Below, one piece after another: positions 1-64,000 of a DNA stretch of 64,000 nt. Numbering within the stretch: position 1 is the first letter of the stretch; every line of letters begins with the position of its first letter. Source of the stretch: a virus; IMG/VR virus record IMGVR_UViG_3300043449_001175, positions 1 through 64,000 of that record. One strand, written 5' to 3'. The notes below the pieces were generated by a model. It did no database searches. It was not told the DNA's origin and saw nothing but the letters and a program-made list of their open reading frames with translations. The translations under genes were made by a program, and so were the position numbers.

Positions 1-370
1 TTTTAAATCAGTTTATCTTAATCTACAAAGTTGGGTTTCACCAAAACAAAGTTATGACAATTGGGAGAGAATAGTATCAAATTTTAGTAGACAAATAAAA
101 CACACAATATTTGAAATATTAGACCCAACATTTTTTAAAGACAATTATATAGTTGATTTGGATTTAAGAACAAGCGGAATTGTGTATGGTAAAAAAAGTT
201 TTATGAATTTGGAAATTACTTTATTCTTATCACAAGAAATGGATTTCAAAGATACAATTCTTAAAGACAAATTAAAAAGAATTGCTAAAGAAATTTATAT
301 TGAAAACTTTAAAAAGAATGAGTATTTTGATTTTACGCTATCTAAAAAGAGCAAAGAAGATGCAACCTAA
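1..370 (+). CDS. hypothetical protein, 5'-truncated by window edge
   Basis: Frame of ORF 158..370 is open back to position 2 (FKSVYLNLQSWVSPK...IVDLDLRTSG); ends TAA at 370. Confidence 0.75.
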   Translation, partial: FKSVYLNLQSWVSPKQSYDNWERIVSNFSRQIKHTIFEILDPTFFKDNYIVDLDLRTSGIVYGKKSFMNLEITLFLSQEMDFKDTILKDKLKRIAKEIYIENFKKNEYFDFTLSKKSKEDAT

Positions 371-377
371 TATTTAT
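371..377 (+). promoter_or_regulatory. putative late promoter TATTTAT (head protease)
   Basis: Same heptamer precedes nearly every structural operon in the window. Confidence 0.6.
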
Positions 378-392
378 TACTAAAACATACGT

Positions 393-1124
393 ATGAAAAT
401 ATTAGGACCTACCGACACAGGTAAAGGAATATTGATTGAAATGGATGCAGGTTATGTGTCACCATCTCATGAGTTTAATAAAAAGATGCTTGAAGAAAAT
501 CACAAGAATTTCTTGGATTATTCAAAACCTTTTGAATTCTATGCCGTACTTCAAAAATACAATACACCAAACCGTAATGGAAGAGTGTATCCTGAAAAAA
601 TCTTAAAACGTGAATCTGAGAATTATAAAAAGATGATTGAAAAAGGAACATCTCTTTCAGAATTAAATCACCCTGAATCATCATTAATTGACCTTGACCG
701 TGTGTCTCACATCATTAATGATATATGGTGGGACGGACATATCCTTATGGGTAAGTTACGTCTTCTAACATCACCAGGATTCCATGAGAGAGGGATTGTA
801 TCTACAAAGGGTGACCAAGCAGCAAACTTGTTAAGACAAGGTGTTACTTTGGGTATATCTTCACGTGGAGTTGGTTCTTTAAAAAAGAACGGTGAACAGA
901 ATGAAGTACAGGGGGATTTTGAATTAATTTGTTTTGATTTGGTATCTTCACCATCTACACCAGGTGCGTATTTGTTTACAAACCCTGATGATAGAAGCAA
1001 ATTTGAAGAAAATTTGGAAGAAGAAAAAGTTTCAAGAATGTCTCCAATAGAACAGGAAAGTGGTACAAAAATGAATCGCTCTATTGACTTATTGAAAAAA
1101 TTAAACCATTATTTGGACAGATAA
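393..1124 (+). CDS. prohead core protease (T4 gp21-like)
   Basis: NRNGRVYP, ELNHP, GISSRGVGS, FDLVSSPSTPGAY motifs; upstream of scaffold and capsid genes. Confidence 0.93.
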   Translation: MKILGPTDTGKGILIEMDAGYVSPSHEFNKKMLEENHKNFLDYSKPFEFYAVLQKYNTPNRNGRVYPEKILKRESENYKKMIEKGTSLSELNHPESSLIDLDRVSHIINDIWWDGHILMGKLRLLTSPGFHERGIVSTKGDQAANLLRQGVTLGISSRGVGSLKKNGEQNEVQGDFELICFDLVSSPSTPGAYLFTNPDDRSKFEENLEEEKVSRMSPIEQESGTKMNRSIDLLKKLNHYLDR

Positions 1125-1134
1125 TTTAAAAAAC

Positions 1135-1347
1135 ATGGACGAAAAATATTTTGTAGCAAAAGTACAGTACGATTTACCTGATGAAAATACAGGAAAATTA
1201 AAGAAAATCCGAGAGGAAAAATTGGTTAAAGGTTACTCTGTAACTGATGTTGAAGCCAAGGTAACATCCCGATACACAGGGTTTCAACATGATTGGAGAA
1301 TCACAGCAGTCTCCGAGAGTAAAATAGACGAAGTTATTGAAGATTAA
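1135..1347 (+). CDS. small DUF4494-like protein
   Basis: YFVAKVQY..DENTGKLKKIREEKLV..YSVTDVEAKV resembles the Bacteroidota DUF4494 family (recalled, not searched). Confidence 0.55.
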   Translation: MDEKYFVAKVQYDLPDENTGKLKKIREEKLVKGYSVTDVEAKVTSRYTGFQHDWRITAVSESKIDEVIED

Positions 1348-1349
1348 CA

Positions 1350-1380
1350 AAAACCCCTCCTAATCGAGGGGTTTTTTATT
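1350..1380 (+). terminator. intrinsic terminator
   Basis: aaaacccctc-ctaatc-gaggggtttt followed by T-rich tract. Confidence 0.85.
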
Positions 1381-1459
1381 TATTTAGTGTTTTTGATGGT
1401 CATAAATAGAATTTTTTTACATATGGATATATTTATATGTTAAATTATTCAATAATAAT

Positions 1460-3076
1460 ATGACAGAAAAAAAGTCGTTAGTTGAGGAAGCTCTACTCCA
1501 AATGAAAAATTTGGAACAAGTAGTCGCCGAAAATGCAAAAGGAATACTTGCTTCTACAATGAAGGAAGAAATCTCAGAACTAGTAAAAGAGTCTTTGAAA
1601 AATGAGGCTGAAAAAGAAACCAAAGAAGTTGAAATGGATGAACAATCAGAAGATGATGTTGACATGGAAATGGATTTGGATTTAGATGATGAAGAAATGG
1701 ATGATGAAGAAATGGATGATGTTGAAATGGACTTTGAAATGGATTCTGACGATGATGAATCGGAAGATGAACTTGATATGGACTTTGATATGGACTCTGA
1801 TGATACACTACCAATTGATTTGACAATGGCTTCAGATGATGAAATCTTAAAGGTTTTCAAATCTATGAGTGATGAAGATGGTATCATTATTAAACAAGAT
1901 GGTGATAACATTACTTTAGAAGATGAAAATGAAGATGTTGAATACATCATTCAAACTGAAAGTGACATGGAAGAAGAAACTATGGAAATGGAAATGGACG
2001 AAGAAGAATTGTCTGATGAAGACTTAGATTCTATGATGGCTGACATTTTTGGTGAAGAAATGGAAATGGATGAAGAAGATATGGATGAAGTTATGTATGA
2101 AATGGACATGGATGAAGAAGATGAAATGGATGAAGTTGTGTACGAAATAGAAATGGATGAAGAAGACATGGATGACATGGACGATTCTGATGAAAGTATG
2201 TCTGAAGGTAAAATGACCGTTAAACCTGTTATGGGTAAATTAACAAAATCTTCTTTAACAAACAAAGCTAAAAAAATGGAAACAAAAGAAGGTTCTATGA
2301 TGAGTAAACCCGTTGTAGGTAAAGGTGTTAAAACTGGCAGTGCAAAATTTGAATATAAAGAGGGTAAAAAAATGGAGGCTAAAGAAGCTTCTATGACCGT
2401 TAAACCTAAAGGTGTCGGTATGAATTTGAAACCTAAGAAATTTGAATACACTGAAGCAGAAATGGAAGAAAAGTATGGTTCTAAAAAACACGAATACAAA
2501 CGTAAGGATGTAAAAGGTGTTGAAAAGAAAGCTGGTGAAAAAGATGGTCATTACAAGGATTACGAAAAAGAAGAAACTAAAGAAGCTGCAAGAACTTATG
2601 GTATGGGTTCTAAAGAAGGTAGAGGTTTAAGAAAAGGTATCACCAATAACAGAAACTATACTTATGGTAAAAATGGTGTTAATGAAGAAATTCAAACTTT
2701 GAGAGAAAAGAATGAAGAATATAGAAAAGCTCTTAATATTTTCAGAGAGAAATTAAATGAAGTTGCTGTTTTCAATTCAAATTTAGCTTACGCTACAAGA
2801 TTGTTCACTGAACATACAACAACTAAACAAGAAAAAATTAATATCTTGAGAAGATTTGATGATGTTGAATCATTAAAAGAGTCTAAATCTTTGTATTCAT
2901 CTATCAAAAATGAATTAAACACTACTAACAGTACTCAAAGTGTTGTAACAGAATCTATTGAAAGAATTGGAAAATCTCCAGCGTCAGGTTCTTCACAAAA
3001 CTTAATTGAGTCAAAAACGTATGAAAATCCACAATTCTTAAGAATGAAGGATATTATGCAAAAAATACAAAAATAA
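1460..3076 (+). CDS. prohead core/scaffolding protein (gp22-like)
   Basis: Very acidic D/E/M-rich region, coiled-coil C-terminus, located between protease and major capsid genes. Confidence 0.8.
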   Translation: MTEKKSLVEEALLQMKNLEQVVAENAKGILASTMKEEISELVKESLKNEAEKETKEVEMDEQSEDDVDMEMDLDLDDEEMDDEEMDDVEMDFEMDSDDDESEDELDMDFDMDSDDTLPIDLTMASDDEILKVFKSMSDEDGIIIKQDGDNITLEDENEDVEYIIQTESDMEEETMEMEMDEEELSDEDLDSMMADIFGEEMEMDEEDMDEVMYEMDMDEEDEMDEVVYEIEMDEEDMDDMDDSDESMSEGKMTVKPVMGKLTKSSLTNKAKKMETKEGSMMSKPVVGKGVKTGSAKFEYKEGKKMEAKEASMTVKPKGVGMNLKPKKFEYTEAEMEEKYGSKKHEYKRKDVKGVEKKAGEKDGHYKDYEKEETKEAARTYGMGSKEGRGLRKGITNNRNYTYGKNGVNEEIQTLREKNEEYRKALNIFREKLNEVAVFNSNLAYATRLFTEHTTTKQEKINILRRFDDVESLKESKSLYSSIKNELNTTNSTQSVVTESIERIGKSPASGSSQNLIESKTYENPQFLRMKDIMQKIQK

Positions 3077-3112
3077 AAAATAAATAAAACTTAAAAACAA
3101 AAAAATACTAAA

Positions 3113-4954
3113 ATGGGTGCATTATTAGAAAGCGGTCTTGTTGGTAACATTGGTTTGAAACACCTTAAAGTTATCAAAGAAGACACAATTAACAAATGGG
3201 ATAAACTTGGCTTTTTAGAAGGTCTTAAAGGTCACATGAAAGAAAACGTGGCTCAGTTGTATGAAAACCAAGCTTCACACTTAATCAACGAAGCTTCTTC
3301 AACTTCTGATTCAGGTTCTTTTGAAACGGTTGTATTCCCAATCGTGAGAAGAGTATTCTCTAAATTATTAGCTAACGACATCGTGTCTGTACAAGCAATG
3401 AACTTACCAATCGGTAAATTGTTCTACTTTGTACCTAAAATTCAAGGTTATTCTGGTGGTACTTCAGCAGATGGTTTGTTTGGACAATCAGGTACACACT
3501 ACGCTCCTGTAGGTTCTCCTGGAAACTATCCTGGTAATCCAGATGCTGGTTATACTTCAGGTGATGGTTCTTACAATCCTATTTACAATAAGGATTTGTA
3601 TGACTTATTCTACGAAGGTAACGAAGCTGGATTAAATCCTCCTGGTTTATTTGACTATTCAAAAGGTCAGTGGACAGCAGTTACAGCTTCAACTGTAACT
3701 TACGCTTGGTCTAATGCTGGATATCTATTACCTGCAAGCTACTCTACTGATAACTACAGAAAAGTTATTATTGTTATGAGTGGATTCTCTAACGCTGGTG
3801 CTGGTCAATTGATTGGACCTAATGGTAATACTATGGATACTGAAGAATTCTTATCAGGATTGAACATCTTAGGTGTGTCTGGTAACGTTTATACATCAGC
3901 AAACACAACTAACCCTTACTTATTCAGAGTTGTAACTCAAAGATATGGTAAAGGTATTGTACAATACGGAAGTCAGGTAAACACTACTTGGCCAACTGGT
4001 AATAACTCAGGTGGTTCTTACTACAATGTTTGTGACGCTAATGGATTTATTTTCTTAGAAGTTGATTTACAAGCTCCGGTTTGTATTACTTGTGGTGATT
4101 CATCTATGGATGGTTACACAGGTTCTACATTCTCATCTGATACAAGTACTAACGATGCTTTCTTAGCTATCTACAGAAACTATAAAGAGTTGGAATTTGA
4201 AGACCAAATTGGTGAAGTTTCTTTTGACCTTGAGTCAGTAACAGTTTCTGTTACAGAAAGAAAATTAAGAGCACAATGGTCACCTGAATTAGCTCAAGAC
4301 GTTGCGGCATTCCACAACATTGATGCTGAGGCTGAATTGACTGCATTGTTATCTGAGCAAGTTGCTGCAGAGATTGATAGAGAAATCTTGAGAGATTTGA
4401 GAAAAGGTGCGGCTTGGAACTTGAGATGGGATTACAACGGTTGGAAGAGACTATCTTCTGCTGGTACTACTCCTTACACTCAAAAAGACTGGAACCAAAC
4501 TTTGATTACAGCAATTAACCAATTGTCAGCTCAAATTCACAAATCAACTTTAAGAGGTGGTGCTAACTGGATAGTTGTATCTTCTGAAGTATCTGCTATC
4601 TTTGATGACTTGGAATACTTCCACGTATCAAACGCAGCTCCTGAGCAAGACCAATACAACATGGGTATTGAAAGAATCGGTACATTGTCAGGAAGATACC
4701 AAGTGTATCGTGACCCTTACTTCCCAGCTAACCAAGTGTTAATCGGACACAAAGGTACTAGCTTGTTGGATACAGGTTACATTTACGCTCCATATGTTCC
4801 TTTACAGTTGACTCCAACTATGTATAACCCATTCAACTTCACACCTATCAAGGGTATCATGACAAGATACGCTAAGAAAATGGTTAACAACCGTTTCTAT
4901 GGTAGAGTAACAGTTGATGGTGTAAGAACATTCAACTTACAAGAATTGAGATAA
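3113..4954 (+). CDS. major capsid protein (T4 gp23-like) with large central insertion
   Basis: FPIVRRVF, IVSVQAM, RKLRAQWSPELAQD, DAEAEL, EIDREI, YAPYVPL, GIMTRY motifs. Confidence 0.97.
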   Translation: MGALLESGLVGNIGLKHLKVIKEDTINKWDKLGFLEGLKGHMKENVAQLYENQASHLINEASSTSDSGSFETVVFPIVRRVFSKLLANDIVSVQAMNLPIGKLFYFVPKIQGYSGGTSADGLFGQSGTHYAPVGSPGNYPGNPDAGYTSGDGSYNPIYNKDLYDLFYEGNEAGLNPPGLFDYSKGQWTAVTASTVTYAWSNAGYLLPASYSTDNYRKVIIVMSGFSNAGAGQLIGPNGNTMDTEEFLSGLNILGVSGNVYTSANTTNPYLFRVVTQRYGKGIVQYGSQVNTTWPTGNNSGGSYYNVCDANGFIFLEVDLQAPVCITCGDSSMDGYTGSTFSSDTSTNDAFLAIYRNYKELEFEDQIGEVSFDLESVTVSVTERKLRAQWSPELAQDVAAFHNIDAEAELTALLSEQVAAEIDREILRDLRKGAAWNLRWDYNGWKRLSSAGTTPYTQKDWNQTLITAINQLSAQIHKSTLRGGANWIVVSSEVSAIFDDLEYFHVSNAAPEQDQYNMGIERIGTLSGRYQVYRDPYFPANQVLIGHKGTSLLDTGYIYAPYVPLQLTPTMYNPFNFTPIKGIMTRYAKKMVNNRFYGRVTVDGVRTFNLQELR

Positions 4955-4971
4955 TATATCTTAAAACTTAT

Positions 4972-5000
4972 AAAAAAAGGGAACTTCGGTTCCCTTTTTT
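4972..5000 (+). terminator. intrinsic terminator with cUUCGg tetraloop
   Basis: aaaaaagggaac-ttcg-gttccctttttt directly after the capsid gene. Confidence 0.92.
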
Positions 5001-5039
5001 GTTTTTACGTGGTATTTATATATAAATAATAATTAAATT

Positions 5040-5240
5040 ATGGCTTGTAAAAAATCAACAATAACAAATACTTCAGGAAGTATTATAGTAATATCATACA
5101 CAAGATGTGATGATAATTTTGTGGTGAATAATTATGAAATTCAATTAGGAGAAACCGTAAACATTTGGTATGTTGATGGTACTTTTAGAACGGCATTTGC
5201 TAATGTTACATTAACAAATACAGTAGATTGGCCTCAATAA
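5040..5240 (+). CDS. small putative virion protein, paralog of the N-terminal domain of the next gene
   Basis: MACKKS.ITN...ISYTRC.DNF.VNNYEIQ..ETVN.WYVDGT..TAF...DWP shared with 5264..6664; own TATTTAT motif. Confidence 0.75.
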   Translation: MACKKSTITNTSGSIIVISYTRCDDNFVVNNYEIQLGETVNIWYVDGTFRTAFANVTLTNTVDWPQ

Positions 5241-5263
5241 TATTTATTTAATACAACAAATTG

Positions 5264-6664
5264 ATGGCTTGTAAAAGAAGTAAAATAACTAATAATTTTA
5301 ATAAAATTAGTGTAATATCATACACAAGATGTGGTGATAATTTTATAGTTAATAACTATGAAATCCAAGACAATGAAACCGTCAATGTTTGGTATGTTGA
5401 TGGTACATTAAAAACTGCTTTTACAAACCAAACAATAACCGAGACAATTGATTGGCCACCAGTTACTCAAACTCCAAGTTCTTCGTCAACAACACCAACA
5501 CCGACACCAAGTGTTACTGCAACTCAAACACAAACTCCAACAAACCCTATTACGGACACTCCAACACCTACGCCAACGGTAACTCCAACAAATACTCCAA
5601 CTAATTCAGGAACTCCGACACCAACGGTAACTGAAACACCAACAAATACGCCAACAGGAACAATTGGTGCAACACCTACTGAAACAGAAACTCCAACTCC
5701 AACACCAACGGTAACTGAAACTCCTACGGAAACACCAACTAATACTCCAACTAATTCAGAAACTCCAACACCAACGGTGACTGAAACTCCTACGGAAACA
5801 CCAACAAATACGCCAACAGGAACAATTGGTGCAACACCTACTGAAACAGAAACTCCAACTCCAACACCAACGGTAACTGAAACTCCTACGGAAACACCAA
5901 CTAATACACCTACGGAAACACCAACTAATACACCAACGGTAACTGAAACTCCTACGGAAACACCAACTAATACACCAACGGTAACTGAAACTCCTACGGA
6001 AACTCCAACTAACACTCCTACGGAAACTCCAACTAATACACCAACGGTAACTGAAACTCCTACGGAAACTCCAACTAATACACCAACGGTAACTGAAACT
6101 CCTACGGAAACTCCAACTAACACTCCTACGGAAACTCCAACTAACACTCCTACGGAAACTAACACTCCAACTGAAACTCCAACTAATACTCCAACGGTAA
6201 CTGAAACTCCTACGGAAACACCAACTAACACTCCAACTGAAACTCCAACTAATACACCAACGGTAACTGAAACTCCTACGGAAACTCCAACTAACACTCC
6301 AACTGAAACTCCAACGGTAACACCAACACCATCACCAGTTTGGTTATTTACAATTCAAAACTCTAACACAACAAGAAGTGTTACAAGTGTCACATTCAAT
6401 GGAGCACTACAAACTCTTGACCAAGGTAATTACCCTGTATTAAACGCTAATGGATTGGCATCTTCACATGGTACAGTATCAGGTTCTGGTGGTGATACTA
6501 TGGTAATCAATTTTGGTGGAACAGGATTTAACGGACCTAACAGTAAGATATTGAAGAACGGAGTTGACACAGGACAACCATTTTTTGGTTTCGCAGGAGC
6601 ATCATTCAGTTGTGCAGGACTTGCAATATTGGCTGGTGATAAAATTGATATTATCATAGATTAA
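5264..6664 (+). CDS. putative capsid decoration/fiber protein with mucin-like Thr-Pro stalk
   Basis: 66-aa N-terminal domain, ~290 aa of TPT(E/N/V) repeats, globular C-terminal domain; next to the major capsid gene. Confidence 0.7.
5460..6335 (+). repeat. coding tandem repeat array ([14 protein letters not shown] units; one block duplicated at 162-nt spacing)
   Basis: Repeated actcctacggaaac/ccaactaatac/ccaacggtaactgaa; acaaatacgccaacagg at 5642 and 5804. Confidence 0.95.
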
Positions 6665-6762
6665 AATACTTACTAATGTCAAATTTTAATTGGTTAGGGT
6701 AATACATACATTGAAAAGACCCCAACAATAACACCAACACCTACTATGACACCATCATAAAT

Positions 6763-7002
6763 TTAAGAATTTAAAATTCTTAATGACTTTGAAACCGCTT
6801 CGGTTTCTTCCATCGTAAATACACCTCTAACGTGACAAGCAATTAGTGCTTGTTTTATACAATACATTGCTTGTTCTTCATTCATACCATCAATAAATGA
6901 ATTTAATTTTTCATTTGACGTATAATGTATTGTATCAAAAAGAGAACCAATAATTTCTTGTGTTTTTTTTGATATTTCTTCAGTATTTTTAGTATTTTCC
7001 AT
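6763..7002 (-). CDS. hypothetical protein
   Basis: 79-aa ORF filling the gap, plausible composition. Confidence 0.7.
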   Translation of the reverse strand: MENTKNTEEISKKTQEIIGSLFDTIHYTSNEKLNSFIDGMNEEQAMYCIKQALIACHVRGVFTMEETEAVSKSLRILNS

Positions 7003-7051
7003 ATGGTTTTATATTTATGTTAAGTATCGTAATTTTTTTCACAAAAACAAC

Positions 7052-7609
7052 ATGGAACAACAATTAAATGAAGATTTGGCAGTATGGTTTGGTAAAAAAA
7101 AGAAACCAAAAGGAAGTAGTCAGCCCAAAGGGCCGTGGGTTAATATCTGTAGAAAAGATAAAGATGGAAAACATCCACCTTGTGGCCGTTCAAACACCGA
7201 TAAAGGTGCATATCCAAAATGTAGAGCTGCAGGTGTTGCGGGTAAAATGAGTGATTCCGCAAAACAAAATGCTTGTAGACAAAAAAGAGAAGCTGAAAAA
7301 AAAGATACACAATCAGGTAAAGGTCAAAAACCAGTAATGACCTCTTATAAACCCAAAAAGAAAAATACTAATGAAGGCATGAGACAATTTATTAAGTCCA
7401 TCCTCAACGAACAGGTCAGAAAAAACAAAATGATAGACCTTGGAGAAATGGTTGAATCGCAATACGTTAATGATTTAAAAGAAGCACGTAAAATTGCACA
7501 ACAACATTTAAATGAAAACCCAAGATATTATTGTGTTTTACACAGAATTGGTTTAATTGATGAAGGACAAACTGAAAAAATCGCTAAAGAAGTTTGTCCG
7601 TCAAACTAA
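7052..7609 (+). CDS. basic Cys-containing phage protein with DUF5661-like C-terminus; putative head-internal protein
   Basis: WVNIC...PCGRS...YPKCR motif; IAQQHLNENPRYY tail; TATTTAT at 7012. Confidence 0.55.
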   Translation: MEQQLNEDLAVWFGKKKKPKGSSQPKGPWVNICRKDKDGKHPPCGRSNTDKGAYPKCRAAGVAGKMSDSAKQNACRQKREAEKKDTQSGKGQKPVMTSYKPKKKNTNEGMRQFIKSILNEQVRKNKMIDLGEMVESQYVNDLKEARKIAQQHLNENPRYYCVLHRIGLIDEGQTEKIAKEVCPSN

Positions 7610-8008
7610 TGTTTGTAATATATTCTTAAGAGAGTGTTTAATATTGGAAGTAATCTCTTCTTCCATTTTTAATCTTTGATTTTCTAACACTTCATTAAAA
7701 TGATTCGTTATTTCAAGTTTTGATTTGTCTTGAATTACAACTGTATATGAATATTTGTGGTTAATTACATTAACCGTATTACCTTCTATTGTAATAAAAA
7801 TAGAATTTTCAGGATTATGTATATATTTTTTATTTGAAAGTGGTGTCATCAATAATTGACTATCTGGTTTATCAATTAGTTTTTTACAAATTGATAAACA
7901 ATCTAATTCATATTTTGACCTTTGACCACGTTCGTAGTCCATTTTTCTAGCGGAATCAATATACATTCGTTGAATCCATCGTTTGAATATGTGTTTGTAT
8001 TCTTTCAT
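7601..8008 (-). CDS. hypothetical protein
   Basis: 135-aa ORF preceded by TTG-N19-TATCTTTG. Confidence 0.7.
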   Translation of the reverse strand: MKEYKHIFKRWIQRMYIDSARKMDYERGQRSKYELDCLSICKKLIDKPDSQLLMTPLSNKKYIHNPENSIFITIEGNTVNVINHKYSYTVVIQDKSKLEITNHFNEVLENQRLKMEEEITSNIKHSLKNILQTLV

Positions 8009-8021
8009 TTTATTATGGATT

Positions 8022-8051
8022 CAAAGATAATAATTTTTTTTGAATTAACAA
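8022..8051 (-). promoter_or_regulatory. Bacteroidota-type host-sigma promoter (TTG-N19-TATCTTTG)
   Basis: Matches -33 TTG / -7 TAnnTTTG consensus and spacing. Confidence 0.55.
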
Positions 8052-8518
8052 TAGGAACCAGAACAACGTTTTTTACCATCTAAACCTGGCATCCTTCCTT
8101 TACATACTTGAACGGCATAACCATTGGCATAAGCTGAAGGATAAACATCAAATTTTGATTTGGCGGCAGCTTTACCACGAACACATAATTTGGTTCCTGT
8201 TTTTTTCTTACCTTCCATTACCGAAACAGGTTCAACGTCAATTGTTTCTTGTTCACCCCCATTTATTTCATTCATTAAGAAATCAAAAACTTGGTCCATA
8301 TTATTTTTTGCTTCAGATATATGGTCTTGAGCCCAATCATGACCATTGTCAAGAATGTTTTCAATTTGTGATTTATCTAAGTCTAACAACATTTCACATT
8401 GTCTTTTCATTTGTTCTAAATTGGAAAAGAACATATATCTTTCACTTTTTTGTTCTTGTAATACTTTTATTACAAGTTTTTGAATCATTGATTCGTTAAG
8501 TTTAACTATTTTTCTCAT
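8045..8518 (-). CDS. putative head-internal protein with DUF5872-like C-terminus
   Basis: N-terminal MRKIVKLNES..VLQEQ leader; C-terminal AKSKFDVYPSAYANG motif. Confidence 0.55.
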   Translation of the reverse strand: MRKIVKLNESMIQKLVIKVLQEQKSERYMFFSNLEQMKRQCEMLLDLDKSQIENILDNGHDWAQDHISEAKNNMDQVFDFLMNEINGGEQETIDVEPVSVMEGKKKTGTKLCVRGKAAAKSKFDVYPSAYANGYAVQVCKGRMPGLDGKKRCSGSYC

Positions 8519-9999
8519 TTTTTGTTTACGATTTGGAACATTAATTCTTTTTGATAAGTATCTCTTTCTCCGCTAGTATTCACTCTAATATCAACATAAT
8601 ATTGATTTGGTATTTTATCTCTTGTATCAAACATAAAGTAGTATTCATTTGGTGTTCTATTTATTGGTGTCCAATCTTGAACTTGTACTTCAGTATTACC
8701 TTCTCTGACATATACTCTATAAAACGCTTCAATACTATTTAAAACAACCTGACTTGTGTAGGCTTGTTTGATAGTAACCATAACTTTACGAATATCGGTA
8801 TTAAGAATTTTTTCGTTTTGTTTAATACCGCTAAAATCAAAACCATAAAGTATTGGGTCTTTTGATTGAATTCCAATTTGATAAGCCGATGATGATGGTA
8901 ACAAAACAAAATCGTTTTCAATGTCTGACAAAGTATTACCATCAATAATAATGTTTGACCATTTGTCGGTAAATTGACATGGTGTGTAATATCCTGTTAA
9001 TGGTGGTACCACAACTTCATATACACCTTTAGTACGAAGACATGTTGTTAATCCAATAAAACCTGGAATAGTTTCACCATCAGGATTTAAAATGTCAACA
9101 GTAGGGTCTTCATCTAAATTTACAAAGTCACCATTTTGATAAACATACAAATACAACCTATTTGTTTTGTTTTGGGCAAATGTGTTTCTATCATCCTTAA
9201 TAATATCATCGTAGGTGGTCTGTAAGAAGGGCTGGTAGAACGTTTGGGTGTGGTTGGTAAAGAACCCCACAGAATAAGTTTCAGTCAATCCTGAGATGTT
9301 TTCTACCTCAGGAACATACGCAATACCCCAACCTGTTACACCTGTAATGGTTCCGTTTAAAATACCATTTATTTCATCCGTCATATCAAAGTTAATATCC
9401 TCATTTCCAAATTCAAAATGTTGTCTATCAACAATTGTTAATGCCGAATAATTTAAACCGGTGTTACCTGTAACTATCGTGTTTGTGTTATTGTACAAAC
9501 CTGGATATGACCAATTATTAATTGTTGTTGTTTGGAACCAGTTTGATGGTCTTTCACTAAATGGTACGTTATCTGAAAATTGAGCAACTGCAGGTTGATA
9601 TGTATAATCAAATCCAACACCTTCATCCCAAAATTGTGGTTCACCTGTTGTTCCCGAATATTTTGGTATTCTGAACAATATTAAATCAAATGATGTTGCT
9701 CTACGAGAACCATCACTTGTCGTTGTGTTTAATAAATCAATATCAAAGGCAGATGTATTAGTCATGTTTAGAACATGCGTCATACCTGTTGTACATCCTG
9801 TTGAGATTGTGCTTGTGGCAATATCTTCTCTTAAATTTGTTAAATCCAAATCAAAAAGAAATCTGGTAAACCCTCTTGGTGCAAAAGTGGCTAAATCACC
9901 CCCAAAATAAAGTTGTGTAATTGGGTTTCTACCCGTATTAACCAAACTATTTAATTGGATTGTGTTGTTCTTATTAAAATATGACCTTAAAATTGACAT
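8515..9999 (-). CDS. putative virion structural protein
   Basis: Beta-rich T/G/N composition, TATTTAT upstream, several [ST]GxT motifs. Confidence 0.6.
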   Translation of the reverse strand: MSILRSYFNKNNTIQLNSLVNTGRNPITQLYFGGDLATFAPRGFTRFLFDLDLTNLREDIATSTISTGCTTGMTHVLNMTNTSAFDIDLLNTTTSDGSRRATSFDLILFRIPKYSGTTGEPQFWDEGVGFDYTYQPAVAQFSDNVPFSERPSNWFQTTTINNWSYPGLYNNTNTIVTGNTGLNYSALTIVDRQHFEFGNEDINFDMTDEINGILNGTITGVTGWGIAYVPEVENISGLTETYSVGFFTNHTQTFYQPFLQTTYDDIIKDDRNTFAQNKTNRLYLYVYQNGDFVNLDEDPTVDILNPDGETIPGFIGLTTCLRTKGVYEVVVPPLTGYYTPCQFTDKWSNIIIDGNTLSDIENDFVLLPSSSAYQIGIQSKDPILYGFDFSGIKQNEKILNTDIRKVMVTIKQAYTSQVVLNSIEAFYRVYVREGNTEVQVQDWTPINRTPNEYYFMFDTRDKIPNQYYVDIRVNTSGERDTYQKELMFQIVNKK

Positions 10000-10021
10000 T
10001 ATATATTTTACTATATAAATA

Positions 10022-11509
10022 TCAATTAATTCTAATATTTGGATTTAGAATTTTATTTACTGCATTTTGTAGTTCAAACAAAATTTGTGAGGTTTGAGTT
10101 CCGTCTGTTGCAACTGGTACAGGTGGTGTTCCTGGTACGGGGTGAACGTGAGCGACTAAGAATCTAACAATTAAATTTAACAAATCTATTAACTCTTCAC
10201 CTCTAACCATAGATGATGTAAAAGGTAATATTTTATCTACAATATCTTGTTGTGTAATACCATATAAAGTACCTTCTAAATCAACAGGTTTATTTGACTT
10301 ATGTGATAAAAGATATAGTGTATCAGCACCTGCGGCATAGAATGTTCCATAATTTTCTACAACTTCTTTTGGAACAACATCTTCCAAATTAACTTTAACC
10401 GGTTTTCCGACTTCACCCTTTGAACGTACAATTGCGTATTTTGTGGCTTGGACACCTAAACCAGAATTTAACGTTATTGCATTTGCAATTTTTGATGCAT
10501 TTGTAAAAACAACGGGGTCTAATGTTGTTGAGATACTTTTTAATATTTTCCTTGCGGTGACATTTGGTCTGTAAATAAAAGGAAATTGATTCTCAACAAT
10601 TGGTCCATTAGGTATTTGACCATTATTAACACCAATAATAAAATCATTGATTAAATTAACGGTTCTTTCAAATGAATAACCAATAAAATTTTGGTAATAT
10701 TCTAAAGATTTAACGTCTTCTAAATCAGTGTCATAATCAATATTATCTGATAAAGTTTTAACAACAGGTTTTAATGAATATAATCTTATTGAACCTGTAA
10801 ACGCATTTTGTTGGTTTTCTAAATTTTGAACTTCCCACTCAACCATTTTTTTAATTTGTTGGTTTGCGGTTCCAATTTTAATTAACGTTTGTGGTTTTTT
10901 AGACACAATTGTTGAGTCAAAATTTGATACCTGTACAAAGGCTCTATTTGTATTACCTATTGGTAATTTATTTGTGTCAAATCTTTTTGTTTTACCTGCC
11001 CTAAGAATAACACTATTTCTTCTTACAATAACATCTGCTGCTCCTCTACCTAATAATGCGTTATCACCAGGTTCAGGAAACACACCATAAGATTTTTCAT
11101 TTTTATATGAACCATCTTTATTTTTTACAGATAAAGTACTTAAAACTCTATCACCTAATGACGTATATTTGTTGGCTGCTTGAATATTTTCAAACGGTAA
11201 ACTCATTGGTGTTGAAAACGCCCCTTGAACATAGTATTGGTCTTGAAATGGGTAAAAACTATTTTGATAAATAAGATTAACTCTTTCCCCAACCTCAGGA
11301 ACTTGGCTTAAAAACATTGGTAACAATGGAAGTTGTACAAATGGGTCTTTTGGTCCCCAAGTGTCTGTCACCGGATTGAAACTATAACCTTCCAATACGG
11401 CTCTTGTATTTTGGTCTAATGGGTATGCTCTAATACGACCCAACATTTGTGGGTCTTGGTTATTAATAACCTCGGCAGGAAACATTATTTTCTTTAACGA
11501 CTTATCCAT
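10022..11509 (-). CDS. baseplate central spike/hub protein (gp5/VgrG-like)
   Basis: N-terminal OB-fold signature VINNQDPQMLGRIRA...LPLLP..PEVGERV; C-terminal HVHP spike-tip motif. Confidence 0.7.
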   Translation of the reverse strand: MDKSLKKIMFPAEVINNQDPQMLGRIRAYPLDQNTRAVLEGYSFNPVTDTWGPKDPFVQLPLLPMFLSQVPEVGERVNLIYQNSFYPFQDQYYVQGAFSTPMSLPFENIQAANKYTSLGDRVLSTLSVKNKDGSYKNEKSYGVFPEPGDNALLGRGAADVIVRRNSVILRAGKTKRFDTNKLPIGNTNRAFVQVSNFDSTIVSKKPQTLIKIGTANQQIKKMVEWEVQNLENQQNAFTGSIRLYSLKPVVKTLSDNIDYDTDLEDVKSLEYYQNFIGYSFERTVNLINDFIIGVNNGQIPNGPIVENQFPFIYRPNVTARKILKSISTTLDPVVFTNASKIANAITLNSGLGVQATKYAIVRSKGEVGKPVKVNLEDVVPKEVVENYGTFYAAGADTLYLLSHKSNKPVDLEGTLYGITQQDIVDKILPFTSSMVRGEELIDLLNLIVRFLVAHVHPVPGTPPVPVATDGTQTSQILFELQNAVNKILNPNIRIN

Positions 11510-11720
11510 TGTTTCGTGTATTATATTCTTTTAATACGGTATCGTAAAGAGTTTCAATGTTGTCTAAATGTAATGATAATTCAACAATAAGATTTTTTGT
11601 TTCTTCAAAATCTTCATTAAGAAAATCCATAACCTTTGTTAAATCACCATTACCCCTGTTTTTAATATCTGAGATTATTTCATTAACTTCGTCAAACGAT
11701 ATTTTATTTGATGTAATCAT
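11502..11720 (-). CDS. hypothetical protein
   Basis: 72-aa ORF overlapping neighbours in the operon. Confidence 0.7.
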   Translation of the reverse strand: MITSNKISFDEVNEIISDIKNRGNGDLTKVMDFLNEDFEETKNLIVELSLHLDNIETLYDTVLKEYNTRNNG

Positions 11721-13684
11721 AATGGGAGTGCGGTCATTGGTGTTGGTATGGTTAATCCAATTGGTGTTATAACTTGTTGTGGTACTAAAGAAACTGTTTT
11801 ACCATTTTTAGTTCGTTCATTTTCAGTACCTTTAATTTGAGAAACAATTGATTGTAAAAATAGATTTGGACTTCCATCAGGCATTGGTCCTGTTGGGATA
11901 CCGGCTTTTTGTAATTCTTTAATAACTTCTAACGATGCTCTTGTATCATTAAATCCTGTTCTAAATACCGATAATGGTAATAAAAATGGTGGTATTTCAA
12001 TTCTTGTACCTCGTAAAGCAAATTCAATGATATTAATAATATCACCAATTACATCTTTACATTTTCTATAATCAGTGACTAATCTTGTTACCAATATTGC
12101 TCCTTCCACTAATTGAAAGATAACGGAATATTGTTTGTTTACTTGGGAGTTTTTTAAATCATTAACAATTGTTCGTAAAAGTTTTCTAATATCTCTTATT
12201 AATAAATCACGTAAAATTTTAACAAATCGTGCCCCAATTTCGGACATAACATTTATGTTTAATTTACTAAATGTTTTTAAGAAAGTTTGTAAATCATAAA
12301 CTTCATTTACAACCGAACCAACTCTACCTAAAGCAACTCCTTCAATAGCTTTAAACATTACCATAAATGGTAGTAAAACTTTTGGTGAAAGAACGGCAGC
12401 ATATAATGCTCTTGGTATTGCTTTAATAATACTTTCATCAACGGCAAATTGAATTTCAGGACCTTGTGGCCATTGTGGATTTTTGGTTACAGACTCAATT
12501 GATTTATTAAATATTGCCGTATTTGCCGCAGAGTTTTCATCATCAATTTCTAATATACCACTGAAGGTATTAAATAAAGCTTCAGTATCTATTGGTAATT
12601 TTACCGTAGTACAATCAGGGTATTCAACAACACCTCGTTGTATGTTAGATAAATCACTTTCAATAATTCTTAAATCAACATCTGTTAATTCAAAAAATGA
12701 TTCATCAACACCGTCTAAAGGTGCGACCTTGGCAATACCACTGACATCTATTTCTGACCTATCGTCAAAACATAAACCTAAAATTCTTGTCAACATTCTT
12801 TGAAAGAATAATTCATTTTCAGTTTCCGCCGAACCAGTTTTTAATTGTATTGACATTGCTCCAAATAAGACTTGGAATACTCGAAGATATATATTTTTAT
12901 CGTCAACAATTTTAATCGTGTCAAAATAATCGTTAATAAATTCACTAACCAAATTTTTATTATCAGCCCTATTAGGTAATTTAACTTGTAAAAAACTTCC
13001 TTGATTACCGTTATCATCAGTTGTTACATAGGTAACATCAAATAGACTTTGTTGTGATAAACCAATATAATCTTGACCATTCATAGCGTCATAAGAAACA
13101 CCTTCGTTTTGTATTACTCTGTACAATTCACGATTCATTGAAAATGGGGTTTTTTGTATTTGAACAGGTTTTGTTTCATACATTAATGTACCCATTGGCG
13201 TTGTTGGTGGTTCTTTTAATAATCCAAATAAATCAACACTTTCTACTGGTATAAAAATACCACCGGCAGAAAAAGTTGAAACATCATAAGTTTGTTCTTG
13301 AGAACAACCCAATTGTTTTAACATTCCTTTTTTTAAAATGTCAGGTAGTTCAGACTTAACTTGATTTAACGCTTGTGTAAAATTATTTTTTACCAAAGAA
13401 ACAACTGAATTGGCACTTTTACCCGAAAGTCTATTGTCGGGTAATAATTGATTAAGATTTAATAACTTATCTAATTGTGTTTCAGTTTGTCTTTGATATC
13501 TTTTTTTGTTTTCTTGTAGTTGTGTTAAAGGACTTGCAGTTTGTTCTGCGGCCTTTTCTTGTGATGACTGTTGTTGAGATACAATTTGTTTGCTATCCGC
13601 AGATATTTGGTTATACGATTGTACAGCCTTTAATGAGTTTTCAGCATTATCATAAGCGGCATTTAAATCAACAATTGTTGCCAT
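11717..13684 (-). CDS. hypothetical protein, possibly baseplate-associated
   Basis: 655-aa ORF co-oriented with the spike gene. Confidence 0.7.
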   Translation of the reverse strand: MATIVDLNAAYDNAENSLKAVQSYNQISADSKQIVSQQQSSQEKAAEQTASPLTQLQENKKRYQRQTETQLDKLLNLNQLLPDNRLSGKSANSVVSLVKNNFTQALNQVKSELPDILKKGMLKQLGCSQEQTYDVSTFSAGGIFIPVESVDLFGLLKEPPTTPMGTLMYETKPVQIQKTPFSMNRELYRVIQNEGVSYDAMNGQDYIGLSQQSLFDVTYVTTDDNGNQGSFLQVKLPNRADNKNLVSEFINDYFDTIKIVDDKNIYLRVFQVLFGAMSIQLKTGSAETENELFFQRMLTRILGLCFDDRSEIDVSGIAKVAPLDGVDESFFELTDVDLRIIESDLSNIQRGVVEYPDCTTVKLPIDTEALFNTFSGILEIDDENSAANTAIFNKSIESVTKNPQWPQGPEIQFAVDESIIKAIPRALYAAVLSPKVLLPFMVMFKAIEGVALGRVGSVVNEVYDLQTFLKTFSKLNINVMSEIGARFVKILRDLLIRDIRKLLRTIVNDLKNSQVNKQYSVIFQLVEGAILVTRLVTDYRKCKDVIGDIINIIEFALRGTRIEIPPFLLPLSVFRTGFNDTRASLEVIKELQKAGIPTGPMPDGSPNLFLQSIVSQIKGTENERTKNGKTVSLVPQQVITPIGLTIPTPMTALPL

Positions 13685-13686
13685 AA

Positions 13687-14058
13687 TTATTTAAACTTAT
13701 ATGAATTGTCATTTGACATTCCATCAATATCTTTTTGAATTAAAGATTGTAACATATCATCATCAATATCACCTAATGATAGGTCATCTTCAGTCTTATT
13801 AGATTTTTCCCAAATGGTTGATTGTAGTTTAGCCAATGTTAATTTTTTTTCTACAACATCATTAATAATCTTTTGTTGTTTTTCCAAAACAGGACCAATT
13901 ACAGTCATATCTTCGGGGTCTTTTAACATGGCTAACATTTTATTTTGAACTCTAATAGCCGTAGACCTCTGTTCTACAAGCTCATTGTAGATTTCTTGCA
14001 ATAACGCAAGAACAGAATCTTTAGATAAATTTATTTCCTTTTTTTTTGGTCTTGACAT
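13687..14058 (-). CDS. hypothetical coiled-coil protein (start probably MSRPKKK at 14058)
   Basis: TATTTAT motif 4 nt upstream of the ATG at 14058; avoids overlap with upstream gene. Confidence 0.65.
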   Translation of the reverse strand: MSRPKKKEINLSKDSVLALLQEIYNELVEQRSTAIRVQNKMLAMLKDPEDMTVIGPVLEKQQKIINDVVEKKLTLAKLQSTIWEKSNKTEDDLSLGDIDDDMLQSLIQKDIDGMSNDNSYKFK

Positions 14059-14086
14059 AATGATAAATATTATTTTTAGTGTTTTT

Positions 14087-14827
14087 TTATTCAATTATGT
14101 TATTTAACACAACATAATATAACTTTTTAAATCGTTTCATTGCGGTTCTAATTTCTTTTGTTGAAAGATTTGTCATTTCACGAATTGAAAGTAAAATAAT
14201 ATTTTTGTTAAATTTATTGTTATCAGTACCTAAAAAAATTGTTTTATAATTTTCAAATAATTCTAACAAAGCAATTCCTAATTTTTTTTCATTGTCAGTT
14301 AAAGGTTCATTTTCAACATAATTTCTTAATTCATTTAAAAACCCTTGTATAACATCATCGGCTTCTGTTTTTTCAAGTTCCATATAATATACCATATCAG
14401 GTCTTTGTTCTAAACTTGAAGAAATGTCTTCATATGAAATTTTTCTATTTGTATCTTTTTGGTCTTTAATGATTTGACCCATTAAATAATTTTTACAAAT
14501 AGTACCAAAATAAGAATAAGCCTTTTTTTCTTTTGATGGTTTAAACTTATCAACTTTTGTCATCAAAAATGAATGAGTGTCGGTATGAATATCTGTAAAG
14601 TCCATATCTTTACGATATAATTTATACCTTCGGATAATTGATGATATCATTTTATCTAAAGGACCCCTTAGAAACTCATTATAAATTGCGTTTTTTTCTT
14701 CAAAAGTTTCTGCGGTAAGATATCTCCTTACCGCAGCCTCTTCTGCCACGTCAAAATAGTTAACGTTAGTTGTTTTTCTACCTCGTTTTTTGACTGTGGT
14801 ATCCGTCAATGTTTCGGAAGAAAACAT
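14087..14827 (-). CDS. phage RNA polymerase sigma factor (gp55-like, probably late)
   Basis: NYF start and KFKPSKEKKAYSYFGTICKNYL resemble sigma region 2 of gp55-type factors. Confidence 0.7.
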   Translation of the reverse strand: MFSSETLTDTTVKKRGRKTTNVNYFDVAEEAAVRRYLTAETFEEKNAIYNEFLRGPLDKMISSIIRRYKLYRKDMDFTDIHTDTHSFLMTKVDKFKPSKEKKAYSYFGTICKNYLMGQIIKDQKDTNRKISYEDISSSLEQRPDMVYYMELEKTEADDVIQGFLNELRNYVENEPLTDNEKKLGIALLELFENYKTIFLGTDNNKFNKNIILLSIREMTNLSTKEIRTAMKRFKKLYYVVLNNIIE

Positions 14828-15633
14828 TAAGCATTTTGAACTTCGTATTTTATATTTCTATCGTCTTTAAAGAAATACTCTTTTTTCGCATTTGAAATCC
14901 AAAATTTAACTTCGTTTTCTGTCATAATTTCATCACCATTTTTGTAGTTCCAAAAAATAGAACCATCTCTCATACTGGTATGTTTGTATCCAAGTTTTGG
15001 TATTGTCATGATTTTTACTGAGTTGTAAGTCATTCTTAATAAGAACTCATAAACAAACGTCAATTTAATTGATGGTTTAAATCCACCAAAATCAACAAAC
15101 TTTTCTTTTTTTATTACCATACCTGCGGTTTGAAAATTTTGGTAATCCAACAAAGTTTCATTGTTTAAATAACCCATTTCTTGTGTAAAGTTTGCCGCAA
15201 ATGTTGCTTCGTTTGTAAATCCTGCAAATGTACCTTTGTTATCAACATCAACAACAATTGGTAAAAACGCATCAACATCAGGGTAAATTTCAGAATATTT
15301 TAAAACATTATCAAACCAAATATTTGAATACTCATCATCAAATTCAAAAAACGATATCCACTGACTTTCAGATTGCTCAACACCAAATGAAATTTGTTTT
15401 TGAAAAGACGGTTCACCGACATACTCAATAAGTTTTACATTTAGACTTTCAAAGTCATAATTTTTTAATTTAGTAACTAATTGTTCTTCTTGAGTATGAA
15501 CAATAATTAATTCATTAAATGTGGTTTTTTGAATTTTTAATGATTTAATGGCACTTTCAAAGTATTCATCAAAATCTTTTGCCAATGCTGATTTGATAGG
15601 TAGTATTATTGATAAATTAAGTTTCTTTTCCAT
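14827..15633 (-). CDS. glycosyltransferase, GT2/GT-A fold
   Basis: LSIILP start, FEFDDEY DxD-like motif, FGGFK. Confidence 0.8.
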   Translation of the reverse strand: MEKKLNLSIILPIKSALAKDFDEYFESAIKSLKIQKTTFNELIIVHTQEEQLVTKLKNYDFESLNVKLIEYVGEPSFQKQISFGVEQSESQWISFFEFDDEYSNIWFDNVLKYSEIYPDVDAFLPIVVDVDNKGTFAGFTNEATFAANFTQEMGYLNNETLLDYQNFQTAGMVIKKEKFVDFGGFKPSIKLTFVYEFLLRMTYNSVKIMTIPKLGYKHTSMRDGSIFWNYKNGDEIMTENEVKFWISNAKKEYFFKDDRNIKYEVQNA

Positions 15634-15635
15634 AA

Positions 15636-16688
15636 TTATACAGTTTCTTGTGTTACTTGGGCTTCAAAGGCCTCTTTACGTTTATTAATGAAGGATTCAA
15701 ATGTGTCAATAACTGACGTTTTAAAATTTTCTTGGTTTGTGAATTTTTCTGCGGTATTAAATCCTTCGGTGTACAAATCTTCTAAGACGTTATCCTCTAA
15801 CCATGTTTGAACAACATCGGCAATAACATCAACCATTTGATTTTGATTTTCAATCCAAATACCATTTTTTTCTGACATCCAACTTGGTTTTAGATTTGGT
15901 ACTTTACCAACAACTGGTACACCACTTTTCATACATTCTAAAGGAAATGTTCCAAATCCTGATGTTGGGTCAATCCAAACACCTAATAAACAATCTTGTA
16001 ATCCTTTAGCAAAATCATCTTGAGATAAACCTCTTAAATCTTTAAACGTAAAGAATCTATATTGTGGGTATTTCAAATAAAATTGTTTGATAATGTTAAG
16101 TCCTTCTCTTTGTTCACGAGCTGAAACACCAATTAATGTTTTGGCAGGAAATTTAGAAGGTTCAAAATTTGTGTGTAATGTTGGTTCTATAATATCAACA
16201 GATACATGTCTCATTAATGAGGTAATATAATCTTTTTGTTCTTCAGATGTTGTAATACACTTAAAGAAACCATATTGTTCCCAAGTACCACCAGGTGCCA
16301 ACGTTTCCAAAATATGGTCATACGCTTGACACAAAACAATCTTACCACAAGGTAGATTTTTAACTTGTTCCATAATAAAACCAAAAATTTCTGGAATAAC
16401 TAAAACATCTTCAGGTGCAATTGCTAAATTCTGACCCTCCAAAGTTTGATGTTGTAATTCATCATAAGAACCTTTTAACCAAGATGTAACTGGTGTGTAT
16501 TCTTTTTTTTCATACAACATAATAACATTATGTCCATTTTCTTTTAAAGTTAACGCCATTTCGTAAATGTATCGTATTGAGGCTTTGGCGTTTCCTTTTG
16601 TGTCCTGAACAAAAAAATAAATTCTGTTTAATTTCTCGTCAATGTTTTTAATTGACACTTTGATTTTTTCAATCATTTCGTTTTCCAT
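15636..16688 (-). CDS. glycosyltransferase, GT-B (GT4-like)
   Basis: VIPEI, SGFGTFPLECMKSGVPVVG signature. Confidence 0.75.
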   Translation of the reverse strand: MENEMIEKIKVSIKNIDEKLNRIYFFVQDTKGNAKASIRYIYEMALTLKENGHNVIMLYEKKEYTPVTSWLKGSYDELQHQTLEGQNLAIAPEDVLVIPEIFGFIMEQVKNLPCGKIVLCQAYDHILETLAPGGTWEQYGFFKCITTSEEQKDYITSLMRHVSVDIIEPTLHTNFEPSKFPAKTLIGVSAREQREGLNIIKQFYLKYPQYRFFTFKDLRGLSQDDFAKGLQDCLLGVWIDPTSGFGTFPLECMKSGVPVVGKVPNLKPSWMSEKNGIWIENQNQMVDVIADVVQTWLEDNVLEDLYTEGFNTAEKFTNQENFKTSVIDTFESFINKRKEAFEAQVTQETV

Positions 16689-16699
16689 ATACTTATTAC

Positions 16700-16975
16700 T
16701 TAAAATTTTTCAATTAATTTATTTACCAACATTGTGTTCCACGCAATTTTAAAAGGTATTGTAAGTTGTGATGAAACTTTATTAGCCAGTTTTTCATCAA
16801 TGTCTTCATTTTCACTTAAAATTACTTCTGTTAATGTTTTAATCATTTCATATTTAACAATAGAAATGTGTTGTTCAGGTTCTGTAGACGCTGATACTGG
16901 TGTAGATTGAATATTAACATATTTGTCAATATTATCTAAATTTATGTAGTAGTTTTCACCAAAAAGTGTTATCAT
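16700..16975 (-). CDS. hypothetical protein
   Basis: 91-aa ORF within the operon. Confidence 0.7.
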   Translation of the reverse strand: MITLFGENYYINLDNIDKYVNIQSTPVSASTEPEQHISIVKYEMIKTLTEVILSENEDIDEKLANKVSSQLTIPFKIAWNTMLVNKLIEKF

Positions 16976-17565
16976 ATTTCTATTAAGGTTTCAATTTTTT
17001 TATCCAAATCTTTTAATGTGGTAATAGTGTGTTCACACTCCGTTGTTAAATTATAGGATGTTTCGTATTTTATTAAAGTTTTGTTTTCAGTTTGTATTAA
17101 TAAATCAGGATTTGATGTTAATAGAATATCAAATTCGTCCCATATTTCATTTTTTGTTAGCTGATTATAAAATAATACTTTTTCAATCTCACAACCAAAT
17201 TTTGATATAAAAAATAAAGTTGCTGGTTTTGTTTTTCCAATTTGTTTTGAAATTAATAAAAACTTTACATTATCTTTGTATTTTACAATTAAATCATTTA
17301 AATCATAAAAGGTAGACATTTCACTTGATGGTGAATGACCAAATATTTCCATTGCAAATTCTTCATACATAAAAGACAAATACTCTTCATCTGTTTTAAA
17401 TTTAAAATGGTTTGAATATTCGGGCGTATTATAGGGTGTGACAATTTCATATTTAAAATCATCATCAACTAGTTCTAATTCATCAATAAAATATTTTTGA
17501 TAAATCTGTTCTATCTTGGTAAAAGTGTCTCTTAATACACCATCAATGTCTATTGCAATTCTCAT
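16972..17565 (-). CDS. HAD-family 5'(3')-nucleotidase-like protein
   Basis: MRIAIDIDGVLRD motif I. Confidence 0.7.
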   Translation of the reverse strand: MRIAIDIDGVLRDTFTKIEQIYQKYFIDELELVDDDFKYEIVTPYNTPEYSNHFKFKTDEEYLSFMYEEFAMEIFGHSPSSEMSTFYDLNDLIVKYKDNVKFLLISKQIGKTKPATLFFISKFGCEIEKVLFYNQLTKNEIWDEFDILLTSNPDLLIQTENKTLIKYETSYNLTTECEHTITTLKDLDKKIETLIEI

Positions 17566-18314
17566 TCTTCGTATTTACTTAAAATTTGTGAAATCAATGG
17601 GTTTCTAACGATATCTTTATCATTAAATTCAAAAACACCAATATCGTTTACACTTTTAAATTTTTCAATTGCGTCCCATAAACCTGATTGTGTTTTATCT
17701 TTATATCTGTCAGTTTGTTCTAAATCACCTGAAATAAAAAACTTACTTTTAAAACCAATTCTTGTTAATAAAAGTTTCATTTGTTTTGGGGTACTATTTT
17801 GAGATTCTTCAAAAATTAAAATTGAATTGTCAATGTTCATACCTCTCATATATGCCAAAGCAAATACTTCGATTGCTTCAATATTTTTTAAATGTTCTCT
17901 TTTATCTTTACCTATAATTTTATTTAATAGATAGTAAGATGGAAAAATATACGGGTCTAATTTTTCCTCAACATTACCTGGTAAAGCTCCAAGTTTTTCT
18001 TCAGCTTCAACCGCAGGTCTAACAATAATAATTTTTTCATACGGAGTTGTTGGGTCTGCAAGTAAATCCACAGCCGCTTTCATCGCAATGTAACTCTTAC
18101 CAACACCAGCCGGACCTGAACATATGACTATTTGATTTTTTTGTAATAAATCATAATATAATCTTTGATTTTCGGTTAAAAATTTTTCTTTTGTTGGTCT
18201 TGAAATTATAGATGTGATAATTTCTTTTTTAGATTTAGACGTAAATTTTGTATCTCCACTAAAAATAGTTGGTTTTGTAGAAACAGTTGGTTTCTTTCTT
18301 GGTTTTTTTTCCAT
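17562..18314 (-). CDS. phoH: PhoH-like ATPase
   Basis: GPAGVGKS, RPAVEA, LGALPG, AYMRG, EESQN, GDLEQTD, IVRNPLI. Confidence 0.95.
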   Translation of the reverse strand: MEKKPRKKPTVSTKPTIFSGDTKFTSKSKKEIITSIISRPTKEKFLTENQRLYYDLLQKNQIVICSGPAGVGKSYIAMKAAVDLLADPTTPYEKIIIVRPAVEAEEKLGALPGNVEEKLDPYIFPSYYLLNKIIGKDKREHLKNIEAIEVFALAYMRGMNIDNSILIFEESQNSTPKQMKLLLTRIGFKSKFFISGDLEQTDRYKDKTQSGLWDAIEKFKSVNDIGVFEFNDKDIVRNPLISQILSKYEE

Positions 18315-18351
18315 TAATTATAATTTATGAAAATTAATGATAAAAGAAACA

Positions 18352-19422
18352 TTAAAAATTAACGTATACTCCTTTAGGCGATGTACCTTGTTTAAAGAAT
18401 TTTACTTTTTCACCAAAATCAAAAATTAATTCTTTAACTACTTTCATGTTTTTTATAAATTCATCACTTTCAATAATGTAGACAGTGTAACCTTCTTTTA
18501 AAAAGTCTGACACCAATTCAGATTTTGGTGATTCTGTAATATCAATAGACATGTCTTTATATCCAATACCTGTAAACACAAAAGGTATTGTTTTGTCAGG
18601 ATTTAAATTTATAAAATGTTTTTTAATAAATTGATGATGATTTAAATTAAAATCTTCATTAACAAATGGTAACACAAAATCTAATTTGTTATCATTGGAC
18701 ACTTGACCTAATACTCTATTTTCTGTTGGGACCCAAGGACCACCAACACCAAATCCAAAATTAAAATTATTATTGGATATTGATTTATTATATCCTAAAC
18801 CTTTAAGTAATAATTTTGTTTCATCTGAAGTTCCACAATTTAACATTAATTCACCTATAAAATTGGCAAAATTAATTTTATTATGGATAAAAGAACTATG
18901 GGCTAATTTGTAAATTTCGGCAGACTTACTTGTCATTGAAATGACATTCAAATTTTTATTTTGTTTTGGTTGGAATATGTCTGTAATTGTATTAATTACT
19001 TGTAAATCAAGACTACCTATTACCATTGTTTCTAAGTTGATTAGAGATGATAATATGTTGTCAGACTCAACAATTAGAGGGAGGTAACAAACACTCAAAT
19101 TCATTGGGTTTAATATCTCCATAATTTTTTTAGTGTCACCAGGATTTAATGTGGAACATATGACAAATGTTTTATTATATAATGGAATTTCATCTTCAAA
19201 TGAAATTCCAAAATCTTCAACCACATTCATAACATTTTTTATGTCTAAAAAATTTGATGGTAAAATATTTGTATCAACACAACAAAAAATAACATCTGAG
19301 TTTTTTATGACTTCAACGTTATCACCATCAACATCAGAAACATAAATTTCATGTTGTTGTTCGGATAAAAAATTTAATAAATTTAGACCTAAATTACCAA
19401 CTCCAATTATACCAATATTCAT
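18352..19422 (-). CDS. UDP-glucose/GDP-mannose dehydrogenase family protein, degenerate active site
   Basis: GIIGVGNLG, STLNPG, SAEIYKLA, GFGVGGPW (Cys->Trp), YK...ITESP. Confidence 0.75.
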   Translation of the reverse strand: MNIGIIGVGNLGLNLLNFLSEQQHEIYVSDVDGDNVEVIKNSDVIFCCVDTNILPSNFLDIKNVMNVVEDFGISFEDEIPLYNKTFVICSTLNPGDTKKIMEILNPMNLSVCYLPLIVESDNILSSLINLETMVIGSLDLQVINTITDIFQPKQNKNLNVISMTSKSAEIYKLAHSSFIHNKINFANFIGELMLNCGTSDETKLLLKGLGYNKSISNNNFNFGFGVGGPWVPTENRVLGQVSNDNKLDFVLPFVNEDFNLNHHQFIKKHFINLNPDKTIPFVFTGIGYKDMSIDITESPKSELVSDFLKEGYTVYIIESDEFIKNMKVVKELIFDFGEKVKFFKQGTSPKGVYVNF

Positions 19423-20201
19423 ATTTTAATCCATTTATCACAATATAAGTCATTAGTATTTAAATGTGAATTAGAAATACCAAACCATTTAGATGGAATA
19501 ATTACTTGTTTATTTTCATTATTATTTAACCAAGCTCCCCACCAACTAAATGTTGAATTGGCAATTATATTGTTTTTACACATAGACATTAAATACAAAT
19601 CCTCATAATCTTGATTACCTGATATAAATGTTTTGTTATTTAAAAAACTAAAATTTTCTTCACACCATTTAATATCGTCAGAAAATATAACATAGTGTTT
19701 ATCTTCACCAATAAGTTTAATTGCGTCTGTATAATATTCAATTGGTTGAGTTGGGTGATATGTTGGTAACCCTAAATAATCACCTCTTCTAACATGAATT
19801 GAACAAGTATCGTCATTTATAATATTTTTATATTTTTCTAATAAACGAGTATTTGTTTCATTATCAATTTCAAAAAGTTCTAACAATTTATTTCTGTAGT
19901 TTATAAAATATTTTTCACTTTGAAAATGACCGATTAATTTAATGTTACCCTCAATTTTTGGTATAGGTGTGTAGTGAAACCCACCTTCACCAATATGTTT
20001 TAAATTTACTAAATTATCTAAAAATTTTACATTTCTAAAAATATTATCAATGTAAATTGTGTATGGTTTGTGGGGTGATTGTGTGTCTGTTATATCACAT
20101 ATCATTTCTTTTTTATCTCTTAATGACACACTATACGTTGCAGCAATTTGAAACAACATATTTCCCAACCCTCCCATTAATTTAGATGATACTATTTCCA
20201 T
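19419..20201 (-). CDS. alpha-1,2-fucosyltransferase-like (GT11)
   Basis: GGLGNMLFQ, FQSEKYF, HVRRGDY, FSDD, ANSTFSWWGAWL. Confidence 0.92.
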   Translation of the reverse strand: MEIVSSKLMGGLGNMLFQIAATYSVSLRDKKEMICDITDTQSPHKPYTIYIDNIFRNVKFLDNLVNLKHIGEGGFHYTPIPKIEGNIKLIGHFQSEKYFINYRNKLLELFEIDNETNTRLLEKYKNIINDDTCSIHVRRGDYLGLPTYHPTQPIEYYTDAIKLIGEDKHYVIFSDDIKWCEENFSFLNNKTFISGNQDYEDLYLMSMCKNNIIANSTFSWWGAWLNNNENKQVIIPSKWFGISNSHLNTNDLYCDKWIKI

Positions 20202-20893
20202 GAATCTAAATAATTTTTGTTATTAACATGATTTATTTCTTTCCAAATGTCTTTATTGTATAATGAACTAATTTGATGTTGGTGTACCCTGTTAGTCACT
20301 AAACAATTAGAAAGTATTGTAGGTAAACCATATCTAACATACAGTTGATGGTACATGTCACAATCCATTAACATTGTTAAGTTTTCGTCAAAAAGACAAG
20401 GATTATAATTTCTAAATGATAATACAGACGGGGAACTAATTGTATTTACACCTTCTTTAATTCTGTCGTTCCAACGTGGTGTCATTTGGTTTGAGTGAGT
20501 TAAACCATCATCATGGGTATGATTACATCCACACACCAACCACATACACTCATTGTTTTCAAATTCCTTTGAAATTAATTCTAGTGCCCTTTTGTCATAC
20601 AAATAATCGTCTTGAAATATAATTTTGATAATATCTCCATCAGCATTTATAATTGAGTTGTTAGTGTTCGCGGGACCATTACCTAATAAGTTTTTATTTT
20701 TAAAATATTTTATTTCAAATTTAGTAGAATATTCGTCACATAATAATTTAATTTTGTCATCTTTACTGTGGTCGGATATTATGACATTAAAATTTTTATA
20801 TGTTTGAAATAATAAAACCTCAAAGTTATTTTTCAAAAATTCAACTCCTTTACCATATTGTTCCCATGTAGGTATACAAATTGATATTTTCAT
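20192..20893 (-). CDS. glycosyltransferase GT2
   Basis: ISICIPT, SDHSKD, FQDD, SPSV; ends in TAG. Confidence 0.88.
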   Translation of the reverse strand: MKISICIPTWEQYGKGVEFLKNNFEVLLFQTYKNFNVIISDHSKDDKIKLLCDEYSTKFEIKYFKNKNLLGNGPANTNNSIINADGDIIKIIFQDDYLYDKRALELISKEFENNECMWLVCGCNHTHDDGLTHSNQMTPRWNDRIKEGVNTISSPSVLSFRNYNPCLFDENLTMLMDCDMYHQLYVRYGLPTILSNCLVTNRVHQHQISSLYNKDIWKEINHVNNKNYLDSWK

Positions 20894-20894
20894 T

Positions 20895-21542
20895 TTATTT
20901 TTTCTTTAATAGAAAAATACTATTGGAATCAAAATCAGTAAAGTCTTTTAATAAATCATATGTTAAAGTCCCAATAATATCGTATTCTTCCGTATTTAAT
21001 TTTGAGACAATTTCATTTACTGCACCATGTACTTCGGGGCTATATTGAAAATCTAAATAATCGTCAAATGCTATGTATCCACCACTTTTAACCAAACCAA
21101 TATAATTATAAAAATCGTTTAACACTCCATTTGTAGTGTGGTCTCCATCAATAAATAAAAAATCAACTTCATTAATTTCACTTTTAATTTGGTTAACTAT
21201 ATTAATATCTTGGGAATTACCTTGAAAATATTTAAAGGTACTTAATTCATTTTTAAAATTTGCAACATTTCTTTGTACCACTTCAGGATTAATGGGTTCT
21301 CCTAAATCCAAAGTAAAACAATTTGTTGGGTATATATGTGATGCAATTAATGAAATTGAGCCGCCAGCAAATGAACCAATTTCTAAATATGTTATTGGTT
21401 TATCACCAAATTCAGTTCTAATATCATATAAAATATGTGTGTGTTTATGGAATGTGGTGCCTTCCATGGTTTCAGAAATTTTATTAAGTTTTATTAATGA
21501 TTCTTCTGTTATTTTAAATGTATAATTGTTATTTTTGTTCAT
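20895..21542 (-). CDS. class I SAM-dependent methyltransferase (Methyltransf_24-like)
   Basis: LEIGSFAGGS, FIDGDH, GGYIAFDDY. Confidence 0.88.
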   Translation of the reverse strand: MNKNNNYTFKITEESLIKLNKISETMEGTTFHKHTHILYDIRTEFGDKPITYLEIGSFAGGSISLIASHIYPTNCFTLDLGEPINPEVVQRNVANFKNELSTFKYFQGNSQDINIVNQIKSEINEVDFLFIDGDHTTNGVLNDFYNYIGLVKSGGYIAFDDYLDFQYSPEVHGAVNEIVSKLNTEEYDIIGTLTYDLLKDFTDFDSNSIFLLKKK

Positions 21543-22233
21543 ATCCTTCTTCTAAATGTTTACATGTTATTTTATTAATTAAACAACCCGGTCTGTTGAT
21601 ACTTCTTAAATAATCAGACATTCTTTTCCATAAATCAGCATCACCCGGTAAACCAACGTTACCTTCTTCTTCATAAACATTTCTATGTCTTAAAGGAATC
21701 TCCTTAAAATTTATACATACCGATGAATGAATTAAACCTTCTGGTCTTGGGTAAAAGTCACAAATTTCATCAGTAGAATTTACCTCAGGTAAAACTCTAC
21801 CACCAACATAATGTGATTTTGTACATAACCATAGTGCTCCCGTTCTCTCAATTCCCATTTTAAGACTTGATAGATGATTTGGCTCCCATTCATCATCGTG
21901 GTCTAAATGACAAACATAATCATATCCCATCTCCACGGATTTATTTATTCCATAGTTATTTGCGGCGCAACCACCATATTTCCATACTAACCATTTATCC
22001 GTGTATTTGTCTCTTTCTGCAGCTACGGGTAAGTTTTCATAGTACATTCTTTCATTGTCATATGATGAACATATTTCCACAAATTCATCATTATTTTCAT
22101 ACCTGTCACCAATAACAAACACTTTAAAATTTTGATAATCTTGTGCAAAAATAGAATTTAATGCTTTTCTTAAATAAGATGGTGTTGAACCATCATTTCT
22201 TTGGTAGGTGGTAATTACTATACTAAAATTCAT
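21529..22233 (-). CDS. glycosyltransferase GT2
   Basis: SIVITTY, LDHDDEWEPNHL, HSSV, DADLW. Confidence 0.88.
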   Translation of the reverse strand: MNFSIVITTYQRNDGSTPSYLRKALNSIFAQDYQNFKVFVIGDRYENNDEFVEICSSYDNERMYYENLPVAAERDKYTDKWLVWKYGGCAANNYGINKSVEMGYDYVCHLDHDDEWEPNHLSSLKMGIERTGALWLCTKSHYVGGRVLPEVNSTDEICDFYPRPEGLIHSSVCINFKEIPLRHRNVYEEEGNVGLPGDADLWKRMSDYLRSINRPGCLINKITCKHLEEGYEQK

Positions 22234-22961
22234 GATTTAGTTAATGGTTTGTAAATGTATGGATTAGGAAACCCTCTTTCGATAAAATTAGTTTCTAACA
22301 TATTAGTGAATCGGTAATGACAAGACCATCTAATGGTGTCGTTTGTTATATCACCTGACGAGTGTATCAAGAGTGTTGAAAAAATAACAATATCACCCAC
22401 TTCCATTTCAAATTGTATTGGTTCTCCCTCTATTTTTACGGAGGCAAAACCACCAACCGTGTTATAGGGTTGTGGACCTAATTTGTGAGTCTCAGGCCAT
22501 ATTAAAATTGACCCATTTTCTTTATTTACATCAACTAAAGGAACCCACACAACTAATGAGTCCATACTTGATAACATAGATGACCAATCTTGATGTGGGG
22601 GTGTTTTATAATAAACTTCTTCTTTTGCCAATTTAGGGTGATTAAAAAACAATACAGGTCGAGTACAAAGATTTGGTAATTCAATACCCAAATTTTTTAT
22701 TGTATCAATTAATTTTTCTTCAACAGGAAGTTTGTAAAGTTCAATTAATCCTGTTTGAATTATTTTACCACAGTTAATAAAAATTGATTCGTGTTCATTG
22801 AATAATTTTATCATGTTGTCTTTAAATTCACCATCATAACCAAATCTATCAAATTGTATTTGAAAAATTCTTTCGGCCCCTTTTCTTAAATTATCAATAT
22901 AATCTTTTTCAAAGAAGTTTTTAAGAATTACGTATCCTTTTTCTTTAAGTTGTTGTTGCAT
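22230..22961 (-). CDS. phytanoyl-CoA dioxygenase family 2OG-Fe(II) oxygenase
   Basis: PHQD, WVPLVD...NG, GDIVIF...HSSG. Confidence 0.88.
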   Translation of the reverse strand: MQQQLKEKGYVILKNFFEKDYIDNLRKGAERIFQIQFDRFGYDGEFKDNMIKLFNEHESIFINCGKIIQTGLIELYKLPVEEKLIDTIKNLGIELPNLCTRPVLFFNHPKLAKEEVYYKTPPHQDWSSMLSSMDSLVVWVPLVDVNKENGSILIWPETHKLGPQPYNTVGGFASVKIEGEPIQFEMEVGDIVIFSTLLIHSSGDITNDTIRWSCHYRFTNMLETNFIERGFPNPYIYKPLTKS

Positions 22962-23841
22962 AACCTATCCCCGTTTTACCAAAATTATTTCCATTATAAA
23001 ACATAATCATTTCATCTTTTTTATTAATAATAAATGGATAACATGTCATAATGTTATCCCATTCAGATTCTGTTGTAATATCTAAATCAATCTCATTGTT
23101 TTTAACCCAATCAACACCGTTTAACGATGTTGCGGTTTTAATTCGATATGAATGGTCAATGTTGTCTCTATAATTGATTTTGTCTCTAATAGAGTACCAC
23201 ATTTTATATTTACTTTCATTTACAATAACTCTACATGCAGATATACCACCTTCGTTATTTTCTAAAGGAATTGAGACAATTCCTGTCGGAATCCAATCAA
23301 TACCATTTAACGATGTTGCGTATTTTATATCGTAAGTTGGTTCCATCTTACCATCATGTTCAATCCAGTCCAAACAAGATAGATACCACATTTTCCACAC
23401 ACCATTTTCAATTAATATATTGACAGTGCCAATATAACCAGGTTCATCATGTGAAGTGTGAAAAATAGGTCCTTTAGAATATTTTTTCCATGTTTCTCCA
23501 TTATCTTCACTAATGGCTAAACCTAAGTTGTTGTGGTACGGCACATCTATTCTCAAAGACCAACCTATATAGTACATGTACTTTTTATTTTTGTGTGTTA
23601 CAATGTCCGTTGGCATAACTCCTGCCCAATCAAAAGAACCTTTATTACCTAAATTTAAAATAGGGTTAACCGACTCTTTTATTATTTTAGATGGGTTGGA
23701 TTTATCAACGTCAATATACATTGGGTTACTTTTACCATCAATTCTGGTTGAATAGTAGATTCTATAAAAATCATCATATTCATCAACTACAGGTAATTGA
23801 GCGTAATGTTTGTTAAAGATGTTACCTTTCTTTATCCACAT
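22945..23841 (-). CDS. five-bladed beta-propeller glycosidase-like protein (GH32/GH130-like)
   Basis: Repeated YMYY/KMWY..S.DG.(T/D)W blades, FYNGNNFGKTGIG end; likely start MWIKKG at 23841. Confidence 0.75.
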   Translation of the reverse strand: MWIKKGNIFNKHYAQLPVVDEYDDFYRIYYSTRIDGKSNPMYIDVDKSNPSKIIKESVNPILNLGNKGSFDWAGVMPTDIVTHKNKKYMYYIGWSLRIDVPYHNNLGLAISEDNGETWKKYSKGPIFHTSHDEPGYIGTVNILIENGVWKMWYLSCLDWIEHDGKMEPTYDIKYATSLNGIDWIPTGIVSIPLENNEGGISACRVIVNESKYKMWYSIRDKINYRDNIDHSYRIKTATSLNGVDWVKNNEIDLDITTESEWDNIMTCYPFIINKKDEMIMFYNGNNFGKTGIGYATTT

Positions 23842-23842
23842 A

Positions 23843-24502
23843 TTAGTAAACTTCAATTGATTGTTTATCTTGTTTCTTTGCGGGTGAACCCATATATAAT
23901 CCATCTGCTTCGGTAGATTTTGTTATAACTGCACCCATTGCTATTAATGAACCCTCCCCAATAGTTAACCCATCTCTAATTGTTGAATTTACACCGAACC
24001 AAGCTCTTTCTTTAACATGACAATGACCTGATAACACGACATGTGACGTAAAAAACACGTGGTCTTCAATTTTACTATGATGACCAATATGGTTACCACT
24101 CCACATAACAACATTATCGCCAATTTCGGTAAACGGTTGTAATGTATTATCTTCTAAAATAAAACAATTTTCACCTATTTTGTTTCCACATATTGTTGCC
24201 TTTGAAGAAATATAAGAAATATAGGTATATCCTTTTTTCTTACCTTCTTCGTAAATTCTTTTTCTGTTGTTATTCATTTTGGTGCCAGTTATTGGTGCAA
24301 AAAACAAATATTCACTTGGTGAATATATTTTTTCTAATTTTTCAAAAGGTACTACTGGTAATCCTTTGAATTCCGTAACTGACATATAATCTTCATTTAC
24401 CGTGAATGCAACTATTTCATAGTTACTATCGTTAGTTAAATACCAATGTGTTAATTCTGCCAAATCATTTATACCAAAAACCACTACTTTATTTGTAAAC
24501 AT
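23843..24502 (-). CDS. hexapeptide-repeat sugar acetyltransferase (NeuD/PglD-like)
   Basis: IGENCFI, IGDNV, NHIGHH, G.PAK; likely start MFTNK at 24502. Confidence 0.9.
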   Translation of the reverse strand: MFTNKVVVFGINDLAELTHWYLTNDSNYEIVAFTVNEDYMSVTEFKGLPVVPFEKLEKIYSPSEYLFFAPITGTKMNNNRKRIYEEGKKKGYTYISYISSKATICGNKIGENCFILEDNTLQPFTEIGDNVVMWSGNHIGHHSKIEDHVFFTSHVVLSGHCHVKERAWFGVNSTIRDGLTIGEGSLIAMGAVITKSTEADGLYMGSPAKKQDKQSIEVY

Positions 24503-25100
24503 ATGTTGTGTATTCATATAATCCATACTCATTTCTTATTATAAAATTTCTACTTAAATTATTTTTTAAAAACCAACCCAATTCATCTAATGAAACATGA
24601 AATAAATCTTTACGTTCCCAATCAACATGTTTTGACATTAAATTAAAAGCAATTCCTTTATTACATTTATTCCATAATTTTTTAATGACACTTGTAAAAA
24701 AATCCATCATTTCTTCTTGTGATAAATCTCTTTTTTCTGTAAATGTCCCATTACACACTATATAGTCAAAATTTGGTATATTTTCATTTTTTAAAATATC
24801 TAAACGATAAAAATCATTATTTGGAAATTTTAATTTACAAGTATTATAGAACCCATCATTTATATCTAATCCCGAATATTTTATGTTTTTTATTTTTAAA
24901 AATTCAATACGTTGATTTAACGATGCTGTCCCACATCCAAAATCTAATAATGTAATTGGTGTTTTTTCTTTTATCGATTGAATCATAACATCATATCTTT
25001 TATATGTGTCTTCCAATTTTGGCCAATCAACACCTAAATGGGTGTCACCGTGTTCTTTAAAACATTTATCATAATGTTCCGCTAATTTTAAATAACTCAT
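24489..25100 (-). CDS. class I SAM-dependent methyltransferase
   Basis: LLDFGCG, YSGLDI, FDYIVCNG, GIAFN. Confidence 0.88.
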   Translation of the reverse strand: MSYLKLAEHYDKCFKEHGDTHLGVDWPKLEDTYKRYDVMIQSIKEKTPITLLDFGCGTASLNQRIEFLKIKNIKYSGLDINDGFYNTCKLKFPNNDFYRLDILKNENIPNFDYIVCNGTFTEKRDLSQEEMMDFFTSVIKKLWNKCNKGIAFNLMSKHVDWERKDLFHVSLDELGWFLKNNLSRNFIIRNEYGLYEYTTYVYK

Positions 25101-25765
25101 ATTAATTTATAATTTACAATTTGTTTTTGAATGTGTGATTTGTCATACCTAAATAACAAATCCAATATTGATGAATTTTTGTTATCAAAATCAACATTAC
25201 CCATTTTTATAAAATTTAACTCAATGTTATCATTTTTAAAATCTTCTTTATTATACAAAGATTGACCACCTATTGCATTTATATATACATTTGAACCAAA
25301 TTGTTTTGTTATTGATTTTAATCCTTCTTCTTTTTTTAAAGTTGTTAATCCATTTGAAGTGTTTATTATTTTGGTTTGTATATCTAAATAATTACATATT
25401 CTTTTTATTAAATTTAAATTAAATTCAGATATTGTTACTTCTCTATTAATGAATTCTGGTAATATTATATCATTCAAAATAATATTATAATTTGATTCTT
25501 TTGAATATAAATTTTTTAATGTTTTTAAAAAATTAAAAATGTAATTATTTTCAAAATTTACATATATTTCATTACATTTTTTATTTTGACTAGCTCCCCA
25601 AACATTTACATTTATTGGTGTATTATTTTTCAATATATTTCTCGTCATATAACTTCTTTTCATAAATGATACATGGTCTAAATTTACATACGTATTGACA
25701 CAATGTATAAGTTGAAAATACCCAATATATGGAAAAAAATATGGTTGCATTATCCCAATTTTCAT
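25097..25765 (-). CDS. wbqC: WbqC-family protein
   Basis: IMQPYFFPYIGYFQLI, YINAIGG..LY, SILDLLF. Confidence 0.9.
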   Translation of the reverse strand: MKIGIMQPYFFPYIGYFQLIHCVNTYVNLDHVSFMKRSYMTRNILKNNTPINVNVWGASQNKKCNEIYVNFENNYIFNFLKTLKNLYSKESNYNIILNDIILPEFINREVTISEFNLNLIKRICNYLDIQTKIINTSNGLTTLKKEEGLKSITKQFGSNVYINAIGGQSLYNKEDFKNDNIELNFIKMGNVDFDNKNSSILDLLFRYDKSHIQKQIVNYKLI

Positions 25766-25794
25766 ATAAAATTAGTTTCTGTTTTTGAATTTAA

Positions 25795-26436
25795 TTATTG
25801 TTGGTAGACTTTAAATTTTGATAAATCCGGATAACGTAATTCTAAATCTTCATTATGTTTTGGTGTGTTGGTTGCGGTATCGTAAAATTGTGAAATTAAC
25901 AACAAACCTCTCGACGCTAATTCTGGCATCATATAAAAATTCCAACCAATAACCGGATTAATGTCAAAATCATCATTGTGATAACTACATTCATCCCTAC
26001 CACTAAATCTTGCTTTTTTAAACCATTTATATGCATCTTCATTGTCGGTCAATATTGCACCACCTTTACTTAATTTTAAATGTTTGTATGGTCCTGTGAA
26101 TGAAACACACATGTGAGTACCAGGAATATACATATTTGAGGTAAACCTAAGTGCACTATCCCAAACATTAGTTGGGTATAATTGGTATGCGCCTTTAATT
26201 GTGTCACCATCAACGGGTTTAAATTTAACTTTAGCACCTGCGTGAATTATTTCACACGGAACCGATGGATATGTTCTTGAAGGAATTTCAATTTCCATAC
26301 CAGAAACTTTTTCATATGTTAATGCTAAAAATAAAGCATTACTTTGATTATCAACGGTAACAACATATTTTGCTCCCGTATACTCAGACAATTTTTTTTC
26401 AAAATCTTCAGTTATTTTATGTACTCCTTGTGCCAT
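25795..26436 (-). CDS. DegT/DnrJ/EryC1/StrS PLP aminotransferase, short form
   Basis: FEKKLSEYTG, ALFLAL, PSRTY, WDSA, SFTGPYK...GGAILTD, GWNFYM. Confidence 0.85.
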   Translation of the reverse strand: MAQGVHKITEDFEKKLSEYTGAKYVVTVDNQSNALFLALTYEKVSGMEIEIPSRTYPSVPCEIIHAGAKVKFKPVDGDTIKGAYQLYPTNVWDSALRFTSNMYIPGTHMCVSFTGPYKHLKLSKGGAILTDNEDAYKWFKKARFSGRDECSYHNDDFDINPVIGWNFYMMPELASRGLLLISQFYDTATNTPKHNEDLELRYPDLSKFKVYQQ

Positions 26437-26459
26437 TATTTGTAATATATATTTTTTTT

Positions 26460-27986
26460 TTAAAAATCATCTGTATTAAAAAATAAATGTTTTAATTTAT
26501 TAAAATTATTCATAACAAAAGGACCTAAAAAATTTTGATAGTCAAAAATTGTTTTTTTATTTTTTTCTTCAGAGTCATTTCTGGTTTGTGATTCATAATG
26601 GTAGGCCACAGATTTACCGGATAAAAAGTTTTCGTATCCCAACAATATACACCTTAAATTAAGCTCAACATCCTCAAAACACTCTGTATAGTTTTCATTA
26701 TAACCATTTTGTTTTTCAAATAAACCCTTTTTAATCATTAATAACGCTGCCGTGCTACCAATTACATTTTTTGTGTAAGGAGTGTATGAATAATACGAAT
26801 GAAGTGCCGCATGAGTAACACCAAATTGTTTATCTTTGTTTAGGTAACACAAAATACCATTATGTTGAATAGTATTATTTTCATAATGCAGTCTAGCTCC
26901 TACAGTACCAACTTTATTTTTACTCTTATAAATTGATAACATTTCAAAAACAACATTATTTAAAACTTTAATATCGTTATTAGAAAATAATAAAAATTCA
27001 AAGTCCTCAGTAACATAATTTTTTACAACATCATTATTAATTTTTGCAAAATTATAGTAGTCATACTCAATTAAATGAATTTTACATGTAGTTTCATGAT
27101 TTTTAATAAACTCAAGTGTTAATTGTTTTTCTTCGTCAGTTGACCCAGTATCGGCAATAAACACTTCAAATAAATCAGTGTTGCAATGTTCAATATATGA
27201 GTTAATACAATTAAACAATAAATCTAATTTACCTTTTGTTGGTATAATAATGGCGACTTTGCCAGTATTTTTAAGAGGCTTTTCAATTATCTTTTCAAAA
27301 TAAACACTCTCAGGTTTTAAATCTAATGGTAAGTGTTCACCATATTTTTGTAAAAAAACTTCTTTAGATAAATAAAATTCATCATTTGGTTTACCAATTG
27401 ATTTATGAGTTATTTCAAATGAAAAAGTAACACCAAGTTTAACACCATCTAAATAATTTGCTAAACAAAATGGGTGGTCGTAAAAATGGTATTTACCAAT
27501 AGTTTCATCAAACGTATGTTTTATTTTTGTTTTATTAAACGCCATTATCAAACCATCTATAGTTACCACAGGTATTAAAAATGGTACTTTAGCTGAGTAT
27601 TTATTAATCCACTTATTTTGACCATCAGGGTGATGATAAACGTGACCAACCATTGTAAGAGGAGCTCTCTCCCAATAAACACCTGATTCAGGAAAATAAC
27701 AAGAACCGGCTTTACCAATAATTCCATAATCAGGATTATTTTCAAAGTCTTTTATTAATTTTTTACCCCAACCTTGTTCTAATTTTACATCATTATGTAC
27801 ACATACCACAATATCATATATTGATTCACCAATACCTCGGTTATAGATTTGTGCCAATGAAAACTCATTATTATTTTGGTATTCTAAAATTTGTGTATTT
27901 TTTAAACCAACAGTTGTTTCTAAATGTTTTTTAAATACAGAGTTGTATTTGGCATCTTTGTGTGTGGAATATATAATGGTAATCAT
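26460..27986 (-). CDS. two-domain glycosyltransferase (GT-A + GT2)
   Basis: VHNDV and IDG..FYD in N-half; IIIPTK, ADTGS, NNDI, EDVELNLR, HYESQTR in C-half. Confidence 0.88.
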   Translation of the reverse strand: MITIIYSTHKDAKYNSVFKKHLETTVGLKNTQILEYQNNNEFSLAQIYNRGIGESIYDIVVCVHNDVKLEQGWGKKLIKDFENNPDYGIIGKAGSCYFPESGVYWERAPLTMVGHVYHHPDGQNKWINKYSAKVPFLIPVVTIDGLIMAFNKTKIKHTFDETIGKYHFYDHPFCLANYLDGVKLGVTFSFEITHKSIGKPNDEFYLSKEVFLQKYGEHLPLDLKPESVYFEKIIEKPLKNTGKVAIIIPTKGKLDLLFNCINSYIEHCNTDLFEVFIADTGSTDEEKQLTLEFIKNHETTCKIHLIEYDYYNFAKINNDVVKNYVTEDFEFLLFSNNDIKVLNNVVFEMLSIYKSKNKVGTVGARLHYENNTIQHNGILCYLNKDKQFGVTHAALHSYYSYTPYTKNVIGSTAALLMIKKGLFEKQNGYNENYTECFEDVELNLRCILLGYENFLSGKSVAYHYESQTRNDSEEKNKKTIFDYQNFLGPFVMNNFNKLKHLFFNTDDF

Positions 27987-27992
27987 TCTATT

Positions 27993-28592
27993 TTACTTTA
28001 TTCCAGTACTACCGAATCCATTATCCCCCCTATCTTTACCTAAAATTTCAGAAACTTCAATAGGGTTTATCCATCTACCATTTGCTACAGGACAAACACA
28101 AGCTTGAGCAATTTTTTGTCCCTTTTCTACGTAAACGGTATCATGAGTTGAATTATATAGAATAACTTTAACTTCACCATCATATCCTGAGTCAACGGTT
28201 CCAGGTGTGTTTAAAACGGTTAATCCTTGTTTTAATGCTAAACCACTTTTTGGTCTAACTTGAATTTCATAACCGTCTTTAATATTAAACTTTAACCCTG
28301 TTCCAACCAACATTCTTGACAGTGGTGGAATACCAATACTTTCTGTTGAGTGTAAATCGAACCCTGAGTCTGTGGGGTAATTATATTTTGGTGATACTGC
28401 ATCGGGATGACATTTTACAAATTTTAAATCCATCTTTGGGTTTTTTTCAGAAAATGTTTTTTCTAATTCTTTAAGATTAACACCACTAATTTCTTCAACA
28501 CCAATTTCATTGTTCATTTCACCTTGTAGTTGTTTTAATATGTTACTTAGCTCTTCTTGTAACAAGTCCATTTCATCGTTTTCGTTATTCAT
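27993..28592 (-). CDS. dut: dUTPase (trimeric)
   Basis: SGFDL, RPKSGLA, NTPGTVDSGYDGE, KIAQ, RGDNGFGSTG. Confidence 0.96.
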   Translation of the reverse strand: MNNENDEMDLLQEELSNILKQLQGEMNNEIGVEEISGVNLKELEKTFSEKNPKMDLKFVKCHPDAVSPKYNYPTDSGFDLHSTESIGIPPLSRMLVGTGLKFNIKDGYEIQVRPKSGLALKQGLTVLNTPGTVDSGYDGEVKVILYNSTHDTVYVEKGQKIAQACVCPVANGRWINPIEVSEILGKDRGDNGFGSTGIK

Positions 28593-28593
28593 A

Positions 28594-29295
28594 TTATTGT
28601 AATTCTTTTAATTTTTTAATTATGTCAATTAATACCATCACATCTCTTTCACAATATTCTACAATTAAATCAAGTTGATTAAAATCATAATAAGCCTCAT
28701 GTACTCGGTTACCAGTAACCTCACCTTCTTTTGGTGATTTAACACCCATTGCGGCACACATAAGTTCCAATGATGATAATGCAAAGTTGTTTCCCATTTT
28801 CCAAACATCCATGGTATCAATTGCCTTTATTTCCCAAGGCTTGGTATCATAAGATGGGAGTAATGGTGATGGTTTAATACCATTGATAACCATACGTTTA
28901 TTTAATACAGGAATATCAAAGTTTTTAATGTTATGTCCACACAACCAAAAATCTAATTTAAAAACTTTATTAAGAAGTGCGTTAATACCCAATAAGATTT
29001 CTTTCTCATCATCACCTGAAAAAGTTTGTGCGTGTGTTTTTCCATCAGGGCCAACAAAAGCAAAACTTGCACATACTATTTTTGAAAACTCAGGAACAAG
29101 TGCCGCTCGGTTTACAAACACTTGTTGTGGGTCCAATCCTTGGTCTTCAGGAAATCTTTTCTGAAACCAATCAAAATAGTTGTGAAATTGTTTTGTAAGT
29201 GCTGGATGGTTTTGTTCAAGACCATCATAGTCTTTATACAAACCAACAGTTTCAATGTCAAAAAATAATAATTTAGTTAATGGTACCTGTATCAT
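28594..29295 (-). CDS. PolB-related 3'-5' exonuclease (DEDDy)
   Basis: FDIETV, GHNIKNFDIP, KPWE, YCERDV. Confidence 0.88.
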   Translation of the reverse strand: MIQVPLTKLLFFDIETVGLYKDYDGLEQNHPALTKQFHNYFDWFQKRFPEDQGLDPQQVFVNRAALVPEFSKIVCASFAFVGPDGKTHAQTFSGDDEKEILLGINALLNKVFKLDFWLCGHNIKNFDIPVLNKRMVINGIKPSPLLPSYDTKPWEIKAIDTMDVWKMGNNFALSSLELMCAAMGVKSPKEGEVTGNRVHEAYYDFNQLDLIVEYCERDVMVLIDIIKKLKELQ

Positions 29296-30503
29296 ACAAT
29301 AGATTTATAAAATTCTGCTCTTGTTTTAGTAACAACATTTAGGTCGTAAGTATCTTTAACGGTTTCATACAACCTTTCACCCAAGTCATAAGCCCAATTT
29401 GGGTTATCAATGAGTTTCTTTGCGTATTTAAACCAATCACTATGATTTCTACTTTCATCAACCAACAATGCGTTTCCATCAACAAAGTTACCATTTTGTA
29501 ATGAATGTTTCAAGTCAATCGTATATGGACCCACGTTGGAAGCAATCAATGCTTTCTTGTAAAAACCAGCTTCAATAACTTTTAATTGTGATTTAACTCG
29601 GTTAAAGATGTGGTTTTTAATTGGTGCCAAAGATACATCAAATTTTGCGTAGTTTTTAGCGTAGTTTTGAACGGGTCTTGTCCACACACGGTGATAATAT
29701 TCATCAGAAAATTTAGAATAATCTTCTTCTTTAAATTTTAATAAGAAATCTTTATAATCAGGACTTATTAATTTTGCGTTATCCGTAAAAATATTTTCGT
29801 ATTTATACCAAACAGTTTCTTCAGGTTTAATATCTCTTTTAGTTTGTTCTTTTGTTTCAGCATTAATTTCTGTAACAGTTCCTCTAATATCAAAACCACA
29901 TAAATAAACTTGTACTTTTTCTTTGTATGGTTCCATTCTTTGGAATAATCCATCTAACAACATTAAATCATGTAAGTGTGATGAACCACCTAACCAACCA
30001 AATCTTAATTTATCAGATTTAATTGTTGGTTCACAAAACTGAGCTTCTTTTGGATTAATTGCGTTTGGAAATACAAAAACGTTTTTATTGTATTTTCTAA
30101 TTTCATCGGCAAATAATGTTGTAGTTGTTAACACATAGTCAGCAACTTTAATATTATCAACAATTTTTTCGTGAATTTTGTTAACACGAATTAAATCGTG
30201 AATTGGGTGTTCTTTAGTTGGTAGCCAATAATCATCCAAATCCATTACGGTTTTAATACCTTTTGATTTTAAATAATTAACTATGTTTGCGGTGTTTTCG
30301 TAATTACCCGCAATTACTCTATGAAAATGTACAATTTGATAATCATCCCATACCGATGGGTCATTGATATTTAAATCAAAAACAATATCAACGTGAAAAT
30401 CATCAGGATATAAATTTTGTAAAAAAATGTGAGGGTCTACTGAACGGAACTTACCAACACCTGTTCTGTCGGATGGTAATACTAATACTTTTATCTTTGA
30501 CAT
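29292..30503 (-). CDS. glycosyltransferase, GT-B fold
   Basis: DLDDYW, PNAI, GWLGGSSH..DL, DVSLAP...FN..KS.LK.IEAG. Confidence 0.85.
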   Translation of the reverse strand: MSKIKVLVLPSDRTGVGKFRSVDPHIFLQNLYPDDFHVDIVFDLNINDPSVWDDYQIVHFHRVIAGNYENTANIVNYLKSKGIKTVMDLDDYWLPTKEHPIHDLIRVNKIHEKIVDNIKVADYVLTTTTLFADEIRKYNKNVFVFPNAINPKEAQFCEPTIKSDKLRFGWLGGSSHLHDLMLLDGLFQRMEPYKEKVQVYLCGFDIRGTVTEINAETKEQTKRDIKPEETVWYKYENIFTDNAKLISPDYKDFLLKFKEEDYSKFSDEYYHRVWTRPVQNYAKNYAKFDVSLAPIKNHIFNRVKSQLKVIEAGFYKKALIASNVGPYTIDLKHSLQNGNFVDGNALLVDESRNHSDWFKYAKKLIDNPNWAYDLGERLYETVKDTYDLNVVTKTRAEFYKSIV

Positions 30504-30518
30504 ATATAAACTTTTTCA

Positions 30519-30549
30519 TAAAAATAGAAAGTTTATATGAAAAATCAAA
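30519..30549 (-). promoter_or_regulatory. Bacteroidota-type promoter (TTTG-N19-TATTTTTA) overlapped by 11-bp inverted repeat
   Basis: Heads the long minus-strand glycan operon; atataaacttt/aaagtttatat at 30504-30514 and 30528-30538. Confidence 0.5.
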
Positions 30550-30552
30550 GTA

Positions 30553-31158
30553 TTATTTCATCTTTTTAATTTTTGTTACAACACCTTCAAATACATGTTG
30601 ACCAACTCTAAAAGATATTTGTTCTTTAGCTTTTGATGTACTTTCAGCAACCAAACCTTTTTCAGTTAAAACTTCTGTAATAGTGTCTTTAATAATTGAT
30701 TTTAATACACCATAATCAATCCCTGAGTTATTATACATTTGAGGTTGTGATTGAGATTGTTGTGTATGTTGTTGTGGTTGCGGTATTGTTCCATTAGCAT
30801 CAGATTTCATTAATCTTGAAGCGGCTTCAATTAAGTCATTTGATAATGTTGGCCCAGCCATTGTATTTGGTTGGTCAATTGGGTGTTCAATCATTAATTT
30901 TTTTATTTCGTCAGGTAATTTTGAATTTAAAATTCTATCTTTGACTGGCAATTGAGATTGTGGTTGTGATTGAACTTGTTTTTGTTCTCCCATATATTCT
31001 TGTGGAATATTATACATTGCTGGAGGTGCGTTAAATTGTTCTAACATTGGTGTTGATGGAATTCCACCATTATTTCCAGCTCTTGGTGTTTTATTATGAG
31101 CATCCATAATTTTTTTAGCCACCACTAATTTTTTCATTAAATCGTTTTCTGAGTTCAT
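30553..31158 (-). CDS. hypothetical protein (Q/P-rich)
   Basis: 201-aa ORF in putative late operon. Confidence 0.7.
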   Translation of the reverse strand: MNSENDLMKKLVVAKKIMDAHNKTPRAGNNGGIPSTPMLEQFNAPPAMYNIPQEYMGEQKQVQSQPQSQLPVKDRILNSKLPDEIKKLMIEHPIDQPNTMAGPTLSNDLIEAASRLMKSDANGTIPQPQQHTQQSQSQPQMYNNSGIDYGVLKSIIKDTITEVLTEKGLVAESTSKAKEQISFRVGQHVFEGVVTKIKKMK

Positions 31159-31161
31159 ATA

Positions 31162-31557
31162 TTATGTTGTTGTGTTATCAAACTTTGCGATTGTGATAAC
31201 TTGGGTCATACTTTTATCTCCGTTAAAGTTATAGCCAGGTTGTGCCTGAGTAAAGTTTTCACGTGTAGGTTTTAACATACTTATTTTATCAACACGAAAT
31301 AATCTCCAAGAAGGTAACGGTTGTTCACCTTTATAAGCCGTGTGAGAAGCACCTGTTCTATCCCAACCTCTAAGAACCATATTACCTGCCTTTGAACGAC
31401 CTAACGCAACTGGTTCAATTTCACGTAATCCTCTTCCACCTGGTTCATCACCTTCATAATAAATTGAGCACACTTGTTTTTGTTCAATTGCTCTTTTAAT
31501 ATCATCAATTGAAGCAGCTTCAGTTATTAAAGATTTTAACGAACCAAGTAATTTCAT
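31162..31557 (-). CDS. stand-alone WYL-domain protein
   Basis: IKRAIEQKQVCSIYY...REIEPVALG...LRGWD...WRLFRVDKI pattern. Confidence 0.75.
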   Translation of the reverse strand: MKLLGSLKSLITEAASIDDIKRAIEQKQVCSIYYEGDEPGGRGLREIEPVALGRSKAGNMVLRGWDRTGASHTAYKGEQPLPSWRLFRVDKISMLKPTRENFTQAQPGYNFNGDKSMTQVITIAKFDNTTT

Positions 31558-31853
31558 TATTCTGTGCCTCTTATGTTGTAAGGTTTGTTTGGTTGATAAG
31601 CATTAAATTTAATATTCATTTTTCTTTCAAAAACATCTACAGATGTTCCTGCCGTTTGATTGTAAACGTCTAAATAAACACCTGTTCCTCTCCCAATAGA
31701 ATCACCATCACCTGTGGCATCAGGATTAGTTGATGAATATTCATTACCTTGTTGTACATAATCATTTTTTACAATGTTTTTCTTTCTTTCTATTTCAGCA
31801 ATAGCTGTTAACCTATTTGCTGGTTGTGAAAAATCTAATGGTAATTGTTCCAT
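31557..31853 (-). CDS. hypothetical protein
   Basis: 98-aa ORF in operon. Confidence 0.7.
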   Translation of the reverse strand: MEQLPLDFSQPANRLTAIAEIERKKNIVKNDYVQQGNEYSSTNPDATGDGDSIGRGTGVYLDVYNQTAGTSVDVFERKMNIKFNAYQPNKPYNIRGTE

Positions 31854-31858
31854 AATTT

Positions 31859-32329
31859 TTATAATAATTTTTTCATAAGATTATTTATCCTTTTTAGGCT
31901 TTCAGTTACTTGTAAGTCATATTTGTCAATACTTGTTTTATTAGCATCGTCTTTTGACAAATTTAGATTTACATTTACGTTTGGTGTTTGAACAAATTCT
32001 TTTTCCATACCAGTATCCTGTCTAATAGTTTTAGAAGTTGCTAATGATTGTCTTGACCCAGATAATGATGAATTAACAAAATCTCTCATTTTACTTTCAC
32101 CGTTTAAAATAAATGGTGCGTCTTGAGGTGTTCCCGTGTGATTATCAAAAAAATTTTTAATTCTTTTTAATTCAGGATAAGATATTGTTGTTGCAGTCTG
32201 TAATCTTCTATTACGATTATAACCTTCAGTATTTGCATTGGCGTTTTTAACCTTAGCAAAACATATTCTCATATGATTCTGTAAATCTTTTGGAAAATCC
32301 CAACTTTTATCGTAAAGTTCTTTATTCAT
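31859..32329 (-). CDS. hypothetical protein, putative head-internal
   Basis: C-terminal VTESLKRINNLMKKLL resembles the scaffold C-terminus. Confidence 0.6.
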   Translation of the reverse strand: MNKELYDKSWDFPKDLQNHMRICFAKVKNANANTEGYNRNRRLQTATTISYPELKRIKNFFDNHTGTPQDAPFILNGESKMRDFVNSSLSGSRQSLATSKTIRQDTGMEKEFVQTPNVNVNLNLSKDDANKTSIDKYDLQVTESLKRINNLMKKLL

Positions 32330-33131
32330 TTTTTAATAACTTTAAAATGTCTGAATTACTCAACCCTTCTTTATCCGCCATTTTTTTAAGGGTTTTTAAA
32401 TTTTTCATCAATAATTTTGAAGCATTTATTTCTTTATTTTGAACATCGGTATCTTTTGATTTTTTTGTTACCATATCCTCAAGAACTTTTATCATTTTTT
32501 CTTTTTGAATTTCTTCCAATCTTTTTCTTGTAAAAGAACCAGGTAATTTTTTCTTATCTAATTTTGGGTCATACCCCATTTCTCTTGCTCTACCTTTTGG
32601 GTCTTCAACACCTAATTCTTTAAATGTTTCAATCGCTTCTTTTGCGTCTTCTCCTTCTAATTCAGTTTCTTCAAAACCAAAAGCTCCACGGGCATCAATT
32701 TCTCTAACAACACTTTCACCATAGTAAACTCTATATCCACGTAATAATGGATTTGTTGCTTGTCTAGCGGCAAACACAGTTTGGTCCATAGTTTTTGTTG
32801 GTGATAATGTAGGGTCATGAATTGGAACTTTTGAATTTGAGAAACTACCATCGTAATCTACAAGTTCTTCAATCTCACCTTTTTCTGTTGAGATTTTATC
32901 CATGATTTTTTTTATATCTTTCTTAGAAAATTTTTTCTTTGATTTTGTTAATTTTTCAATAATTAATTTTATTTTATTTTCATTAATTAAAGGTATATTA
33001 ACAATTTCATCCATTGTTCTTGCTTCTGTAATAGTATCACTAACAGAATAGTAGACATCAATAGAATCTTTTCTTTTCTTTAAGAAAAAATACATGTCAT
33101 TATTATAATATTCACGACCAAATTCAATCAT
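32322..33131 (-). CDS. hypothetical Lys/Glu-rich protein, putative head-internal
   Basis: 269-aa ORF, TATTTAT at 33148-33154 (minus strand). Confidence 0.65.
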   Translation of the reverse strand: MIEFGREYYNNDMYFFLKKRKDSIDVYYSVSDTITEARTMDEIVNIPLINENKIKLIIEKLTKSKKKFSKKDIKKIMDKISTEKGEIEELVDYDGSFSNSKVPIHDPTLSPTKTMDQTVFAARQATNPLLRGYRVYYGESVVREIDARGAFGFEETELEGEDAKEAIETFKELGVEDPKGRAREMGYDPKLDKKKLPGSFTRKRLEEIQKEKMIKVLEDMVTKKSKDTDVQNKEINASKLLMKNLKTLKKMADKEGLSNSDILKLLKNE

Positions 33132-33178
33132 ATTGATTTTTTATACTATAAATACTACAACAAAAGTATTTATGTCAT

Positions 33179-36007
33179 ATGGCTTATCAGAACATTAACC
33201 AATATGTCTATAAAAAATGGTTTTTATCACCATTTTTAGAAGTTACGGACCTTTCTTTGGCTTCAGATGAACGAGATTATAACGAAGAAGTTATTTTTTC
33301 GCCATATATTATTGGAGCATATGATGGTGATGTATTGCCAGTTAAATTTGATATAAATTTTACAGGAAGTAATCAAAATTTTTCATTAACATACGGAAAT
33401 TATGATTTTGATAACATTTTAGTATCCGAAAATTACTACAACCCAACTGATGTTTTAATAGATTGTTATTCTTCAAAAACAATTTGTGATATTGGATTAA
33501 CAGGTACTGATAACGGATTGGTTACTGGAATGACAGGTCAATCAATAACTTATACAAATGGTTTGTTACCAACAAATGAAAAATTTGATAGATATAAATT
33601 TGATAGGAGATTAAAATTACACCAAGTTACTGGTTACACGTGGACTCCAAACACAAGATTTTCAGGTGTAACGGCAGGAACAGTTTATGATGTGGTATCT
33701 TACAGCGCTCAAACTGTTGGAAATTACCAAGAATTGTATGGTGGTTTTTATCAAGGGTTTTATGAGTTATTTGGTTACGATTATAAAATTTTACCTGAAA
33801 GATATCCAAAAGGGTGGACGGTAGAAATGACTTTAAAGCCGAGATTGTCCAATGCTTATACTCCAAGTTCAGGACAAACAACATTAAATCAATATTACCC
33901 AAATAATGCTGGTATTTTCTTTTATATGGGTACAAGGGCTGAAAATAAATATTGGCACCACGCAGCAGGAACAAATTCAGGCGACCCATCATACTATAGA
34001 ATCACAACACCACTAACAGGTTTAACAAGTTGTTTTTGTGTTGATTTATATCCTAATTATACAACATCGTCAACTACGGTATTTGATTTAACAACAAGCG
34101 GTGAAACATTAACAGTATCTTCAGATTTATCATGGGTTTCAGGTGATACCGCATTAATATATCACGATGATGCACAATATCTTATTGGTACTGTTGTTGG
34201 TTACACATCTGAAACAGGGAATTTTCAATTTGTAACAACAAAACGAGTTGGTTTAGGAACTATATATTTTTCAATTGTAACTAATCCGGGTTATTTAGAA
34301 TATAACGATTCTAATTGTGTGTTAGTATATCCGCCAACAGGAACAACAGATTCACATACTCAAGTAGACCCTTGTTGTTGTCCTGAACCACCAGTTCCAA
34401 TTCCAGAACATAATCCTGAATATGATTCAATGTCAAACGCAATTGCAATTAAATTCAGTGGTGACCCACATAATCCAAAAATTTGTGTAAGAACTTTAAC
34501 AATAACAGGTGATTGTATTTTTTCGGGTTCTTGTGAAACATTGGGTCCTGATTCTGTTACTGGATATTCAATTAACAATTACTGTTCAGAAAGAGGAATT
34601 TACGATAATTGTAGTGGAACTACATACGATGACCAAGAACACTGGGTTTTGGTTGATGTCGTCTTTGAACGATACACGTGGTTAGATACCTGCGATTTAT
34701 ATTATCGTGGAGGTCTTGGAACAATTACAACATTTCCATATACCGCAAGTACGGCTAATAATTCGGTTTCATTAATATCGCCACCAATCACACATTACGA
34801 ATTAATCCCAACAATCGAGGAACTTGTTGAATTAAATAATCTTTGGATATTAGAAAAAATATATCGTAGAGGTAGAATAAAGGTTTATATCAACGGTAGA
34901 ATATTTGATGTATTTGAAGATGTTGAAGAAATTATACCACGTGGTTTATTTGGTCATAAAGAAAATCAAGTCGGAGTACCATTCAATATATCTTGGGGTG
35001 GTGGTACACAAGGACTACACGAAAATTTAATTTTTAGTGCGGTACCAACCAATGATATAAATTACTATACTCAAGACCCTGAATTGTTTCCACCAAACAT
35101 TTTAAGTGGTACAACATTAAGTGGACTCACAACTAATATATTAATTGAACAAAATTTTGCCGGAACTTTTGATGGTGCGATATCAAAGTTTAATATGTAT
35201 GCAAAACCATTATCGGTTCCTGAAATTCAACACAATGCAAGAATTTTAAGACCAATTTATAATTTTTTAAATCCATATTGTTTAGATTGTGGTGCAAATG
35301 TAACACCAACCCCAACACCAACAACAACAGTTACACCAACACCAACCTCAGTTACTCCAACTCCAACACCTACACCATCGGTAACACCAGGTCTTTCACC
35401 AACACCAACCCCAACACCGACAAGTACACCATCACCTTATTTTGCATATCTATTTATAGAACCTCAATCAGGTTCAACTCTTATTGGTGAATACATGTAC
35501 AATTTGGGTTCAACATTCTATGGATTTACAAATAACTCAGCGCCAGACAATGACAACACAAATCCTGACTTATTCAATGATGACATGAATAATTATGTGT
35601 CTTTCTCAGGATGGAGTAATGGTTCATTCCCTTCAGTGAGAACTCAAACAGTTCCACAGTCTTCGGGTGGTGTTGATTCATTTGGTAATTCAATATCGGC
35701 ATATAATTTCACAACACACGAAGTACCAATTAATACAGTTAGTGGTAACTCTTGGTATACGTGGATTATCCCAAATGATGCGATAAATGATGGAATACAA
35801 CAAAAAATTGCTTATAGTGTAAATGGTAATCCAAACGCATTGACAACATCAATTATGGACAGCTCAATTTATTCTAGTACGTTTACTTATACAGGTACTA
35901 CAATTCCTGTTGGTACTTATAGAGTTTACACAACATTTGCTGACTTGTCATTCTATATAAATAACAACTTTAATACCGTATATTTTAAAGGTGATACTGT
36001 AATTTAA
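33179..36007 (+). CDS. large virion protein with LamG/ConA-like region and Thr-Pro linker
   Basis: GWTVEM, KVYINGR, FAGTFDGAISKFNMYAKPLS.PEI; TPTP linker; many [ST]GxT motifs. Confidence 0.7.
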   Translation: MAYQNINQYVYKKWFLSPFLEVTDLSLASDERDYNEEVIFSPYIIGAYDGDVLPVKFDINFTGSNQNFSLTYGNYDFDNILVSENYYNPTDVLIDCYSSKTICDIGLTGTDNGLVTGMTGQSITYTNGLLPTNEKFDRYKFDRRLKLHQVTGYTWTPNTRFSGVTAGTVYDVVSYSAQTVGNYQELYGGFYQGFYELFGYDYKILPERYPKGWTVEMTLKPRLSNAYTPSSGQTTLNQYYPNNAGIFFYMGTRAENKYWHHAAGTNSGDPSYYRITTPLTGLTSCFCVDLYPNYTTSSTTVFDLTTSGETLTVSSDLSWVSGDTALIYHDDAQYLIGTVVGYTSETGNFQFVTTKRVGLGTIYFSIVTNPGYLEYNDSNCVLVYPPTGTTDSHTQVDPCCCPEPPVPIPEHNPEYDSMSNAIAIKFSGDPHNPKICVRTLTITGDCIFSGSCETLGPDSVTGYSINNYCSERGIYDNCSGTTYDDQEHWVLVDVVFERYTWLDTCDLYYRGGLGTITTFPYTASTANNSVSLISPPITHYELIPTIEELVELNNLWILEKIYRRGRIKVYINGRIFDVFEDVEEIIPRGLFGHKENQVGVPFNISWGGGTQGLHENLIFSAVPTNDINYYTQDPELFPPNILSGTTLSGLTTNILIEQNFAGTFDGAISKFNMYAKPLSVPEIQHNARILRPIYNFLNPYCLDCGANVTPTPTPTTTVTPTPTSVTPTPTPTPSVTPGLSPTPTPTPTSTPSPYFAYLFIEPQSGSTLIGEYMYNLGSTFYGFTNNSAPDNDNTNPDLFNDDMNNYVSFSGWSNGSFPSVRTQTVPQSSGGVDSFGNSISAYNFTTHEVPINTVSGNSWYTWIIPNDAINDGIQQKIAYSVNGNPNALTTSIMDSSIYSSTFTYTGTTIPVGTYRVYTTFADLSFYINNNFNTVYFKGDTVI
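35300..35436 (+). repeat. Thr-Pro coding repeat
   Basis: [46 protein letters not shown]. Confidence 0.9.
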
Positions 36008-36114
36008 AATTTATCCTTTACCTCATCACAAGTATTATAAAAAAAGGTTTTTAACAATTAATTTTCCTATTAACTTTTCTATTTCTTTAATTAGTTTTAT
36101 GAAAAACTATTTTA

Positions 36115-37362
36115 ATGAAAATATTTGTTCAAATTGCCTCTTATCGTGACCCACAGTTGGTTCACACAATCAAAAACATGATTGAAAATGCGAAGAAACC
36201 AAAAAATTTACGATTTGGTATTGCAAGACAATTTCATCCCAATGATAAATTTGATGACTTGTCAGAGTACGATAAAGATAAAAGATTCAAAATCATTAAC
36301 ATTCCATACGAAGAATCAAAAGGTGTTTGTTGGGCAAGAAACCTAACACAACAACTTTATGATAATGAAGAATATACACTTCAAATTGATTCTCACATGA
36401 GGTTTGCTCCAAATTGGGATGATGAGATGATTAAGATGATTAAACAACTCCAAAAGAAAGGTCATGAAAAACCATTACTTACAGGTTATGTTTCGTCATT
36501 TGACCCCGACAATGACCCTCAAGGGAGAATGCAAGAGCCATGGAGAATGGCGTTTGACAGATTTATTCCCGAAGGTGCGGTATTCTTCTTACCTGAAACA
36601 ATTCCAGGTTGGCAGAACTTAACAGAACCTGTCACATCTCGTTTCTATTCGGCTCACTACTGTTTCACTTTGGGACAATTCTCAAAAGAAGTACAACACA
36701 ACCCTGAATACTATTTTCACGGTGAAGAAATATCAATTGCCGCTCGTGCTTATACTTGGGGTTATGATTTGTTCCACCCACATAAAGTTTTGATTTGGCA
36801 CGAATATACTCGTAAAGGTAGAACAAAACAATGGGATGACGATAAAGCTTGGGGTGAGAAAAACAAACATTCACATTTTACAAACAGAAAGTTGTTTGGT
36901 ATGGACGGTGAACAACAAGAAGGACATGATGGTCCTTATGGTTTTGGTCCCGTTAGAACATTAAGAGATTACGAAAAGTACTCTGGTTTGTTGTTTGAAA
37001 AACGTGCGGTACAACAATATACTTTGGATAAGAACTACCCACCGAACCCATATAATTTTGAATCTGAAGAAGAGTGGAAGAAAAACTTTGCTCAAGTTTT
37101 CAAACATTGTATTGATATTGGATTCTCTCAAGTACCTGAAAAAGATTATGATTTTTGGGTGGTTGCTTTTCACGGAGAAAATGATGAAACACTTTATAGA
37201 AAAGATGCTGACATCAATGAGATTAATAGAATGTTAAATGACCCTGATGGATATTGTAAAGTATGGAGAGAGTTCCAAACAGAACATAAACCAAAGTATT
37301 GGGTTGTTTGGCCTCACTCAGTATCAAAAGACTGGTGTGAAAGGATTACGGGGAACCTGTAA
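36115..37362 (+). CDS. GT60-like polypeptide/hydroxyproline GlcNAc transferase
   Basis: IFVQIASYRDP, SKGVCWAR, LQIDSHMRF..WD, FHGEE...AR.YT.G.D signatures of the Skp1 GlcNAc-transferase family. Confidence 0.85.
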   Translation: MKIFVQIASYRDPQLVHTIKNMIENAKKPKNLRFGIARQFHPNDKFDDLSEYDKDKRFKIINIPYEESKGVCWARNLTQQLYDNEEYTLQIDSHMRFAPNWDDEMIKMIKQLQKKGHEKPLLTGYVSSFDPDNDPQGRMQEPWRMAFDRFIPEGAVFFLPETIPGWQNLTEPVTSRFYSAHYCFTLGQFSKEVQHNPEYYFHGEEISIAARAYTWGYDLFHPHKVLIWHEYTRKGRTKQWDDDKAWGEKNKHSHFTNRKLFGMDGEQQEGHDGPYGFGPVRTLRDYEKYSGLLFEKRAVQQYTLDKNYPPNPYNFESEEEWKKNFAQVFKHCIDIGFSQVPEKDYDFWVVAFHGENDETLYRKDADINEINRMLNDPDGYCKVWREFQTEHKPKYWVVWPHSVSKDWCERITGNL

Positions 37363-37377
37363 TAATAAAATTAGTTA

Positions 37378-38112
37378 ATGAATATTACTAATATCCCTAA
37401 GTTTGTCGTTAATTTAGAAAGACGACCTGACCGATTAGAACATATCCAAAAAGAAATGGATTATATGGGTTGGGAATACGAGTTATTCAAAGCCGTTGAT
37501 TTAAATAATCATGGTGGTTGTACTTTATCACACACACAAATCATTAAACTTGCCAAAGAACGAGGATATGACTCGGTTATGGTGATTGAAGATGATTGTA
37601 CTTTTTTACCGTATTCGAAGGATTTGATAAATAAAATTGAAACCGAATCTGATGAGTTTGAATTTGGAATTATTAATCTTGCACCAACCTTAAACCGAGT
37701 AGTCAACCGTAGTGAAGAACAACCTTTATTTTTAGATATTACAAATTTACCGCCAAAGAAAGAACATGAAAGAGGTATATTTGCAACTAACATGATAATT
37801 TATCATAGTTCAATTTATGATAAAGTTTTGGAAATGGAAAAAAAAGAAAACTTAGGTTATTATGCAATAGATGATTACATTTATCAATTTGTTTTACCAA
37901 TCAGACAAAGTTATTGTCCAATATTACCAGTTGCCCCTCAAATGAGTAGTTGGTCTGATGTATCTCAAGGACAATACAATAATTTTTATACTCAAACTTA
38001 TAATTGGAATTTATATAGTCCGTGTAAAATACCTTCAGGATATTTACATGGTACATTAACAAACGAACTTAAAACAAATAAACAACATAAAGAATTTACA
38101 TATGTCAGTTAA
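37378..38112 (+). CDS. glycosyltransferase GT25-like
   Basis: VVNLERRPDR, AVD, GCTLSH, VIEDD. Confidence 0.85.
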   Translation: MNITNIPKFVVNLERRPDRLEHIQKEMDYMGWEYELFKAVDLNNHGGCTLSHTQIIKLAKERGYDSVMVIEDDCTFLPYSKDLINKIETESDEFEFGIINLAPTLNRVVNRSEEQPLFLDITNLPPKKEHERGIFATNMIIYHSSIYDKVLEMEKKENLGYYAIDDYIYQFVLPIRQSYCPILPVAPQMSSWSDVSQGQYNNFYTQTYNWNLYSPCKIPSGYLHGTLTNELKTNKQHKEFTYVS

Positions 38113-38983
38113 ATTTATTACATCAATATATAGCGATTTGTATGGTACTGAATACGGTGGTCGAATTGGTAGAGGAGGTCATTATCGATATAGTTTATTA
38201 TCGCTTTTAAAAATGACTAATGCTGATTTTTTATGTTATACATCAGATAGAGAGTTACCTTCATTACTCACATTTTTTTATGAAACACATGGTATATCAT
38301 CAGATAAACTAAAATTTCAAGTGTTTGATATTGCAAATACAAAATTCAAAGATTTAATTAATCAATATAAAGATGTTGAAGTAACTAAAAAATCAGATAG
38401 ATGTATTGAAGTACAATATAGTAAATTCCATTGGTGGTGGAACGAAGATAAGTCTTATGATTATTATTATTGGATTGACGCTGGATTGTCACATTGCGGA
38501 TTAATCCCAGTTAAATACTTGGTTGGTACTCACCCCGAACAAAGATATTATGAATCAACTTTATTCAATAATGATTTTTTGAAGAATCTAATTGAAGATA
38601 CTGGCGATAAATTCTTAATTCTTGGAAAAGAAAATGACCGAAATTATTGGTCAGGCACATTGGACCCTAAATGGTATACTAATTGGGAAAGAGGTGTTCA
38701 TATTATTGGAGGACTATTTGGTGGTCATAGAGATAATTGGGATAAAATTGTTACACTATTTGAAGATTATACTAAAAATGTTATTACTGAGGATAAAGGT
38801 TTACCCCATGAAGAAAATATAATGACATTAATGTACTATAATCATAAAGAATTATTTGAACGTAAACATTTTGATATTTGGTGGTGTAGGGATAATGCAC
38901 CTGCAGGTGTTTCAGATGAAATGTTTGAACAAAATAAAAGTTTTTTTAAAATTTTAGAAGAATTTAATAGAATATATGAGTAA
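38102..38983 (+). CDS. HtrL/WlaTC-like protein (putative glycosyltransferase)
   Basis: YYYWIDAGL, IGGLFGG, EENIM; paralogous to N-half of next gene. Confidence 0.6.
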   Translation: MSVKFITSIYSDLYGTEYGGRIGRGGHYRYSLLSLLKMTNADFLCYTSDRELPSLLTFFYETHGISSDKLKFQVFDIANTKFKDLINQYKDVEVTKKSDRCIEVQYSKFHWWWNEDKSYDYYYWIDAGLSHCGLIPVKYLVGTHPEQRYYESTLFNNDFLKNLIEDTGDKFLILGKENDRNYWSGTLDPKWYTNWERGVHIIGGLFGGHRDNWDKIVTLFEDYTKNVITEDKGLPHEENIMTLMYYNHKELFERKHFDIWWCRDNAPAGVSDEMFEQNKSFFKILEEFNRIYE

Positions 38984-40649
38984 TATAACTTTAGTAACAG
39001 GTCTTTGGAATATTAAGAGAGATGAACTTGGTGAAGGTTGGTCTCGTTCATTCCAACATTATTTGGATAAATTTGAACAACTACTTAAGGTTGAAAATCC
39101 AATGATTATATTTGGTGATTCTGACTTGGAATCATTTGTTTTTGAAAGACGAAACAAAGATAATACAATGTTTATCTCTCGTAGTCAAGAATGGTTCAAA
39201 AACGAATTTTATGACAAAATACAAACAATCAGAACAAATCCTGATTGGTATAATCAAGCAGGTTGGTTACCACAATCAACACAAGCAAGATTAGAAATGT
39301 ACAATCCTTTGGTAATGTCAAAGGTTTTCTTATTAAATGATGCCAAAATTATGGACCCATTTAATTCTGATATGATGTTTTGGATTGATGCTGGTTTAAC
39401 AAATACTGTTCATCCAGGTTATTTTACACACGATAAAGTTTTGGAGAAATTACCTAACTATGTTAATAAATTTTCATTTGTTTGTTTCCCATATCAAGCC
39501 GAAAACGAGATTCACGGATTTAACTTTAATCAAATTAATGGAATTGTTGGTGAAAAGGTAGAAATGGTTGCACGTGGTGGGTTCTTTGGTGGTCCAAAAC
39601 ACACAATAGGAGACATTAACGGGATTTATTACAATTTGTTATCATCCACATTATCTCGTGGACTTATGGGAACTGAGGAGTCAATATTCTCAATCATGTG
39701 TTACAAACACTCCGATTTAATTGATTACTTTGAAATAGAATCTAATGGTTTATTTGGTAAGTTCTTTGAAGATTTGAAAAATGAAACATTAGAAAGAAAA
39801 AACAAACAAGGTTTTACACCAATTAATGACGATTTGAATCCTGATAACGCTGCTTTGTATGTAATTACATTTAATAGTCCAAAACAATTTGAAACATTGA
39901 TTGATTCAATGACTCAATATGACAAAGATTTTTTAGATAAACCAAAAAAGTTTTTATTGAATAACTCATCTGATTTATCAACTACCGAAAGATACTCGGA
40001 ACTTTGTGAAATATATGGTTTTGAACATATCAAGAAAGATAATTTAGGTATTTGTGGTGGTAGACAATGGGTTGCAGAACATTCTGAAGAAAATGGGTTT
40101 GATTTTCATTTTTTCTTCGAGGATGACATGTTCTTTTACCCCCAAAAAGGAGATGTGTGTAGAAACGGATTTAATAGATACGTTTCAAATTTATATAAGA
40201 ACACATTAGAAATAACAAAAAAGAATCATTTTGATTTTTTAAAGTTTAATTACAGTGAGTTTTATGGTGATAATGGTACCCAATGGTCGTGGTACAATGT
40301 TCCACAGAACTTTAGAATAGAACATTGGCCTGAAAAACCAAATTTACCTGTTCACGGTCAAGACCCAAATGCTCCAAGAACAAAATTCAAACATGTAAGA
40401 ACACACAATGGTATTCCATTCGTATCAGGTGAAATTTATTATTGTAACTGGCCACAAGTTGTTACTCGTCATGGTAACAAGAAAATGTTTTTAGAAACAA
40501 CTTGGGCACACCCGTTCGAGCAGACATGGATGAGTTTTATTTTTCAAGAAACAATTAAGGGAAAAATCAATCCCGGACTATTACTTATGACCCCAACTGA
40601 ACATGATAGGTTTGAATTTTATGATGGTTCATTAAGAAAAGAATCTTAA
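38976..40649 (+). CDS. HtrL/YibB-like domain fused to a GT-A-like domain
   Basis: TLVTGLWNI.R, YNPLVMSK, FWIDAGL, RGGFFGG; C-half FFEDDM. Confidence 0.7.
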   Translation: MSNITLVTGLWNIKRDELGEGWSRSFQHYLDKFEQLLKVENPMIIFGDSDLESFVFERRNKDNTMFISRSQEWFKNEFYDKIQTIRTNPDWYNQAGWLPQSTQARLEMYNPLVMSKVFLLNDAKIMDPFNSDMMFWIDAGLTNTVHPGYFTHDKVLEKLPNYVNKFSFVCFPYQAENEIHGFNFNQINGIVGEKVEMVARGGFFGGPKHTIGDINGIYYNLLSSTLSRGLMGTEESIFSIMCYKHSDLIDYFEIESNGLFGKFFEDLKNETLERKNKQGFTPINDDLNPDNAALYVITFNSPKQFETLIDSMTQYDKDFLDKPKKFLLNNSSDLSTTERYSELCEIYGFEHIKKDNLGICGGRQWVAEHSEENGFDFHFFFEDDMFFYPQKGDVCRNGFNRYVSNLYKNTLEITKKNHFDFLKFNYSEFYGDNGTQWSWYNVPQNFRIEHWPEKPNLPVHGQDPNAPRTKFKHVRTHNGIPFVSGEIYYCNWPQVVTRHGNKKMFLETTWAHPFEQTWMSFIFQETIKGKINPGLLLMTPTEHDRFEFYDGSLRKES

Positions 40650-40665
40650 TGAGTATTTATAATAC

Positions 40666-41154
40666 ATGGGAAGGTTTATTATATCAGAAAATGAAAAAAA
40701 GAGGATATTGGGTTTATATCTTGTTGAATCTGAAGAAGAAATCACTTTAGTTGATGGTATTGAAAAAAGAATAGACAAAAATCCTAATCCAAAAGTACAG
40801 AGTATACTTCCTCCAGGTTTGTTTAAAAGTTATACAGTTTTATTAAACGGAGAAGAAATAATGGGTGGAAGTCCACAAACCTCAAAAAAATATACCTATG
40901 TTGGTTCTAAAGAGGGTGGTTTATTAAACGTAGTTATACCTGACGATTCTGACAAGGCTTATGTAATGAATATTAATATTCCTGAAAACCTAAGAGGAAA
41001 GGGTATTGGTGCTAAAATATACCAAGCTGTTGCTAATAAAATTAATCGAACAGTAATTAGCTCAGGAGATAATGAAGCGTTAGGGATGATTGCGTCACAA
41101 ACACCATCATCACAATCGTTTTGGAGAAAACATAAAAATTTTGAACCCAATTGA
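40666..41154 (+). CDS. GNAT-like acetyltransferase with putative capsid-targeting leader
   Basis: IPENLRGKGIGAKIY acetyl-CoA motif; MGRFIISENEKKRIL leader; TATTTAT 5 nt upstream. Confidence 0.65.
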   Translation: MGRFIISENEKKRILGLYLVESEEEITLVDGIEKRIDKNPNPKVQSILPPGLFKSYTVLLNGEEIMGGSPQTSKKYTYVGSKEGGLLNVVIPDDSDKAYVMNINIPENLRGKGIGAKIYQAVANKINRTVISSGDNEALGMIASQTPSSQSFWRKHKNFEPN

Positions 41155-41250
41155 TATATTCATATCACAAATCTAATATTTTTTTTCCAAATTGCAAACT
41201 CTAATTTGGTTCCAACATAATAATTTAATTTATTTTGGTATTTATATGTA

Positions 41251-41652
41251 ATGGATTTTAATATTAAAAAAAATGCGACATTACCACTTTTAAAAATGCA
41301 AGTGGTTAGAGATGGTAGAAGTGAATACCAATCTTTTATGGATTCTTTGGGTAATGCCTCAATTTTCTTTTCTATGATAAATGAAACATCTGGTATACCA
41401 AAGATTGTTTCAAAACCCGCATATATTACTGAAGTAATTGGTGATGACCCAAACGCATTACCCGAATATTACGTATATTTTAAATTCACCGCTCGTGATA
41501 CAAATACTATTGGTCGTTATGTTGGACAATTTTTGATTAAATATAATAACGGTCTTTTGGGTGGTATTGAAGGAAATCTTATTTTACCTCTAAGAGATGA
41601 GTTATACATCAATGTCCAAGAAAGTTTCATTATAGATAGTCCTTGTTGTTGA
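41251..41652 (+). CDS. BppU-N-like virion protein
   Basis: FNIKKNATLPLL...Y.F...DT...G.Y.GQF.I pattern; late motif upstream. Confidence 0.55.
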   Translation: MDFNIKKNATLPLLKMQVVRDGRSEYQSFMDSLGNASIFFSMINETSGIPKIVSKPAYITEVIGDDPNALPEYYVYFKFTARDTNTIGRYVGQFLIKYNNGLLGGIEGNLILPLRDELYINVQESFIIDSPCC

Positions 41653-41680
41653 CGAGGTTAAATTCAATACCTATACTTTA
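41649..41680 (+). promoter_or_regulatory. promoter of DNA polymerase gene (TTGACG-N17-TATACT)
   Basis: Near-consensus -35/-10 with 17-nt spacer; also readable as TTG-N20-TATACTTT. Confidence 0.6.
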
Positions 41681-41747
41681 ACCAATGAGTAAGACAAACT
41701 CCGTATTTTACGGAAGATAATAGGTCACTCGGTTAAAATTTATAGAA

Positions 41748-44483
41748 ATGATATCAAACGAAGAAATTAAAGCGTTCTTGGAAGGTGGCGACCCCGAACA
41801 ATTCATTGTGTCCATAGAATTTGATTATGTGACAGACGCAATCTACAAAATTAAAGAAGTTCCTGGTCAAGGAAAATCAATTCAAAAAGACCATTTTATA
41901 CCTTTTGCTTGGGTCGGTGACCTAAAAGGTTTGAATTTTTATCAAGGTTCCAAAGGCTTACAAAAAGAAGCCATGTCAAAACATAAGATTGTTATTGATA
42001 AGTTAGAAACCCACGACAATGAAAGATTAGAGAATGGTTTAACCTATATGGTTAAATGTCTTGGTGGATACCGTTCGTTGGTTCAATTTTTCCGTGATGG
42101 TGGTATAGACCCTTGGGGTGATAGAGCAAAAGACAAGTTTCTTATGTTACCTCCTGTAGAACAATATCTTATTCAGAAAGAAAAAAGACTATTCAAAGGA
42201 TACGAAGAATACAATGACATAACCCGATTTGTATTTGACTTAGAAACGACTTCACTTGAACCAAAGGATGGTCGTATATTCATGATTGGAATGAAAACAA
42301 ACAAAGGGTTCCACGAGGTAATTGAATGTGCCACAGAGGAAACCGAAAAGTTAGGTTTGGTTAGATTCTTTGATGCAATTAACGAACTTAAACCATCTAT
42401 CATTGGTGGATACAACTCATTTAACTTTGACTGGTTGTGGATTTTTGAACGAGCTAAAGCACTTGGATTGGACATTAAGAAGATAGCTAAGTCACTTAAC
42501 CCACAACGCACCATATCACAGAAAGAACAAATGTTGAAGCTCGCCAATGAGGTAGAAAAATACCCACAGACATCAATGTGGGGATACAACATCATTGATA
42601 TCTTACACTCAGTTCGTAGAGCCCAAGCGATTAACTCAAACATCAAGTCGGCGGGTTTGAAATACATAACCCAATACTTAGAAATTCAAGATGAAGACCG
42701 TGTATACATTGACCACACAGAAATTGGTCCTATGTATGCTAAAAAGGAAGATTATTGGTTAAATGTTAAAAACGGAAAATACAAAAAGGCTGATAATCCA
42801 CAATTTGATGACTTAGATACTCGTTTTCCTGGTACATATACCAAGACTACAGGTGATAAAATTGTAGAGCAGTACCTTGACGATGACTTAGATGAAACCC
42901 TACGTGTGGATGACGAGTTCAACCAAGGTTCGTTCCTTTTGGCATCGTTGGTTCCCACAACTTATGAGCGTGTAAGTACGATGGGTACGGCAACTTTGTG
43001 GAAGATGATTATGTTGGCTTGGTCTTATAAGTACAACTTGGCTATCCCAGCTAAACAAGATAAGACTGACTTTGTTGGTGGATTGTCTCGTTTGATTAAA
43101 GTTGGTTATTCTACATCTGTATTGAAATTGGACTTTAGTTCACTTTATCCATCTATTCAGTTGGTTCACAATGTATTCCCCGAGTGTGATGTAACAGGTG
43201 CGATGAAAGGATTGTTGGGTTACTTTAGAAGTTCTCGTATTATGTATAAACAATTGGCTGAAGAGTTTGAAAAGAGTGACCCTAAGAAGTCAAAGTCATA
43301 TGACCGTAAACAGTTACCGATTAAAATCTTTATTAACTCAATGTTTGGAGCGTTGTCAGCACCACAAGTATTTCATTGGGGTGATATGTACATGGGGGAA
43401 CAAATTACTTGTACGGGTAGACAATACTTGCGTCAGATGATTGGTTTCTTTATGAAACGTGGATACGAACCATTGGTAATGGATACGGATGGTGTGAACT
43501 TTTCATCACCATCAGATGTTCACGAACGTAAATACATTGGTCGTGGTTTAAATTGGAAGGTAGTGGAAGGTAAAGAATACGTTGGAGCGGCTGCGGATAT
43601 TGCCGAATACAATGACATATTCATGAGAGGTGAAATGGCTTTGGATAATGATGGTGTATGGCCGGCATGTATTAACTTGGCTCGTAAGAACTATGCTTTG
43701 ATGACTGACAAAGGTAAAATCAAATTGGTTGGTAATACAATTAAGTCAAAGAAACTACCAGGTTATATTGAAGAGTTCTTGGATAAAGGAATTAAGATGT
43801 TACTTCAAGGTAAGGGTAAAGATTTCATTGAATATTATTACGAATACCTACAGAAGATTTATGATATGAAAGTTCCTTTGGCTAAAATTGCCCAAAGAGC
43901 AAGAATTAAACATTCTTTGAGTGATTATAAATTCCGTTGTACTCAAAAAACAAAAGCGGGTTCATTGATGTCACGTCAAGCACATATGGAACTTGCAATT
44001 CACCATAACTTAAGTGTGAACTTGGGTGATGTGATTACATACGTAAATAATGGTCAAAGAGCATCTCACGGTGATGTGGTAAAAAAAGGTGATAGTTTGG
44101 TTTTGAATTGTTATTTGTTGGACCCTGCGGAATTGGAGGCAAATCCTGATTTAACAGGAAACTATAATGTGGCAAGAGCGATTGCTACTTTTAACAAACG
44201 TATCGACCCATTATTAGTAGTATTCAAAGATGAAGTTCGTGAAGCGTTAATTGTAAATGACCCTGAAAAACGTGGAATATTTACAACCGCCCAATGTGAA
44301 CTAATTAATGGACATCCATTAGGTGAAGGTGACCAAGATGATTTGAATGATGTATTAACAATTTCTGAACAAGAAATGTCTTATTGGGGAAAACGTGGAT
44401 TGGAACCTTTTTATATCTACGAAAAAGCGGAAGAAGGTTGGGAAAATCAAATAATTGGGTTACCAAATCTTCAAACCATCTGA
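41748..44483 (+). CDS. family B DNA polymerase
   Basis: Exo FDLETT and GYNSFNFD; motif A DFSSLYPS; motif B KIFINSMFG; motif C MDTDG; KNYA. Confidence 0.96.
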   Translation: MISNEEIKAFLEGGDPEQFIVSIEFDYVTDAIYKIKEVPGQGKSIQKDHFIPFAWVGDLKGLNFYQGSKGLQKEAMSKHKIVIDKLETHDNERLENGLTYMVKCLGGYRSLVQFFRDGGIDPWGDRAKDKFLMLPPVEQYLIQKEKRLFKGYEEYNDITRFVFDLETTSLEPKDGRIFMIGMKTNKGFHEVIECATEETEKLGLVRFFDAINELKPSIIGGYNSFNFDWLWIFERAKALGLDIKKIAKSLNPQRTISQKEQMLKLANEVEKYPQTSMWGYNIIDILHSVRRAQAINSNIKSAGLKYITQYLEIQDEDRVYIDHTEIGPMYAKKEDYWLNVKNGKYKKADNPQFDDLDTRFPGTYTKTTGDKIVEQYLDDDLDETLRVDDEFNQGSFLLASLVPTTYERVSTMGTATLWKMIMLAWSYKYNLAIPAKQDKTDFVGGLSRLIKVGYSTSVLKLDFSSLYPSIQLVHNVFPECDVTGAMKGLLGYFRSSRIMYKQLAEEFEKSDPKKSKSYDRKQLPIKIFINSMFGALSAPQVFHWGDMYMGEQITCTGRQYLRQMIGFFMKRGYEPLVMDTDGVNFSSPSDVHERKYIGRGLNWKVVEGKEYVGAAADIAEYNDIFMRGEMALDNDGVWPACINLARKNYALMTDKGKIKLVGNTIKSKKLPGYIEEFLDKGIKMLLQGKGKDFIEYYYEYLQKIYDMKVPLAKIAQRARIKHSLSDYKFRCTQKTKAGSLMSRQAHMELAIHHNLSVNLGDVITYVNNGQRASHGDVVKKGDSLVLNCYLLDPAELEANPDLTGNYNVARAIATFNKRIDPLLVVFKDEVREALIVNDPEKRGIFTTAQCELINGHPLGEGDQDDLNDVLTISEQEMSYWGKRGLEPFYIYEKAEEGWENQIIGLPNLQTI

Positions 44484-44795
44484 AGATAAGATATACCAAT
44501 ATTGGTTAATAAAAACAAATTCGACACACGCACCTTTTTCAATTGTGATTTCATCCCACTCTTCATCAATAGAATTAATGTCGGGTATAATTAATACGTT
44601 TGTCATTGCTTTTATTTTAACTCTATCCGTTGTTAACGAATTTAATTTTAATATACAATTATCAATACCACGAATAACGATTGAATATTCTCCATTCGTG
44701 GTATATTGTGGTTCAGAAACAATGGCTAATTCAGAAGTTCTAATCTGAACACCATTTATGATTTTAATTGCGGGTATAGATTTAATTATTGGCAT
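44460..44795 (-). CDS. hypothetical virion-associated protein
   Basis: Co-transcribed with neck gene; 3' end overlaps polymerase stop by 24 nt. Confidence 0.65.
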   Translation of the reverse strand: MPIIKSIPAIKIINGVQIRTSELAIVSEPQYTTNGEYSIVIRGIDNCILKLNSLTTDRVKIKAMTNVLIIPDINSIDEEWDEITIEKGACVEFVFINQYWYILSSDGLKIW

Positions 44796-44796
44796 A

Positions 44797-45912
44797 TTAT
44801 ACAACAGTAATTGGTATTGGCATTGCTCTGTATTTTAATTGTTTGTTTAAATTTTCAGCAATTGAGGCTTCTTTTTCCATTTGTTTTTCAGGACGAAGTC
44901 TTTCTAATCTTTCTTTTAATTCTGTGACTAACATTGTTTTTTCATCTTTTGACTCGGTAGCCAAAGATGTGTAGTCCATTTGTAGTTCACTGTCTGGTGT
45001 TTTTAAATTACCACTGAATTTACCCCTAACACGAGCTAAGGTCTCTTTACAGTATGCTGTGAACCATCTTCTAACCCATTGTTTTGCGGGGTCATTTAAA
45101 TCAATCCAGTTCAATTCATCTAATGGAATATCTGAAGGTAATTTTACAATATCAGGGTTATCTTTAAGACATTGGTCTCTATCAGCATCAGTAGTATCAT
45201 AATACCAATACCAAACACGACCTCTCATCAATTCACTATCACCAAAGTCAAATCTTCCACCAGGTGTGTTATACAACATAACCGCTCTTTTTCCATCAGG
45301 AAGTGCCGTTACACGATAACTAACATCAGGTTGGATAATTCTTCTTTTAAGGTTTAAATCTTGTTGTCTTGCTAATACGTCATAAGATGAGAACATGAAA
45401 TATCCTCCACCGGCACCACCTTGAGCAAATCCACCAGGTCCACCAAGTCCACCATAACCACCAAGACTTTGCATTGACCAAGGGTCAAAGAATAAGTTGT
45501 TTTGTTCTGCTGGTGAATACCATAAAAGTTCGTTAATTTCACGACCTGCGGGTATTTCATATATTTGTACGTTTTGTTGTAGTTCAAAATAATCCTTTTT
45601 AAGAACCCAAGGACCTGAATTTTGAAGACCAACAATTTTAGAATAAGCGTAAGTGTATTGTGTTTCCCAATCAAGACTTCTTCTAATTAAAGCGTTCGCT
45701 ACTGATTGGGTATCCAAATTCATACCATACAATGTTGTCCATTGTGATTCAATCAACCAATCATAAAGATATTGTGTATAGTCACCGATGGATAATTCAA
45801 GTAACGAATCCATCATTTCAAATTCCAATTCAACAGCCCTCAATGGAGCACCAAGTTGATTTAAAATTCTGTTATACAGTTTGGTTCTTTCTGGTTCAGC
45901 AATAACTACCAT
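44797..45912 (-). CDS. neck/head-tail connector protein (gp13-like)
   Basis: ILNQLGAPLRAVEL; WVRRWFTAYCKETLARVRGKF. Confidence 0.75.
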   Translation of the reverse strand: MVVIAEPERTKLYNRILNQLGAPLRAVELEFEMMDSLLELSIGDYTQYLYDWLIESQWTTLYGMNLDTQSVANALIRRSLDWETQYTYAYSKIVGLQNSGPWVLKKDYFELQQNVQIYEIPAGREINELLWYSPAEQNNLFFDPWSMQSLGGYGGLGGPGGFAQGGAGGGYFMFSSYDVLARQQDLNLKRRIIQPDVSYRVTALPDGKRAVMLYNTPGGRFDFGDSELMRGRVWYWYYDTTDADRDQCLKDNPDIVKLPSDIPLDELNWIDLNDPAKQWVRRWFTAYCKETLARVRGKFSGNLKTPDSELQMDYTSLATESKDEKTMLVTELKERLERLRPEKQMEKEASIAENLNKQLKYRAMPIPITVV

Positions 45913-45939
45913 AGTCTTTTATATATAAATATCAAGTTA

Positions 45940-47484
45940 TTACAATTGATACAACTTGGCATCAATTGGAAAATAATAAACTCCGTCAATAATTTTTGTA
46001 TTTGAGTTATCAAAGATTATCATATCATCCAAACGTTTCATAAAAATCATCCAATTTGTTTGATATTTTTTAACATTTGCGGTACCATCAACTTTATACA
46101 TGTCATCACTTCTTGTTATATAACTGAATGGTTTTACTTGTGCAGTTTTTTCAACACCATCAACCATAATCTTAACATCCACACCCGTCATCATGTCTTC
46201 TTTGTTTCCAAGTTCACCAATACGAGTTACATTTTCATCACCAAATTGTTTCTTAAGTTTTTCAACAACAGCATCTTCAGTTTTATTACCTTTGTCTGAA
46301 GTTACCCCCATCACACTCATAATTGTTTTAAATGTTTCTGACTCTAATGAAAAAACTCTAAACTTAACTTTGTTTAATGTTTTTAACATTCTTGCCATTT
46401 CATTGACTTGTTCTCTTTGTGTTTTATCTGAAAATATAATTGGTTCTTCACCTATTTTTGTAAGATATTTGTTTAAATCTTTTTTCAAGACACAAAACGC
46501 ACTGTAATTTGTATTCAAATAATTGATAACCGACCTACCTTCACCTTCCAAATCATACACACCCGACATTTGTCCTTTAGCATATTCATCTTTGTTGTAA
46601 AATCTGTCAGCAAATGTTTCTTTTAAAATTTGCATTATTGCATTTTTGTATAGATTAAGGACATCACGGTTTGTATTGAATAATAATTTTGATGCCATTT
46701 TGTCTTGAGTAGAACAAGGTTCACTCTTAACTCCTTCAGTTAAAAATTCTTTTGCGGTTGTAGATTCTTTTACCGTTTTGTCTAACTTTCTTGAAAGTTC
46801 AGATTCTACATAATCCCAATTCACAACTTTCCAAAAGTTTTTAATATATTCATCTCTTCTATTTCTATATCTTAGATAATATGCGTGTTCCCAAACATCT
46901 AACCCTAAAATTGGAAATCCGCCTTGGTCAACAACATCCATAAGTGGATTGTCTTGGTTGGCGGTTGTCATAATCTTTAATGTTCCTCTTTTTGTGAGAA
47001 CTAACCAACACCAACCTGAACCAAATCTGTCTTTTGCTTGACCATCAAATTTCTTTTTAAAGTCAGATAAAGATGAAAAACTTTGATTGATTTTTTTGAG
47101 TGTTATTGGACCCGGTTTTGTTGTTTTTGGTGTTAACATTTTCCAAAACAATTGGTGGTTGTAAGCACCACCCGCATTATTTCTGATGAACTTGTTGAAA
47201 CTGTCAATTGTTTTAACAATTTCTTCTAAAGTCATATCCTCATCATCTTTTAATGCTCCATTTAATTTATCAACATAACCTTTGTAGTGTTTGTTGTAAT
47301 GAACACTCATGGTTTCGGGGTCAATAAATTGTTTTAGTGCTGAATAAGAATAGGGTAATCTTTCTATCTTAATATTTTTGGCTTCTGTGACAACTTTTTG
47401 TACTTTTTGTTCTTGTTGTCTTTTAATTTCTTTTTTTTGTAAATCTTCTTCAATTACTTCAATCCTATTTTTAAGATTCTTCAT
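45940..47484 (-). CDS. Fe/Mn superoxide dismutase fused to a C-terminal PD-(D/E)xK-like domain
   Basis: LPYSYSAL, HYNKH, NNAGGAYNH.LFW, FGSGWCWL, NQDNP, DVWEHAYY; C-terminal E...DM..GVD...QVK. Confidence 0.85.
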   Translation of the reverse strand: MKNLKNRIEVIEEDLQKKEIKRQQEQKVQKVVTEAKNIKIERLPYSYSALKQFIDPETMSVHYNKHYKGYVDKLNGALKDDEDMTLEEIVKTIDSFNKFIRNNAGGAYNHQLFWKMLTPKTTKPGPITLKKINQSFSSLSDFKKKFDGQAKDRFGSGWCWLVLTKRGTLKIMTTANQDNPLMDVVDQGGFPILGLDVWEHAYYLRYRNRRDEYIKNFWKVVNWDYVESELSRKLDKTVKESTTAKEFLTEGVKSEPCSTQDKMASKLLFNTNRDVLNLYKNAIMQILKETFADRFYNKDEYAKGQMSGVYDLEGEGRSVINYLNTNYSAFCVLKKDLNKYLTKIGEEPIIFSDKTQREQVNEMARMLKTLNKVKFRVFSLESETFKTIMSVMGVTSDKGNKTEDAVVEKLKKQFGDENVTRIGELGNKEDMMTGVDVKIMVDGVEKTAQVKPFSYITRSDDMYKVDGTANVKKYQTNWMIFMKRLDDMIIFDNSNTKIIDGVYYFPIDAKLYQL

Positions 47485-47534
47485 AAGGTCGGCTTTTATT
47501 AATGTTTATTGATTATAAATAAGCCGAAGTTTGA

Positions 47535-49304
47535 TTATCGCCTCCAATTATTTATAAGTTCCAAAATTTCTTGAACATAATCACCATTGTCCACCTTATC
47601 ACCCATCACGGTTTCAAAGATGTCTTTCTTCTTTTTGAGTATGTCATAGATGATTCCTTCAACAGTATTGTCAAAAATTGGATAATAAACTAACACATTA
47701 TTTTTTTGTCCATAACGGTAACTTCTATCCTCAGCTTGTGAGTGGTCGGATGGTAAAAATGATAAATCATTCATAACAACAGCTTCACCCGCAGTCAATG
47801 TGATACCAACACCCGCGGCTTTTATGTTTCCGACAAACACCATAACATCTTCTTCGTTTTGAAAACGGTCAACAGACATTTGTCTTTCTTTTTGTGACAT
47901 TTGTCCATCAAGTCTAACTGCCTTTTTTCCAAAATGTTCCAATATCATCTCCAAAGTTTTGGTGAAGTTAGTAAAGACAATCACTTTCTTACCTTGTTCC
48001 ACAATGTTCTCACAGATTTCAATTGTTGACGCAACTTTTTCTTCAGCAATCACCTGTCTTACTTTTGTAAGTTTGGTGAATTGAAGGGTTAAAGAGTCTG
48101 ACTCTCCATTTTTATCGTACCAATCATAATATTCACCCATTAAGGCTTCGTATTCTTTTGATTTAAGTCTTAAGTAAACGGGTGTGATAATTTTATCAGG
48201 TAAATCTAACACATTTTCCTTTAATCTTCTTAAAACTAAAGGTGAGGTTCGGTCTCTTAACTCTTCCAAGTTGGATGCTCCACTAACATTCCAAATTTTT
48301 CTTCTTCCTGCTTGGAATTGGAAACCATTACAATACCTTTTAACGTACGCCATCCAATTCTTGGCTACAGGACATTCAATCAAATTTAACAAATTGAAAT
48401 AATTGATTGGTCTTGAAGTGATTGGTGTACCTGTTAACAACCAAAGTCTATCGACATTGGATACAAAGTCGTTAATCAATTTAGTTCTTTGGGCTTGTTT
48501 GTTTTGAATGTAGTGTGCTTCATCAATAATCACCAAATCAAACTTTGTTTTTAATAAAACAGAATCTGATTTCTTTTTTTCATCGTGAAAGTTTTTAATA
48601 ATGTCATAGTTAATGATGATAAAATCACCATCTTCCCATTTTTTACCCTCAATAATTGATGTTGGTCTATCTGAATAGTTTTCAATCTCACGTTGCCAGT
48701 TAATCTTCAAAGATGCTGGACAAATAATCAATACTTTCTTTGCTCCCGTTTCCAAAGCGGCAATAATAGTTGAAGTTGTTTTACCCAAACCCATGTCATC
48801 GGCAAGAATAAACTTTTTATTTTCAACCAACGATTTTATGGCTTCTTTTTGATGTTCAAGTGGTGGACGGTGAGAATACTTTTCATAGTCAATCACCACA
48901 TCCTTAACTTTATTGTCTTTTATCAAAGCAACCTTTGGAATCCAAAAGTCATACACTTGTTCTGATTCAAAGTATTTTCCCCAAATATGGTAGGCAGTAT
49001 CTTTCTCAACCAAAAGTTTTTCAACATATACTTTTGTTGGAACAGATGAAAGTAATTTATCATTGGCAATTTTTTGTGCAAAGTATGAATCAAGTTCAAC
49101 CCACTTTTTAGCAACTTTTGGTGCCGTTTCGTGATAATTTATAATGTATTCTGCTTGAGCTCGGGTTGGATAAAACTTTTTATTATCAATTTGTTTTTGT
49201 CTTAAACGTATGATGTAATTATTGGCACCCTGATACCTCTCTAACAAATCAAGAGCTTTTCTTTCTAACACAGAGACATTATATGTGTTTTCAGTATTTT
49301 CCAA
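47535..49304 (-). CDS. SNF2-family (HARP/SMARCAL1-like) helicase/ATPase
   Basis: LADDMGLGKT, DEAH, LTGTP, LRRLK, GVGITL, QAEDRSYRYGQ; TTG start. Confidence 0.93.
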   Translation of the reverse strand: MENTENTYNVSVLERKALDLLERYQGANNYIIRLRQKQIDNKKFYPTRAQAEYIINYHETAPKVAKKWVELDSYFAQKIANDKLLSSVPTKVYVEKLLVEKDTAYHIWGKYFESEQVYDFWIPKVALIKDNKVKDVVIDYEKYSHRPPLEHQKEAIKSLVENKKFILADDMGLGKTTSTIIAALETGAKKVLIICPASLKINWQREIENYSDRPTSIIEGKKWEDGDFIIINYDIIKNFHDEKKKSDSVLLKTKFDLVIIDEAHYIQNKQAQRTKLINDFVSNVDRLWLLTGTPITSRPINYFNLLNLIECPVAKNWMAYVKRYCNGFQFQAGRRKIWNVSGASNLEELRDRTSPLVLRRLKENVLDLPDKIITPVYLRLKSKEYEALMGEYYDWYDKNGESDSLTLQFTKLTKVRQVIAEEKVASTIEICENIVEQGKKVIVFTNFTKTLEMILEHFGKKAVRLDGQMSQKERQMSVDRFQNEEDVMVFVGNIKAAGVGITLTAGEAVVMNDLSFLPSDHSQAEDRSYRYGQKNNVLVYYPIFDNTVEGIIYDILKKKKDIFETVMGDKVDNGDYVQEILELINNWRR

Positions 49305-49310
49305 TCTAAC

Positions 49311-49341
49311 AAAAGATAATCAATTTCAGTATATTTATCAA
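49311..49341 (-). promoter_or_regulatory. helicase promoter (TTG-N20-TATCTTTT) overlapping divergent late motif TATTTAT (49332-49338, +)
   Basis: Both motifs fit within the 39-nt divergent intergenic gap. Confidence 0.5.
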
Positions 49342-49343
49342 GT

Positions 49344-49859
49344 ATGGCACAACAACTCGTTCCAATTACAAGATTAGGTAAATTTTTTGGTGGGGAAGAT
49401 TTCTCATTAGACATTTCTATGGGTCGTGAATGGCTTGGTGGGGATATGAATTTTACCATTGTACTTTACAAGGTTGATAGAACAAAAACCCTTAATGATG
49501 ATGTTTATGGTGAGGTACAACAAGACGGAATACAATTTTTAGCTCCCGTATCAATTAATGCTTATGTCAGGATTGAAGAAGCTGGAGCTCAATTTTTGGG
49601 TAGTAGTAAAATTATTCAAAATGAACCTGGTTTGTTAAAGTTTTCCGTTTATAAACAAGAACTCGCTGATTTACAAGTTGATATTGAATTGGGTGATTAT
49701 GTAGGGTATTGGATTACTGAATCACAAGTTAGATATTATTCAATAATGGATGCGGGTATTCCTGATTATGACAATAAACACACTTATGGTGGGTATAAAG
49801 GATTTTATTATTCATATACTGCAACACCTGTTAGTGAAAACGAATTTAGGGGTATATAA
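49344..49859 (+). CDS. head closure/neck protein (gp14-like)
   Basis: LYKVD....DDVYGE, GDY..Y; precedes tail terminator and sheath. Confidence 0.6.
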   Translation: MAQQLVPITRLGKFFGGEDFSLDISMGREWLGGDMNFTIVLYKVDRTKTLNDDVYGEVQQDGIQFLAPVSINAYVRIEEAGAQFLGSSKIIQNEPGLLKFSVYKQELADLQVDIELGDYVGYWITESQVRYYSIMDAGIPDYDNKHTYGGYKGFYYSYTATPVSENEFRGI

Positions 49860-50983
49860 TGGCATTACCAAGAAAACGAAAGGAAATTATTCCGACAATC
49901 AATCTTAAGCCCGAAAAAATTCTTTTGGCTCGTAGAGAACAATTGCTTGAAGATATTAAGTATGATGGAACTTATTTGCCAAAGTCGTTAATGCACCCCG
50001 AGTTAGATAGGGGATTTTTAGATTTTGTTAAAGAAGATTTACAAACAACGGTTGCTGGTAGTATAATACCAATGATTGATTTAATTATTACCACACAAAA
50101 CTGGGCTCAATTTACAGAAACTTGGGACATTCAAGATTTGAATGGTAACCCAACACTGCCGTTTATTACTGTTGTTCGTCAACCTGAAGTTAAATACGGA
50201 AGCAATCCCGCCATTATTTACAACATTCCAAATAGAAAGGAATATTTTTACGCAGCCGTTCCATCTTGGAATGGAAACATCAAAGGTTTGGATATCTATA
50301 AAATTCCACAACCAGTTCCTGTTGATATTACCTACAATGTTAAAATTGTTTGTAATAGAATGAGAGAGTTAAATGAGTTTAACAAAAATGTAATTCAAAC
50401 TTTTGCATCAAGACAAGCCTACAGACAAATCAATGGTCATTACATTCCAATTATTATGGGGAGTATTTCAGATGAGTCAGTTGTTGAAGTACAAAAAAGA
50501 AGATTTTATATTCAGAACTATGAATTCACAATGTTAGGGTTTTTATTGGATGAAGATGAGTTTGAAGTTGCCCCTGCGGTTTCTCGTGTGTTTAATACTT
50601 TTGAGGTGTCAGCACAAACATCAAGACCAAGAAGAAAAAAATATCCTGAAAATATTGATGAATATAATTTGGGTGTTTCCGTACCTAGTGGTTCAACACA
50701 AACTGATTTAATGGTTGATTATACTGGTGATTTTAATTTATTAACAAAAATAAATGTTACAAGTTTTGATGTCTACATAAGACCACAAGGACAATTAACA
50801 TTTGATTATTATGGTAGTGACGTTTCATTAATACAAGTCAACACCAACGATACTTTAAGACTTGAGGTGACAAGTCGACCTAACGCCACATTACCTTCTA
50901 CATTCAATTATGCAATTAAATTGTTTGGTGTAAATAGTGATGTTCCACCACCACCAAATTCAAACGCAAATCCACATTCATGA
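49859..50983 (+). CDS. tail terminator/sheath stabiliser (gp15-like)
   Basis: LPFITVVR, PQPVPVDITYNV...MRELN pattern; synteny. Confidence 0.6.
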   Translation: MALPRKRKEIIPTINLKPEKILLARREQLLEDIKYDGTYLPKSLMHPELDRGFLDFVKEDLQTTVAGSIIPMIDLIITTQNWAQFTETWDIQDLNGNPTLPFITVVRQPEVKYGSNPAIIYNIPNRKEYFYAAVPSWNGNIKGLDIYKIPQPVPVDITYNVKIVCNRMRELNEFNKNVIQTFASRQAYRQINGHYIPIIMGSISDESVVEVQKRRFYIQNYEFTMLGFLLDEDEFEVAPAVSRVFNTFEVSAQTSRPRRKKYPENIDEYNLGVSVPSGSTQTDLMVDYTGDFNLLTKINVTSFDVYIRPQGQLTFDYYGSDVSLIQVNTNDTLRLEVTSRPNATLPSTFNYAIKLFGVNSDVPPPPNSNANPHS

Positions 50984-51133
50984 TTCACCATAAATGTCTT
51001 TTTTAATTTGACATTTTTCTTTAATCAAATTTTCTAAAAACCTATACATCTTAATACCGTGTTTATCACAGTATTTCTTTAAAATATCGTGTGACTCCAC
51101 TGATATCTTCAAATTCTTTATTTTCTTTTCCAT
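50978..51133 (-). CDS. small ribbon-helix-helix-like DNA-binding protein (alternative start 51166)
   Basis: KNLKIS.ESHDILKKYC..HGIKMYRFLENLI beta-alpha-alpha pattern. Confidence 0.6.
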   Translation of the reverse strand: MEKKIKNLKISVESHDILKKYCDKHGIKMYRFLENLIKEKCQIKKDIYGES

Positions 51134-51254
51134 AGGTAGAATAAAGGCAGAAAATAATCTGCCCATATTATAAATAGATATGATAAAGTAAAGTTTTTCT
51201 TAATTCTGTGAATATTTATCTATAAAATAAATAAAACTGAATAACTAAAACAAA

Positions 51255-54200
51255 ATGGCAGTATCAAATAAAGTATTCGTATCTCCTGGTGTTTATACAT
51301 CAGAGAGAGACCTTAGCTTCGTAGCTCAAAGTGTGGGGGTAACCACTCTTGGTCTTGTTGGGGAGACATTAACAGGTCCGGCTTTCGAACCAATTTTTAT
51401 CACAAACTATGATGATTTTGAATCATACTTTGGCGGAACGATTCCCGAAAAATTCGTTAACACTCAAATTCCAAAATATGAGTTGGCATACATTGCAAAA
51501 TCATATCTTCAACAATCTAACCAATTATTTGTAACAAGAGTGTTAGGTTTATCAGGTTATGATGCGGGTCCGTCTTGGTCAATCACGACAATTGCCAATG
51601 TTGACGGTAGTACTGTTGGTTTAAATCCATCAACAGGTTCAACATATAGTATTAACTTTACCGGTACTACTGGTGGAACTGAAATTACATACTCGACAAC
51701 TTTCCCAAGTATTATTCAAACAGGTAATACTTACACACAATATAATGGTGGTGTATCAACAATTAATACACAATTATATAATCAAATCCAAACAATCATT
51801 AATAACTCAGGAACTACTTCGGGAGATTCAGCTTACATTTTTGGAACTGTAGCAGCGTCTGATTATGATTCGTTATTGTCAGGATATACTGCTCAGACAA
51901 ACGTTTATAATGTATCAGGACTTTCTGAGTCTGATGCGGACTTTACATCACCAAGTGATGATACTTGGTATTATGCAAACTTTGATATTACAACAGGAGA
52001 TGCTTACACAGGTTATTCTTTCTATAACGTAGTTTCATCAATCACTACCGCAGGTTCAGGTGTTTATACTGGTACAATAACAGGTAAGACTTACTCATAT
52101 TCAGGTACTGCATATGAAGGTTGGAATGACGTAGTTGTTGCAACTTTACGTTCAAGAGGTATTTCATTGTTTACAACTGACCTTCACGGTCCACAATATC
52201 AAATAACAGGAACAACTGATGTTATATTAGATAATTCAGGTTCTTACTCAGGAATTTCACAAAACCCATTTGCTCAATTTGCAATATCAGGTTATACTGA
52301 CAATGCTGAAACACCAGCTTCATTCTCATTTGTTACTTCAATGAATAGTAATGACGCTAACTATATTACTAAGGTATTTGGTATATCTAACTTTGGTAAG
52401 AATAGAGTTGAGACTCCATTGTTTGTTGAAGAACAATTCCAAACAATGTTAACATACGGTTATAATAAAGGTTACGTTAGAGGTATTAATTCATCTTTGA
52501 TTAGTTTACCAGGTTTAAGAAACCCTGTTACAACAAATACTATCGCTAACTACTTAGAACAATATAAATCACCTGAATCACCTTGGGTTGTATCACAACT
52601 TTATGGTTCAACAGTTGAGAGATTGTTTAAATTCTACTCAATTGCTGATGGTAACAGTGCAAACACTCAAATCAAAATTTCAATTCAAAACATTTCATTT
52701 AACAATTTAAGTTTTGATGTGGCGGTTCGTGATTTCTTCGATACTGATGCTAATCCAGTTATTTTGGAAAAATATACTAATTGTACTATGGACCCAACAA
52801 CAAATAACTACATTGCGGTTAAGATTGGTACTAGTGATGGTGAATACGCTTTGAATTCTAAATACATTATGTTGGAAATGGATGTTGATGCAAATCCTGA
52901 ATCAGTACCTTGTGGTTTTGAAGGATATGTAATAAGAAATTATGGTTCAGCAACTCCTCCATTCCCAGTTTATAAAGTGGCTTACAACTTCCCTGGTGAA
53001 GTAATTTATAACCCACCATTTGGTGTTGTTACTAACCCACCATTCTCTTACACAGGTTTTGATAATAAAACTGTATCAGGTGGTGACAGAGTAAGAAGTA
53101 CATATTTGGGTATTTCATCACAAATTGGTTATGACCCATTATTCTTTGAATATAAAGGTAAACAAAAACCACTTGATTTATGTGTTGAAAGTGATGCACC
53201 ATCTTGGAACTACGTAACTAAAGGTTTCCACATGGATTCAGGAGCAACTGTTGTAAGTATTGTAACAGGTCCAACATCTGGTTCACCAGCATTTGATTGT
53301 GGTGTTGCTTCATTCCAAAGAGACCCCGAAACTTCAGCAAACCCTTACTACCAAATTCAAGCAAGAAAATTCTCTTTCTTATTACAAGGTGGTTTTGACG
53401 GTTGGGATATCTACAACGAAAGTAGAACAAATACTGATAGATTTATTTTAGGTGGTACTGGTTATCAAGCGGGAGCTTGTCCAACTACAAGATATCCTAA
53501 CGCAACTGGTTGGGGAGCGTTTAAACCAATTGCAATCAGCAACTTCACTGACTTCGCAAATACTGATTACTACGCTTACTTGTTAGGTATTAACACATTC
53601 TCAAATCCTGAAGCGGTAAATATAAACGTATTTGCAACACCTGGTATTGACTATGTTAACAACTCAAACTTGGTTGAGGATTCTATTTCTATGGTAACAT
53701 TTGATAGAGCGGATTCAATTTACATTTGTACAACACCTGATACTGCGATGTTTGCACCTGTAACAAATCCAGCTGATTTCATCTACCCAACTGAAGCGGT
53801 TGACAATTTAGATAACACAGGAATTGACTCTAACTACACAGCAACTTACTACCCATGGATTTTGGTTAGAGATACTGTAAACAATACACAGATTTACATA
53901 CCACCAACAAATGAAGTTTGTAGAAACTTGGCGTTGACTGATAATATTTCATTCCCTTGGTTCGCAACTGCGGGTTACACAAGAGGTTTGGTAAATGCGG
54001 TTAAAGCACGTAAGAAACTTACACAAGAAGATAGAGATACTTTGTATCAAGGTAGAATTAACCCAATTGCAACTTTCTCTGATGTTGGAACTGTAATTTG
54101 GGGTAATAAAACATTACAAATTGCTGACACAGCACTTAACAGAATTAACGTAAGAAGATTGTTATTACAAGCTCGTAAGTTAATTTCAGCGGTGGCGGTT

Positions 54201-54449
54201 AGATTGTTGTTTGAACAAAACGATGCTAAAGTAAGACAAGATTTCTTGGATTCTGTAAACCCAATCTTGGACGCAATCAGAAGAGACAGAGGTTTATATG
54301 ACTTTAGAGTTACAGTTAGTAATTCACCTGAAGACTTAGATAGAAATACTATGACAGGTAAAATTTACTTGAAACCAACTAAAGCATTGGAATTTATCGA
54401 CATTGAGTTCTTGATAACTCCAACAGGAGCGTCATTTGAAAATATTTAA
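51255..54449 (+). CDS. tail sheath protein (gp18-like) with large insertions
   Basis: FVSPGVYTSERD, YYPW, PWFATAGYTRG, RDTLYQGRINPI, WGNKTL, RINVRRL, FEQND. Confidence 0.96.
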   Translation: MAVSNKVFVSPGVYTSERDLSFVAQSVGVTTLGLVGETLTGPAFEPIFITNYDDFESYFGGTIPEKFVNTQIPKYELAYIAKSYLQQSNQLFVTRVLGLSGYDAGPSWSITTIANVDGSTVGLNPSTGSTYSINFTGTTGGTEITYSTTFPSIIQTGNTYTQYNGGVSTINTQLYNQIQTIINNSGTTSGDSAYIFGTVAASDYDSLLSGYTAQTNVYNVSGLSESDADFTSPSDDTWYYANFDITTGDAYTGYSFYNVVSSITTAGSGVYTGTITGKTYSYSGTAYEGWNDVVVATLRSRGISLFTTDLHGPQYQITGTTDVILDNSGSYSGISQNPFAQFAISGYTDNAETPASFSFVTSMNSNDANYITKVFGISNFGKNRVETPLFVEEQFQTMLTYGYNKGYVRGINSSLISLPGLRNPVTTNTIANYLEQYKSPESPWVVSQLYGSTVERLFKFYSIADGNSANTQIKISIQNISFNNLSFDVAVRDFFDTDANPVILEKYTNCTMDPTTNNYIAVKIGTSDGEYALNSKYIMLEMDVDANPESVPCGFEGYVIRNYGSATPPFPVYKVAYNFPGEVIYNPPFGVVTNPPFSYTGFDNKTVSGGDRVRSTYLGISSQIGYDPLFFEYKGKQKPLDLCVESDAPSWNYVTKGFHMDSGATVVSIVTGPTSGSPAFDCGVASFQRDPETSANPYYQIQARKFSFLLQGGFDGWDIYNESRTNTDRFILGGTGYQAGACPTTRYPNATGWGAFKPIAISNFTDFANTDYYAYLLGINTFSNPEAVNINVFATPGIDYVNNSNLVEDSISMVTFDRADSIYICTTPDTAMFAPVTNPADFIYPTEAVDNLDNTGIDSNYTATYYPWILVRDTVNNTQIYIPPTNEVCRNLALTDNISFPWFATAGYTRGLVNAVKARKKLTQEDRDTLYQGRINPIATFSDVGTVIWGNKTLQIADTALNRINVRRLLLQARKLISAVAVRLLFEQNDAKVRQDFLDSVNPILDAIRRDRGLYDFRVTVSNSPEDLDRNTMTGKIYLKPTKALEFIDIEFLITPTGASFENI

Positions 54450-54456
54450 TATTTGA

Positions 54457-55293
54457 ATGATTAGAAAAAAAACATTAAACACCACATCGTCATTACTTGA
54501 AGGTTTTGACGATGTTGGTACGCCTGACATGAAATATTATGCCTTTGATTGGGATGATAATATCATGATGATGCCAACTAAAATTATCCTTAAAGATGAA
54601 AATGATAATGAGGTTGGTATGTCAACAGAAGATTTTGCGGAATATAGAAGTGAAATTGGTGTAAAACCATTTAATTACAAAGGTAGTACAATTGTTGGAT
54701 ATGCTGACGAACCTTTTCGTAATTTCAGAACTGGTGGTGATAAACAATTTAAAATTGATGCCATGAAAGGTAAACCAGGTCCCGCTTGGTCTGATTTTGT
54801 GGAAGCAATCAACAACGGGTCAATTTTTTCAATAATCACCGCACGTGGACACAATCCTGAAACAATTAAAGATGCTATTTATAACTTAATAGTTTCCGAC
54901 CATATGGGTATTAATAAAGATTTATTAATTAAGAATCTTAGAAAATTCCGTGACTTTACAAACATGGAAGACAAATCGGATATGGAATTAATAAAAGACT
55001 ATATGGATATGAACAAATATTATCCTGTTAGTTTTGGTACAGACGCGGGAGCTGCCAACCCCGAGGAATTAAAAGTCCAAGCAATGAAAGAATTTATTTC
55101 ATATGTAAAAGGACAGGCAAAAGAATTAGGTAAAAAATTATATGTCAAAGATGATGTAAGAAATAACTTTATTCCTAATATTGGCTTTTCAGATGATGAT
55201 TTAAAGAATGTAGAAGTAATGAAGAAGCATTTTGAAGATGAACCAGTTTTAAAGACTTATTCTACTGCTGGAGGAACTAAAACTAGATACTAA
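54457..55293 (+). CDS. HAD-superfamily phosphatase-like protein
   Basis: FDWDDN, ITARGH, GFSDDD..N motifs. Confidence 0.7.
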   Translation: MIRKKTLNTTSSLLEGFDDVGTPDMKYYAFDWDDNIMMMPTKIILKDENDNEVGMSTEDFAEYRSEIGVKPFNYKGSTIVGYADEPFRNFRTGGDKQFKIDAMKGKPGPAWSDFVEAINNGSIFSIITARGHNPETIKDAIYNLIVSDHMGINKDLLIKNLRKFRDFTNMEDKSDMELIKDYMDMNKYYPVSFGTDAGAANPEELKVQAMKEFISYVKGQAKELGKKLYVKDDVRNNFIPNIGFSDDDLKNVEVMKKHFEDEPVLKTYSTAGGTKTRY

Positions 55294-55394
55294 ACGATGA
55301 TAATTTTTAAAAAATTAAAGTAAATACAAAAATTTTCAAACAACGTGTATTTATAGATAAATAAACTAAAACAAAAAACTAAAAAGAATATACC

Positions 55395-55883
55395 ATGGCT
55401 GATTTATTAATGAAAATGCCGGTTCCTTACGAACCAAAAAGAGCGAACCGATTTATACTAAGGTTTGACACAAGTTTAGGTATTAATGAATGGTTCGTAG
55501 AATCATCAGGAAGACCAAGTATTGATATTAACCCTGTTGAGATACAATTTTTGAACACTTCTACATATGTAGCGGGTAGATTCAAATGGAATCCAATCTC
55601 AGTTAAATTCCGTGACCCAATTGGTCCATCAGCAACACAAGCTCTTATGGAGTGGGTTCGTTTACACGCTGAATCAGTTACAGGTCGTATGGGATATGCT
55701 GCGGGTTATAAAAAGAATGTTGACCTTGAAATGTTGGACCCAACAGGTGTTGTTGTGGAAAAATGGATTCTTGAGCAATGTATGATTACAAAATCCACTT
55801 GGGATAACGTATCATATAGTGATGACAAATTAGCAGGATTAGACGTTACATTACAGATGGACCGTTGTATTTTGGTTTACTAA
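55395..55883 (+). CDS. tail tube protein (gp19-like)
   Basis: EPKRANRF, AGRFKW, GYAAGYKK, LDPTG.VVEKW; follows sheath. Confidence 0.9.
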   Translation: MADLLMKMPVPYEPKRANRFILRFDTSLGINEWFVESSGRPSIDINPVEIQFLNTSTYVAGRFKWNPISVKFRDPIGPSATQALMEWVRLHAESVTGRMGYAAGYKKNVDLEMLDPTGVVVEKWILEQCMITKSTWDNVSYSDDKLAGLDVTLQMDRCILVY

Positions 55884-55931
55884 TTTTGTATTTATTTTTA
55901 TATTGATAAATTAATTTAATACGGTATATTT

Positions 55932-55962
55932 AACACAGGGTCTAATCCCTGTGTTTTTTTTT
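55932..55962 (+). terminator. intrinsic terminator after tail tube gene
   Basis: aacacaggg-tctaat-ccctgtgtt + poly-T. Confidence 0.85.
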
Positions 55963-56712
55963 ATGGACGAAAATTTATTACAATACGCACAACAAGAATT
56001 TAATTTACCACATGATGTCGTAAAATTACCATCTGAAGGTAAATTCTACAAATCAAAGAAAAAATCTGTTAAGGTTGGTTACTTAACCGCCGCTGATGAG
56101 AATATTATTATGGCTTCAAACCCTGATGATATGATTATGACATTGGTTCGTTCAAAGTTATATGAACCTGATTTAAAACCTGATGAAATGTTAAATGGTG
56201 ATATTGAAGCTATTTTAATATTTTTGAGAAATACATCGTTTGGTCCTGAATATAAAATCAGTGTTAATGACCCCGAGACAGGAAAAAGATTTGCAACTGA
56301 AGTATTGTTGGATGAATTGGATTTTAGAAAACCTTCAATTGAACCAAATGAAGATGGTACTTTCAATGTTGTACTTCCAAAATCACAAGCAACTGTCAAA
56401 TTAAAACCTTTATTGTATAAAGAGATTCAAGAAATCAACAAAGCGGCGGATGCGTATCCTGCAGGAAGAGTTGCTCCAAGAGTCACAATGAAACTTCAAA
56501 AACAAATTTTGTCTGTTAATGGTGATACAACACTATCGACAATTATCAAATTTATTGAAGGATTACCAATTATGGATTCAAAATTCATTAGAAAATTTAT
56601 TGATGAAAATGAACCAAAATTAGACCTAACCAAAACAGTTATAGCCCCGTCAGGAAACAAGGTAGATGTTGAAATCGCCTTTGGGGTTGAGTTTTTTCGG
56701 GTTTTCTTCTGA
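55963..56712 (+). CDS. baseplate hub/tail assembly chaperone (gp26-like)
   Basis: V.LPSEGKFY, LTAADENI, GD..AILIFLR..SFG, ends EFF; start probably MDEN at 55963. Confidence 0.78.
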   Translation: MDENLLQYAQQEFNLPHDVVKLPSEGKFYKSKKKSVKVGYLTAADENIIMASNPDDMIMTLVRSKLYEPDLKPDEMLNGDIEAILIFLRNTSFGPEYKISVNDPETGKRFATEVLLDELDFRKPSIEPNEDGTFNVVLPKSQATVKLKPLLYKEIQEINKAADAYPAGRVAPRVTMKLQKQILSVNGDTTLSTIIKFIEGLPIMDSKFIRKFIDENEPKLDLTKTVIAPSGNKVDVEIAFGVEFFRVFF

Positions 56713-56848
56713 TTATAGAAAATACCAACTAGACGAGTTTTTTATCATGAGCCGAGATTTACATATATCTTGGACTGATTTTCAAAAAATGCCGACATAC
56801 GCTCGTAGGTATCTTTTAGACAAATTGATAGAATCGTATCAAAAATAA
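56693..56848 (+). CDS. gp51-like small chaperone segment, possibly expressed by +1 frameshift from gp26
   Basis: SWTDFQKMPTYARRYLLDKL motif; overlaps gp26 end in +1 frame. Confidence 0.6.
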   Translation, partial: FFGFSSDYRKYQLDEFFIMSRDLHISWTDFQKMPTYARRYLLDKLIESYQK

Positions 56849-56870
56849 AAGTTATTCTATTTATTAGAAT

Positions 56871-58682
56871 ATGCAGGCAGCTACAGGAAATACGGTCTCA
56901 AGTACACAGGCGGTAATCAACGATTTAACCAGTACAATTAATAAAGGTTATGAAAATTGGTTATCAAGAACAAAAGTATTAGAATTAGAGTTTTCAAATT
57001 TTAATGCAAAACTTGCTGGTACTTTTGGTCAAACACAAATGGCCATTAGGGGTTTAAGTACTGAGTTGGCGGTTGCAACACCAAGAGTTACAGGGTTAGG
57101 AGGTTCATTAACTGATGTAACAAATATACAACAGGGTATTGCTGAGAGTTTAAAGACTAATGTTATTACTCTTGGGGAAACTGTTGGTGAATTATATGCT
57201 GCGGGTACTGCTGTAGGTATTAGTTCTTCTGAAATTGGTGACATGGTAAAAGGATTCCAAGATGCGGGAATTCAAACTGGAAATATTAGAGACAACATTC
57301 AACAATCAGTTGACATTGCAAGAAAAGTTGGTGTTAACACAAGTGCGGTATTTGGACTTGTTAGAGACAATTTAAGTAACATTAATAAATATGGTTTCGA
57401 AAATGGTGTTGCTGGATTAGCTAAAATGTCTGCACAAGCTGCGGGACTACGTATCAACATGAATGAAATTTTTGGATTTGCTGAAAGGGTGTTTAACCCC
57501 GAAGGTGCTGTAGATATGGTATCTACATTCCAAAAGTTAGGTGTAGCTGCTGGTGATTTGGCAGACCCATTTAGATTAATGTATTTGGCCTCTGAAGATA
57601 CTGCCGAATTACAGAATCAGGTTGTAAAAATGACCGAAAAGTTTACATACTTTGATGAAAAAACAAAAGAGTTTAAAGTTTTTCCAAATGCCAAACGTGA
57701 TTTAAGAGAAATTTCAAACGCTACGGGAATTGCGTATGAAGACTTAATCAAAATGTCTGAGGGTCAACAAAAGTTAAATAAGATTAGAGGTGAATTTAAA
57801 ACAACTGGTATTGATGAAGAATCAAAACAATTTATTGCTAACGTAGCCCAATACAACAAAGATAAGGGTGCCTTTACAGTTAAAATTGGTGACCAAGAAA
57901 AGACAATTTCTGAAATTAATACAAAAGACCTTGAAGAATTGAAAAAAGCTAACGAACCTGTGACTTTGGAACAATTAGCAAAAGAACAATTAAATCAAGA
58001 CCAATTAGGAAACGCACTTTTAAAACAATTAGTTGATAGTGTTGCGGCACCAATTGCTGGTTCAAGAGCCCCAAGAGAATTGAGAGAATTTGGTCGTGGA
58101 GCGACCCAAGTAGCATCAACCGCTGCAACTCAAACACTTGGTAATCAAAGAGGTGCTATAGCATCTATTGATAAATTTTATGACCAAGCAGGACAAAGTA
58201 TTTTGGATTTATTTAAAGGTGAGGGGAGTCCAACTAAAATTGCTGAAATATTTAAAACTGCGGGTATGGATGTACAATCTGGTTTTGCCAATATAAAACA
58301 ATCAATAAGTGGTATTGATTTTAAATCGGCGATTCAACCGTATGTAAGTTCGGGAAACAAAATTGCTGAGGCGGCTGACTTGGCAGTACAAGGACTTACA
58401 AAGTTAGCGACAAAAGCCACGGCTTCAGGAACAATTCCTAATAGAATCGAAGCAAATCAACCACAATCATTTATTAATCAAACAATAAAAGTTGATGATA
58501 TTAATTACAAGGGTTCAATAGATGTAAAAGTAACAAATACAAATGGAACCACCAGTAATTTAACAGATACTCAAGTGTATGATTTATTTAAAAACGAAAC
58601 ATTTATTAAACAAATTAATAAAATGATTAGTGATGGTAAGATTAGTGGTAATTATGGTTATACACCAAACAATTCAAAATAA
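56871..58682 (+). CDS. tape measure-like protein
   Basis: Helical A/G/K/Q-rich protein after tube and chaperone genes. Confidence 0.7.
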   Translation: MQAATGNTVSSTQAVINDLTSTINKGYENWLSRTKVLELEFSNFNAKLAGTFGQTQMAIRGLSTELAVATPRVTGLGGSLTDVTNIQQGIAESLKTNVITLGETVGELYAAGTAVGISSSEIGDMVKGFQDAGIQTGNIRDNIQQSVDIARKVGVNTSAVFGLVRDNLSNINKYGFENGVAGLAKMSAQAAGLRINMNEIFGFAERVFNPEGAVDMVSTFQKLGVAAGDLADPFRLMYLASEDTAELQNQVVKMTEKFTYFDEKTKEFKVFPNAKRDLREISNATGIAYEDLIKMSEGQQKLNKIRGEFKTTGIDEESKQFIANVAQYNKDKGAFTVKIGDQEKTISEINTKDLEELKKANEPVTLEQLAKEQLNQDQLGNALLKQLVDSVAAPIAGSRAPRELREFGRGATQVASTAATQTLGNQRGAIASIDKFYDQAGQSILDLFKGEGSPTKIAEIFKTAGMDVQSGFANIKQSISGIDFKSAIQPYVSSGNKIAEAADLAVQGLTKLATKATASGTIPNRIEANQPQSFINQTIKVDDINYKGSIDVKVTNTNGTTSNLTDTQVYDLFKNETFIKQINKMISDGKISGNYGYTPNNSK

Positions 58683-58737
58683 AAGAAATTATCAAATAAA
58701 AAATAGGGGTGCTTCTATTTATAGATGATACATCAAC

Positions 58738-61700
58738 ATGCCAAGTCGTTTAAGTTTTAGTGCTACGAAATTAAAAAGGGATGAGTTACTTTTAAGGAAC
58801 TTAAAACCTTACAATAAACCAGGTGTTTATACACCTGTAGGTAGTCCTGGAGTTAATGAATATATCAGAAGTGATTATTCAGTTATAGATTCCCCTGACG
58901 CATTAATTGATGCTGACCCATATGCAGACACACTATATACTAATAATGTCTTCGGACCTTTGGGTGGATACAACAAAGATATTAGTGGTTTAATTAATAC
59001 ACAACAAACATTATCAAATCAAGGTCCTTATACTCAAACACCACCATATACCGAAGCGTTACAATTATATTCAGTATCGTTTCAAAAAAGACAATACATT
59101 AAGAATGTTTATTCGCCAGGAAACCAGTACACCTATTATGATATGGGTGATGTTATTAAAGTACAAAAAAATGCTACTTATTGGGACCCACCAAGTTTTA
59201 GACCCTCATCATATTCACCATTTTCAGTTTTATTACAAGCCGACCCCGTAGGTGATAATGGTCTTGCTAGTGATGATTCAGAATTGGCTAGATTAGGTGT
59301 TAAAGGTGCAAAACAATCTTTTCAATATAGAGTTGACCAAAATGTTAGAACTCAAACATTAGGAAGAGCAAATATATTAAATGGTGTTAAAGACCCCGTT
59401 AACTTATCTTTAATTTTAGCAGGAAAACAACCTTTAATTTACAGAGATTGGAAAATTACGTCAGGTGGGGGTAATATTATATCACAAGGACAGGACATTG
59501 TTCAAAGAATTGCTGGTTTTACATTACCATTTTCACCAATACCAGGAAGTTATTACGAACAAAGAGATATTAATTCAACACAATCAGCCATCCGAGCGGC
59601 TGGTAACGGAAAACGTGGTGGATTATTTGGGTTGTTTGGTTCAAGACCAACATCACCATCACAAGTATTTTTAGATTATACAGGTTCAGGTCAAAGAGCT
59701 CAATTGACACAGAATTTGGATATGAACAGATTCCGACCACAATACAATACAGGTGGTACAGGAATTTTATCTGCTCTTGGAAATGCCATTACAGGAGCTG
59801 TTGCTAACAATGCCAGTCAAGGAACATATTATGTTGGTAGTCCTGAAAGGGAACCAGGTTATTTAACATCACCTCCTGGTGAGGTACCAATTGACCCATT
59901 TGGAGCTCAAGTATTAGCACCCGTTTACGGTCCTGATGTTTTAGGTAAAGAATACGAAGGTGTTGATAAAGACTTTAAATTTGGTTTGGCAGGAAAACCA
60001 TTTGTTGACGATGGTAGTATTGTCGGTGGATTTAGTTGGGTAAGTCAAAAGTGGGCACCAAACGCAGGAAGATATCAAAAACCTGGTGGTGATTATGGTG
60101 AACAAGACCCAGCATACCCATCAATATCAAATCAATTTACTGAAACACAATCAATAAAATATGAATACAAACCAGGTTCAATTTTAGATGATACCCAAAG
60201 ATTAATTGATTCACAACCAAACTCAGGTGCAAGATTTGGACACGTAGGTAATGCGATTGACCAAACATCAAAAGTGTTCTTTGATGGTTATAAAGAAATC
60301 ACAAAAGGTTCACAGATTATTAAGTATTCTGACGGACAAGCCAATGTTGGTATAGAATATTGTCGTGTTTTTACAAAAGATACACCATATTATACATTTA
60401 ACAATTTACAGAAAAGAGATGGAAATATTCGTAAGTTTTCATACTCTGTAATGGATTCAACCTTTAATATTAACATTGCACCTGAAAAAGGTGGTGATAG
60501 TATTGTTAATGGTAAAGTAAAAAAATACATGTTCTCAATTGAGAATTTGGCTTGGAGAACAGGATACAGAGCGGGTTATAGAGTGGATGATTTACCTGCT
60601 TGTGAAAAAGGACCTAACGGTGGTAGAGTAATGTGGTTTCCACCATATGATTTGTCATTTACTGAGGATACAAGACCTTCATTTAATGAAACAACATTCT
60701 TGGGTAGACCCGAGCCAATATATACCTATAAAAACACCTCACGTAGTGGTACATTGAAATGGAAGATGATTGTTGACCACCCGTCAATTTTGAACCTTAT
60801 AGTTAATAAGGTGTTGGCAAATGAAGGTGATAGACAAAAAGTTGATTCTATTGTTGATTCATTCTTTGCTGGTTGTAAAAAATATGATTTATATGAACTT
60901 GCAAAGATTTATAATACAGTACCATTAACTGATTTACAAGCTTGGCAGGAAATTATTACAAATCCTAACGCAACTAATGAAAACATTGTTGCCGCTTCTA
61001 AAGCTACCAATACTTCAGCAACAAACTCATTACAAGATGGGGGTACAACAGATGATGCCACAGGAAACCCAACTCTAAATGAATATAATGGTTTTGGTTT
61101 CTATTTTGATAATGATATACCAAGTCCAACTGCCGTTGCATACCAAACAACATATTCAAATTACACATCAACGTCAAATAAACAATTGTATAAAAATAAT
61201 TCAGGTGATGCACAAGTTACAACACAATTTTTTGATGGTGTGATTGAAGACAACTATAGTCAAATAAAAGAAATGGCTCAAAAAATGTATAATATTTTGA
61301 GTCAAAAACAGGCTAGTAGTATTGTTGTGACACTTGAGGCTAGTGCATCACCATCTGCACCAAAAGAATATAATGAAAAATTGGCGGCAAGAAGAGGTGA
61401 ATCAGTTATTGAATTTTTTAAAACATATAGTTTTGGTGCAAATAATAATTCGTTAGGACAATTCATTGGTTCCACACTATCATTTAATACTATTGCGAGG
61501 GGTGAAGCAACAAGTGTTACACCAAGAGGTAGACAAAGTTATAGTACTTATAATTGTTTAGATGATGCACTTAATGATGAGAAGTATACTACAAGAGCTA
61601 TGGCTTGTAGAACAGTCTTATTAAAAAATGTTGAGGTTAAACCAATTGAAAAAAATTCTGAACCAACTTCAACTGCAACTGAAAATAGTGCTGCAAACAA

Positions 61701-63597
61701 CGCAGCTGGAAAACCAAACACAGGACAAAAACCAGGTCAAACTAATACTGTTGTAAATCAACAACCGCAAAAAGATTTATATAAAGGTGCGTCTAAAAAA
61801 CTATTAAGATACTTGTTAAATGAGTGTGATTATTTTGAAGTTTTAAAAGCTGAAAATCCATTTATTTATGACTCAATTAAAGAAAAAATAAAATATTTCC
61901 AACCAGCATTTCACTCAACAACACCTGAAGGATTAAACTCACGTTTAACTTTCTTACAACAATGTATGAGACCTGGTGAAACGATTCCAACTATAGGAAC
62001 CAATGGTGAAAAACTTTATAATGATGCTTTAAACACATCATTTGGTGCACCACCAATTATGGTTTTACGTATTGGTGATTTTTACAATACTAAAGTTGTT
62101 CCAACATCTTTAAGTTTTTCATATGACAAAACTTTTGATATGAATCCTGAAGGTATTGGATTCCAACCAATGATTGTTGATGTTAACTTATCTTTTAACT
62201 TTGTTGGTGGTTCAGGATTAGCAACACCGATTGACACATTACAAAACGCATTGTCATTTAATTACTATGCTAATACAGAAATGTATGATGAAAGAGCTGA
62301 AGCTACGGAGGATACATCTAAGTTAGATAAAGAAATTGTTCAAGCATTAATAAATAATCCACCTGTTGTTGGTGTTGCAAATGTTCAAAATGATAAAACA
62401 AATGATGGTGGAAACACAATAGGTGTTTCATCAATTACAGGATTAACCGACAGTGGACAAACAGGAACAATTGAATACGCAACATTTACTAATAGATTTG
62501 TAGACAAAACTAAAGCATATTACAATGGTGTTATGAACACAATGGATAATATGTTGTTAAATTACAATTATGGTGTTCTTTCAATTTTGAATTATGGTGG
62601 TGATAATCAAGGTTATAATACGGGTTCTTTTAATTCTTCCGTATCAACCACAACATTAATTTATGGTAAGCCAGTTAACACTCAGAAATATGTTGACCAA
62701 TCTTTTAAAGAATTGTTAAAGGACATTGATGATGATAGATTACCAATATTTACATCTGGTGATTTTACAAAATCTATTATTACATCAGCACAAAAAAGAT
62801 TATTCAAGAAAAACTACTCAAACTATGTTAAAACATATAGTAGTAGTTTTTTAAATACGGTAACTTTTGATGTAAATACGTTAACCCAATTACAACAAGA
62901 TTATGTTTACAATGTTGATAGAATGAATTTTGTCGCCAGTGGAACTACTATTGGTCATGATGGTAAGTTAAATGAAAAAGGTATTGCGATTATTTATACT
63001 ACTACAGGTCAAACAGAAACCGTTAATGGTAGTCCTATAGACACTTTAACATCTCTTAGAAATGATTATACTTCTATAGCAACCAATAATAATCAGTTCT
63101 TGACCGACTTAACCGCGGCACAACTTTATGTGACTAATTCATACAAACCTGAAACACCCGGTGTCTTTACTCCACCAACAGGGTATGATTTCTTATCAAC
63201 ACCTGAAAAAACAAGAGAATATCTATTGATGTCAAGAGCGTTAACAATTGAATCGTTGAGAGATACTTTCTTAAATGCTTTACAAGAAGGTTTAGATGTT
63301 TACACTAAACAAGCAGTTGAATCATATTACCGTACAAGTGCAAATTCTTTACTTATTGAGTGGGGTAAGTTAAATAAATTAGGACTTGATTTAATGGTAA
63401 CATTTAAAAGTAGTGCTACGGGTAAAAACTATGTTGATTATACACCCGCATTTGGTACAACACAAAAAAGAATTGTTGATTTTAGTGAAGACCCAACAGC
63501 TTCAAATGACCTTAAAAAACAATTACAAGATATTTACGCAAATAAGAACAATAGTTCAAATATAAACCCATATAATTTTAAGAGAAAATTTAAATAA
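58738..63597 (+). CDS. large baseplate/tube-initiator protein with internal OmpA-like domain
   Basis: FPPYDLSF...GRPEPIYTY.NT.RSG and PP..VLRIGDFY segments; YFDND...ASAS...YN.KLA.RR.ESV. Confidence 0.65.
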   Translation: MPSRLSFSATKLKRDELLLRNLKPYNKPGVYTPVGSPGVNEYIRSDYSVIDSPDALIDADPYADTLYTNNVFGPLGGYNKDISGLINTQQTLSNQGPYTQTPPYTEALQLYSVSFQKRQYIKNVYSPGNQYTYYDMGDVIKVQKNATYWDPPSFRPSSYSPFSVLLQADPVGDNGLASDDSELARLGVKGAKQSFQYRVDQNVRTQTLGRANILNGVKDPVNLSLILAGKQPLIYRDWKITSGGGNIISQGQDIVQRIAGFTLPFSPIPGSYYEQRDINSTQSAIRAAGNGKRGGLFGLFGSRPTSPSQVFLDYTGSGQRAQLTQNLDMNRFRPQYNTGGTGILSALGNAITGAVANNASQGTYYVGSPEREPGYLTSPPGEVPIDPFGAQVLAPVYGPDVLGKEYEGVDKDFKFGLAGKPFVDDGSIVGGFSWVSQKWAPNAGRYQKPGGDYGEQDPAYPSISNQFTETQSIKYEYKPGSILDDTQRLIDSQPNSGARFGHVGNAIDQTSKVFFDGYKEITKGSQIIKYSDGQANVGIEYCRVFTKDTPYYTFNNLQKRDGNIRKFSYSVMDSTFNINIAPEKGGDSIVNGKVKKYMFSIENLAWRTGYRAGYRVDDLPACEKGPNGGRVMWFPPYDLSFTEDTRPSFNETTFLGRPEPIYTYKNTSRSGTLKWKMIVDHPSILNLIVNKVLANEGDRQKVDSIVDSFFAGCKKYDLYELAKIYNTVPLTDLQAWQEIITNPNATNENIVAASKATNTSATNSLQDGGTTDDATGNPTLNEYNGFGFYFDNDIPSPTAVAYQTTYSNYTSTSNKQLYKNNSGDAQVTTQFFDGVIEDNYSQIKEMAQKMYNILSQKQASSIVVTLEASASPSAPKEYNEKLAARRGESVIEFFKTYSFGANNNSLGQFIGSTLSFNTIARGEATSVTPRGRQSYSTYNCLDDALNDEKYTTRAMACRTVLLKNVEVKPIEKNSEPTSTATENSAANNAAGKPNTGQKPGQTNTVVNQQPQKDLYKGASKKLLRYLLNECDYFEVLKAENPFIYDSIKEKIKYFQPAFHSTTPEGLNSRLTFLQQCMRPGETIPTIGTNGEKLYNDALNTSFGAPPIMVLRIGDFYNTKVVPTSLSFSYDKTFDMNPEGIGFQPMIVDVNLSFNFVGGSGLATPIDTLQNALSFNYYANTEMYDERAEATEDTSKLDKEIVQALINNPPVVGVANVQNDKTNDGGNTIGVSSITGLTDSGQTGTIEYATFTNRFVDKTKAYYNGVMNTMDNMLLNYNYGVLSILNYGGDNQGYNTGSFNSSVSTTTLIYGKPVNTQKYVDQSFKELLKDIDDDRLPIFTSGDFTKSIITSAQKRLFKKNYSNYVKTYSSSFLNTVTFDVNTLTQLQQDYVYNVDRMNFVASGTTIGHDGKLNEKGIAIIYTTTGQTETVNGSPIDTLTSLRNDYTSIATNNNQFLTDLTAAQLYVTNSYKPETPGVFTPPTGYDFLSTPEKTREYLLMSRALTIESLRDTFLNALQEGLDVYTKQAVESYYRTSANSLLIEWGKLNKLGLDLMVTFKSSATGKNYVDYTPAFGTTQKRIVDFSEDPTASNDLKKQLQDIYANKNNSSNINPYNFKRKFK

Positions 63598-63917
63598 TGG
63601 ATGCTTACTATAACCGATATCAACAATTTTTGATAAATGGTGAACAAACTGTAGTTCCGTTTATACCCCTACAGTCAAAATCATCAGACCAAAGATATAT
63701 CTACAGAACTGGATTTAGTAGGTTAGATAAAGTGTCTCAACAATATTATGGAACACCGTTTTTTGGTTGGTTAATATTACAAGGTAATCCTGAATATGGT
63801 GGGTTAGAGTGGAATATACCAAACAATGCAATATTGACAATTCCTTATCCACTTATATCTTCATTACAAGACTATAAAAATGGTTTAGATAACTATTTCT
63901 TCTATTATGGCAGATAA
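63597..63917 (+). CDS. LysM-like baseplate wedge protein (gp53-like)
   Basis: RLDKVSQQYYG.P..GWLIL..NP...L.IP. Confidence 0.75.
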   Translation: MDAYYNRYQQFLINGEQTVVPFIPLQSKSSDQRYIYRTGFSRLDKVSQQYYGTPFFGWLILQGNPEYGGLEWNIPNNAILTIPYPLISSLQDYKNGLDNYFFYYGR

Positions 63918-64000
63918 TTTTGGAACTACGGACAATATCTATATTGACTCCGATTATGATAATATCTTTTTAATTGACCCAAATAAGGTTGAAAACGACC
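63907..64000 (+). CDS. start of next baseplate-region gene (3'-truncated)
   Basis: ATG at 63907 open to window end (MADNFGTTDNIYIDSDYDNIFLIDPNKVEND). Confidence 0.65.
   Translation, partial: MADNFGTTDNIYIDSDYDNIFLIDPNKVEND

Follow-up and report, generated by a model that had tools for sequence, protein, structure and literature searches.

Glycosyltransferase genes and Thr-Pro-rich proteins of an uncultured T4-like jumbo phage suggest phage-encoded virion O-glycosylation

The window analysed here is a stretch of 64,000 nucleotides from an uncultured freshwater jumbo phage of the T4-like type. Positions 14827-40649 contain 11 glycosyltransferase (GT) genes with 13 GT domains, together with sugar-tailoring enzymes (Table 1); the gene calls were made with Pfam, PHROGs and NCBIfam and bear out the 'about a dozen' GT genes of a first-pass annotation. 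Its family calls hold for GT11, GT25, GT60 and the HtrL-like genes, while 14827-15633 and 15636-16688 are weak assignments. WbqC, the acetyltransferase, two methyltransferases and the 2OG oxygenase were recovered as well, but the supposed aminotransferase is a truncated DegT-like protein. Genes of PhoH, dUTPase, a 3'-5' exonuclease, a WYL protein and an HTH protein lie between the sugar genes. The products are soluble; a Kyte–Doolittle scan of all window proteins found no convincing membrane segment, in agreement with the earlier statement that no membrane protein is evident.

Table 1. Sugar genes and Thr-Pro-rich candidate acceptors of the phage contig
Position	Strand	Assignment	Support and remarks	Placement
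5261-6664	+	candidate acceptor, 467 aa	~330 aa TPTETPTN-type Thr-Pro repeat	
14827-15633	-	GT2-like (GT-A)	PF00535 E 1.8e-3, below cut-off; weak; 63-94% identity in G001, G004, G005	conserved backbone
15636-16688	-	GT-B/GT4-like	PF00534 E 2.4e-3; weak; PDB 8xsg (putative glycosyltransferase) E 0.014; kept in relatives	conserved backbone
18352-19422	-	diverged nucleotide-sugar dehydrogenase-like enzyme	PF03721 + PF00984; TIGR03026 at 107 bits, below cut-off; counterpart in G001 only	
19419-20201	-	GT11	E 5e-25	variable island 1
20192-20893	-	GT2		variable island 1
20895-21542	-	CmcI-like methyltransferase		variable island 1
21529-22233	-	GT2		variable island 1
22230-22961	-	PhyH 2OG oxygenase		variable island 1
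22945-23904	-	unknown protein		variable island 1
23843-24532	-	NeuD/PglB/VioB N-acetyltransferase	161 bits, barely above cut-off	variable island 1
24489-25100	-	SAM methyltransferase		variable island 1
25097-25765	-	WbqC	E 2e-40	variable island 1
25795-26436	-	DegT-like, truncated	213 aa; ~70 residues match, out of 360-residue family	variable island 1
26460-27986	-	tandem GT-A (Glyco_tranf_2_5 + GT2)	PF13712 7.6e-22, PF00535 2.8e-11; single half kept in relatives, 40-44% identity	
29292-30503	-	conserved GT-B glycosyltransferase	phrog_7162, E 1.3e-47; 62-95% identity in G001, G004, G005	
33179-36007	+	candidate acceptor, 942 aa	~60-aa Thr-Pro linker, residues ~709-770	
36115-37362	+	GT60	PF11397 E 1.1e-67	
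37378-38112	+	GT25	PF01755 2.2e-13	variable island 2
38102-38983	+	HtrL-like single-domain protein	hhalign to next gene; no Pfam match	
38976-40649	+	HtrL_YibB + GT-A two-domain glycosyltransferase	PF09612 7e-18; EDD motif in GT-A domain	
93314-96052		further Thr-Pro tract		
96434-97426		further Thr-Pro tract		

The region holds more than one island. A conserved GT backbone flanks two variable islands, neither of which is the same even in a relative with 93% identity. Island 1 (19419-26436) contains other sugar genes in G001, G004 and G005; island 2 consists of the GT25 gene, which is found in about 30 of 80 loci. Since GT11 and the CmcI-like methyltransferase are present here and the sugar genes of relatives include GMD, GMER-like, GT10 and GT11, the fucosylated and methylated glycan envisaged in the first-pass annotation is plausible in its chemistry.

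The enzyme encoded at 36115-37362 belongs to GT60 by family and by fold. It scores 229 bits against PF11397, where the cut-off is 21, and was found in all 80 related loci. Its DSH motif at 92-94 is invariant across 48 phage sequences, with D92 and H94 invariant across 27 diverse sequences; the replacement of DxD by DxH is a trait of GT27 and GT60 (PMC7185993). The best PDB folds for the predicted model (pLDDT 94.3) are ppGalNAc-T4, T2, T1, T7 and T12 (E 6e-10), and mucin-type polypeptide GalNAc-transferases make up about 25 of the top 30 matches. Characterised GT60 enzymes are polypeptide α-GlcNAc-transferases whose acceptors are Thr-rich mucin domains or Skp1 hydroxyproline (PMC8724618, PMC3769586). 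The phage enzyme is proposed to be polypeptide HexNAc-transferase-like and is the putative initiating enzyme.

Judged by profile alignment, the HtrL-like protein 38102-38983 is a paralogue of the N-terminal domain of 38976-40649: hhalign pairs it with the 557-aa family at 98.5% (E 3.6e-15), and the WIDAGL motif is common to both. The predicted model of 38976-40649 (pLDDT 80) gives its best Foldseek matches to the tandem GT-A enzymes LH3, mimivirus R699, K4CP, LARGE1, COLGALT1 and heparosan synthase; a TAGT match is below the Pfam cut-off (E 1.3e-4).

The first candidate acceptor gene, 5261-6664, is located directly downstream of a gp23-type capsid gene and has a late-type TATTTAT motif upstream. 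Its Thr-Pro repeat is flanked by small N- and C-terminal domains; there are 65 TP/PT dipeptides, and S+T content is 38%. The second, 33179-36007, lies directly 5′ of GT60 on the same strand, with TATTTAT 12 nt ahead of the ATG; its product contains 17 [ST]-G-x-[ST] motifs, and its look-alikes are viral only, with weak Laminin_G_3 leads. Thr-Pro genes come after the capsid gene and after the baseplate wedge gene, and this context suggests that their products are virion parts. One has weak Hoc-like matches; profile searches gave no structural-protein match for Thr-Pro protein P0002. The first-pass annotation had described Thr-Pro stalks and S/T-rich surface insertions in virion proteins. The stalks can be read from the translations; as for the insertions, S+T reaches 30-33% in sheath residues 101-300 but is merely modestly enriched in the capsid insertion (19% vs 13%). 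Thr-Pro linkers also exist without glycosylation.

GT60 and Thr-Pro tracts are linked. A Thr-Pro ORF in the same orientation is present ≤8 kb upstream of GT60 in 55 of 57 related loci, and in 32 of the 57 it is the nearest ORF; such ORFs vary in number (1-4) and length (164-2409 aa). Co-occurrence of GT sets and Thr-Pro-repeat proteins across related genomes had been put forward as a check on the original annotation. Eight GT60-positive phage records contain 4-109 (Thr-Pro)x4 stretches (XacN1 109, Xoo-sp13 72, CM1 59, G001 42, G000 32, G002 31, G003 21, G006 4) versus 0-1 in seven phages with related capsids found to lack GT60 by tblastn and HMM (XaC1, SCTP-2, V45v66, LR756508, Mel-JY01 and immuto, 0 each; RM378, 1), these counts not being independent because at most three lineages are covered. 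Among bacteria of many phyla, a Thr-Pro tract lies ≤10 kb from GT60 in 20 of 62 loci, 17 of them with the tract at ≤4 kb, whereas a reversed-sequence control gave 1 of 62; in about two thirds of the bacterial loci no tract falls inside the 10-kb range. XacN1 and the marine lineage G006 have no Thr-Pro gene directly beside GT60.

The Xanthomonas jumbo phage XacN1 carries, in one cluster as here, a GT60 gene (ORF334, 47% identity to 36115-37362), a 293-aa HtrL-like gene (ORF332, 30% identity to 38102-38983) and a 557-aa dual GT (ORF330, 41% identity to 38976-40649 over the full length). The cluster is about 9 kb from the gene of a 3313-aa Thr-Pro protein, itself downstream of baseplate wedge genes; many Thr-Pro tracts are found in tail and baseplate module genes. 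In place of variable fucose/methyl islands, XacN1 has a carbamoyltransferase and GT9. Its virions contain at least two Schiff-positive glycoprotein bands, known as bands without gene assignment; just two GTs were annotated, and the authors suggested that phage GTs make the Schiff-positive proteins (PMC5852040). The XacN1 work did not connect these glycoproteins with GT60 chemistry and Thr-Pro tracts.

Virion O-glycosylation is the best reading of these data and is held with moderate confidence: the phage probably encodes a soluble, cytoplasmic, mucin-type O-glycosylation of its own Thr-Pro-tract proteins. Most likely, at least some of the GTs coat the Thr-Pro stalks of particle proteins with sugar. 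GT60 would start the chain by adding a HexNAc, with a UDP-sugar as donor, to Thr in the stalks of late proteins, including 5261-6664, 33179-36007 and the two further ones on the contig. Extension would then fall to the two HtrL-like proteins, which are conserved, together with the GT-B and GT-A enzymes of the backbone, and the outer decorations would come from the strain-variable islands, in this phage from the GT11 fucosyltransferase, the GT2s, GT25, two methyltransferases, the VioB-type N-acetyltransferase, WbqC and the 2OG oxygenase. The particle would in this way carry, on its fibre-like or decoration proteins, a glycan coat specific to the strain. The acceptor, donor sugar, enzyme order and biological role are given as we infer them, and the genes at 14.8-30.5 kb presumably act in the same pathway as GT60. 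The first-pass interpretation is partly supported: its core, cytoplasmic phage-encoded O-glycosylation aimed at Thr-Pro tracts, is backed by the GT60 family and fold, synteny, co-occurrence and XacN1. Against it stand the GT2, GT4, GT11, WbqC and VioB-type families, typical of O-antigen clusters, and the minus-strand GT genes, which have neither a late motif nor a direct tie to GT60.

The GT60/HtrL-like module (36.1-40.6 kb) might act on Thr-Pro proteins and the genes at 14.8-30.5 kb on some other acceptor, for example envelope glycans of the host, a small molecule or another protein of the phage, which would mean two or more systems, not one. The blocks are on opposite strands with unrelated genes in between, GT60 and the HtrL-like genes alone are common to XacN1, and the minus-strand block sits amid replication and nucleotide genes (PhoH, dUTPase, exonuclease). 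Such a division is nevertheless unlikely: the variable islands contain the same enzyme kinds in both blocks, GT11, GT10 and a methyltransferase adjoin GT60 in G001, TTTATGAAAAA is present 8 nt upstream of the start of both GT60 and GT-B 29292-30503, and searches did not find machinery for an alternative acceptor, either for DNA in G000-G002 or for lipid-linked sugars in G000-G004.

Remodelling of the host surface, in which the enzymes would act during infection at the inner membrane face on host lipid-linked LPS, capsule or exopolysaccharide intermediates, also seems improbable. GT2, GT4, GT11, GT25, WbqC, VioB-type acetyltransferase and DegT belong to families that are classic for O-antigen clusters; relatives have genes for GMD, epimerase/reductase and DegT, and cyanophages with 13 GTs, including GT10, GT11 and GT25, provide a precedent (PMC12801897). 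The first-pass annotation had taken the lack of Wzx/Wzy and lipid-carrier enzymes as a sign of a cytoplasmic product. The absence itself holds: phosphoglycosyl-transferase, Wzx and Wzy were not found in G000-G004, and neither lipid-carrier enzymes nor an initiating phosphoglycosyl-transferase, flippase, polymerase or ligase was found in the closest near-complete relative (G001, 98% complete), which speaks against remodelling. The argument drawn from it is weaker than stated, because soluble O-antigen GTs normally use host lipid-linked intermediates, acceptors supplied by other enzymes. Remodelling would, however, leave unexplained the GT60 family, its Thr-Pro tie and the XacN1 virion glycoprotein bands.

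Sugars on modified phage DNA bases are known from T4, RB69 and TET-associated GT clusters, and the known routes require either a TET/5mYOX enzyme or a homologue of thymidylate synthase; searches of G000, G001 and G002 found none of these and no ThyX, and their absence from the near-complete G001 argues against DNA glycosylation. That some or all of the GTs modify DNA in this way, evading restriction, is very unlikely: the T4-like nature of the phage, the PolB, dUTPase and exonuclease neighbours of GT genes and the weak TAGT match would fit, but 38976-40649 folds like generic tandem GT-A enzymes acting on proteins or polysaccharides, the GT60 fold is that of polypeptide GalNAc-transferases, and we know of no DNA glycan as complex as eleven GTs with acetyl, methyl and amino tailoring would imply. 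Known phage GTs that add mono- to trisaccharides to DNA do resemble LPS enzymes (10.1101/2023.12.21.572611; PMC13326640).

The proposed virion O-glycosylation can be compared with several known systems. Protist GT60 enzymes (T. cruzi mucin pp-α-GlcNAcT, the Dictyostelium Golgi enzyme and cytosolic Gnt1) have PF11397 and DxH in common with the phage enzyme, which is soluble, as is Gnt1. The putative phage acceptors are likewise Thr-rich, Pro-containing and mucin-like, and in protists other GTs take over the extension after initiation (PMC8724618, PMC3769586, PMC7185993), the order presumed for the phage. In contrast, the phage enzyme is bacteriophage-encoded and has an extra β-rich C-terminal domain of about 95 aa, and the putative extenders are HtrL-like, GT25, GT11 and GT2 proteins.

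The large T4-like cyanophages P-SSM2, S-SCSM1 and S-SCSM2R possess 'LPS / cell-wall modification' sets of unproven function, with up to 13 GTs (GT1, GT2, GT10, GT11, GT25) and sugar epimerases located in variable regions; they were interpreted as modifying the host surface or DNA (PMC12801897). GT60 was found in none of the cyanophage records, and the GT60/Thr-Pro link here points instead to phage proteins as the acceptor. Giant viruses also encode cytosolic GTs and nucleotide-sugar enzymes and carry clade-specific glycans on particle surface proteins (chlorovirus capsid and mimivirus fibril glycans; PMC9614988, PMC5408694), similar to the coat proposed here; VioB-type acetyltransferase, aminotransferase and methyltransferases in this phage, and GMD and GMER-like enzymes in its relatives, resemble theirs. 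The present case differs in being a tailed phage with a bacterial host and in the proposed initiation by GT60 on Thr-Pro tracts, where the giant viruses have N-linked glycans on the capsid or polysaccharides on fibrils. Mycobacteriophages, as summarised in PMC12619734 (citing Freeman et al. 2023, Cell Host Microbe), encode soluble GTs that glycosylate their own structural proteins in the cytoplasm, with one to few GTs acting on C-terminal extensions of capsid and tail-tube subunits. Compared with that description, the system presented here, known from genes alone, comprises 11 GT genes, a GT60 initiator and strain-variable tailoring islands, and its candidate acceptors are long internal Thr-Pro stalks in fibre/decoration-like proteins.

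The GT60 gene product is the probable initiator of a cytoplasmic O-glycosylation of the phage's own Thr-Pro proteins, a reading that we hold with moderate confidence and as the best explanation. By profile, motif and modelled fold, the protein belongs to family GT60. It matches the catalytic-domain profile PF11397 at 229.4 bits (cut-off 21, E 1.1e-67); the profile also matches proteins of G001, the closest near-complete relative, of G006 and of XacN1, a cultured Xanthomonas jumbo phage. The DxH motif (D92-S-H94) is unchanged in all 48 distinct phage copies, including that of XacN1, and D92 and H94 are kept in 27 diverse GT60 homologues. DxH in place of DxD characterises GT27 and GT60, the two families that O-glycosylate Ser/Thr residues of polypeptides (PMC7185993). 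The structural model (pLDDT 94.3) has a GT-A fold nearest to that of the mucin-type polypeptide GalNAc-transferases (GT27) of humans, Drosophila and Toxoplasma; these enzymes make up nearly all the top Foldseek matches, the best being GalNAc-T4, T2, T1, T7, T10 and T12, TgGalNAc-T3 and PGANT9 (E 6e-10 to 5e-8). Characterised GT60 enzymes attach alpha-GlcNAc to Thr-rich mucin domains or to Skp1 hydroxyproline, and some are soluble and cytosolic (PMC8724618, PMC3769586). The reaction that defines the family is a retaining transfer of GlcNAc from UDP-GlcNAc onto Thr/Ser or hydroxyproline of a polypeptide, for which the window enzyme is a candidate. The family comprises 4,492 clusters at 50% identity, many members being multi-copy fusions, and the window enzyme has over 7,000 protein clusters at 90% identity. 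Some GT60 homologues (P0125, P0126 and P0128) are giant (1600-2460 aa), with up to four GT60 stretches matched. A literature search for GT60 in phages returned nothing relevant.

Coordinates of the features discussed, in window positions
Position	Strand	Feature	Remarks
393, 1460, 5261, 8515, 33179, 40666, 41251		Structural/accessory genes with TATTTAT	Motif 12-45 nt before the gene, coding strand
49344, 51255, 56871, 58738 and others		Further genes with TATTTAT	Motif upstream
3113-4954		gp23-type capsid protein, 613 aa	~225-residue insertion relative to the gp23 profile; large extra surface domain; [ST]-G-x-[ST] sites
5261-6664	+	Thr-Pro protein, candidate acceptor	Directly after the capsid gene; ~330 residues of TPTETPTN-like repeat
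6719-6753		Extra (Thr-Pro)-coding matches	Just beyond the 5261-6664 stop; suggest a further small Thr-Pro ORF or what is left of a repeat
8515-9999		Putative structural protein	[ST]-G-x-[ST] sites
14827-15633		GT2-like	GT assignment weak; gene kept in relatives
15636-16688		Glycosyltransferase	GT assignment weak; gene kept in relatives
19.4-26.4 kb		Variable island 1	
25795-26436		DegT-like ORF, 213 aa	~70 family residues matched; truncated form
29292-30503		GT-B	Conserved GT gene
30512-30522	-	TTTATGAAAAA, exact copy	8 nt before the GT-B start codon
33179-36007	+	Thr-Pro protein, candidate acceptor	Thr-Pro tract of ~60 residues; [ST]-G-x-[ST] sites
36096-36106	+	TTTATGAAAAA, exact copy	8 nt before the GT60 start codon
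36115-37362	+	GT60	Conserved GT gene; directly downstream of 33179-36007
38102-38983	+	HtrL-like, 293 aa	No Pfam match
38976-40649	+	Dual GT, 557 aa	
45940-47484		Fe/Mn superoxide dismutase domain (residues 40-228)	Fused to ~280 further residues, function unassigned; relatives ~43% identical
51255-54449		Tail sheath, 1064 aa	Only the last ~290 residues match sheath families; large extra surface domain; [ST]-G-x-[ST] sites at residues 127-345

The first-pass annotation had described 14827-40649 as rich in glycosyltransferases, and profile searches bear this out, with 11 GT genes and 13 GT domains. The tailoring enzymes in the stretch are a nucleotide-sugar dehydrogenase-like protein, two methyltransferases, a NeuD/PglB/VioB-type N-acetyltransferase, WbqC, a PhyH 2OG oxygenase and a DegT-like protein. 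The two HtrL-like genes named there were recovered as well, the 293-aa protein being a paralogue of the N-domain of the next gene (hhalign 98.5%), and the lack of evident membrane proteins noted there agrees with the scan of the window proteins, none of which showed a convincing hydrophobic stretch. The aminotransferase did not hold up: most of the fold is lost in the truncated DegT-like ORF, and it was dropped as a working enzyme. As the relative G005 also has such an ORF (198 aa, 30% identity), the shortened protein may have been retained for a different role. Genes for PhoH, dUTPase, a 3'-5' exonuclease, and WYL and HTH proteins are interspersed, so the stretch is not a pure sugar island. 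The earlier virion-glycosylation reading is partly supported: the GT60-initiated cytoplasmic route onto Thr-Pro proteins stands as the best explanation, and a single system spanning the whole 26-kb stretch is a proposal only. A PDB sequence search gave no match for the GT60 enzyme, the 557-aa GT, the GT2-like protein or the GT-B of 29292-30503, and folds were used instead. Pfam and PHROGs had no match for the product of 33179-36007 (P0002) or for several small ORFs; for P0002, a protein atlas gave weak Laminin_G_3 leads only.

The 557-aa protein is modelled as two GT-A domains and resembles LH3, COLGALT1, LARGE1, chondroitin polymerase and heparosan synthase; given this likeness to bifunctional tandem GT-A enzymes, it may extend the chain in two steps or by polymerisation. 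Three clustered genes of XacN1 have counterparts in the window, namely GT60 (ORF334, 47% identity), the 293-aa HtrL-like gene (ORF332, 30%) and the dual GT (ORF330, 41%). The cluster is located about 9 kb from ORF325, which follows baseplate wedge genes and encodes a 3313-aa protein with Thr-Pro tracts; other tract-bearing genes of XacN1 adjoin tail sheath and completion genes. Purified XacN1 virions contain at least two Schiff-stained glycoprotein bands, the proteins of which are unnamed, and the authors suggest that phage GTs make them (PMC5852040); for the window phage, this is indirect evidence of glycans on virion proteins.

The mucin-like Thr-Pro stalks of the first-pass annotation are real and extreme, and correspond to the repeat and the tract of the two candidate acceptors. 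Two more tract genes lie further along the contig, among large genes after a gp6-like baseplate wedge gene; one of them has weak Hoc-like matches. Within the clade, all 80 of 80 loci carry GT60. In 55 of 57 loci, a Thr-Pro ORF of the same orientation is found no more than 8 kb upstream of it, being the nearest ORF in 32 of the 57, and the upstream Thr-Pro ORFs vary in number and length; this synteny is inherited and was counted as one lineage. Among 50,697 phage records, GT60 occurs in only four, those of XacN1, Xoo-sp13, CM1 and RAS14; these cultured phages carry the same core genes, which makes the question of particle glycosylation directly testable.

Co-occurrence of the GT set with Thr-Pro-repeat proteins, proposed earlier as a check, was found with a DNA pattern for (Thr-Pro)x4, for which a backward-read control pattern gave 0-4. 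GT60-positive records contain 4-109 such stretches: 109 in XacN1, 72 in Xoo-sp13, 59 in CM1, 42 in G001, 32, 31 and 21 in the further records G000, G002 and G003, and 4 in G006, of a third, marine lineage. GT60-negative phages with related capsids contain 0-1: none in XaC1 (also a Xanthomonas jumbo phage), SCTP-2, V45v66, LR756508, Mel-JY01 or immuto, and one in RM378. The absence of GT60 from these comparison phages was established by HMM searches in which positive controls matched. The most independent line of evidence is the proximity of GT60 and Thr-Pro tracts in bacteria of many phyla, including Gemmatimonadota, Verrucomicrobiota, Acidobacteriota, Actinomycetota, and Alpha-, Beta- and Gammaproteobacteria. 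A tract lies within 10 kb of GT60 in 20 of 62 bacterial loci, against 1 of 62 in a reversed-sequence control; in 17 of the 20 it is no more than 4 kb away, mostly on the same strand. A genome-contig search with one distant GT60 homologue gave no match.

Remodelling of the host envelope, the usual reading of GT-rich cyanophages (PMC12801897), also fits the enzyme families present. Soluble GTs can work on host lipid-linked intermediates, so such a role is possible for the minus-strand genes (14.8-30.5 kb). However, an initiating transferase, flippase, polymerase and ligase (PF02397, PF00953, PF01943 and PF04932) are absent from G000-G004, as the annotated lack of Wzx/Wzy and lipid-carrier enzymes had indicated, the control genomes being matched, and GT60 with its tie to Thr-Pro proteins would be left unexplained; we regard this explanation as unlikely. 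Since an envelope role is possible for the minus-strand genes, a division in which the GT60 module acts on phage proteins and the other genes on something else is a real alternative, of low probability. The known routes of DNA glycosylation begin at a hydroxylated pyrimidine from a thymidylate-synthase homologue or a TET-type oxygenase. Thymidylate-synthase homologues, ThyX and TET (PF00303, PF02511 and PF12851) are unmatched in G000, G001 (98% complete) and G002, PF12851 being unmatched in the control genomes too; ThyA was found only in the more distant G003 and G004. No GT has an above-cut-off match to a DNA-GT family. The TAGT profile scores 22.4 bits against the 557-aa GT (cut-off 27.5) and was set aside as a pointer to DNA, given this score, the lack of precursor enzymes and a modelled fold like that of tandem GT-A enzymes acting on proteins or polysaccharides. 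The transfer of sugars to modified phage DNA bases, for which there is precedent in T4-like and other phages with GTs resembling LPS enzymes (10.1101/2023.12.21.572611; PMC13326640), is therefore most improbable.

In the favoured GT60-initiated route onto Thr-Pro proteins, enzymes and proposed substrates differ in their upstream signals. The motif TATTTAT, which looks like a late-promoter signal, precedes both Thr-Pro genes of the window; it was found upstream of no GT or tailoring gene and is absent before all genes of 14827-31853. The enzymes may thus follow another expression programme than their proposed substrates, probably an earlier one. The window has only two exact copies of TTTATGAAAAA. 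In relatives, exact copies occur in 11 of 75 GT60 upstreams and 1 of 20 GT-B upstreams, looser T-rich/TG/A-rich forms being common; as exact copies are infrequent, the element was kept as an observation only and not as a shared control element. In some relatives, a terminator hairpin lies between the Thr-Pro gene and GT60.

A separate motif, [ST]-G-x-[ST], has 52 copies in 13 putative structural proteins, whereas local shuffles over 30 residues give 20.3 +/- 4.3 (z 7.4). Its reverse, [ST]-x-G-[ST], shows no enrichment (18 vs 20.2 expected), and non-structural proteins contain 6 copies of the forward motif vs 8.5 expected. The forward motif could mark a second site of modification or reflect the fold of the inserted domains.

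Comparison with G001, G004 and G005 gives a conserved backbone in the order capsid module, sigma-like protein, GT2-like, GT-B-like, PhoH, variable island 1, tandem GT-A, dUTPase, exonuclease, GT-B, small proteins, one to five Thr-Pro proteins, GT60, variable island 2 and DNA polymerase. Island 1 of the window is absent from the 93%-identical G001, which has a Fringe/GT31-like gene in its place and, beside GT60, GT10, GT11, an FkbM methyltransferase, GT61, a kinase fusion and a class II aldolase. G004 has a nearly complete GDP-sugar set, made up of a HAD and nucleotidyl-transferase fusion, GDP-mannose 4,6-dehydratase (1e-122), an epimerase/reductase, two DegT aminotransferases of full length, acetyltransferase (GNAT) and methyltransferase (CmcI-like) genes, GT10, GT11 and GT2. 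Judging by these differences in island content, the clade exchanges cassettes for glycan synthesis in a way that recalls the swapping of O-antigen genes among bacteria; the glycans could plausibly include fucose, perosamine-like amino sugars and O-methylation.

The window phage is a low-GC (~30%) jumbo myovirus of the distant-T4 kind, in view of its base composition, the 295-kb G001 (98% complete, protein identity ~93%) and capsid identities of only 35-43% to the nearest cultured relatives, Microcystis phage Mel-JY01, Flavobacterium phage immuto and Rhodothermus phage RM378. Its 99-kb IMG/VR contig, the first 64 kb of which are the window, has an estimated completeness of ~34%; a T4-type prohead protease, a family-B DNA polymerase and an SNF2 helicase are encoded in the window. 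The best-matching GT60 genes among bacterial bins (70-72% identity) are in Saprospiraceae and Bacteroidia metagenome-assembled genomes, which fits a Bacteroidota host. Three such loci (L113-L115) are on low-GC contigs, among them the 230-kb CALJOK010000014.1 of a Saprospiraceae bin (L113, GC 0.34), and these are probably phage contigs binned together with their host. Moraphages are aquatic phages of 200-307 kb with predicted Bacteroidota hosts, all members having four core GT orthogroups and heat-shock genes (PMC12619734). The window phage may belong to them: compared by description, the size of G001 and the conserved GTs agree, and G003 has HSP70 whereas G001 lacks it.

The placement of the acceptors in the virion, the glycan structure and its role are proposals. 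A wider picture is advanced tentatively: cytoplasmic GT60-initiated mucin-type O-glycosylation would be run by at least two jumbo lineages of tailed phages and by many bacteria; the phage glycans would be strain-specific, fucosylated and O-methylated, with acetamido-dideoxy sugars, on Thr-Pro stalks of the particle; part of the chain may be polymerised by the tandem GT-A enzyme that the clade conserves; and the variable islands would act like O-antigen loci, giving a virion 'serotype' under diversifying selection. If a GT60 enzyme does initiate mucin-type chains on the Thr-Pro stalks of phage proteins, an abundant freshwater phage group (>7,000 GT60 clusters at 90% identity) would bear a glycan coat, which could affect adsorption, mucus or particle stickiness, grazing and recognition by host defences. 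A function in prokaryotes and viruses would be added to GT60, of which only protist enzymes have been characterised so far, and the Thr-Pro 'linkers' that are frequent in proteins of bacteria and phages would have to be considered candidate sites of glycosylation.

To our knowledge, a few mycobacteriophages are the only phages whose particle proteins have been shown to be glycosylated, with hints of it in XacN1, and the large GT sets of big aquatic phages have been read, without test, as modifying host surfaces or DNA. Glycosylation of phage virions has precedent; the proposed GT60-led system of mucin type, with variable islands like O-antigen loci, would be a new form of it. In the mycobacteriophage type, GTs are located next to the genes of the structural proteins that they modify; here, GT60 lies next to the Thr-Pro gene of a candidate acceptor, and the variable islands resemble bacterial O-antigen loci in their gene turnover.

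Follow-up and report, generated by a model that had tools for sequence, protein, structure and literature searches.

The product of the 942-codon open reading frame at 33179..36007 (forward strand) contains the tetrapeptide [ST]-G-x-[ST] so often as to raise the question of whether this motif is a sequon for glycosylation of virion proteins, as a preliminary description of the locus proposed. The window, i.e. the whole stretch of DNA analyzed, comprises positions 1 to 64,000 of IMG/VR record IMGVR_UViG_3300043449_001175; the phage is an uncultured freshwater jumbo phage. All 17 of the tetrapeptides that had been claimed for this protein were located, and the estimate of about three expected copies also holds (3.12, z = 8.1, with none of 2000 shuffles matching the count); here and below, expected counts per protein are the mean of 2000 whole-protein shuffles. 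Thirteen of the 17 have the form [ST]G.T.

The motif is abundant in several other structural proteins. The tail sheath (51255..54449, forward, 1064 aa; Pfam Phage_sheath_1 and 1C, phrog_23) has 16 copies where 3.11 are expected from shuffles (z = 7.5), and 13 of these lie at residues 127–345, within a sub-domain of the sheath insertion (residues 127–348; 51633..52298, forward) that carries about one motif per 17 residues, in agreement with the earlier placement of over a dozen copies mostly in the insertion. The rest of the insertion (residues 350–660) has none, and the sheath core (residues ~676–1053) aligns with residues 267–653 of T4 gp18 (PDB gp18, E = 4e-36). The 494-residue product of the reverse-strand ORF 8515–9999 has the six copies attributed to it (1.02 expected from shuffles), positioned in its N-terminal half (residues 67–239; 9283..9801, reverse); the C-terminal half has no motifs, and the ORF has no family match. 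A weak excess is present in the gp23-like major capsid protein (3113–4954; four copies versus 1.26 expected, p = 0.03), in which PF07068 spans residues 358–600 and all four motifs are in the insertion at residues 114–339 (3452..4129, forward), where several had been reported. ORF 58738–63597 was also named as a carrier and has to be removed from the list (5 versus 3.6 expected), and the DNA polymerase is free of the motif as stated (0 versus 0.6). Beyond the window, on the same contig, the product of 93314–96052 has 24 copies versus 7.9 expected, and ORFs 88340–89419, 85889–87580, 80835–85889, and 96434–97426 are also enriched.

Pooling 12 virion proteins gives 109 motifs versus 32 expected, and the excess stays when residues are shuffled inside 15-residue windows (109 versus 36), such that composition bias is ruled out by both global and local shuffles. 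With the SprB-repeat protein and one paralogue removed, ten non-homologous proteins retain 62 copies of [ST]G.T versus 11.9 expected (z = 16, about five-fold), and 41 non-virion ORFs are neutral (5 versus 4.5), in line with the proposed restriction to virion proteins. This neutrality means that the enzymes of this genome do not avoid the motif, which counts against a recognition tag; an apparent clade-wide avoidance in polymerase homologues (2 versus 14) was set aside, as the copies are non-independent. A DNA-level signal is ruled out because codon choice at the motif matches background codon choice, indicating that selection works at the protein level. Detectable homology among the carriers is likewise rejected as the cause, as BLAST among them finds a single paralogous pair and hhalign gives a probability of 0.1% for the 942-residue family against the sheath family; recurrence in unrelated proteins, as first described, is thus borne out.

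The excess is specific to particular residues, and the motif can be refined to hydrophobic-[ST]-G-x-T. At position 0, Ser and Thr are enriched 4.9- and 4.8-fold, with Asp at 1.8-fold and Asn at 0.56-fold; at position 1, Gly is enriched 4.8-fold and Ala 1.9-fold; and at position +3, Thr is enriched 4.8-fold and Ser only 1.5-fold. Position −1 is occupied by Ile, Tyr, Val, Phe, or Leu and never by Lys, Arg, or Glu, and past this position the flanks of the motif have almost no common signal. Gly-x-Thr is enriched solely when preceded by Ser or Thr, with any other residue ahead of the glycine giving at most 1.8-fold. Permuted versions of the motif are flat, and G[ST].[ST] has no excess (27 versus 32 expected). 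Established sequons are not enriched either: the general O-glycosylation sequon of Bacteroidota, D-[ST]-[AILVMT], occurs 48 times versus 44.3 expected, in keeping with the claim that the motif is distinct from it, and the N-glycosylation sequon N-x-[ST] occurs 159 times versus 166.7 in one set and 167 versus 176.6 in another. Among homologues, exchanges between Ser and Thr preserve the hydroxyls and x is free to vary, and substitutions at +3 lead to Ser or Thr in 54% of cases, compared with 24% at other Ser/Thr positions. The glycines of the motif are no more conserved than other glycines, which counts against a tag, and the hydrophobic residue at −1 together with the often hydrophobic x suggests that the motif is built into the fold, which does so too.

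The excess is also restricted to the clade of this phage. The T4 virion proteins show none (31 versus 26.7 expected), and in Ser/Thr-rich long ORFs the ratio of observed to expected is 0.5–1.8 in T4 and in the five further T4-like phages immuto, Mel-JY01, RM378, HTVC008M, and LR756508, compared to 4.06 here. Phage S-CBWM1 scores high solely through collagen-like GATGAT fibers; its virions are reportedly glycosylated. A generic property of myovirus virions is ruled out as the cause by T4 and six other phages. From the sequence comparisons, the excess thus appears specific both to a lineage and to residues, as that of a sequon would be.

The 942-residue protein, probably a fiber or receptor-binding protein, has a body resembling a ConA/LamG lectin-like jelly roll (residues ~40–708), which a Thr-Pro linker connects to a C-terminal domain that varies. 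Over 1500 homologues make up its family, and PF13385 is found in some of them. The AlphaFold2 (AF2) model (pLDDT 78.6) matches the tailspike of cyanopodophage Pan3 in VIA-align (Z = 14.8), and CBM40 and lectin-like jelly rolls at Z = 11–14, the lectin-like jelly roll being the only fold found; a Foldseek search of the model against the PDB had no match at E ≤ 0.001. In 15 of the 17 motifs both the Ser/Thr at position 0 and the following glycine lie outside regular secondary structure, a count that refers to backbone setting. More generally, the motifs concentrate in lineage-specific, outward-facing insertions, discrete sub-domains, and predicted loops.

For the sheath, the alignment available to AF2 was shallow, with all members ≥72% identical; the mean pLDDT was 32.5, and no conclusion is drawn from the model. 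A sheath scan matched 513 viral stretches. Across 20 sub-lineages that are 47–62% identical over the motif-dense sub-domain, the sites at residues 221, 252, 318, and 345 are kept in all 20 and the site at 139 in 19, with Ser/Thr swaps and a free x at the kept sites. About nine conserved positions account for the excess in the insertion, and the lineage-specific extras are close to the two to three per protein that chance would give, and so give no sign of the turnover of a sequon. That most of the sheath excess is at fixed positions counts against a tag, as a structural residue would look alike.

The best explanation, in our view, is that the motif is a tag read by a phage-encoded modifying enzyme, most plausibly an O-glycosyltransferase, although we rate this at somewhat under an even chance. 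The unrelated carriers, the specificity for residues and lineage, and the many glycosyltransferase genes speak for the modification sequon originally proposed, whereas the fixed sheath sites and the lack of a glycosyltransferase tied to the motif speak against it. A trans-acting phage factor would recognize the motif as a short tag displayed by exposed loops of the outer virion proteins, namely the insertions of sheath and capsid and the proteins of the distal baseplate and fibers. This factor would most plausibly be a soluble phage glycosyltransferase that works in the cytoplasm on structural proteins, whether folded or still folding, and places a sugar onto one or other of the motif's two hydroxyl residues; further enzymes of a glycan-building island could then lengthen this sugar. 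A fuller version is tentative and on balance doubtful: hydrophobic-[ST]-G-x-T would be an O-glycosylation sequon that a soluble phage glycosyltransferase reads in the cytoplasm once virion proteins have folded. Together with mucin-type glycosylation of the Thr-Pro linkers, it would program by sequence a coat of sugar over sheath, capsid, and fibers throughout a clade of Bacteroidota-infecting jumbo phages. We know of no glycosyltransferase that uses an [ST]-G-x-T sequon, and a literature search found no paper on one.

Candidate enzymes are plentiful, with at least 12 glycosyltransferase-like ORFs on a contig that covers ~34% of the genome. A module just downstream of the 942-codon gene (36115..40649, forward) consists of a GT60-like gene (36115–37362; PF11397, E = 1.1e-67, 229 bits versus a cut-off of 21), a GT25-like gene, ORF 38102–38983, and an HtrL_YibB-like gene with a weak TAGT match, and three of these four are common to Xanthomonas phage XacN1 (47%, 31%, and 41% identity to ORF334, ORF332, and ORF330). 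The glycan-building island (14827..30503, reverse) includes GT2 genes, GT11, and GT4-like genes, a UDP-glucose dehydrogenase-like gene, a DegT aminotransferase, WbqC, a hexapeptide acetyltransferase, methyltransferases, and a PhyH dioxygenase, with PhoH, dUTPase, and exonuclease genes interleaved. In PDB sequence searches nothing matched the GT60-like or the HtrL-like protein, and the two-domain GT2 matched only a chondroitin synthase (E = 8e-4). The glycosyltransferases might modify DNA instead, given the weak TAGT match and the location of the module near the DNA polymerase gene in XacN1 as well as here.

It is unlikely that the GT60-like enzyme writes the motif. GT60 is present together with two of its module partners in phages XacN1 and RAS14, yet the Ser/Thr-rich long ORFs of these phages have observed-to-expected ratios of 0.93 and 0.59, with no ORF significant, which indicates that GT60 explains Thr-Pro linkers rather than the motif. 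ORFs with such linkers number four here, 15 in XacN1, and 12 in RAS14, the GT60-positive phages, and zero in seven GT60-negative phages. The Thr-Pro linkers are therefore more likely to be what this enzyme serves, and the mucin-like linker of the 942-residue protein (residues 708–752; 35300..35434, forward; pLDDT <50) is a better candidate acceptor for it than the tetrapeptide. A 467-residue mucin-like stalk protein encoded next to the capsid gene (5261..6664, forward) is 33% Thr, with ~270 residues of T-E-T-P-T-N-T-P-T-type repeats, and has no copy of [ST]G.[ST]. Nor does the excess within the clade depend on the GT25-like, GT4-like, 38102, and HtrL-like genes, as judged from genes of the same locus, and among the genes in relatives' loci no transferase co-varies with the motif. 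The suggestion that the motif is written by phage glycosyltransferases thus finds no direct support in these data.

Alternatively, the motif could be purely structural, a loop-to-strand cap or glycine bulge that nothing reads or modifies, and we regard this as a serious possibility, though one we would bet against. The hydrophobic residue would close one element, Ser/Thr-Gly would turn, and Thr would open the next strand, with the beta-rich surface domains of this lineage favoring the motif. Consistent with this, the +3 residue is within one residue of a strand start in 5 of 17 motifs of the 942-residue model versus 16 of 141 other Ser/Thr residues (p = 0.054), the strong preference for Thr over Ser at +3 suits beta-propensity as the parity of Ser and Thr suits a loop position, the sheath excess is at fixed sites, the motifs of the 942-residue protein lie in confidently folded regions rather than disordered linkers, and SprB repeats have [ST]GGT within a known fold signature. 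A mild excess of 1.2- to 2-fold in all of the control phages fits too, and counts against a tag. However, the beta-rich virion proteins of T4 (Hoc, gp18, and fibers) and six other phages do without the motif, and its settings in the model are mixed, being ahead of strands, at helix N-termini, or in long loops. The usual turn formers are judged not enriched (Asn-Gly 54 versus 68 expected, Asp-Gly 61 versus 48), Asn and Asp do not stand in for Ser/Thr at position 0, and Val and Ile are not the chief substitutes at +3. A structural origin also needs ten non-homologous proteins in one genome to have converged with no common reader.

It is unlikely that the motif is instead the inherited signature of cryptic shared domains, i.e. 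diverged beta-sandwich or repeat modules (SprB, Ig-like, or lectin-like) spread by shuffling. Such modules do occur: the product of 93314–96052 has SprB repeats (PF13573, five stretches, E = 6.4e-26) that include [ST]GGT-x-P-Y and account for 3–6 of 20 of its motifs, the C-terminal domain of the 942-residue protein is 66% identical to the product of 96434–97426 with three motif sites in common, and motifs cluster in discrete sub-domains. However, the five-fold excess persists without the SprB-repeat protein and one paralogue, BLAST and hhalign show no further relation, the flanks share almost nothing, and the density in the sheath insertion is too high for a signature present once per domain. 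That the motif is read for something else, such as another modification like phosphorylation, docking of an assembly chaperone or a decoration protein, or binding of host polysaccharide by surface Thr arrays, is quite improbable. The arguments from residues and lineage hold equally for it and the body of the 942-residue protein has a carbohydrate-binding-type fold, but no kinase or other protein-modifying enzyme was seen among the ORFs scanned, and among candidate writers glycosyltransferases far outnumber all others.

Were the tag interpretation to hold with a sugar as the modification, tailed-phage virions would have their first glycosylation signal defined by sequence. Glycan-coated phages could then be predicted from sequence, with nothing further needed, across a freshwater clade that is very abundant, to judge by the 513 stretches matched with the sheath and the more than 1500 members of the 942-residue family, and the motif would offer a compact tag with which to engineer phage particles that carry glycans. 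Sugars coating the sheath, capsid, and fibers would bear on host range, evasion of defenses and grazers, and particle stability. Even if merely structural, a lineage-wide four-residue loop signature common to unrelated proteins would be unusual.

Glycosylation at Gly-x-Thr is known for collagen-like exosporium proteins, including BclA of Bacillus and BclA3 of C. difficile with SgtA. The S-layer protein of Kuenenia has a putative G-[ST]-x site (PMC5088730). What these bacterial O-glycosylation sites have in common with the motif is a Gly close to the Thr or Ser that is modified, although modification here is only putative; unlike BclA, the carriers have no collagen Gly-x-y triplet repeats, and G-x-T is unenriched unless Ser or Thr precedes it. 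Among GT60 enzymes, Gnt1 and pp-GlcNAcT2 of Dictyostelium are polypeptide alpha-GlcNAc transferases. An enzyme of this type initiates mucin glycosylation on Thr in Trypanosoma cruzi (PMC3769586). The present phage, like every GT60-positive phage tested, shares with those systems a PF11397 enzyme and Thr/Pro-rich mucin-like acceptors, whereas the characterized GT60 enzymes do not need [ST]-G-x-T. At least two bands of XacN1 virions are positive with periodic acid-Schiff, i.e. stain as glycoproteins (PMC5852040, Fig. S4), an observation that favors the tag interpretation. XacN1 shares the GT60-like ORF334 and two neighbors (31–47% identity) and has many Thr-Pro linker proteins, but it has an [ST]G.T excess in no ORF, a host of another phylum, and 50% G+C.

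Moraphages are large aquatic Bacteroidota phages, most of them of freshwater origin, with genomes of 200–307 kb. Their hosts are predicted to be Flavobacteriia, and they share four core, conserved glycosyltransferase orthogroups; their description reports neither the motif nor virion chemistry for them (PMC12619734). The phage analyzed here resembles them, by description only, in having relatives on contigs of up to 295 kb and in its SprB repeats. Mycobacteriophage virions are reportedly O-glycosylated by phage-encoded glycosyltransferases, a finding attributed to Freeman et al. 2023 (Cell Host Microbe 31:1216) in PMC12619734 and PMC12801897. In these phages, stretches at the C-terminal end of capsid and tail-tube subunits carry the glycans (PMC12619734). 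Both systems would involve soluble phage-encoded glycosyltransferases decorating the phage's own capsid or tail proteins in the cytoplasm, here as proposed from sequence alone. The hosts here are of Bacteroidota type, whereas those of mycobacteriophages are Actinobacteria, and unlike in the mycobacteriophages, the candidate signal is a four-residue motif that is dispersed over sheath, capsid insertion, and fibers, in loops that are folded.

The motif [ST]-G-x-[ST] occurs 17 times in the 942-aa product of 33179-36007 (+), a putative fibre/receptor-binding protein, against 3.1 expected (z 8; expectations are from 2000 shuffles of each protein), and every tetrapeptide listed in the preliminary description, which had estimated ~17 against ~3, is found in its sequence. 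That description also placed over a dozen copies in the tail sheath (51255-54449), mostly in its insertion, ~6 in ORF 8515-9999, several in the capsid insertion and none in the DNA polymerase, and the counts agree: 16 versus 3.1 expected in the sheath, 13 of the 16 in aa 127-345; 6 versus 1.0; 4 versus 1.3 in the capsid protein (3113-4954), clustered in its insertion; and 0 versus 0.6. Only the recurrence claimed for ORF 58738-63597 falls away (5 versus 3.6, no enrichment). Six further large ORFs outside the window, 3' of the baseplate-J gene, are enriched. The 12 virion proteins together have 109 versus 32 expected and 41 non-virion ORFs of the same genome are neutral (5 versus 4.5), bearing out the supposed restriction to virion proteins. 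Local S/T/G richness was rejected as the cause, since the excess persists (109 versus 36) when shuffling of these 12 is confined to 15-residue windows; codon use at the motif equals the genome background, and selection therefore acts at the protein level.

The ORF at 8515-9999 (minus strand, 494 aa) has no family match, and its N-terminal half is visibly N-x-T/S-rich in addition to its 6 motifs; N-x-[ST] has no overall enrichment in virion proteins. The window's own copy of a 133-aa protein encoded before the DNA polymerase gene (41251-41652) has zero [ST]G.T, and the ORFs that match it best in 79 related loci (among L003-L082), many of them longer, total 45 versus 17.6.

Position-by-position scoring sharpens the motif to hydrophobic-[ST]-G-x-T. 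TG.T is present 51 times versus 10.6 expected and SG.T 38 versus 7.8, with just 20 versus 14 for [ST]G.S, and the permuted patterns [ST].G[ST], G[ST].[ST] and [ST]G..[ST] show no excess. Position -1 favours I, Y, V, F and L and is never K, R or E; S (4.9x) and T (4.8x) are favoured at position 0 but not D (1.8x) or N (0.56x), G (4.8x) at position 1 but not A (1.9x), and T (4.8x) at +3 but not S (1.5x); P, I, F, R and K are not favoured at x. G-x-T is in excess solely after Ser or Thr; the dipeptides most often found in turns, Asn-Gly and Asp-Gly, have no excess. D-[ST]-[AILVMT] is not enriched either, and the motif is distinct from this Bacteroidota sequon, as had been proposed.

The sequence is that of a myovirus distantly related to T4 (G+C ~32%), with a gp23-type capsid protein (3113-4954) and a sheath (51255-54449) that can be aligned with T4 gp18 over its final ~380 residues. 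The viral contig of which the window forms the first 64 kb is 99,138 bp long, and because it is rated ~34% complete (CheckV) the full genome is probably near 290 kb. The closest deposited capsid proteins (41–43% identical) are from an uncultured huge phage and Flavobacterium phage immuto, and relatives are abundant in metagenomes, with >1500 homologues of the 942-aa protein and 513 viral stretches matched by the sheath query. A fibre-like protein beyond the window (93314-96052 of the whole contig, G000:C1; L226:13314-16052) contains five SprB repeats (PF13573), a Thr-Pro linker and 20 [ST]G.T, and has weak matches to Hoc-like and T9SS sorting-domain models. The SprB repeats point to a presumptive Bacteroidota host, in agreement with the Bacteroidota hosts predicted for the 'moraphages', a lineage of large phages from freshwater (PMC12619734).

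Among S/T-rich ORFs that are 300 aa or longer, observed/expected [ST]G.T is 4.06 in the window phage versus 1.5 in immuto, 0.52 in Mel-JY01, 1.48 in RM378, 1.84 in HTVC008M, 0.6 in LR756508 and 0.97 in T4, whose virion proteins have 31 versus 26.7. The value of 3.44 in S-CBWM1 is due only to two collagen-like GATGAT tail fibres. A mild general excess (1.2–2x) is present in all controls, and some structural preference for the pattern therefore exists. The two annotated fibres of Synechococcus phage S-CBWM1 (L143, L144) consist of GATGAT-rich G-x-y repeats, and one fibre gene adjoins an annotated GT1 glycosyltransferase; they may reflect BclA-like Gly-x-Thr glycosylation in a cultured cyanophage. 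A 1016-aa ORF of Pelagibacter phage HTVC008M (33435-36485; L116-L117) has 11 [ST]G.T versus 2.2 expected, in a repeated I-T-G-x-T-S-G-x-T-type unit, a separate, repeat-borne origin of the tetrapeptide.

Because the excess is convergent and residue-specific in unrelated proteins of one lineage, we tentatively favour a tag read by a common factor, which would recognize the motif in loops of outward virion domains. A purely structural role is only slightly less likely. In an AF2 model of the 942-aa protein (pLDDT 78.6), the body folds as a lectin-like jelly roll of ConA/LamG type (a fold-level likeness only, with Z 14.8 to a cyanopodophage tailspike and 11–14 to CBM40 and similar), and S/T(0) and G(+1) lie outside regular secondary structure in 15 of 17 motifs; five motifs immediately precede a strand, two are helix caps, one is within a strand and loops hold the remainder. 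A structural cap would give the same equivalence of S and T in the loop and strong preference for T over S at the strand start, and the hydrophobic context also favours it. So does the fixed position of the sites: among 120 homologues of the 942-aa protein (44–97% identical) sites 119, 151 and 461 are retained in 97–100% and sites 162, 307 and 643 in 75–83%, and across 20 sheath sub-lineages (47–62% identical over the insertion) sites 139, 221, 252, 318 and 345 are present in practically all, S and T interchanging and x varying freely. Four further sheath sites are intermediate and ~16 columns lineage-specific, these extras being near the chance level of 2–3 per protein, so there is no clear sequon turnover. 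Conservation is somewhat higher for motif S/T than for the remaining S/T (p ~0.03) and no higher for motif glycines than for other glycines; at +3, 54% of replacements are by the other hydroxyl residue, versus 24% elsewhere in the 942-aa family, with a smaller difference in the sheath (counts non-independent in both). Negative phyletic tests speak against the tag. The lack of Asn-Gly and Asp-Gly enrichment and of an excess in other phages argues against a structural role.

It is unlikely that the carriers share cryptic modules. All-against-all BLAST gives one paralogous pair only, upholding the claimed recurrence across unrelated proteins, and profile comparison of the 942-aa and sheath families gives a probability of 0.1%. 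This pair (the 942-aa C-terminal domain and 96434-97426) and the SprB repeats, which account for 3–6 of the 20 motifs in 93314-96052, speak for sharing, but 62 versus 11.9 remain when 93314-96052 and the paralogue are removed. The excess, which other phages lack, is explained neither by composition or codon bias nor by detectable homology. Motifs are grouped in discrete sub-domains, namely aa 127-348 of the sheath (as opposed to 350-660), the N-terminal half of ORF 8515-9999 and the capsid insertion, all of them lineage-specific additions onto conserved cores. A 66% identical copy of the duplicated domain (35438-36007) forms the C-terminal part of the 330-aa ORF at G000:C1 96434-97426, which likewise has a Thr-Pro linker; the domain looks like an exchangeable tip module.

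Returning to the common tag, O-glycosylation is a possible though doubtful form of it, an O-glycosylating enzyme being the leading candidate reader because a dozen or more glycosyltransferases are encoded on the contig; a reader of another kind is improbable. A minus-strand glycan island (~14.8-30.5 kb) encodes several GT2, GT11, GT4-like, UDP-glucose dehydrogenase-like, DegT, WbqC, acetyltransferase, methyltransferase and PhyH proteins, and directly after the 942-aa gene is a four-gene module (36115-40649) of GT60-like (PF11397, E 1e-67), GT25-like, 38102-38983 and HtrL_YibB-like (38976-40649) genes. The proposal that phage glycosyltransferases write the motif failed in phyletic tests, and a writer can be named among none of them: across 80 related loci the excess is equal with or without nearby GT25-like, GT4-like, 38102 or HtrL-like genes. 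GT60 homologues among deposited phages (44–47% identity) are confined to the jumbo phages XacN1, Xoo-sp13, CM1 and RAS14, and [ST]G.T is in excess in no scanned ORF of RAS14 or of XacN1, which also has homologues of 38102 and 38976. The module is near the DNA polymerase gene in both the window phage and XacN1 (L227 1-7362), and DNA is therefore also a possible acceptor; the HtrL_YibB-like protein has a weak, sub-threshold match (E 1.3e-4) to the TET-associated DNA glycosyltransferase family. Schiff staining of XacN1 virions shows two or more positive bands (PMC5852040).

Since XacN1 and RAS14 share GT60 and Thr-Pro mucin-like linkers without the motif excess, the GT60 module most plausibly serves the linkers rather than the tetrapeptide. 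Such linkers are present in 15 ORFs of XacN1, 12 of RAS14 and 4 of the window phage (a third of the genome), and in 0 ORFs of seven GT60-negative phages. Candidate acceptors are the linker at aa 708-752 of the 942-aa protein (35300-35434) and the 467-aa product of 5261-6664 (33% Thr, ~270 aa of TETPTNTPT-type repeats). The latter, encoded directly after the capsid gene and with zero [ST]G.[ST], resembles a stalk or decoration protein of mucin-like type. GT60 enzymes prefer Thr in mucin-like sequences (PMC3769586), and the co-occurrence of linkers with GT60 agrees with this mucin-type preference.

Follow-up and report, generated by a model that had tools for sequence, protein, structure and literature searches.

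A GT60-family glycosyltransferase encoded next to a Thr-Pro-stalked protein in an uncultured jumbo phage, with a possible role in O-glycosylation of the phage's own particle proteins

The characterised members of glycosyltransferase family GT60 are protist polypeptide alpha-GlcNAc-transferases, namely the mucin initiators of Trypanosoma cruzi and the Gnt1 enzymes of Dictyostelium and Toxoplasma, which act on hydroxyproline of Skp1. The family reaction is a retaining one with UDP-GlcNAc as donor. The enzyme studied here is encoded by a bacterial virus. The window (the whole 64,000-nucleotide stretch of DNA that was analysed) belongs to a jumbo myovirus of ~290 kb, an uncultured freshwater phage whose host is probably a member of Bacteroidota. 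The phage enzyme resembles the protist ones in its Pfam/CAZy family (229 bits), in the DxH metal motif and in a GT-A fold that is sister to GT27; it is soluble as is the cytoplasmic Gnt1, and its candidate acceptors are Thr/Pro-rich as are the trypanosome mucins. However, it carries an extra C-terminal domain, its acceptor and donor are putative, and its partner is an HtrL-like double glycosyltransferase which the protist pathways do not have. Animal GT27 enzymes share the DxH motif and the order of a catalytic and then a C-terminal domain, and they gave the best structural matches of the phage protein, whereas the latter belongs to a separate CAZy family and has neither a membrane anchor nor a detected ricin-type lectin domain. 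Virus-encoded virion glycosylation is reported for mycobacteriophages (Freeman et al. 2023, as cited in PMC12582341). In the mycobacteriophage, chlorovirus and Mimivirus systems, as in the present locus, viral glycosyltransferase genes stand beside structural genes, and the glycosylation is cytoplasmic and needs no lipid carrier, as would be the case here. No GT60 role is known to have been assigned in these systems, and the present phage differs from them in a hypervariable tailoring cassette and mucin-like candidate Thr-Pro acceptors.

The following features of the window were considered; every ORF was located where the first-pass annotation had placed it.
3113..4954, gp23-type capsid gene (PF07068 match)
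5261..6664, plus strand, 467-aa protein with a ~300-aa mucin-like TETPTNTPT tandem-repeat stalk (repeats at aa 64-362)
14827..30503, minus strand, large sugar island (Pfam scans)
22230..22961, PhyH 2OG-oxygenase within the sugar island (Pfam scan)
33179..36007, plus strand, modular 942-aa protein, candidate acceptor and likely virion fibre protein (architecture, tip homology)
36115..37362, plus strand, soluble GT-A glycosyltransferase of family GT60 (PF11397), 415 aa (profile match, fold, no hydrophobic segment)
37378..38112, plus strand, GT25-family glycosyltransferase, member of the variable cassette (PF01755 match)
38102..38983, plus strand, 293-aa weakly HtrL-like protein, member of the variable cassette (weak pairwise similarity)
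38976..40649, plus strand, 557-aa two-domain protein with an HtrL_YibB N-terminal half and a second glycosyltransferase-like C-terminal half (PF09612 match)

Our results revealed that 36115-37362 encodes a genuine PF11397/GT60-family glycosyltransferase. The first-pass annotation had read GT60 motifs in this gene and suggested a profile search, and the Pfam scan confirmed the family (PF11397 'GlcNAc', 229.4 bits, E 1.1e-67, cut-off 21). The genome-wide profile search repeated the match (190 + 39 bits), and the PHROG match was phrog_24687 'glycosyltransferase' (E 5.5e-164). In GT60 the DxD motif of GT-A enzymes is replaced by DxH, which is common to GT27 (PMC7185993); the phage protein has it as D92-S93-H94, kept in 90% or more of the 50 homologues aligned, and E204, E205 and H229 are invariant in the same alignment. 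The AF2 model (pLDDT 95.4) has a GT-A fold closest to GT27: ranks 1-29 in VIA-align were all ppGalNAc-transferases (Z 19.1-22.5 over ~270 aligned residues, at 10-13% identity), other GT-A families came below them (Z of 18.1 or less), and the best Foldseek matches were likewise all ppGalNAc-transferases. Residues ~300-415 form a smaller, conserved beta-rich C-terminal domain of ~110 aa in the model, which occurs mainly among phage homologues, and no ricin-lectin match was found in the Pfam scan of the whole protein. A scan of 19-residue hydropathy found no membrane or hydrophobic segment in it. The PDB sequence search gave no matches. The PF11397 family is large: clustering at 90% leaves more than 7000 homologues and clustering at 50% gives ~4500 clusters. 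Our search of the literature on GT60 or PF11397 in phage returned nothing relevant. Since, to our knowledge, no acceptor is known for any prokaryotic or viral GT60, family and fold are only a lead to the acceptor. We propose that the protein is an initiating protein O-glycosyltransferase.

The gene directly upstream of GT60 had been described as coding for a protein with a Thr-Pro linker, which was indeed the case. The 942-aa product of 33179-36007 consists of a conserved N-terminal part of ~700 aa, possibly with a LamG-like region, the Thr-Pro linker at aa ~707-755 and a C-terminal tip module of 187 aa. By translation the linker corresponds to nt ~35297-35443, so that position 35300, where the first-pass annotation let the locus begin, falls on it. 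The protein had no Pfam or PHROG family in the scans of both collections, the Atlas search returned phage hypotheticals plus a weak LamG lead and nothing else, and the AF2 prediction with 19 homologues had no confident fold (mean pLDDT 35.9). Neither tblastn of the protein nor megablast of the region gave a match against phage records. In 19 or more relatives the homologues keep the Thr-Pro linkers, which vary in length and number, and the C-terminal modules are variable. The 187-aa tip shares 66% identity (E 2e-78) with that of ORF 96434-97426, which sits in the baseplate/fibre module of the 99-kb contig (G000), and a TATTTAT motif stands 12 nt ahead of the start codon, as it does ahead of several structural genes. 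From this shared tip, the motif and the modular architecture we infer that the product is located on the virion. Because the GT60 gene comes right after this fibre-like Thr-Pro-stalk protein, the phage probably sugar-coats its own particle proteins. The gap from 36007 to 36115 contained no terminator-like site, while sigma-70-like sites were at chance level, which is uninformative on co-transcription. The complex prediction of GT60 with linker residues 703-756 scored 0.00, which speaks neither for nor against binding. Thr-Pro linkers occur in four proteins of the 99-kb contig, two of them in the baseplate/fibre module. The product of 5261..6664, encoded directly after the gp23-type capsid gene, is possibly a capsid decoration fibre and a second candidate acceptor.

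Thr-Pro genes recur beside GT60 in other phages. In 32 out of 67 GT60 clusters the ORF directly upstream has a Thr-Pro linker, compared with 6.3% of the remaining ORFs, and these 32 ORFs fall into 17 groups with similarity between groups confined to the linker. When ORFs near GT60 were compared with those far from it in phages, the odds ratio was 2.4-2.7 (shared ancestry ignored), a modest enrichment; the lower value stands for Thr-Pro linkers in 14.3% vs 6.5% of ORFs, with p = 0.045 at the 70% clustering level. At 80 bacterial/MAG loci no significant enrichment was found (10/340 vs 8/444, p = 0.34). In about half of the GT60 clusters, however, the position directly upstream is not occupied by a Thr-Pro ORF, which is consistent with another mode of action on phage proteins: the sugar could be placed away from the Thr-Pro linkers, at another sequon in capsid, sheath or globular fibre domains; or on hydroxyproline generated by PhyH, as Gnt1 does on Skp1; or GT60 could be an extender. 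The characterised enzymes, Dictyostelium Gnt1 and those of T. cruzi, use Thr or hydroxyproline, and the PhyH 2OG-oxygenase at 22230-22961 lies in the sugar island. We regard these modes as unlikely, however, as Thr-Pro adjacency is the strongest contextual signal and the PhyH family is distinct from the prolyl 4-hydroxylase family. As a rarer variant of glycosylation on the linkers themselves, the PhyH oxygenase might first hydroxylate linker prolines and GT60 might then act on hydroxyproline, by analogy with the Skp1 pathway.

GT25 and HtrL-like enzymes had been annotated downstream of GT60. This held for 37378-38112, which matched GT25 PF01755 at 51 bits (cut-off 24), with a best stretch covering only aa 6-44, and for 38976-40649, which matched HtrL_YibB PF09612 at 65.6 bits (cut-off 24.1) over aa 3-251; in contrast, 38102-38983 was only weakly HtrL-like. 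The GT25 gene, found in only some relatives with identities of 27-88%, also has weak sequence matches to Mimivirus R655 and procollagen galactosyltransferase. No Pfam family, HtrL_YibB PF09612 included, was found in 38102-38983 by the Pfam scan; the protein has a GG(L/F)FGG...EE motif region in common with 38976-40649 (pairwise E 0.004), gives a cross-hit at 2e-4 and is 30% identical to ORF332 of phage XacN1. The product of 38976-40649 (41% identity to XacN1 ORF330) is the conserved partner of GT60: an HtrL-like double glycosyltransferase adjoins GT60 in phage and in bacterial/MAG contigs with GC from 0.29 to 0.71. The HtrL_YibB family is not known to have a demonstrated activity, and the PDB sequence search with the HtrL protein gave no matches. 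At ~150 related phage loci the order was constant, i.e., Thr-Pro protein(s), GT60, a hypervariable sugar-tailoring cassette and the HtrL-like double glycosyltransferase. The interval from GT60 to HtrL holds 2-13 genes, which sort into 74 clusters, including methyl-, carbamoyl-, sulfo- and pyruvyl-transferases, GT10, GT25, GT2, GLF and DegT. GT60 is the most conserved gene of the neighbourhood, with 75-95% identity among relatives vs 63-98% for PolB and 45-95% for the upstream protein. A locus search with the distant homologue P0166 found nothing. The claim of an initiator-plus-extender cassette for mucin-type O-glycosylation is strengthened by the conserved GT60 and HtrL genes around hypervariable tailoring genes and by the recurrent upstream Thr-Pro genes, but the Thr-Pro enrichment is not significant in bacterial loci; as a whole the first-pass reading is partly supported.

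The sugar island probably supplies and extends the glycan. Its glycosyltransferases are GT2-type (five ORFs, of which one has two such domains), GT11 and two GT4-like ones, and its other sugar genes code for a UDP-sugar dehydrogenase, a DegT fragment, WbqC, a hexapeptide acyltransferase and methyltransferases besides the PhyH oxygenase, with PhoH, dUTPase and exonuclease genes scattered among them. GT25, GT11, GT10 and WbqC are typical genes of LPS and O-antigen clusters. The GT60-HtrL module and the island could build or remodel a non-protein glycan, such as host lipid-linked intermediates, lipopolysaccharide or capsule, with for example a superinfection block or a changed surface as the outcome, or a free oligosaccharide, and the Thr-Pro proteins would then be plain fibres with flexible linkers. 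In agreement with this, HtrL_YibB proteins are known solely from lipooligosaccharide loci, the Thr-Pro enrichment was not significant in bacterial loci, and on a Gemmatimonadaceae chromosome a GT60-HtrL pair and a Bac_transf priming enzyme are encoded ~4 kb apart, a hint of a lipid-linked glycan there. However, WbaP-type and WecA-type priming enzymes and the Wzx flippase (PF02397, PF00953, PF01943) were absent from G000-G003 (G001 is a 98%-complete relative), while the same profiles gave matches in 9-13 genomes as positive controls; the pairing expected of a lipid-carrier (Wzx/Wzy-type) route, a priming phosphoglycosyl transferase and a flippase encoded with the glycosyltransferases, was not found. 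Furthermore, no membrane segment was found in any glycosyltransferase of the region or in the island products (top 19-residue hydropathy 1.74), the GT60 model is closest to GT27 enzymes, which are directed to polypeptides, and the Thr-Pro genes directly upstream recur in 17 unrelated forms. The cultured relative XacN1 points the same way. It has an orthologous GT60 and HtrL module (47% and 41% identity), which adjoins baseplate genes and a gene for a 3313-aa protein bearing an in-frame (TP)5 stretch, and its virion proteins are Schiff-positive (PMC5852040). Another cultured phage, Xoo-sp13, also carries the module. A non-protein glycan is consequently a doubtful explanation in our opinion.

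In the present lineage the GT60 module adjoins the DNA polymerase gene (PolB), and in XacN1 it is also next to PolB and RNase H. This adjacency in both phages counts against the reading that virion proteins are glycosylated. Phage DNA-base glycosylation (T-even glucosyltransferases, TET-associated glycosyltransferases, arabinosyl-5hoC) likewise relies on soluble phage glycosyltransferases near replication genes, and the module could on these grounds glycosylate the DNA bases of the phage. The C-terminal half of the HtrL-like 38976-40649 has a weak profile similarity to such enzymes: its TAGT match remained under the gathering score (22.4 bits vs a cut-off of 27.5, E 1.3e-4), and it also has a weak match to phrog_842. 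Phage DNA glycans may moreover be diverse. However, the enzymes for hydroxylated pyrimidines on which the known DNA-base systems depend were not found in G000 and G001: the ThyA homologue (PF00303; hydroxymethylase/5hoC synthase family) and C5 DNA methyltransferase (PF00145) were absent in searches whose positive controls worked, and TET/JBP (PF12851) had no match in a search without a positive control. Besides, BssHII, NaeI and SpeI cut XacN1 DNA, and GT60 is not among the known DNA glycosyltransferase families. We therefore consider glycosylation of DNA bases very improbable.

The explanation we favour, with a probability of roughly 0.5, is that the phage GT60 glycosylates the Thr-Pro linkers of the phage's own fibre and decoration proteins and that HtrL, the cassette and the island extend the chain. 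The soluble, cytoplasmic GT60 enzyme would work while the particles assemble and would put the first sugar on hydroxyls of the Thr-Pro linkers; this sugar is probably a HexNAc, taken from a UDP-sugar in a retaining, metal-dependent GT-A mechanism. The next sugars may come from the conserved HtrL-like double glycosyltransferase, after which the cassette, which varies between strains, and the sugar island upstream would lengthen and decorate the chain. Extending this to the group, we tentatively suggest, with somewhat less confidence, that jumbo phages abundant in fresh water, with Bacteroidota-type hosts, wear a mucin-like coat on capsid and tail fibres, started by GT60 on Thr-Pro stalks and made strain-specific by the cassette.

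If this is true, widespread environmental phages produce mucin-like glycoproteins themselves, inside the bacterial cytoplasm, and an enzyme family characterised so far only in protists is at work in phages. Mucin-type O-glycosylation would then have its first example in a bacterial virus, and GT60 its first function outside protists. The large number of Thr-Pro stalks among phage fibres would also be explained. Through the variable glycan locus, virion surfaces would gain a new level of diversity with consequences for adsorption, stability and recognition, and the enzymes would constitute a soluble, lipid-independent toolkit for protein O-glycosylation.

The protein encoded by 36115-37362 (415 aa), which the first-pass annotation had placed in GT60, scored 229 bits with PF11397 in the profile search (cut-off 21), and all ORF positions of that annotation were borne out when the coordinates were checked. 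It also matched phrog_24687 (E 5.5e-164); the existing annotation of the gene, both in PHROGs and in XacN1, is a generic glycosyltransferase. DxH instead of DxD is specific to the sister families GT27 and GT60, and GT60 is confined to prokaryotes and protists (PMC7185993). D92-S93-H94 was present in our protein, the DxH motif was kept in at least 90% of 50 GT60 homologues, down to 35% identity, and E204, E205 and H229 were invariant among them. We conclude that 36115-37362 is a bona fide GT60 member. Its AlphaFold model was confident (pLDDT 95.4) and the best 29 structural matches were all polypeptide GalNAc-transferases (Z 19.1-22.5 over ~270 residues, rmsd 3.2-3.9), whereas other GT-A families reached Z 18.1 or less. 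Judged from the predicted fold, mucin initiators are its closest structural relatives. The model has an extra beta-rich domain at residues ~300-415 that phage homologues and many of the bacterial homologues share, and the protein lacks membrane segments.

The IMG/VR contig of 99,138 bases, of which the window (GC ~31%) is the first 64 kb, has a CheckV completeness of 34%, indicating a jumbo phage of ~290 kb. Its marker genes are:

3113-4954, gp23-type capsid protein
41748-44483, PolB
51255-54449, tail sheath, 1064 aa
encoded on the contig, gp6-like baseplate wedge
contig 93314-96052 (11314-14052 of L088, the downstream locus beyond the window), in the fibre module, 912-aa protein with a Thr-Pro linker, six SprB repeats and a weak Hoc-like Ig match

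SprB repeats are typical of gliding adhesins in Bacteroidota, so the six repeats hint at the host phylum. Furthermore, the closest genome-bin homologues were on contigs of similar GC from Saprospiraceae and other Bacteroidota MAGs; from these sequence comparisons the host is likely a member of Bacteroidota. Elsewhere in the window, a 514-aa ORF (45940-47484) fuses an Fe/Mn superoxide dismutase domain (aa ~40-228) to ~280 residues without family match. TATTTAT, which may be a late promoter, lies 12-14 nt 5' of the start codons at 33179, 40666, 41251, 49344, 54457, 56871 and contig 93314; the GT60 start codon has no such motif in front of it.

GT60 relatives numbered more than 7000 in a 90%-clustered collection (4492 clusters at 50% identity), and the closest Atlas clusters were 80-98% viral. 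The proposed succession of Thr-Pro gene, GT60, GT25 and HtrL-like gene held in the window. In the phage loci compared (80 close IMG/VR loci and 78 farther ones) the order was alike: Thr-Pro protein(s), GT60, a variable cassette, the HtrL-like 557-aa gene, a 133-aa gene and PolB. In this neighbourhood conservation was highest for GT60 (identity 75-95%), with PolB at 63-98% and the upstream protein at 45-95%. From GT60 to HtrL, the cassette spanned 1.6-9.3 kb with 2-13 genes, falling into 74 protein clusters that included FkbM and other methyltransferases, GT10, GT25, GT2, PLOD-type GT, DegT, UDP-galactopyranose mutase, and carbamoyl-, sulfo- and pyruvyl-transferases. Such an arrangement is what one would expect if a conserved core is combined with a glycan that diversifies. 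In the window, GT25 matched its profile at 51 bits; of the HtrL-like enzymes predicted downstream, the 557-aa protein matched HtrL_YibB (65.6 bits), but the intervening 293-aa ORF was only weakly HtrL-like. One GT60 and HtrL locus (L091) lies on a contig labelled giant-virus MAG (GVMAG) in IMG/VR, reflecting either mis-binning or the module's presence in a eukaryotic virus. A sugar island (14827-30503) is broken up by non-sugar genes:

17562-18314, PhoH
27993-28592, dUTPase/dCTP-deaminase-like gene
28594-29295, PolB-exo-like exonuclease

Within the island, the match of the 213-aa ORF 25795-26436 to the DegT aminotransferase profile (360 positions) is confined to positions 26-98; truncation or splitting of an aminotransferase gene may account for this.

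Thr-Pro linkers occur in four contig proteins. The linker claimed for the gene preceding GT60 was confirmed at aa ~707-755 of 33179-36007, for which no known family was found in Pfam or PHROG. Homologues in relatives keep the N-terminal ~700 aa; beyond this they differ in length and number of Thr-Pro linkers and in C-terminal modules. The tip of 33179-36007 itself (187 aa) shares 66% identity (E 2e-78) with that of a 330-aa protein whose gene (contig 96434-97426) belongs to the baseplate/fibre module and lies 3' of the gp6-like gene; in that protein, too, a Thr-Pro linker precedes the tip. Exchange of modules in this way is consistent with an exposed fibre protein, and we infer that 33179-36007, labelled a virion protein in the first pass, is probably one. 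Directly 3' of the capsid gene lies 5261-6664, whose product starts with a short N-terminal part, continues with near-perfect tandem repeats of TETPTNTPT type over ~300 aa and closes with a hydrophobic C-terminal end; it may serve as a mucin-like fibre that decorates the capsid. Directly after two Thr-Pro fibre genes, the ORF at contig 97450-99138 (L088:15450-17138), outside the window, runs off the contig end and contains over 300 residues of collagen-like repeat (G-T-S / G-E-S).

A Thr-Pro linker was found in the ORF directly upstream of GT60 in 32 of 67 GT60 clusters, compared with 6.3% of other ORFs in the same loci. These 32 ORFs form 17 groups without similarity outside the linker, indicating that the adjacency is not merely one inherited gene. 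Under a stricter linker definition the phage enrichment was modest (14.3% near versus 6.5% far, odds ratio 2.4; p = 0.045 at 70% clustering, by a statistic that ignores relatedness), and beside GT60 in 80 bacterial/MAG loci it was not significant (p = 0.34). That the phage enzymes glycosylate proteins at other sites, or that GT60 acts as an extender, seems unlikely to us.

The GT60-HtrL pair is widespread in cellular contigs (GC 0.29-0.71). One Gemmatimonadaceae chromosome has a Bac_transf priming enzyme ~4 kb away from the pair, so some cellular members may work on lipid-linked glycans. In Burkholderiales-type isolates (Ralstonia, Cupriavidus, Neisseriaceae, Trinickia), a shorter GT60 homologue follows a conserved series of genes of ~172, 626, 350, 430 and 350 aa; a large protein is encoded nearby and, in two of the loci (Trinickia L217, Ralstonia L218), has a tract rich in Thr-Pro. 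In a Congregibacter MAG, PF11397 is represented by paralogues of 411 and 417 aa, at most 2.5 kb apart, with a small Thr-Pro ORF and an HtrL-like gene next to them. For the phages, a non-protein glycan as product is improbable: no WbaP-type or WecA-type priming enzyme or Wzx flippase was found in those searched, where positive controls matched, and no membrane segments in the glycosyltransferases of the window's region.

The cultured phages XacN1 and Xoo-sp13 have the same module (GT60 47% identity, HtrL-like 41%, carbamoyltransferase in between). In XacN1 the module's neighbours are the baseplate wedge genes and the gene of a 3313-aa protein that contains a (TP)5 stretch in frame. Schiff reagent stains XacN1 virion proteins, for which its two GTs were suggested to be responsible (PMC5852040); one of them is the GT60 orthologue. 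DNA as acceptor is very unlikely, since BssHII, NaeI and SpeI cut XacN1 DNA (PMC5852040), the TAGT-like match of the HtrL-like protein was below threshold, and neither ThyA homologue nor C5 methyltransferase was found in a 98%-complete relative, nor TET/JBP in a search of it without positive control. A protein acceptor is favoured by the Thr-Pro adjacency, its 17 groups, the lack of priming enzyme, flippase and membrane segments, and the XacN1 staining. We give a probability of about 0.5 to the locus being a unit that combines substrate and machinery, by which the Thr-Pro stalks of virion proteins are glycosylated in the cytoplasm. The GT60 locus would then be a variant of virus-encoded virion glycosylation, a type of system already known.
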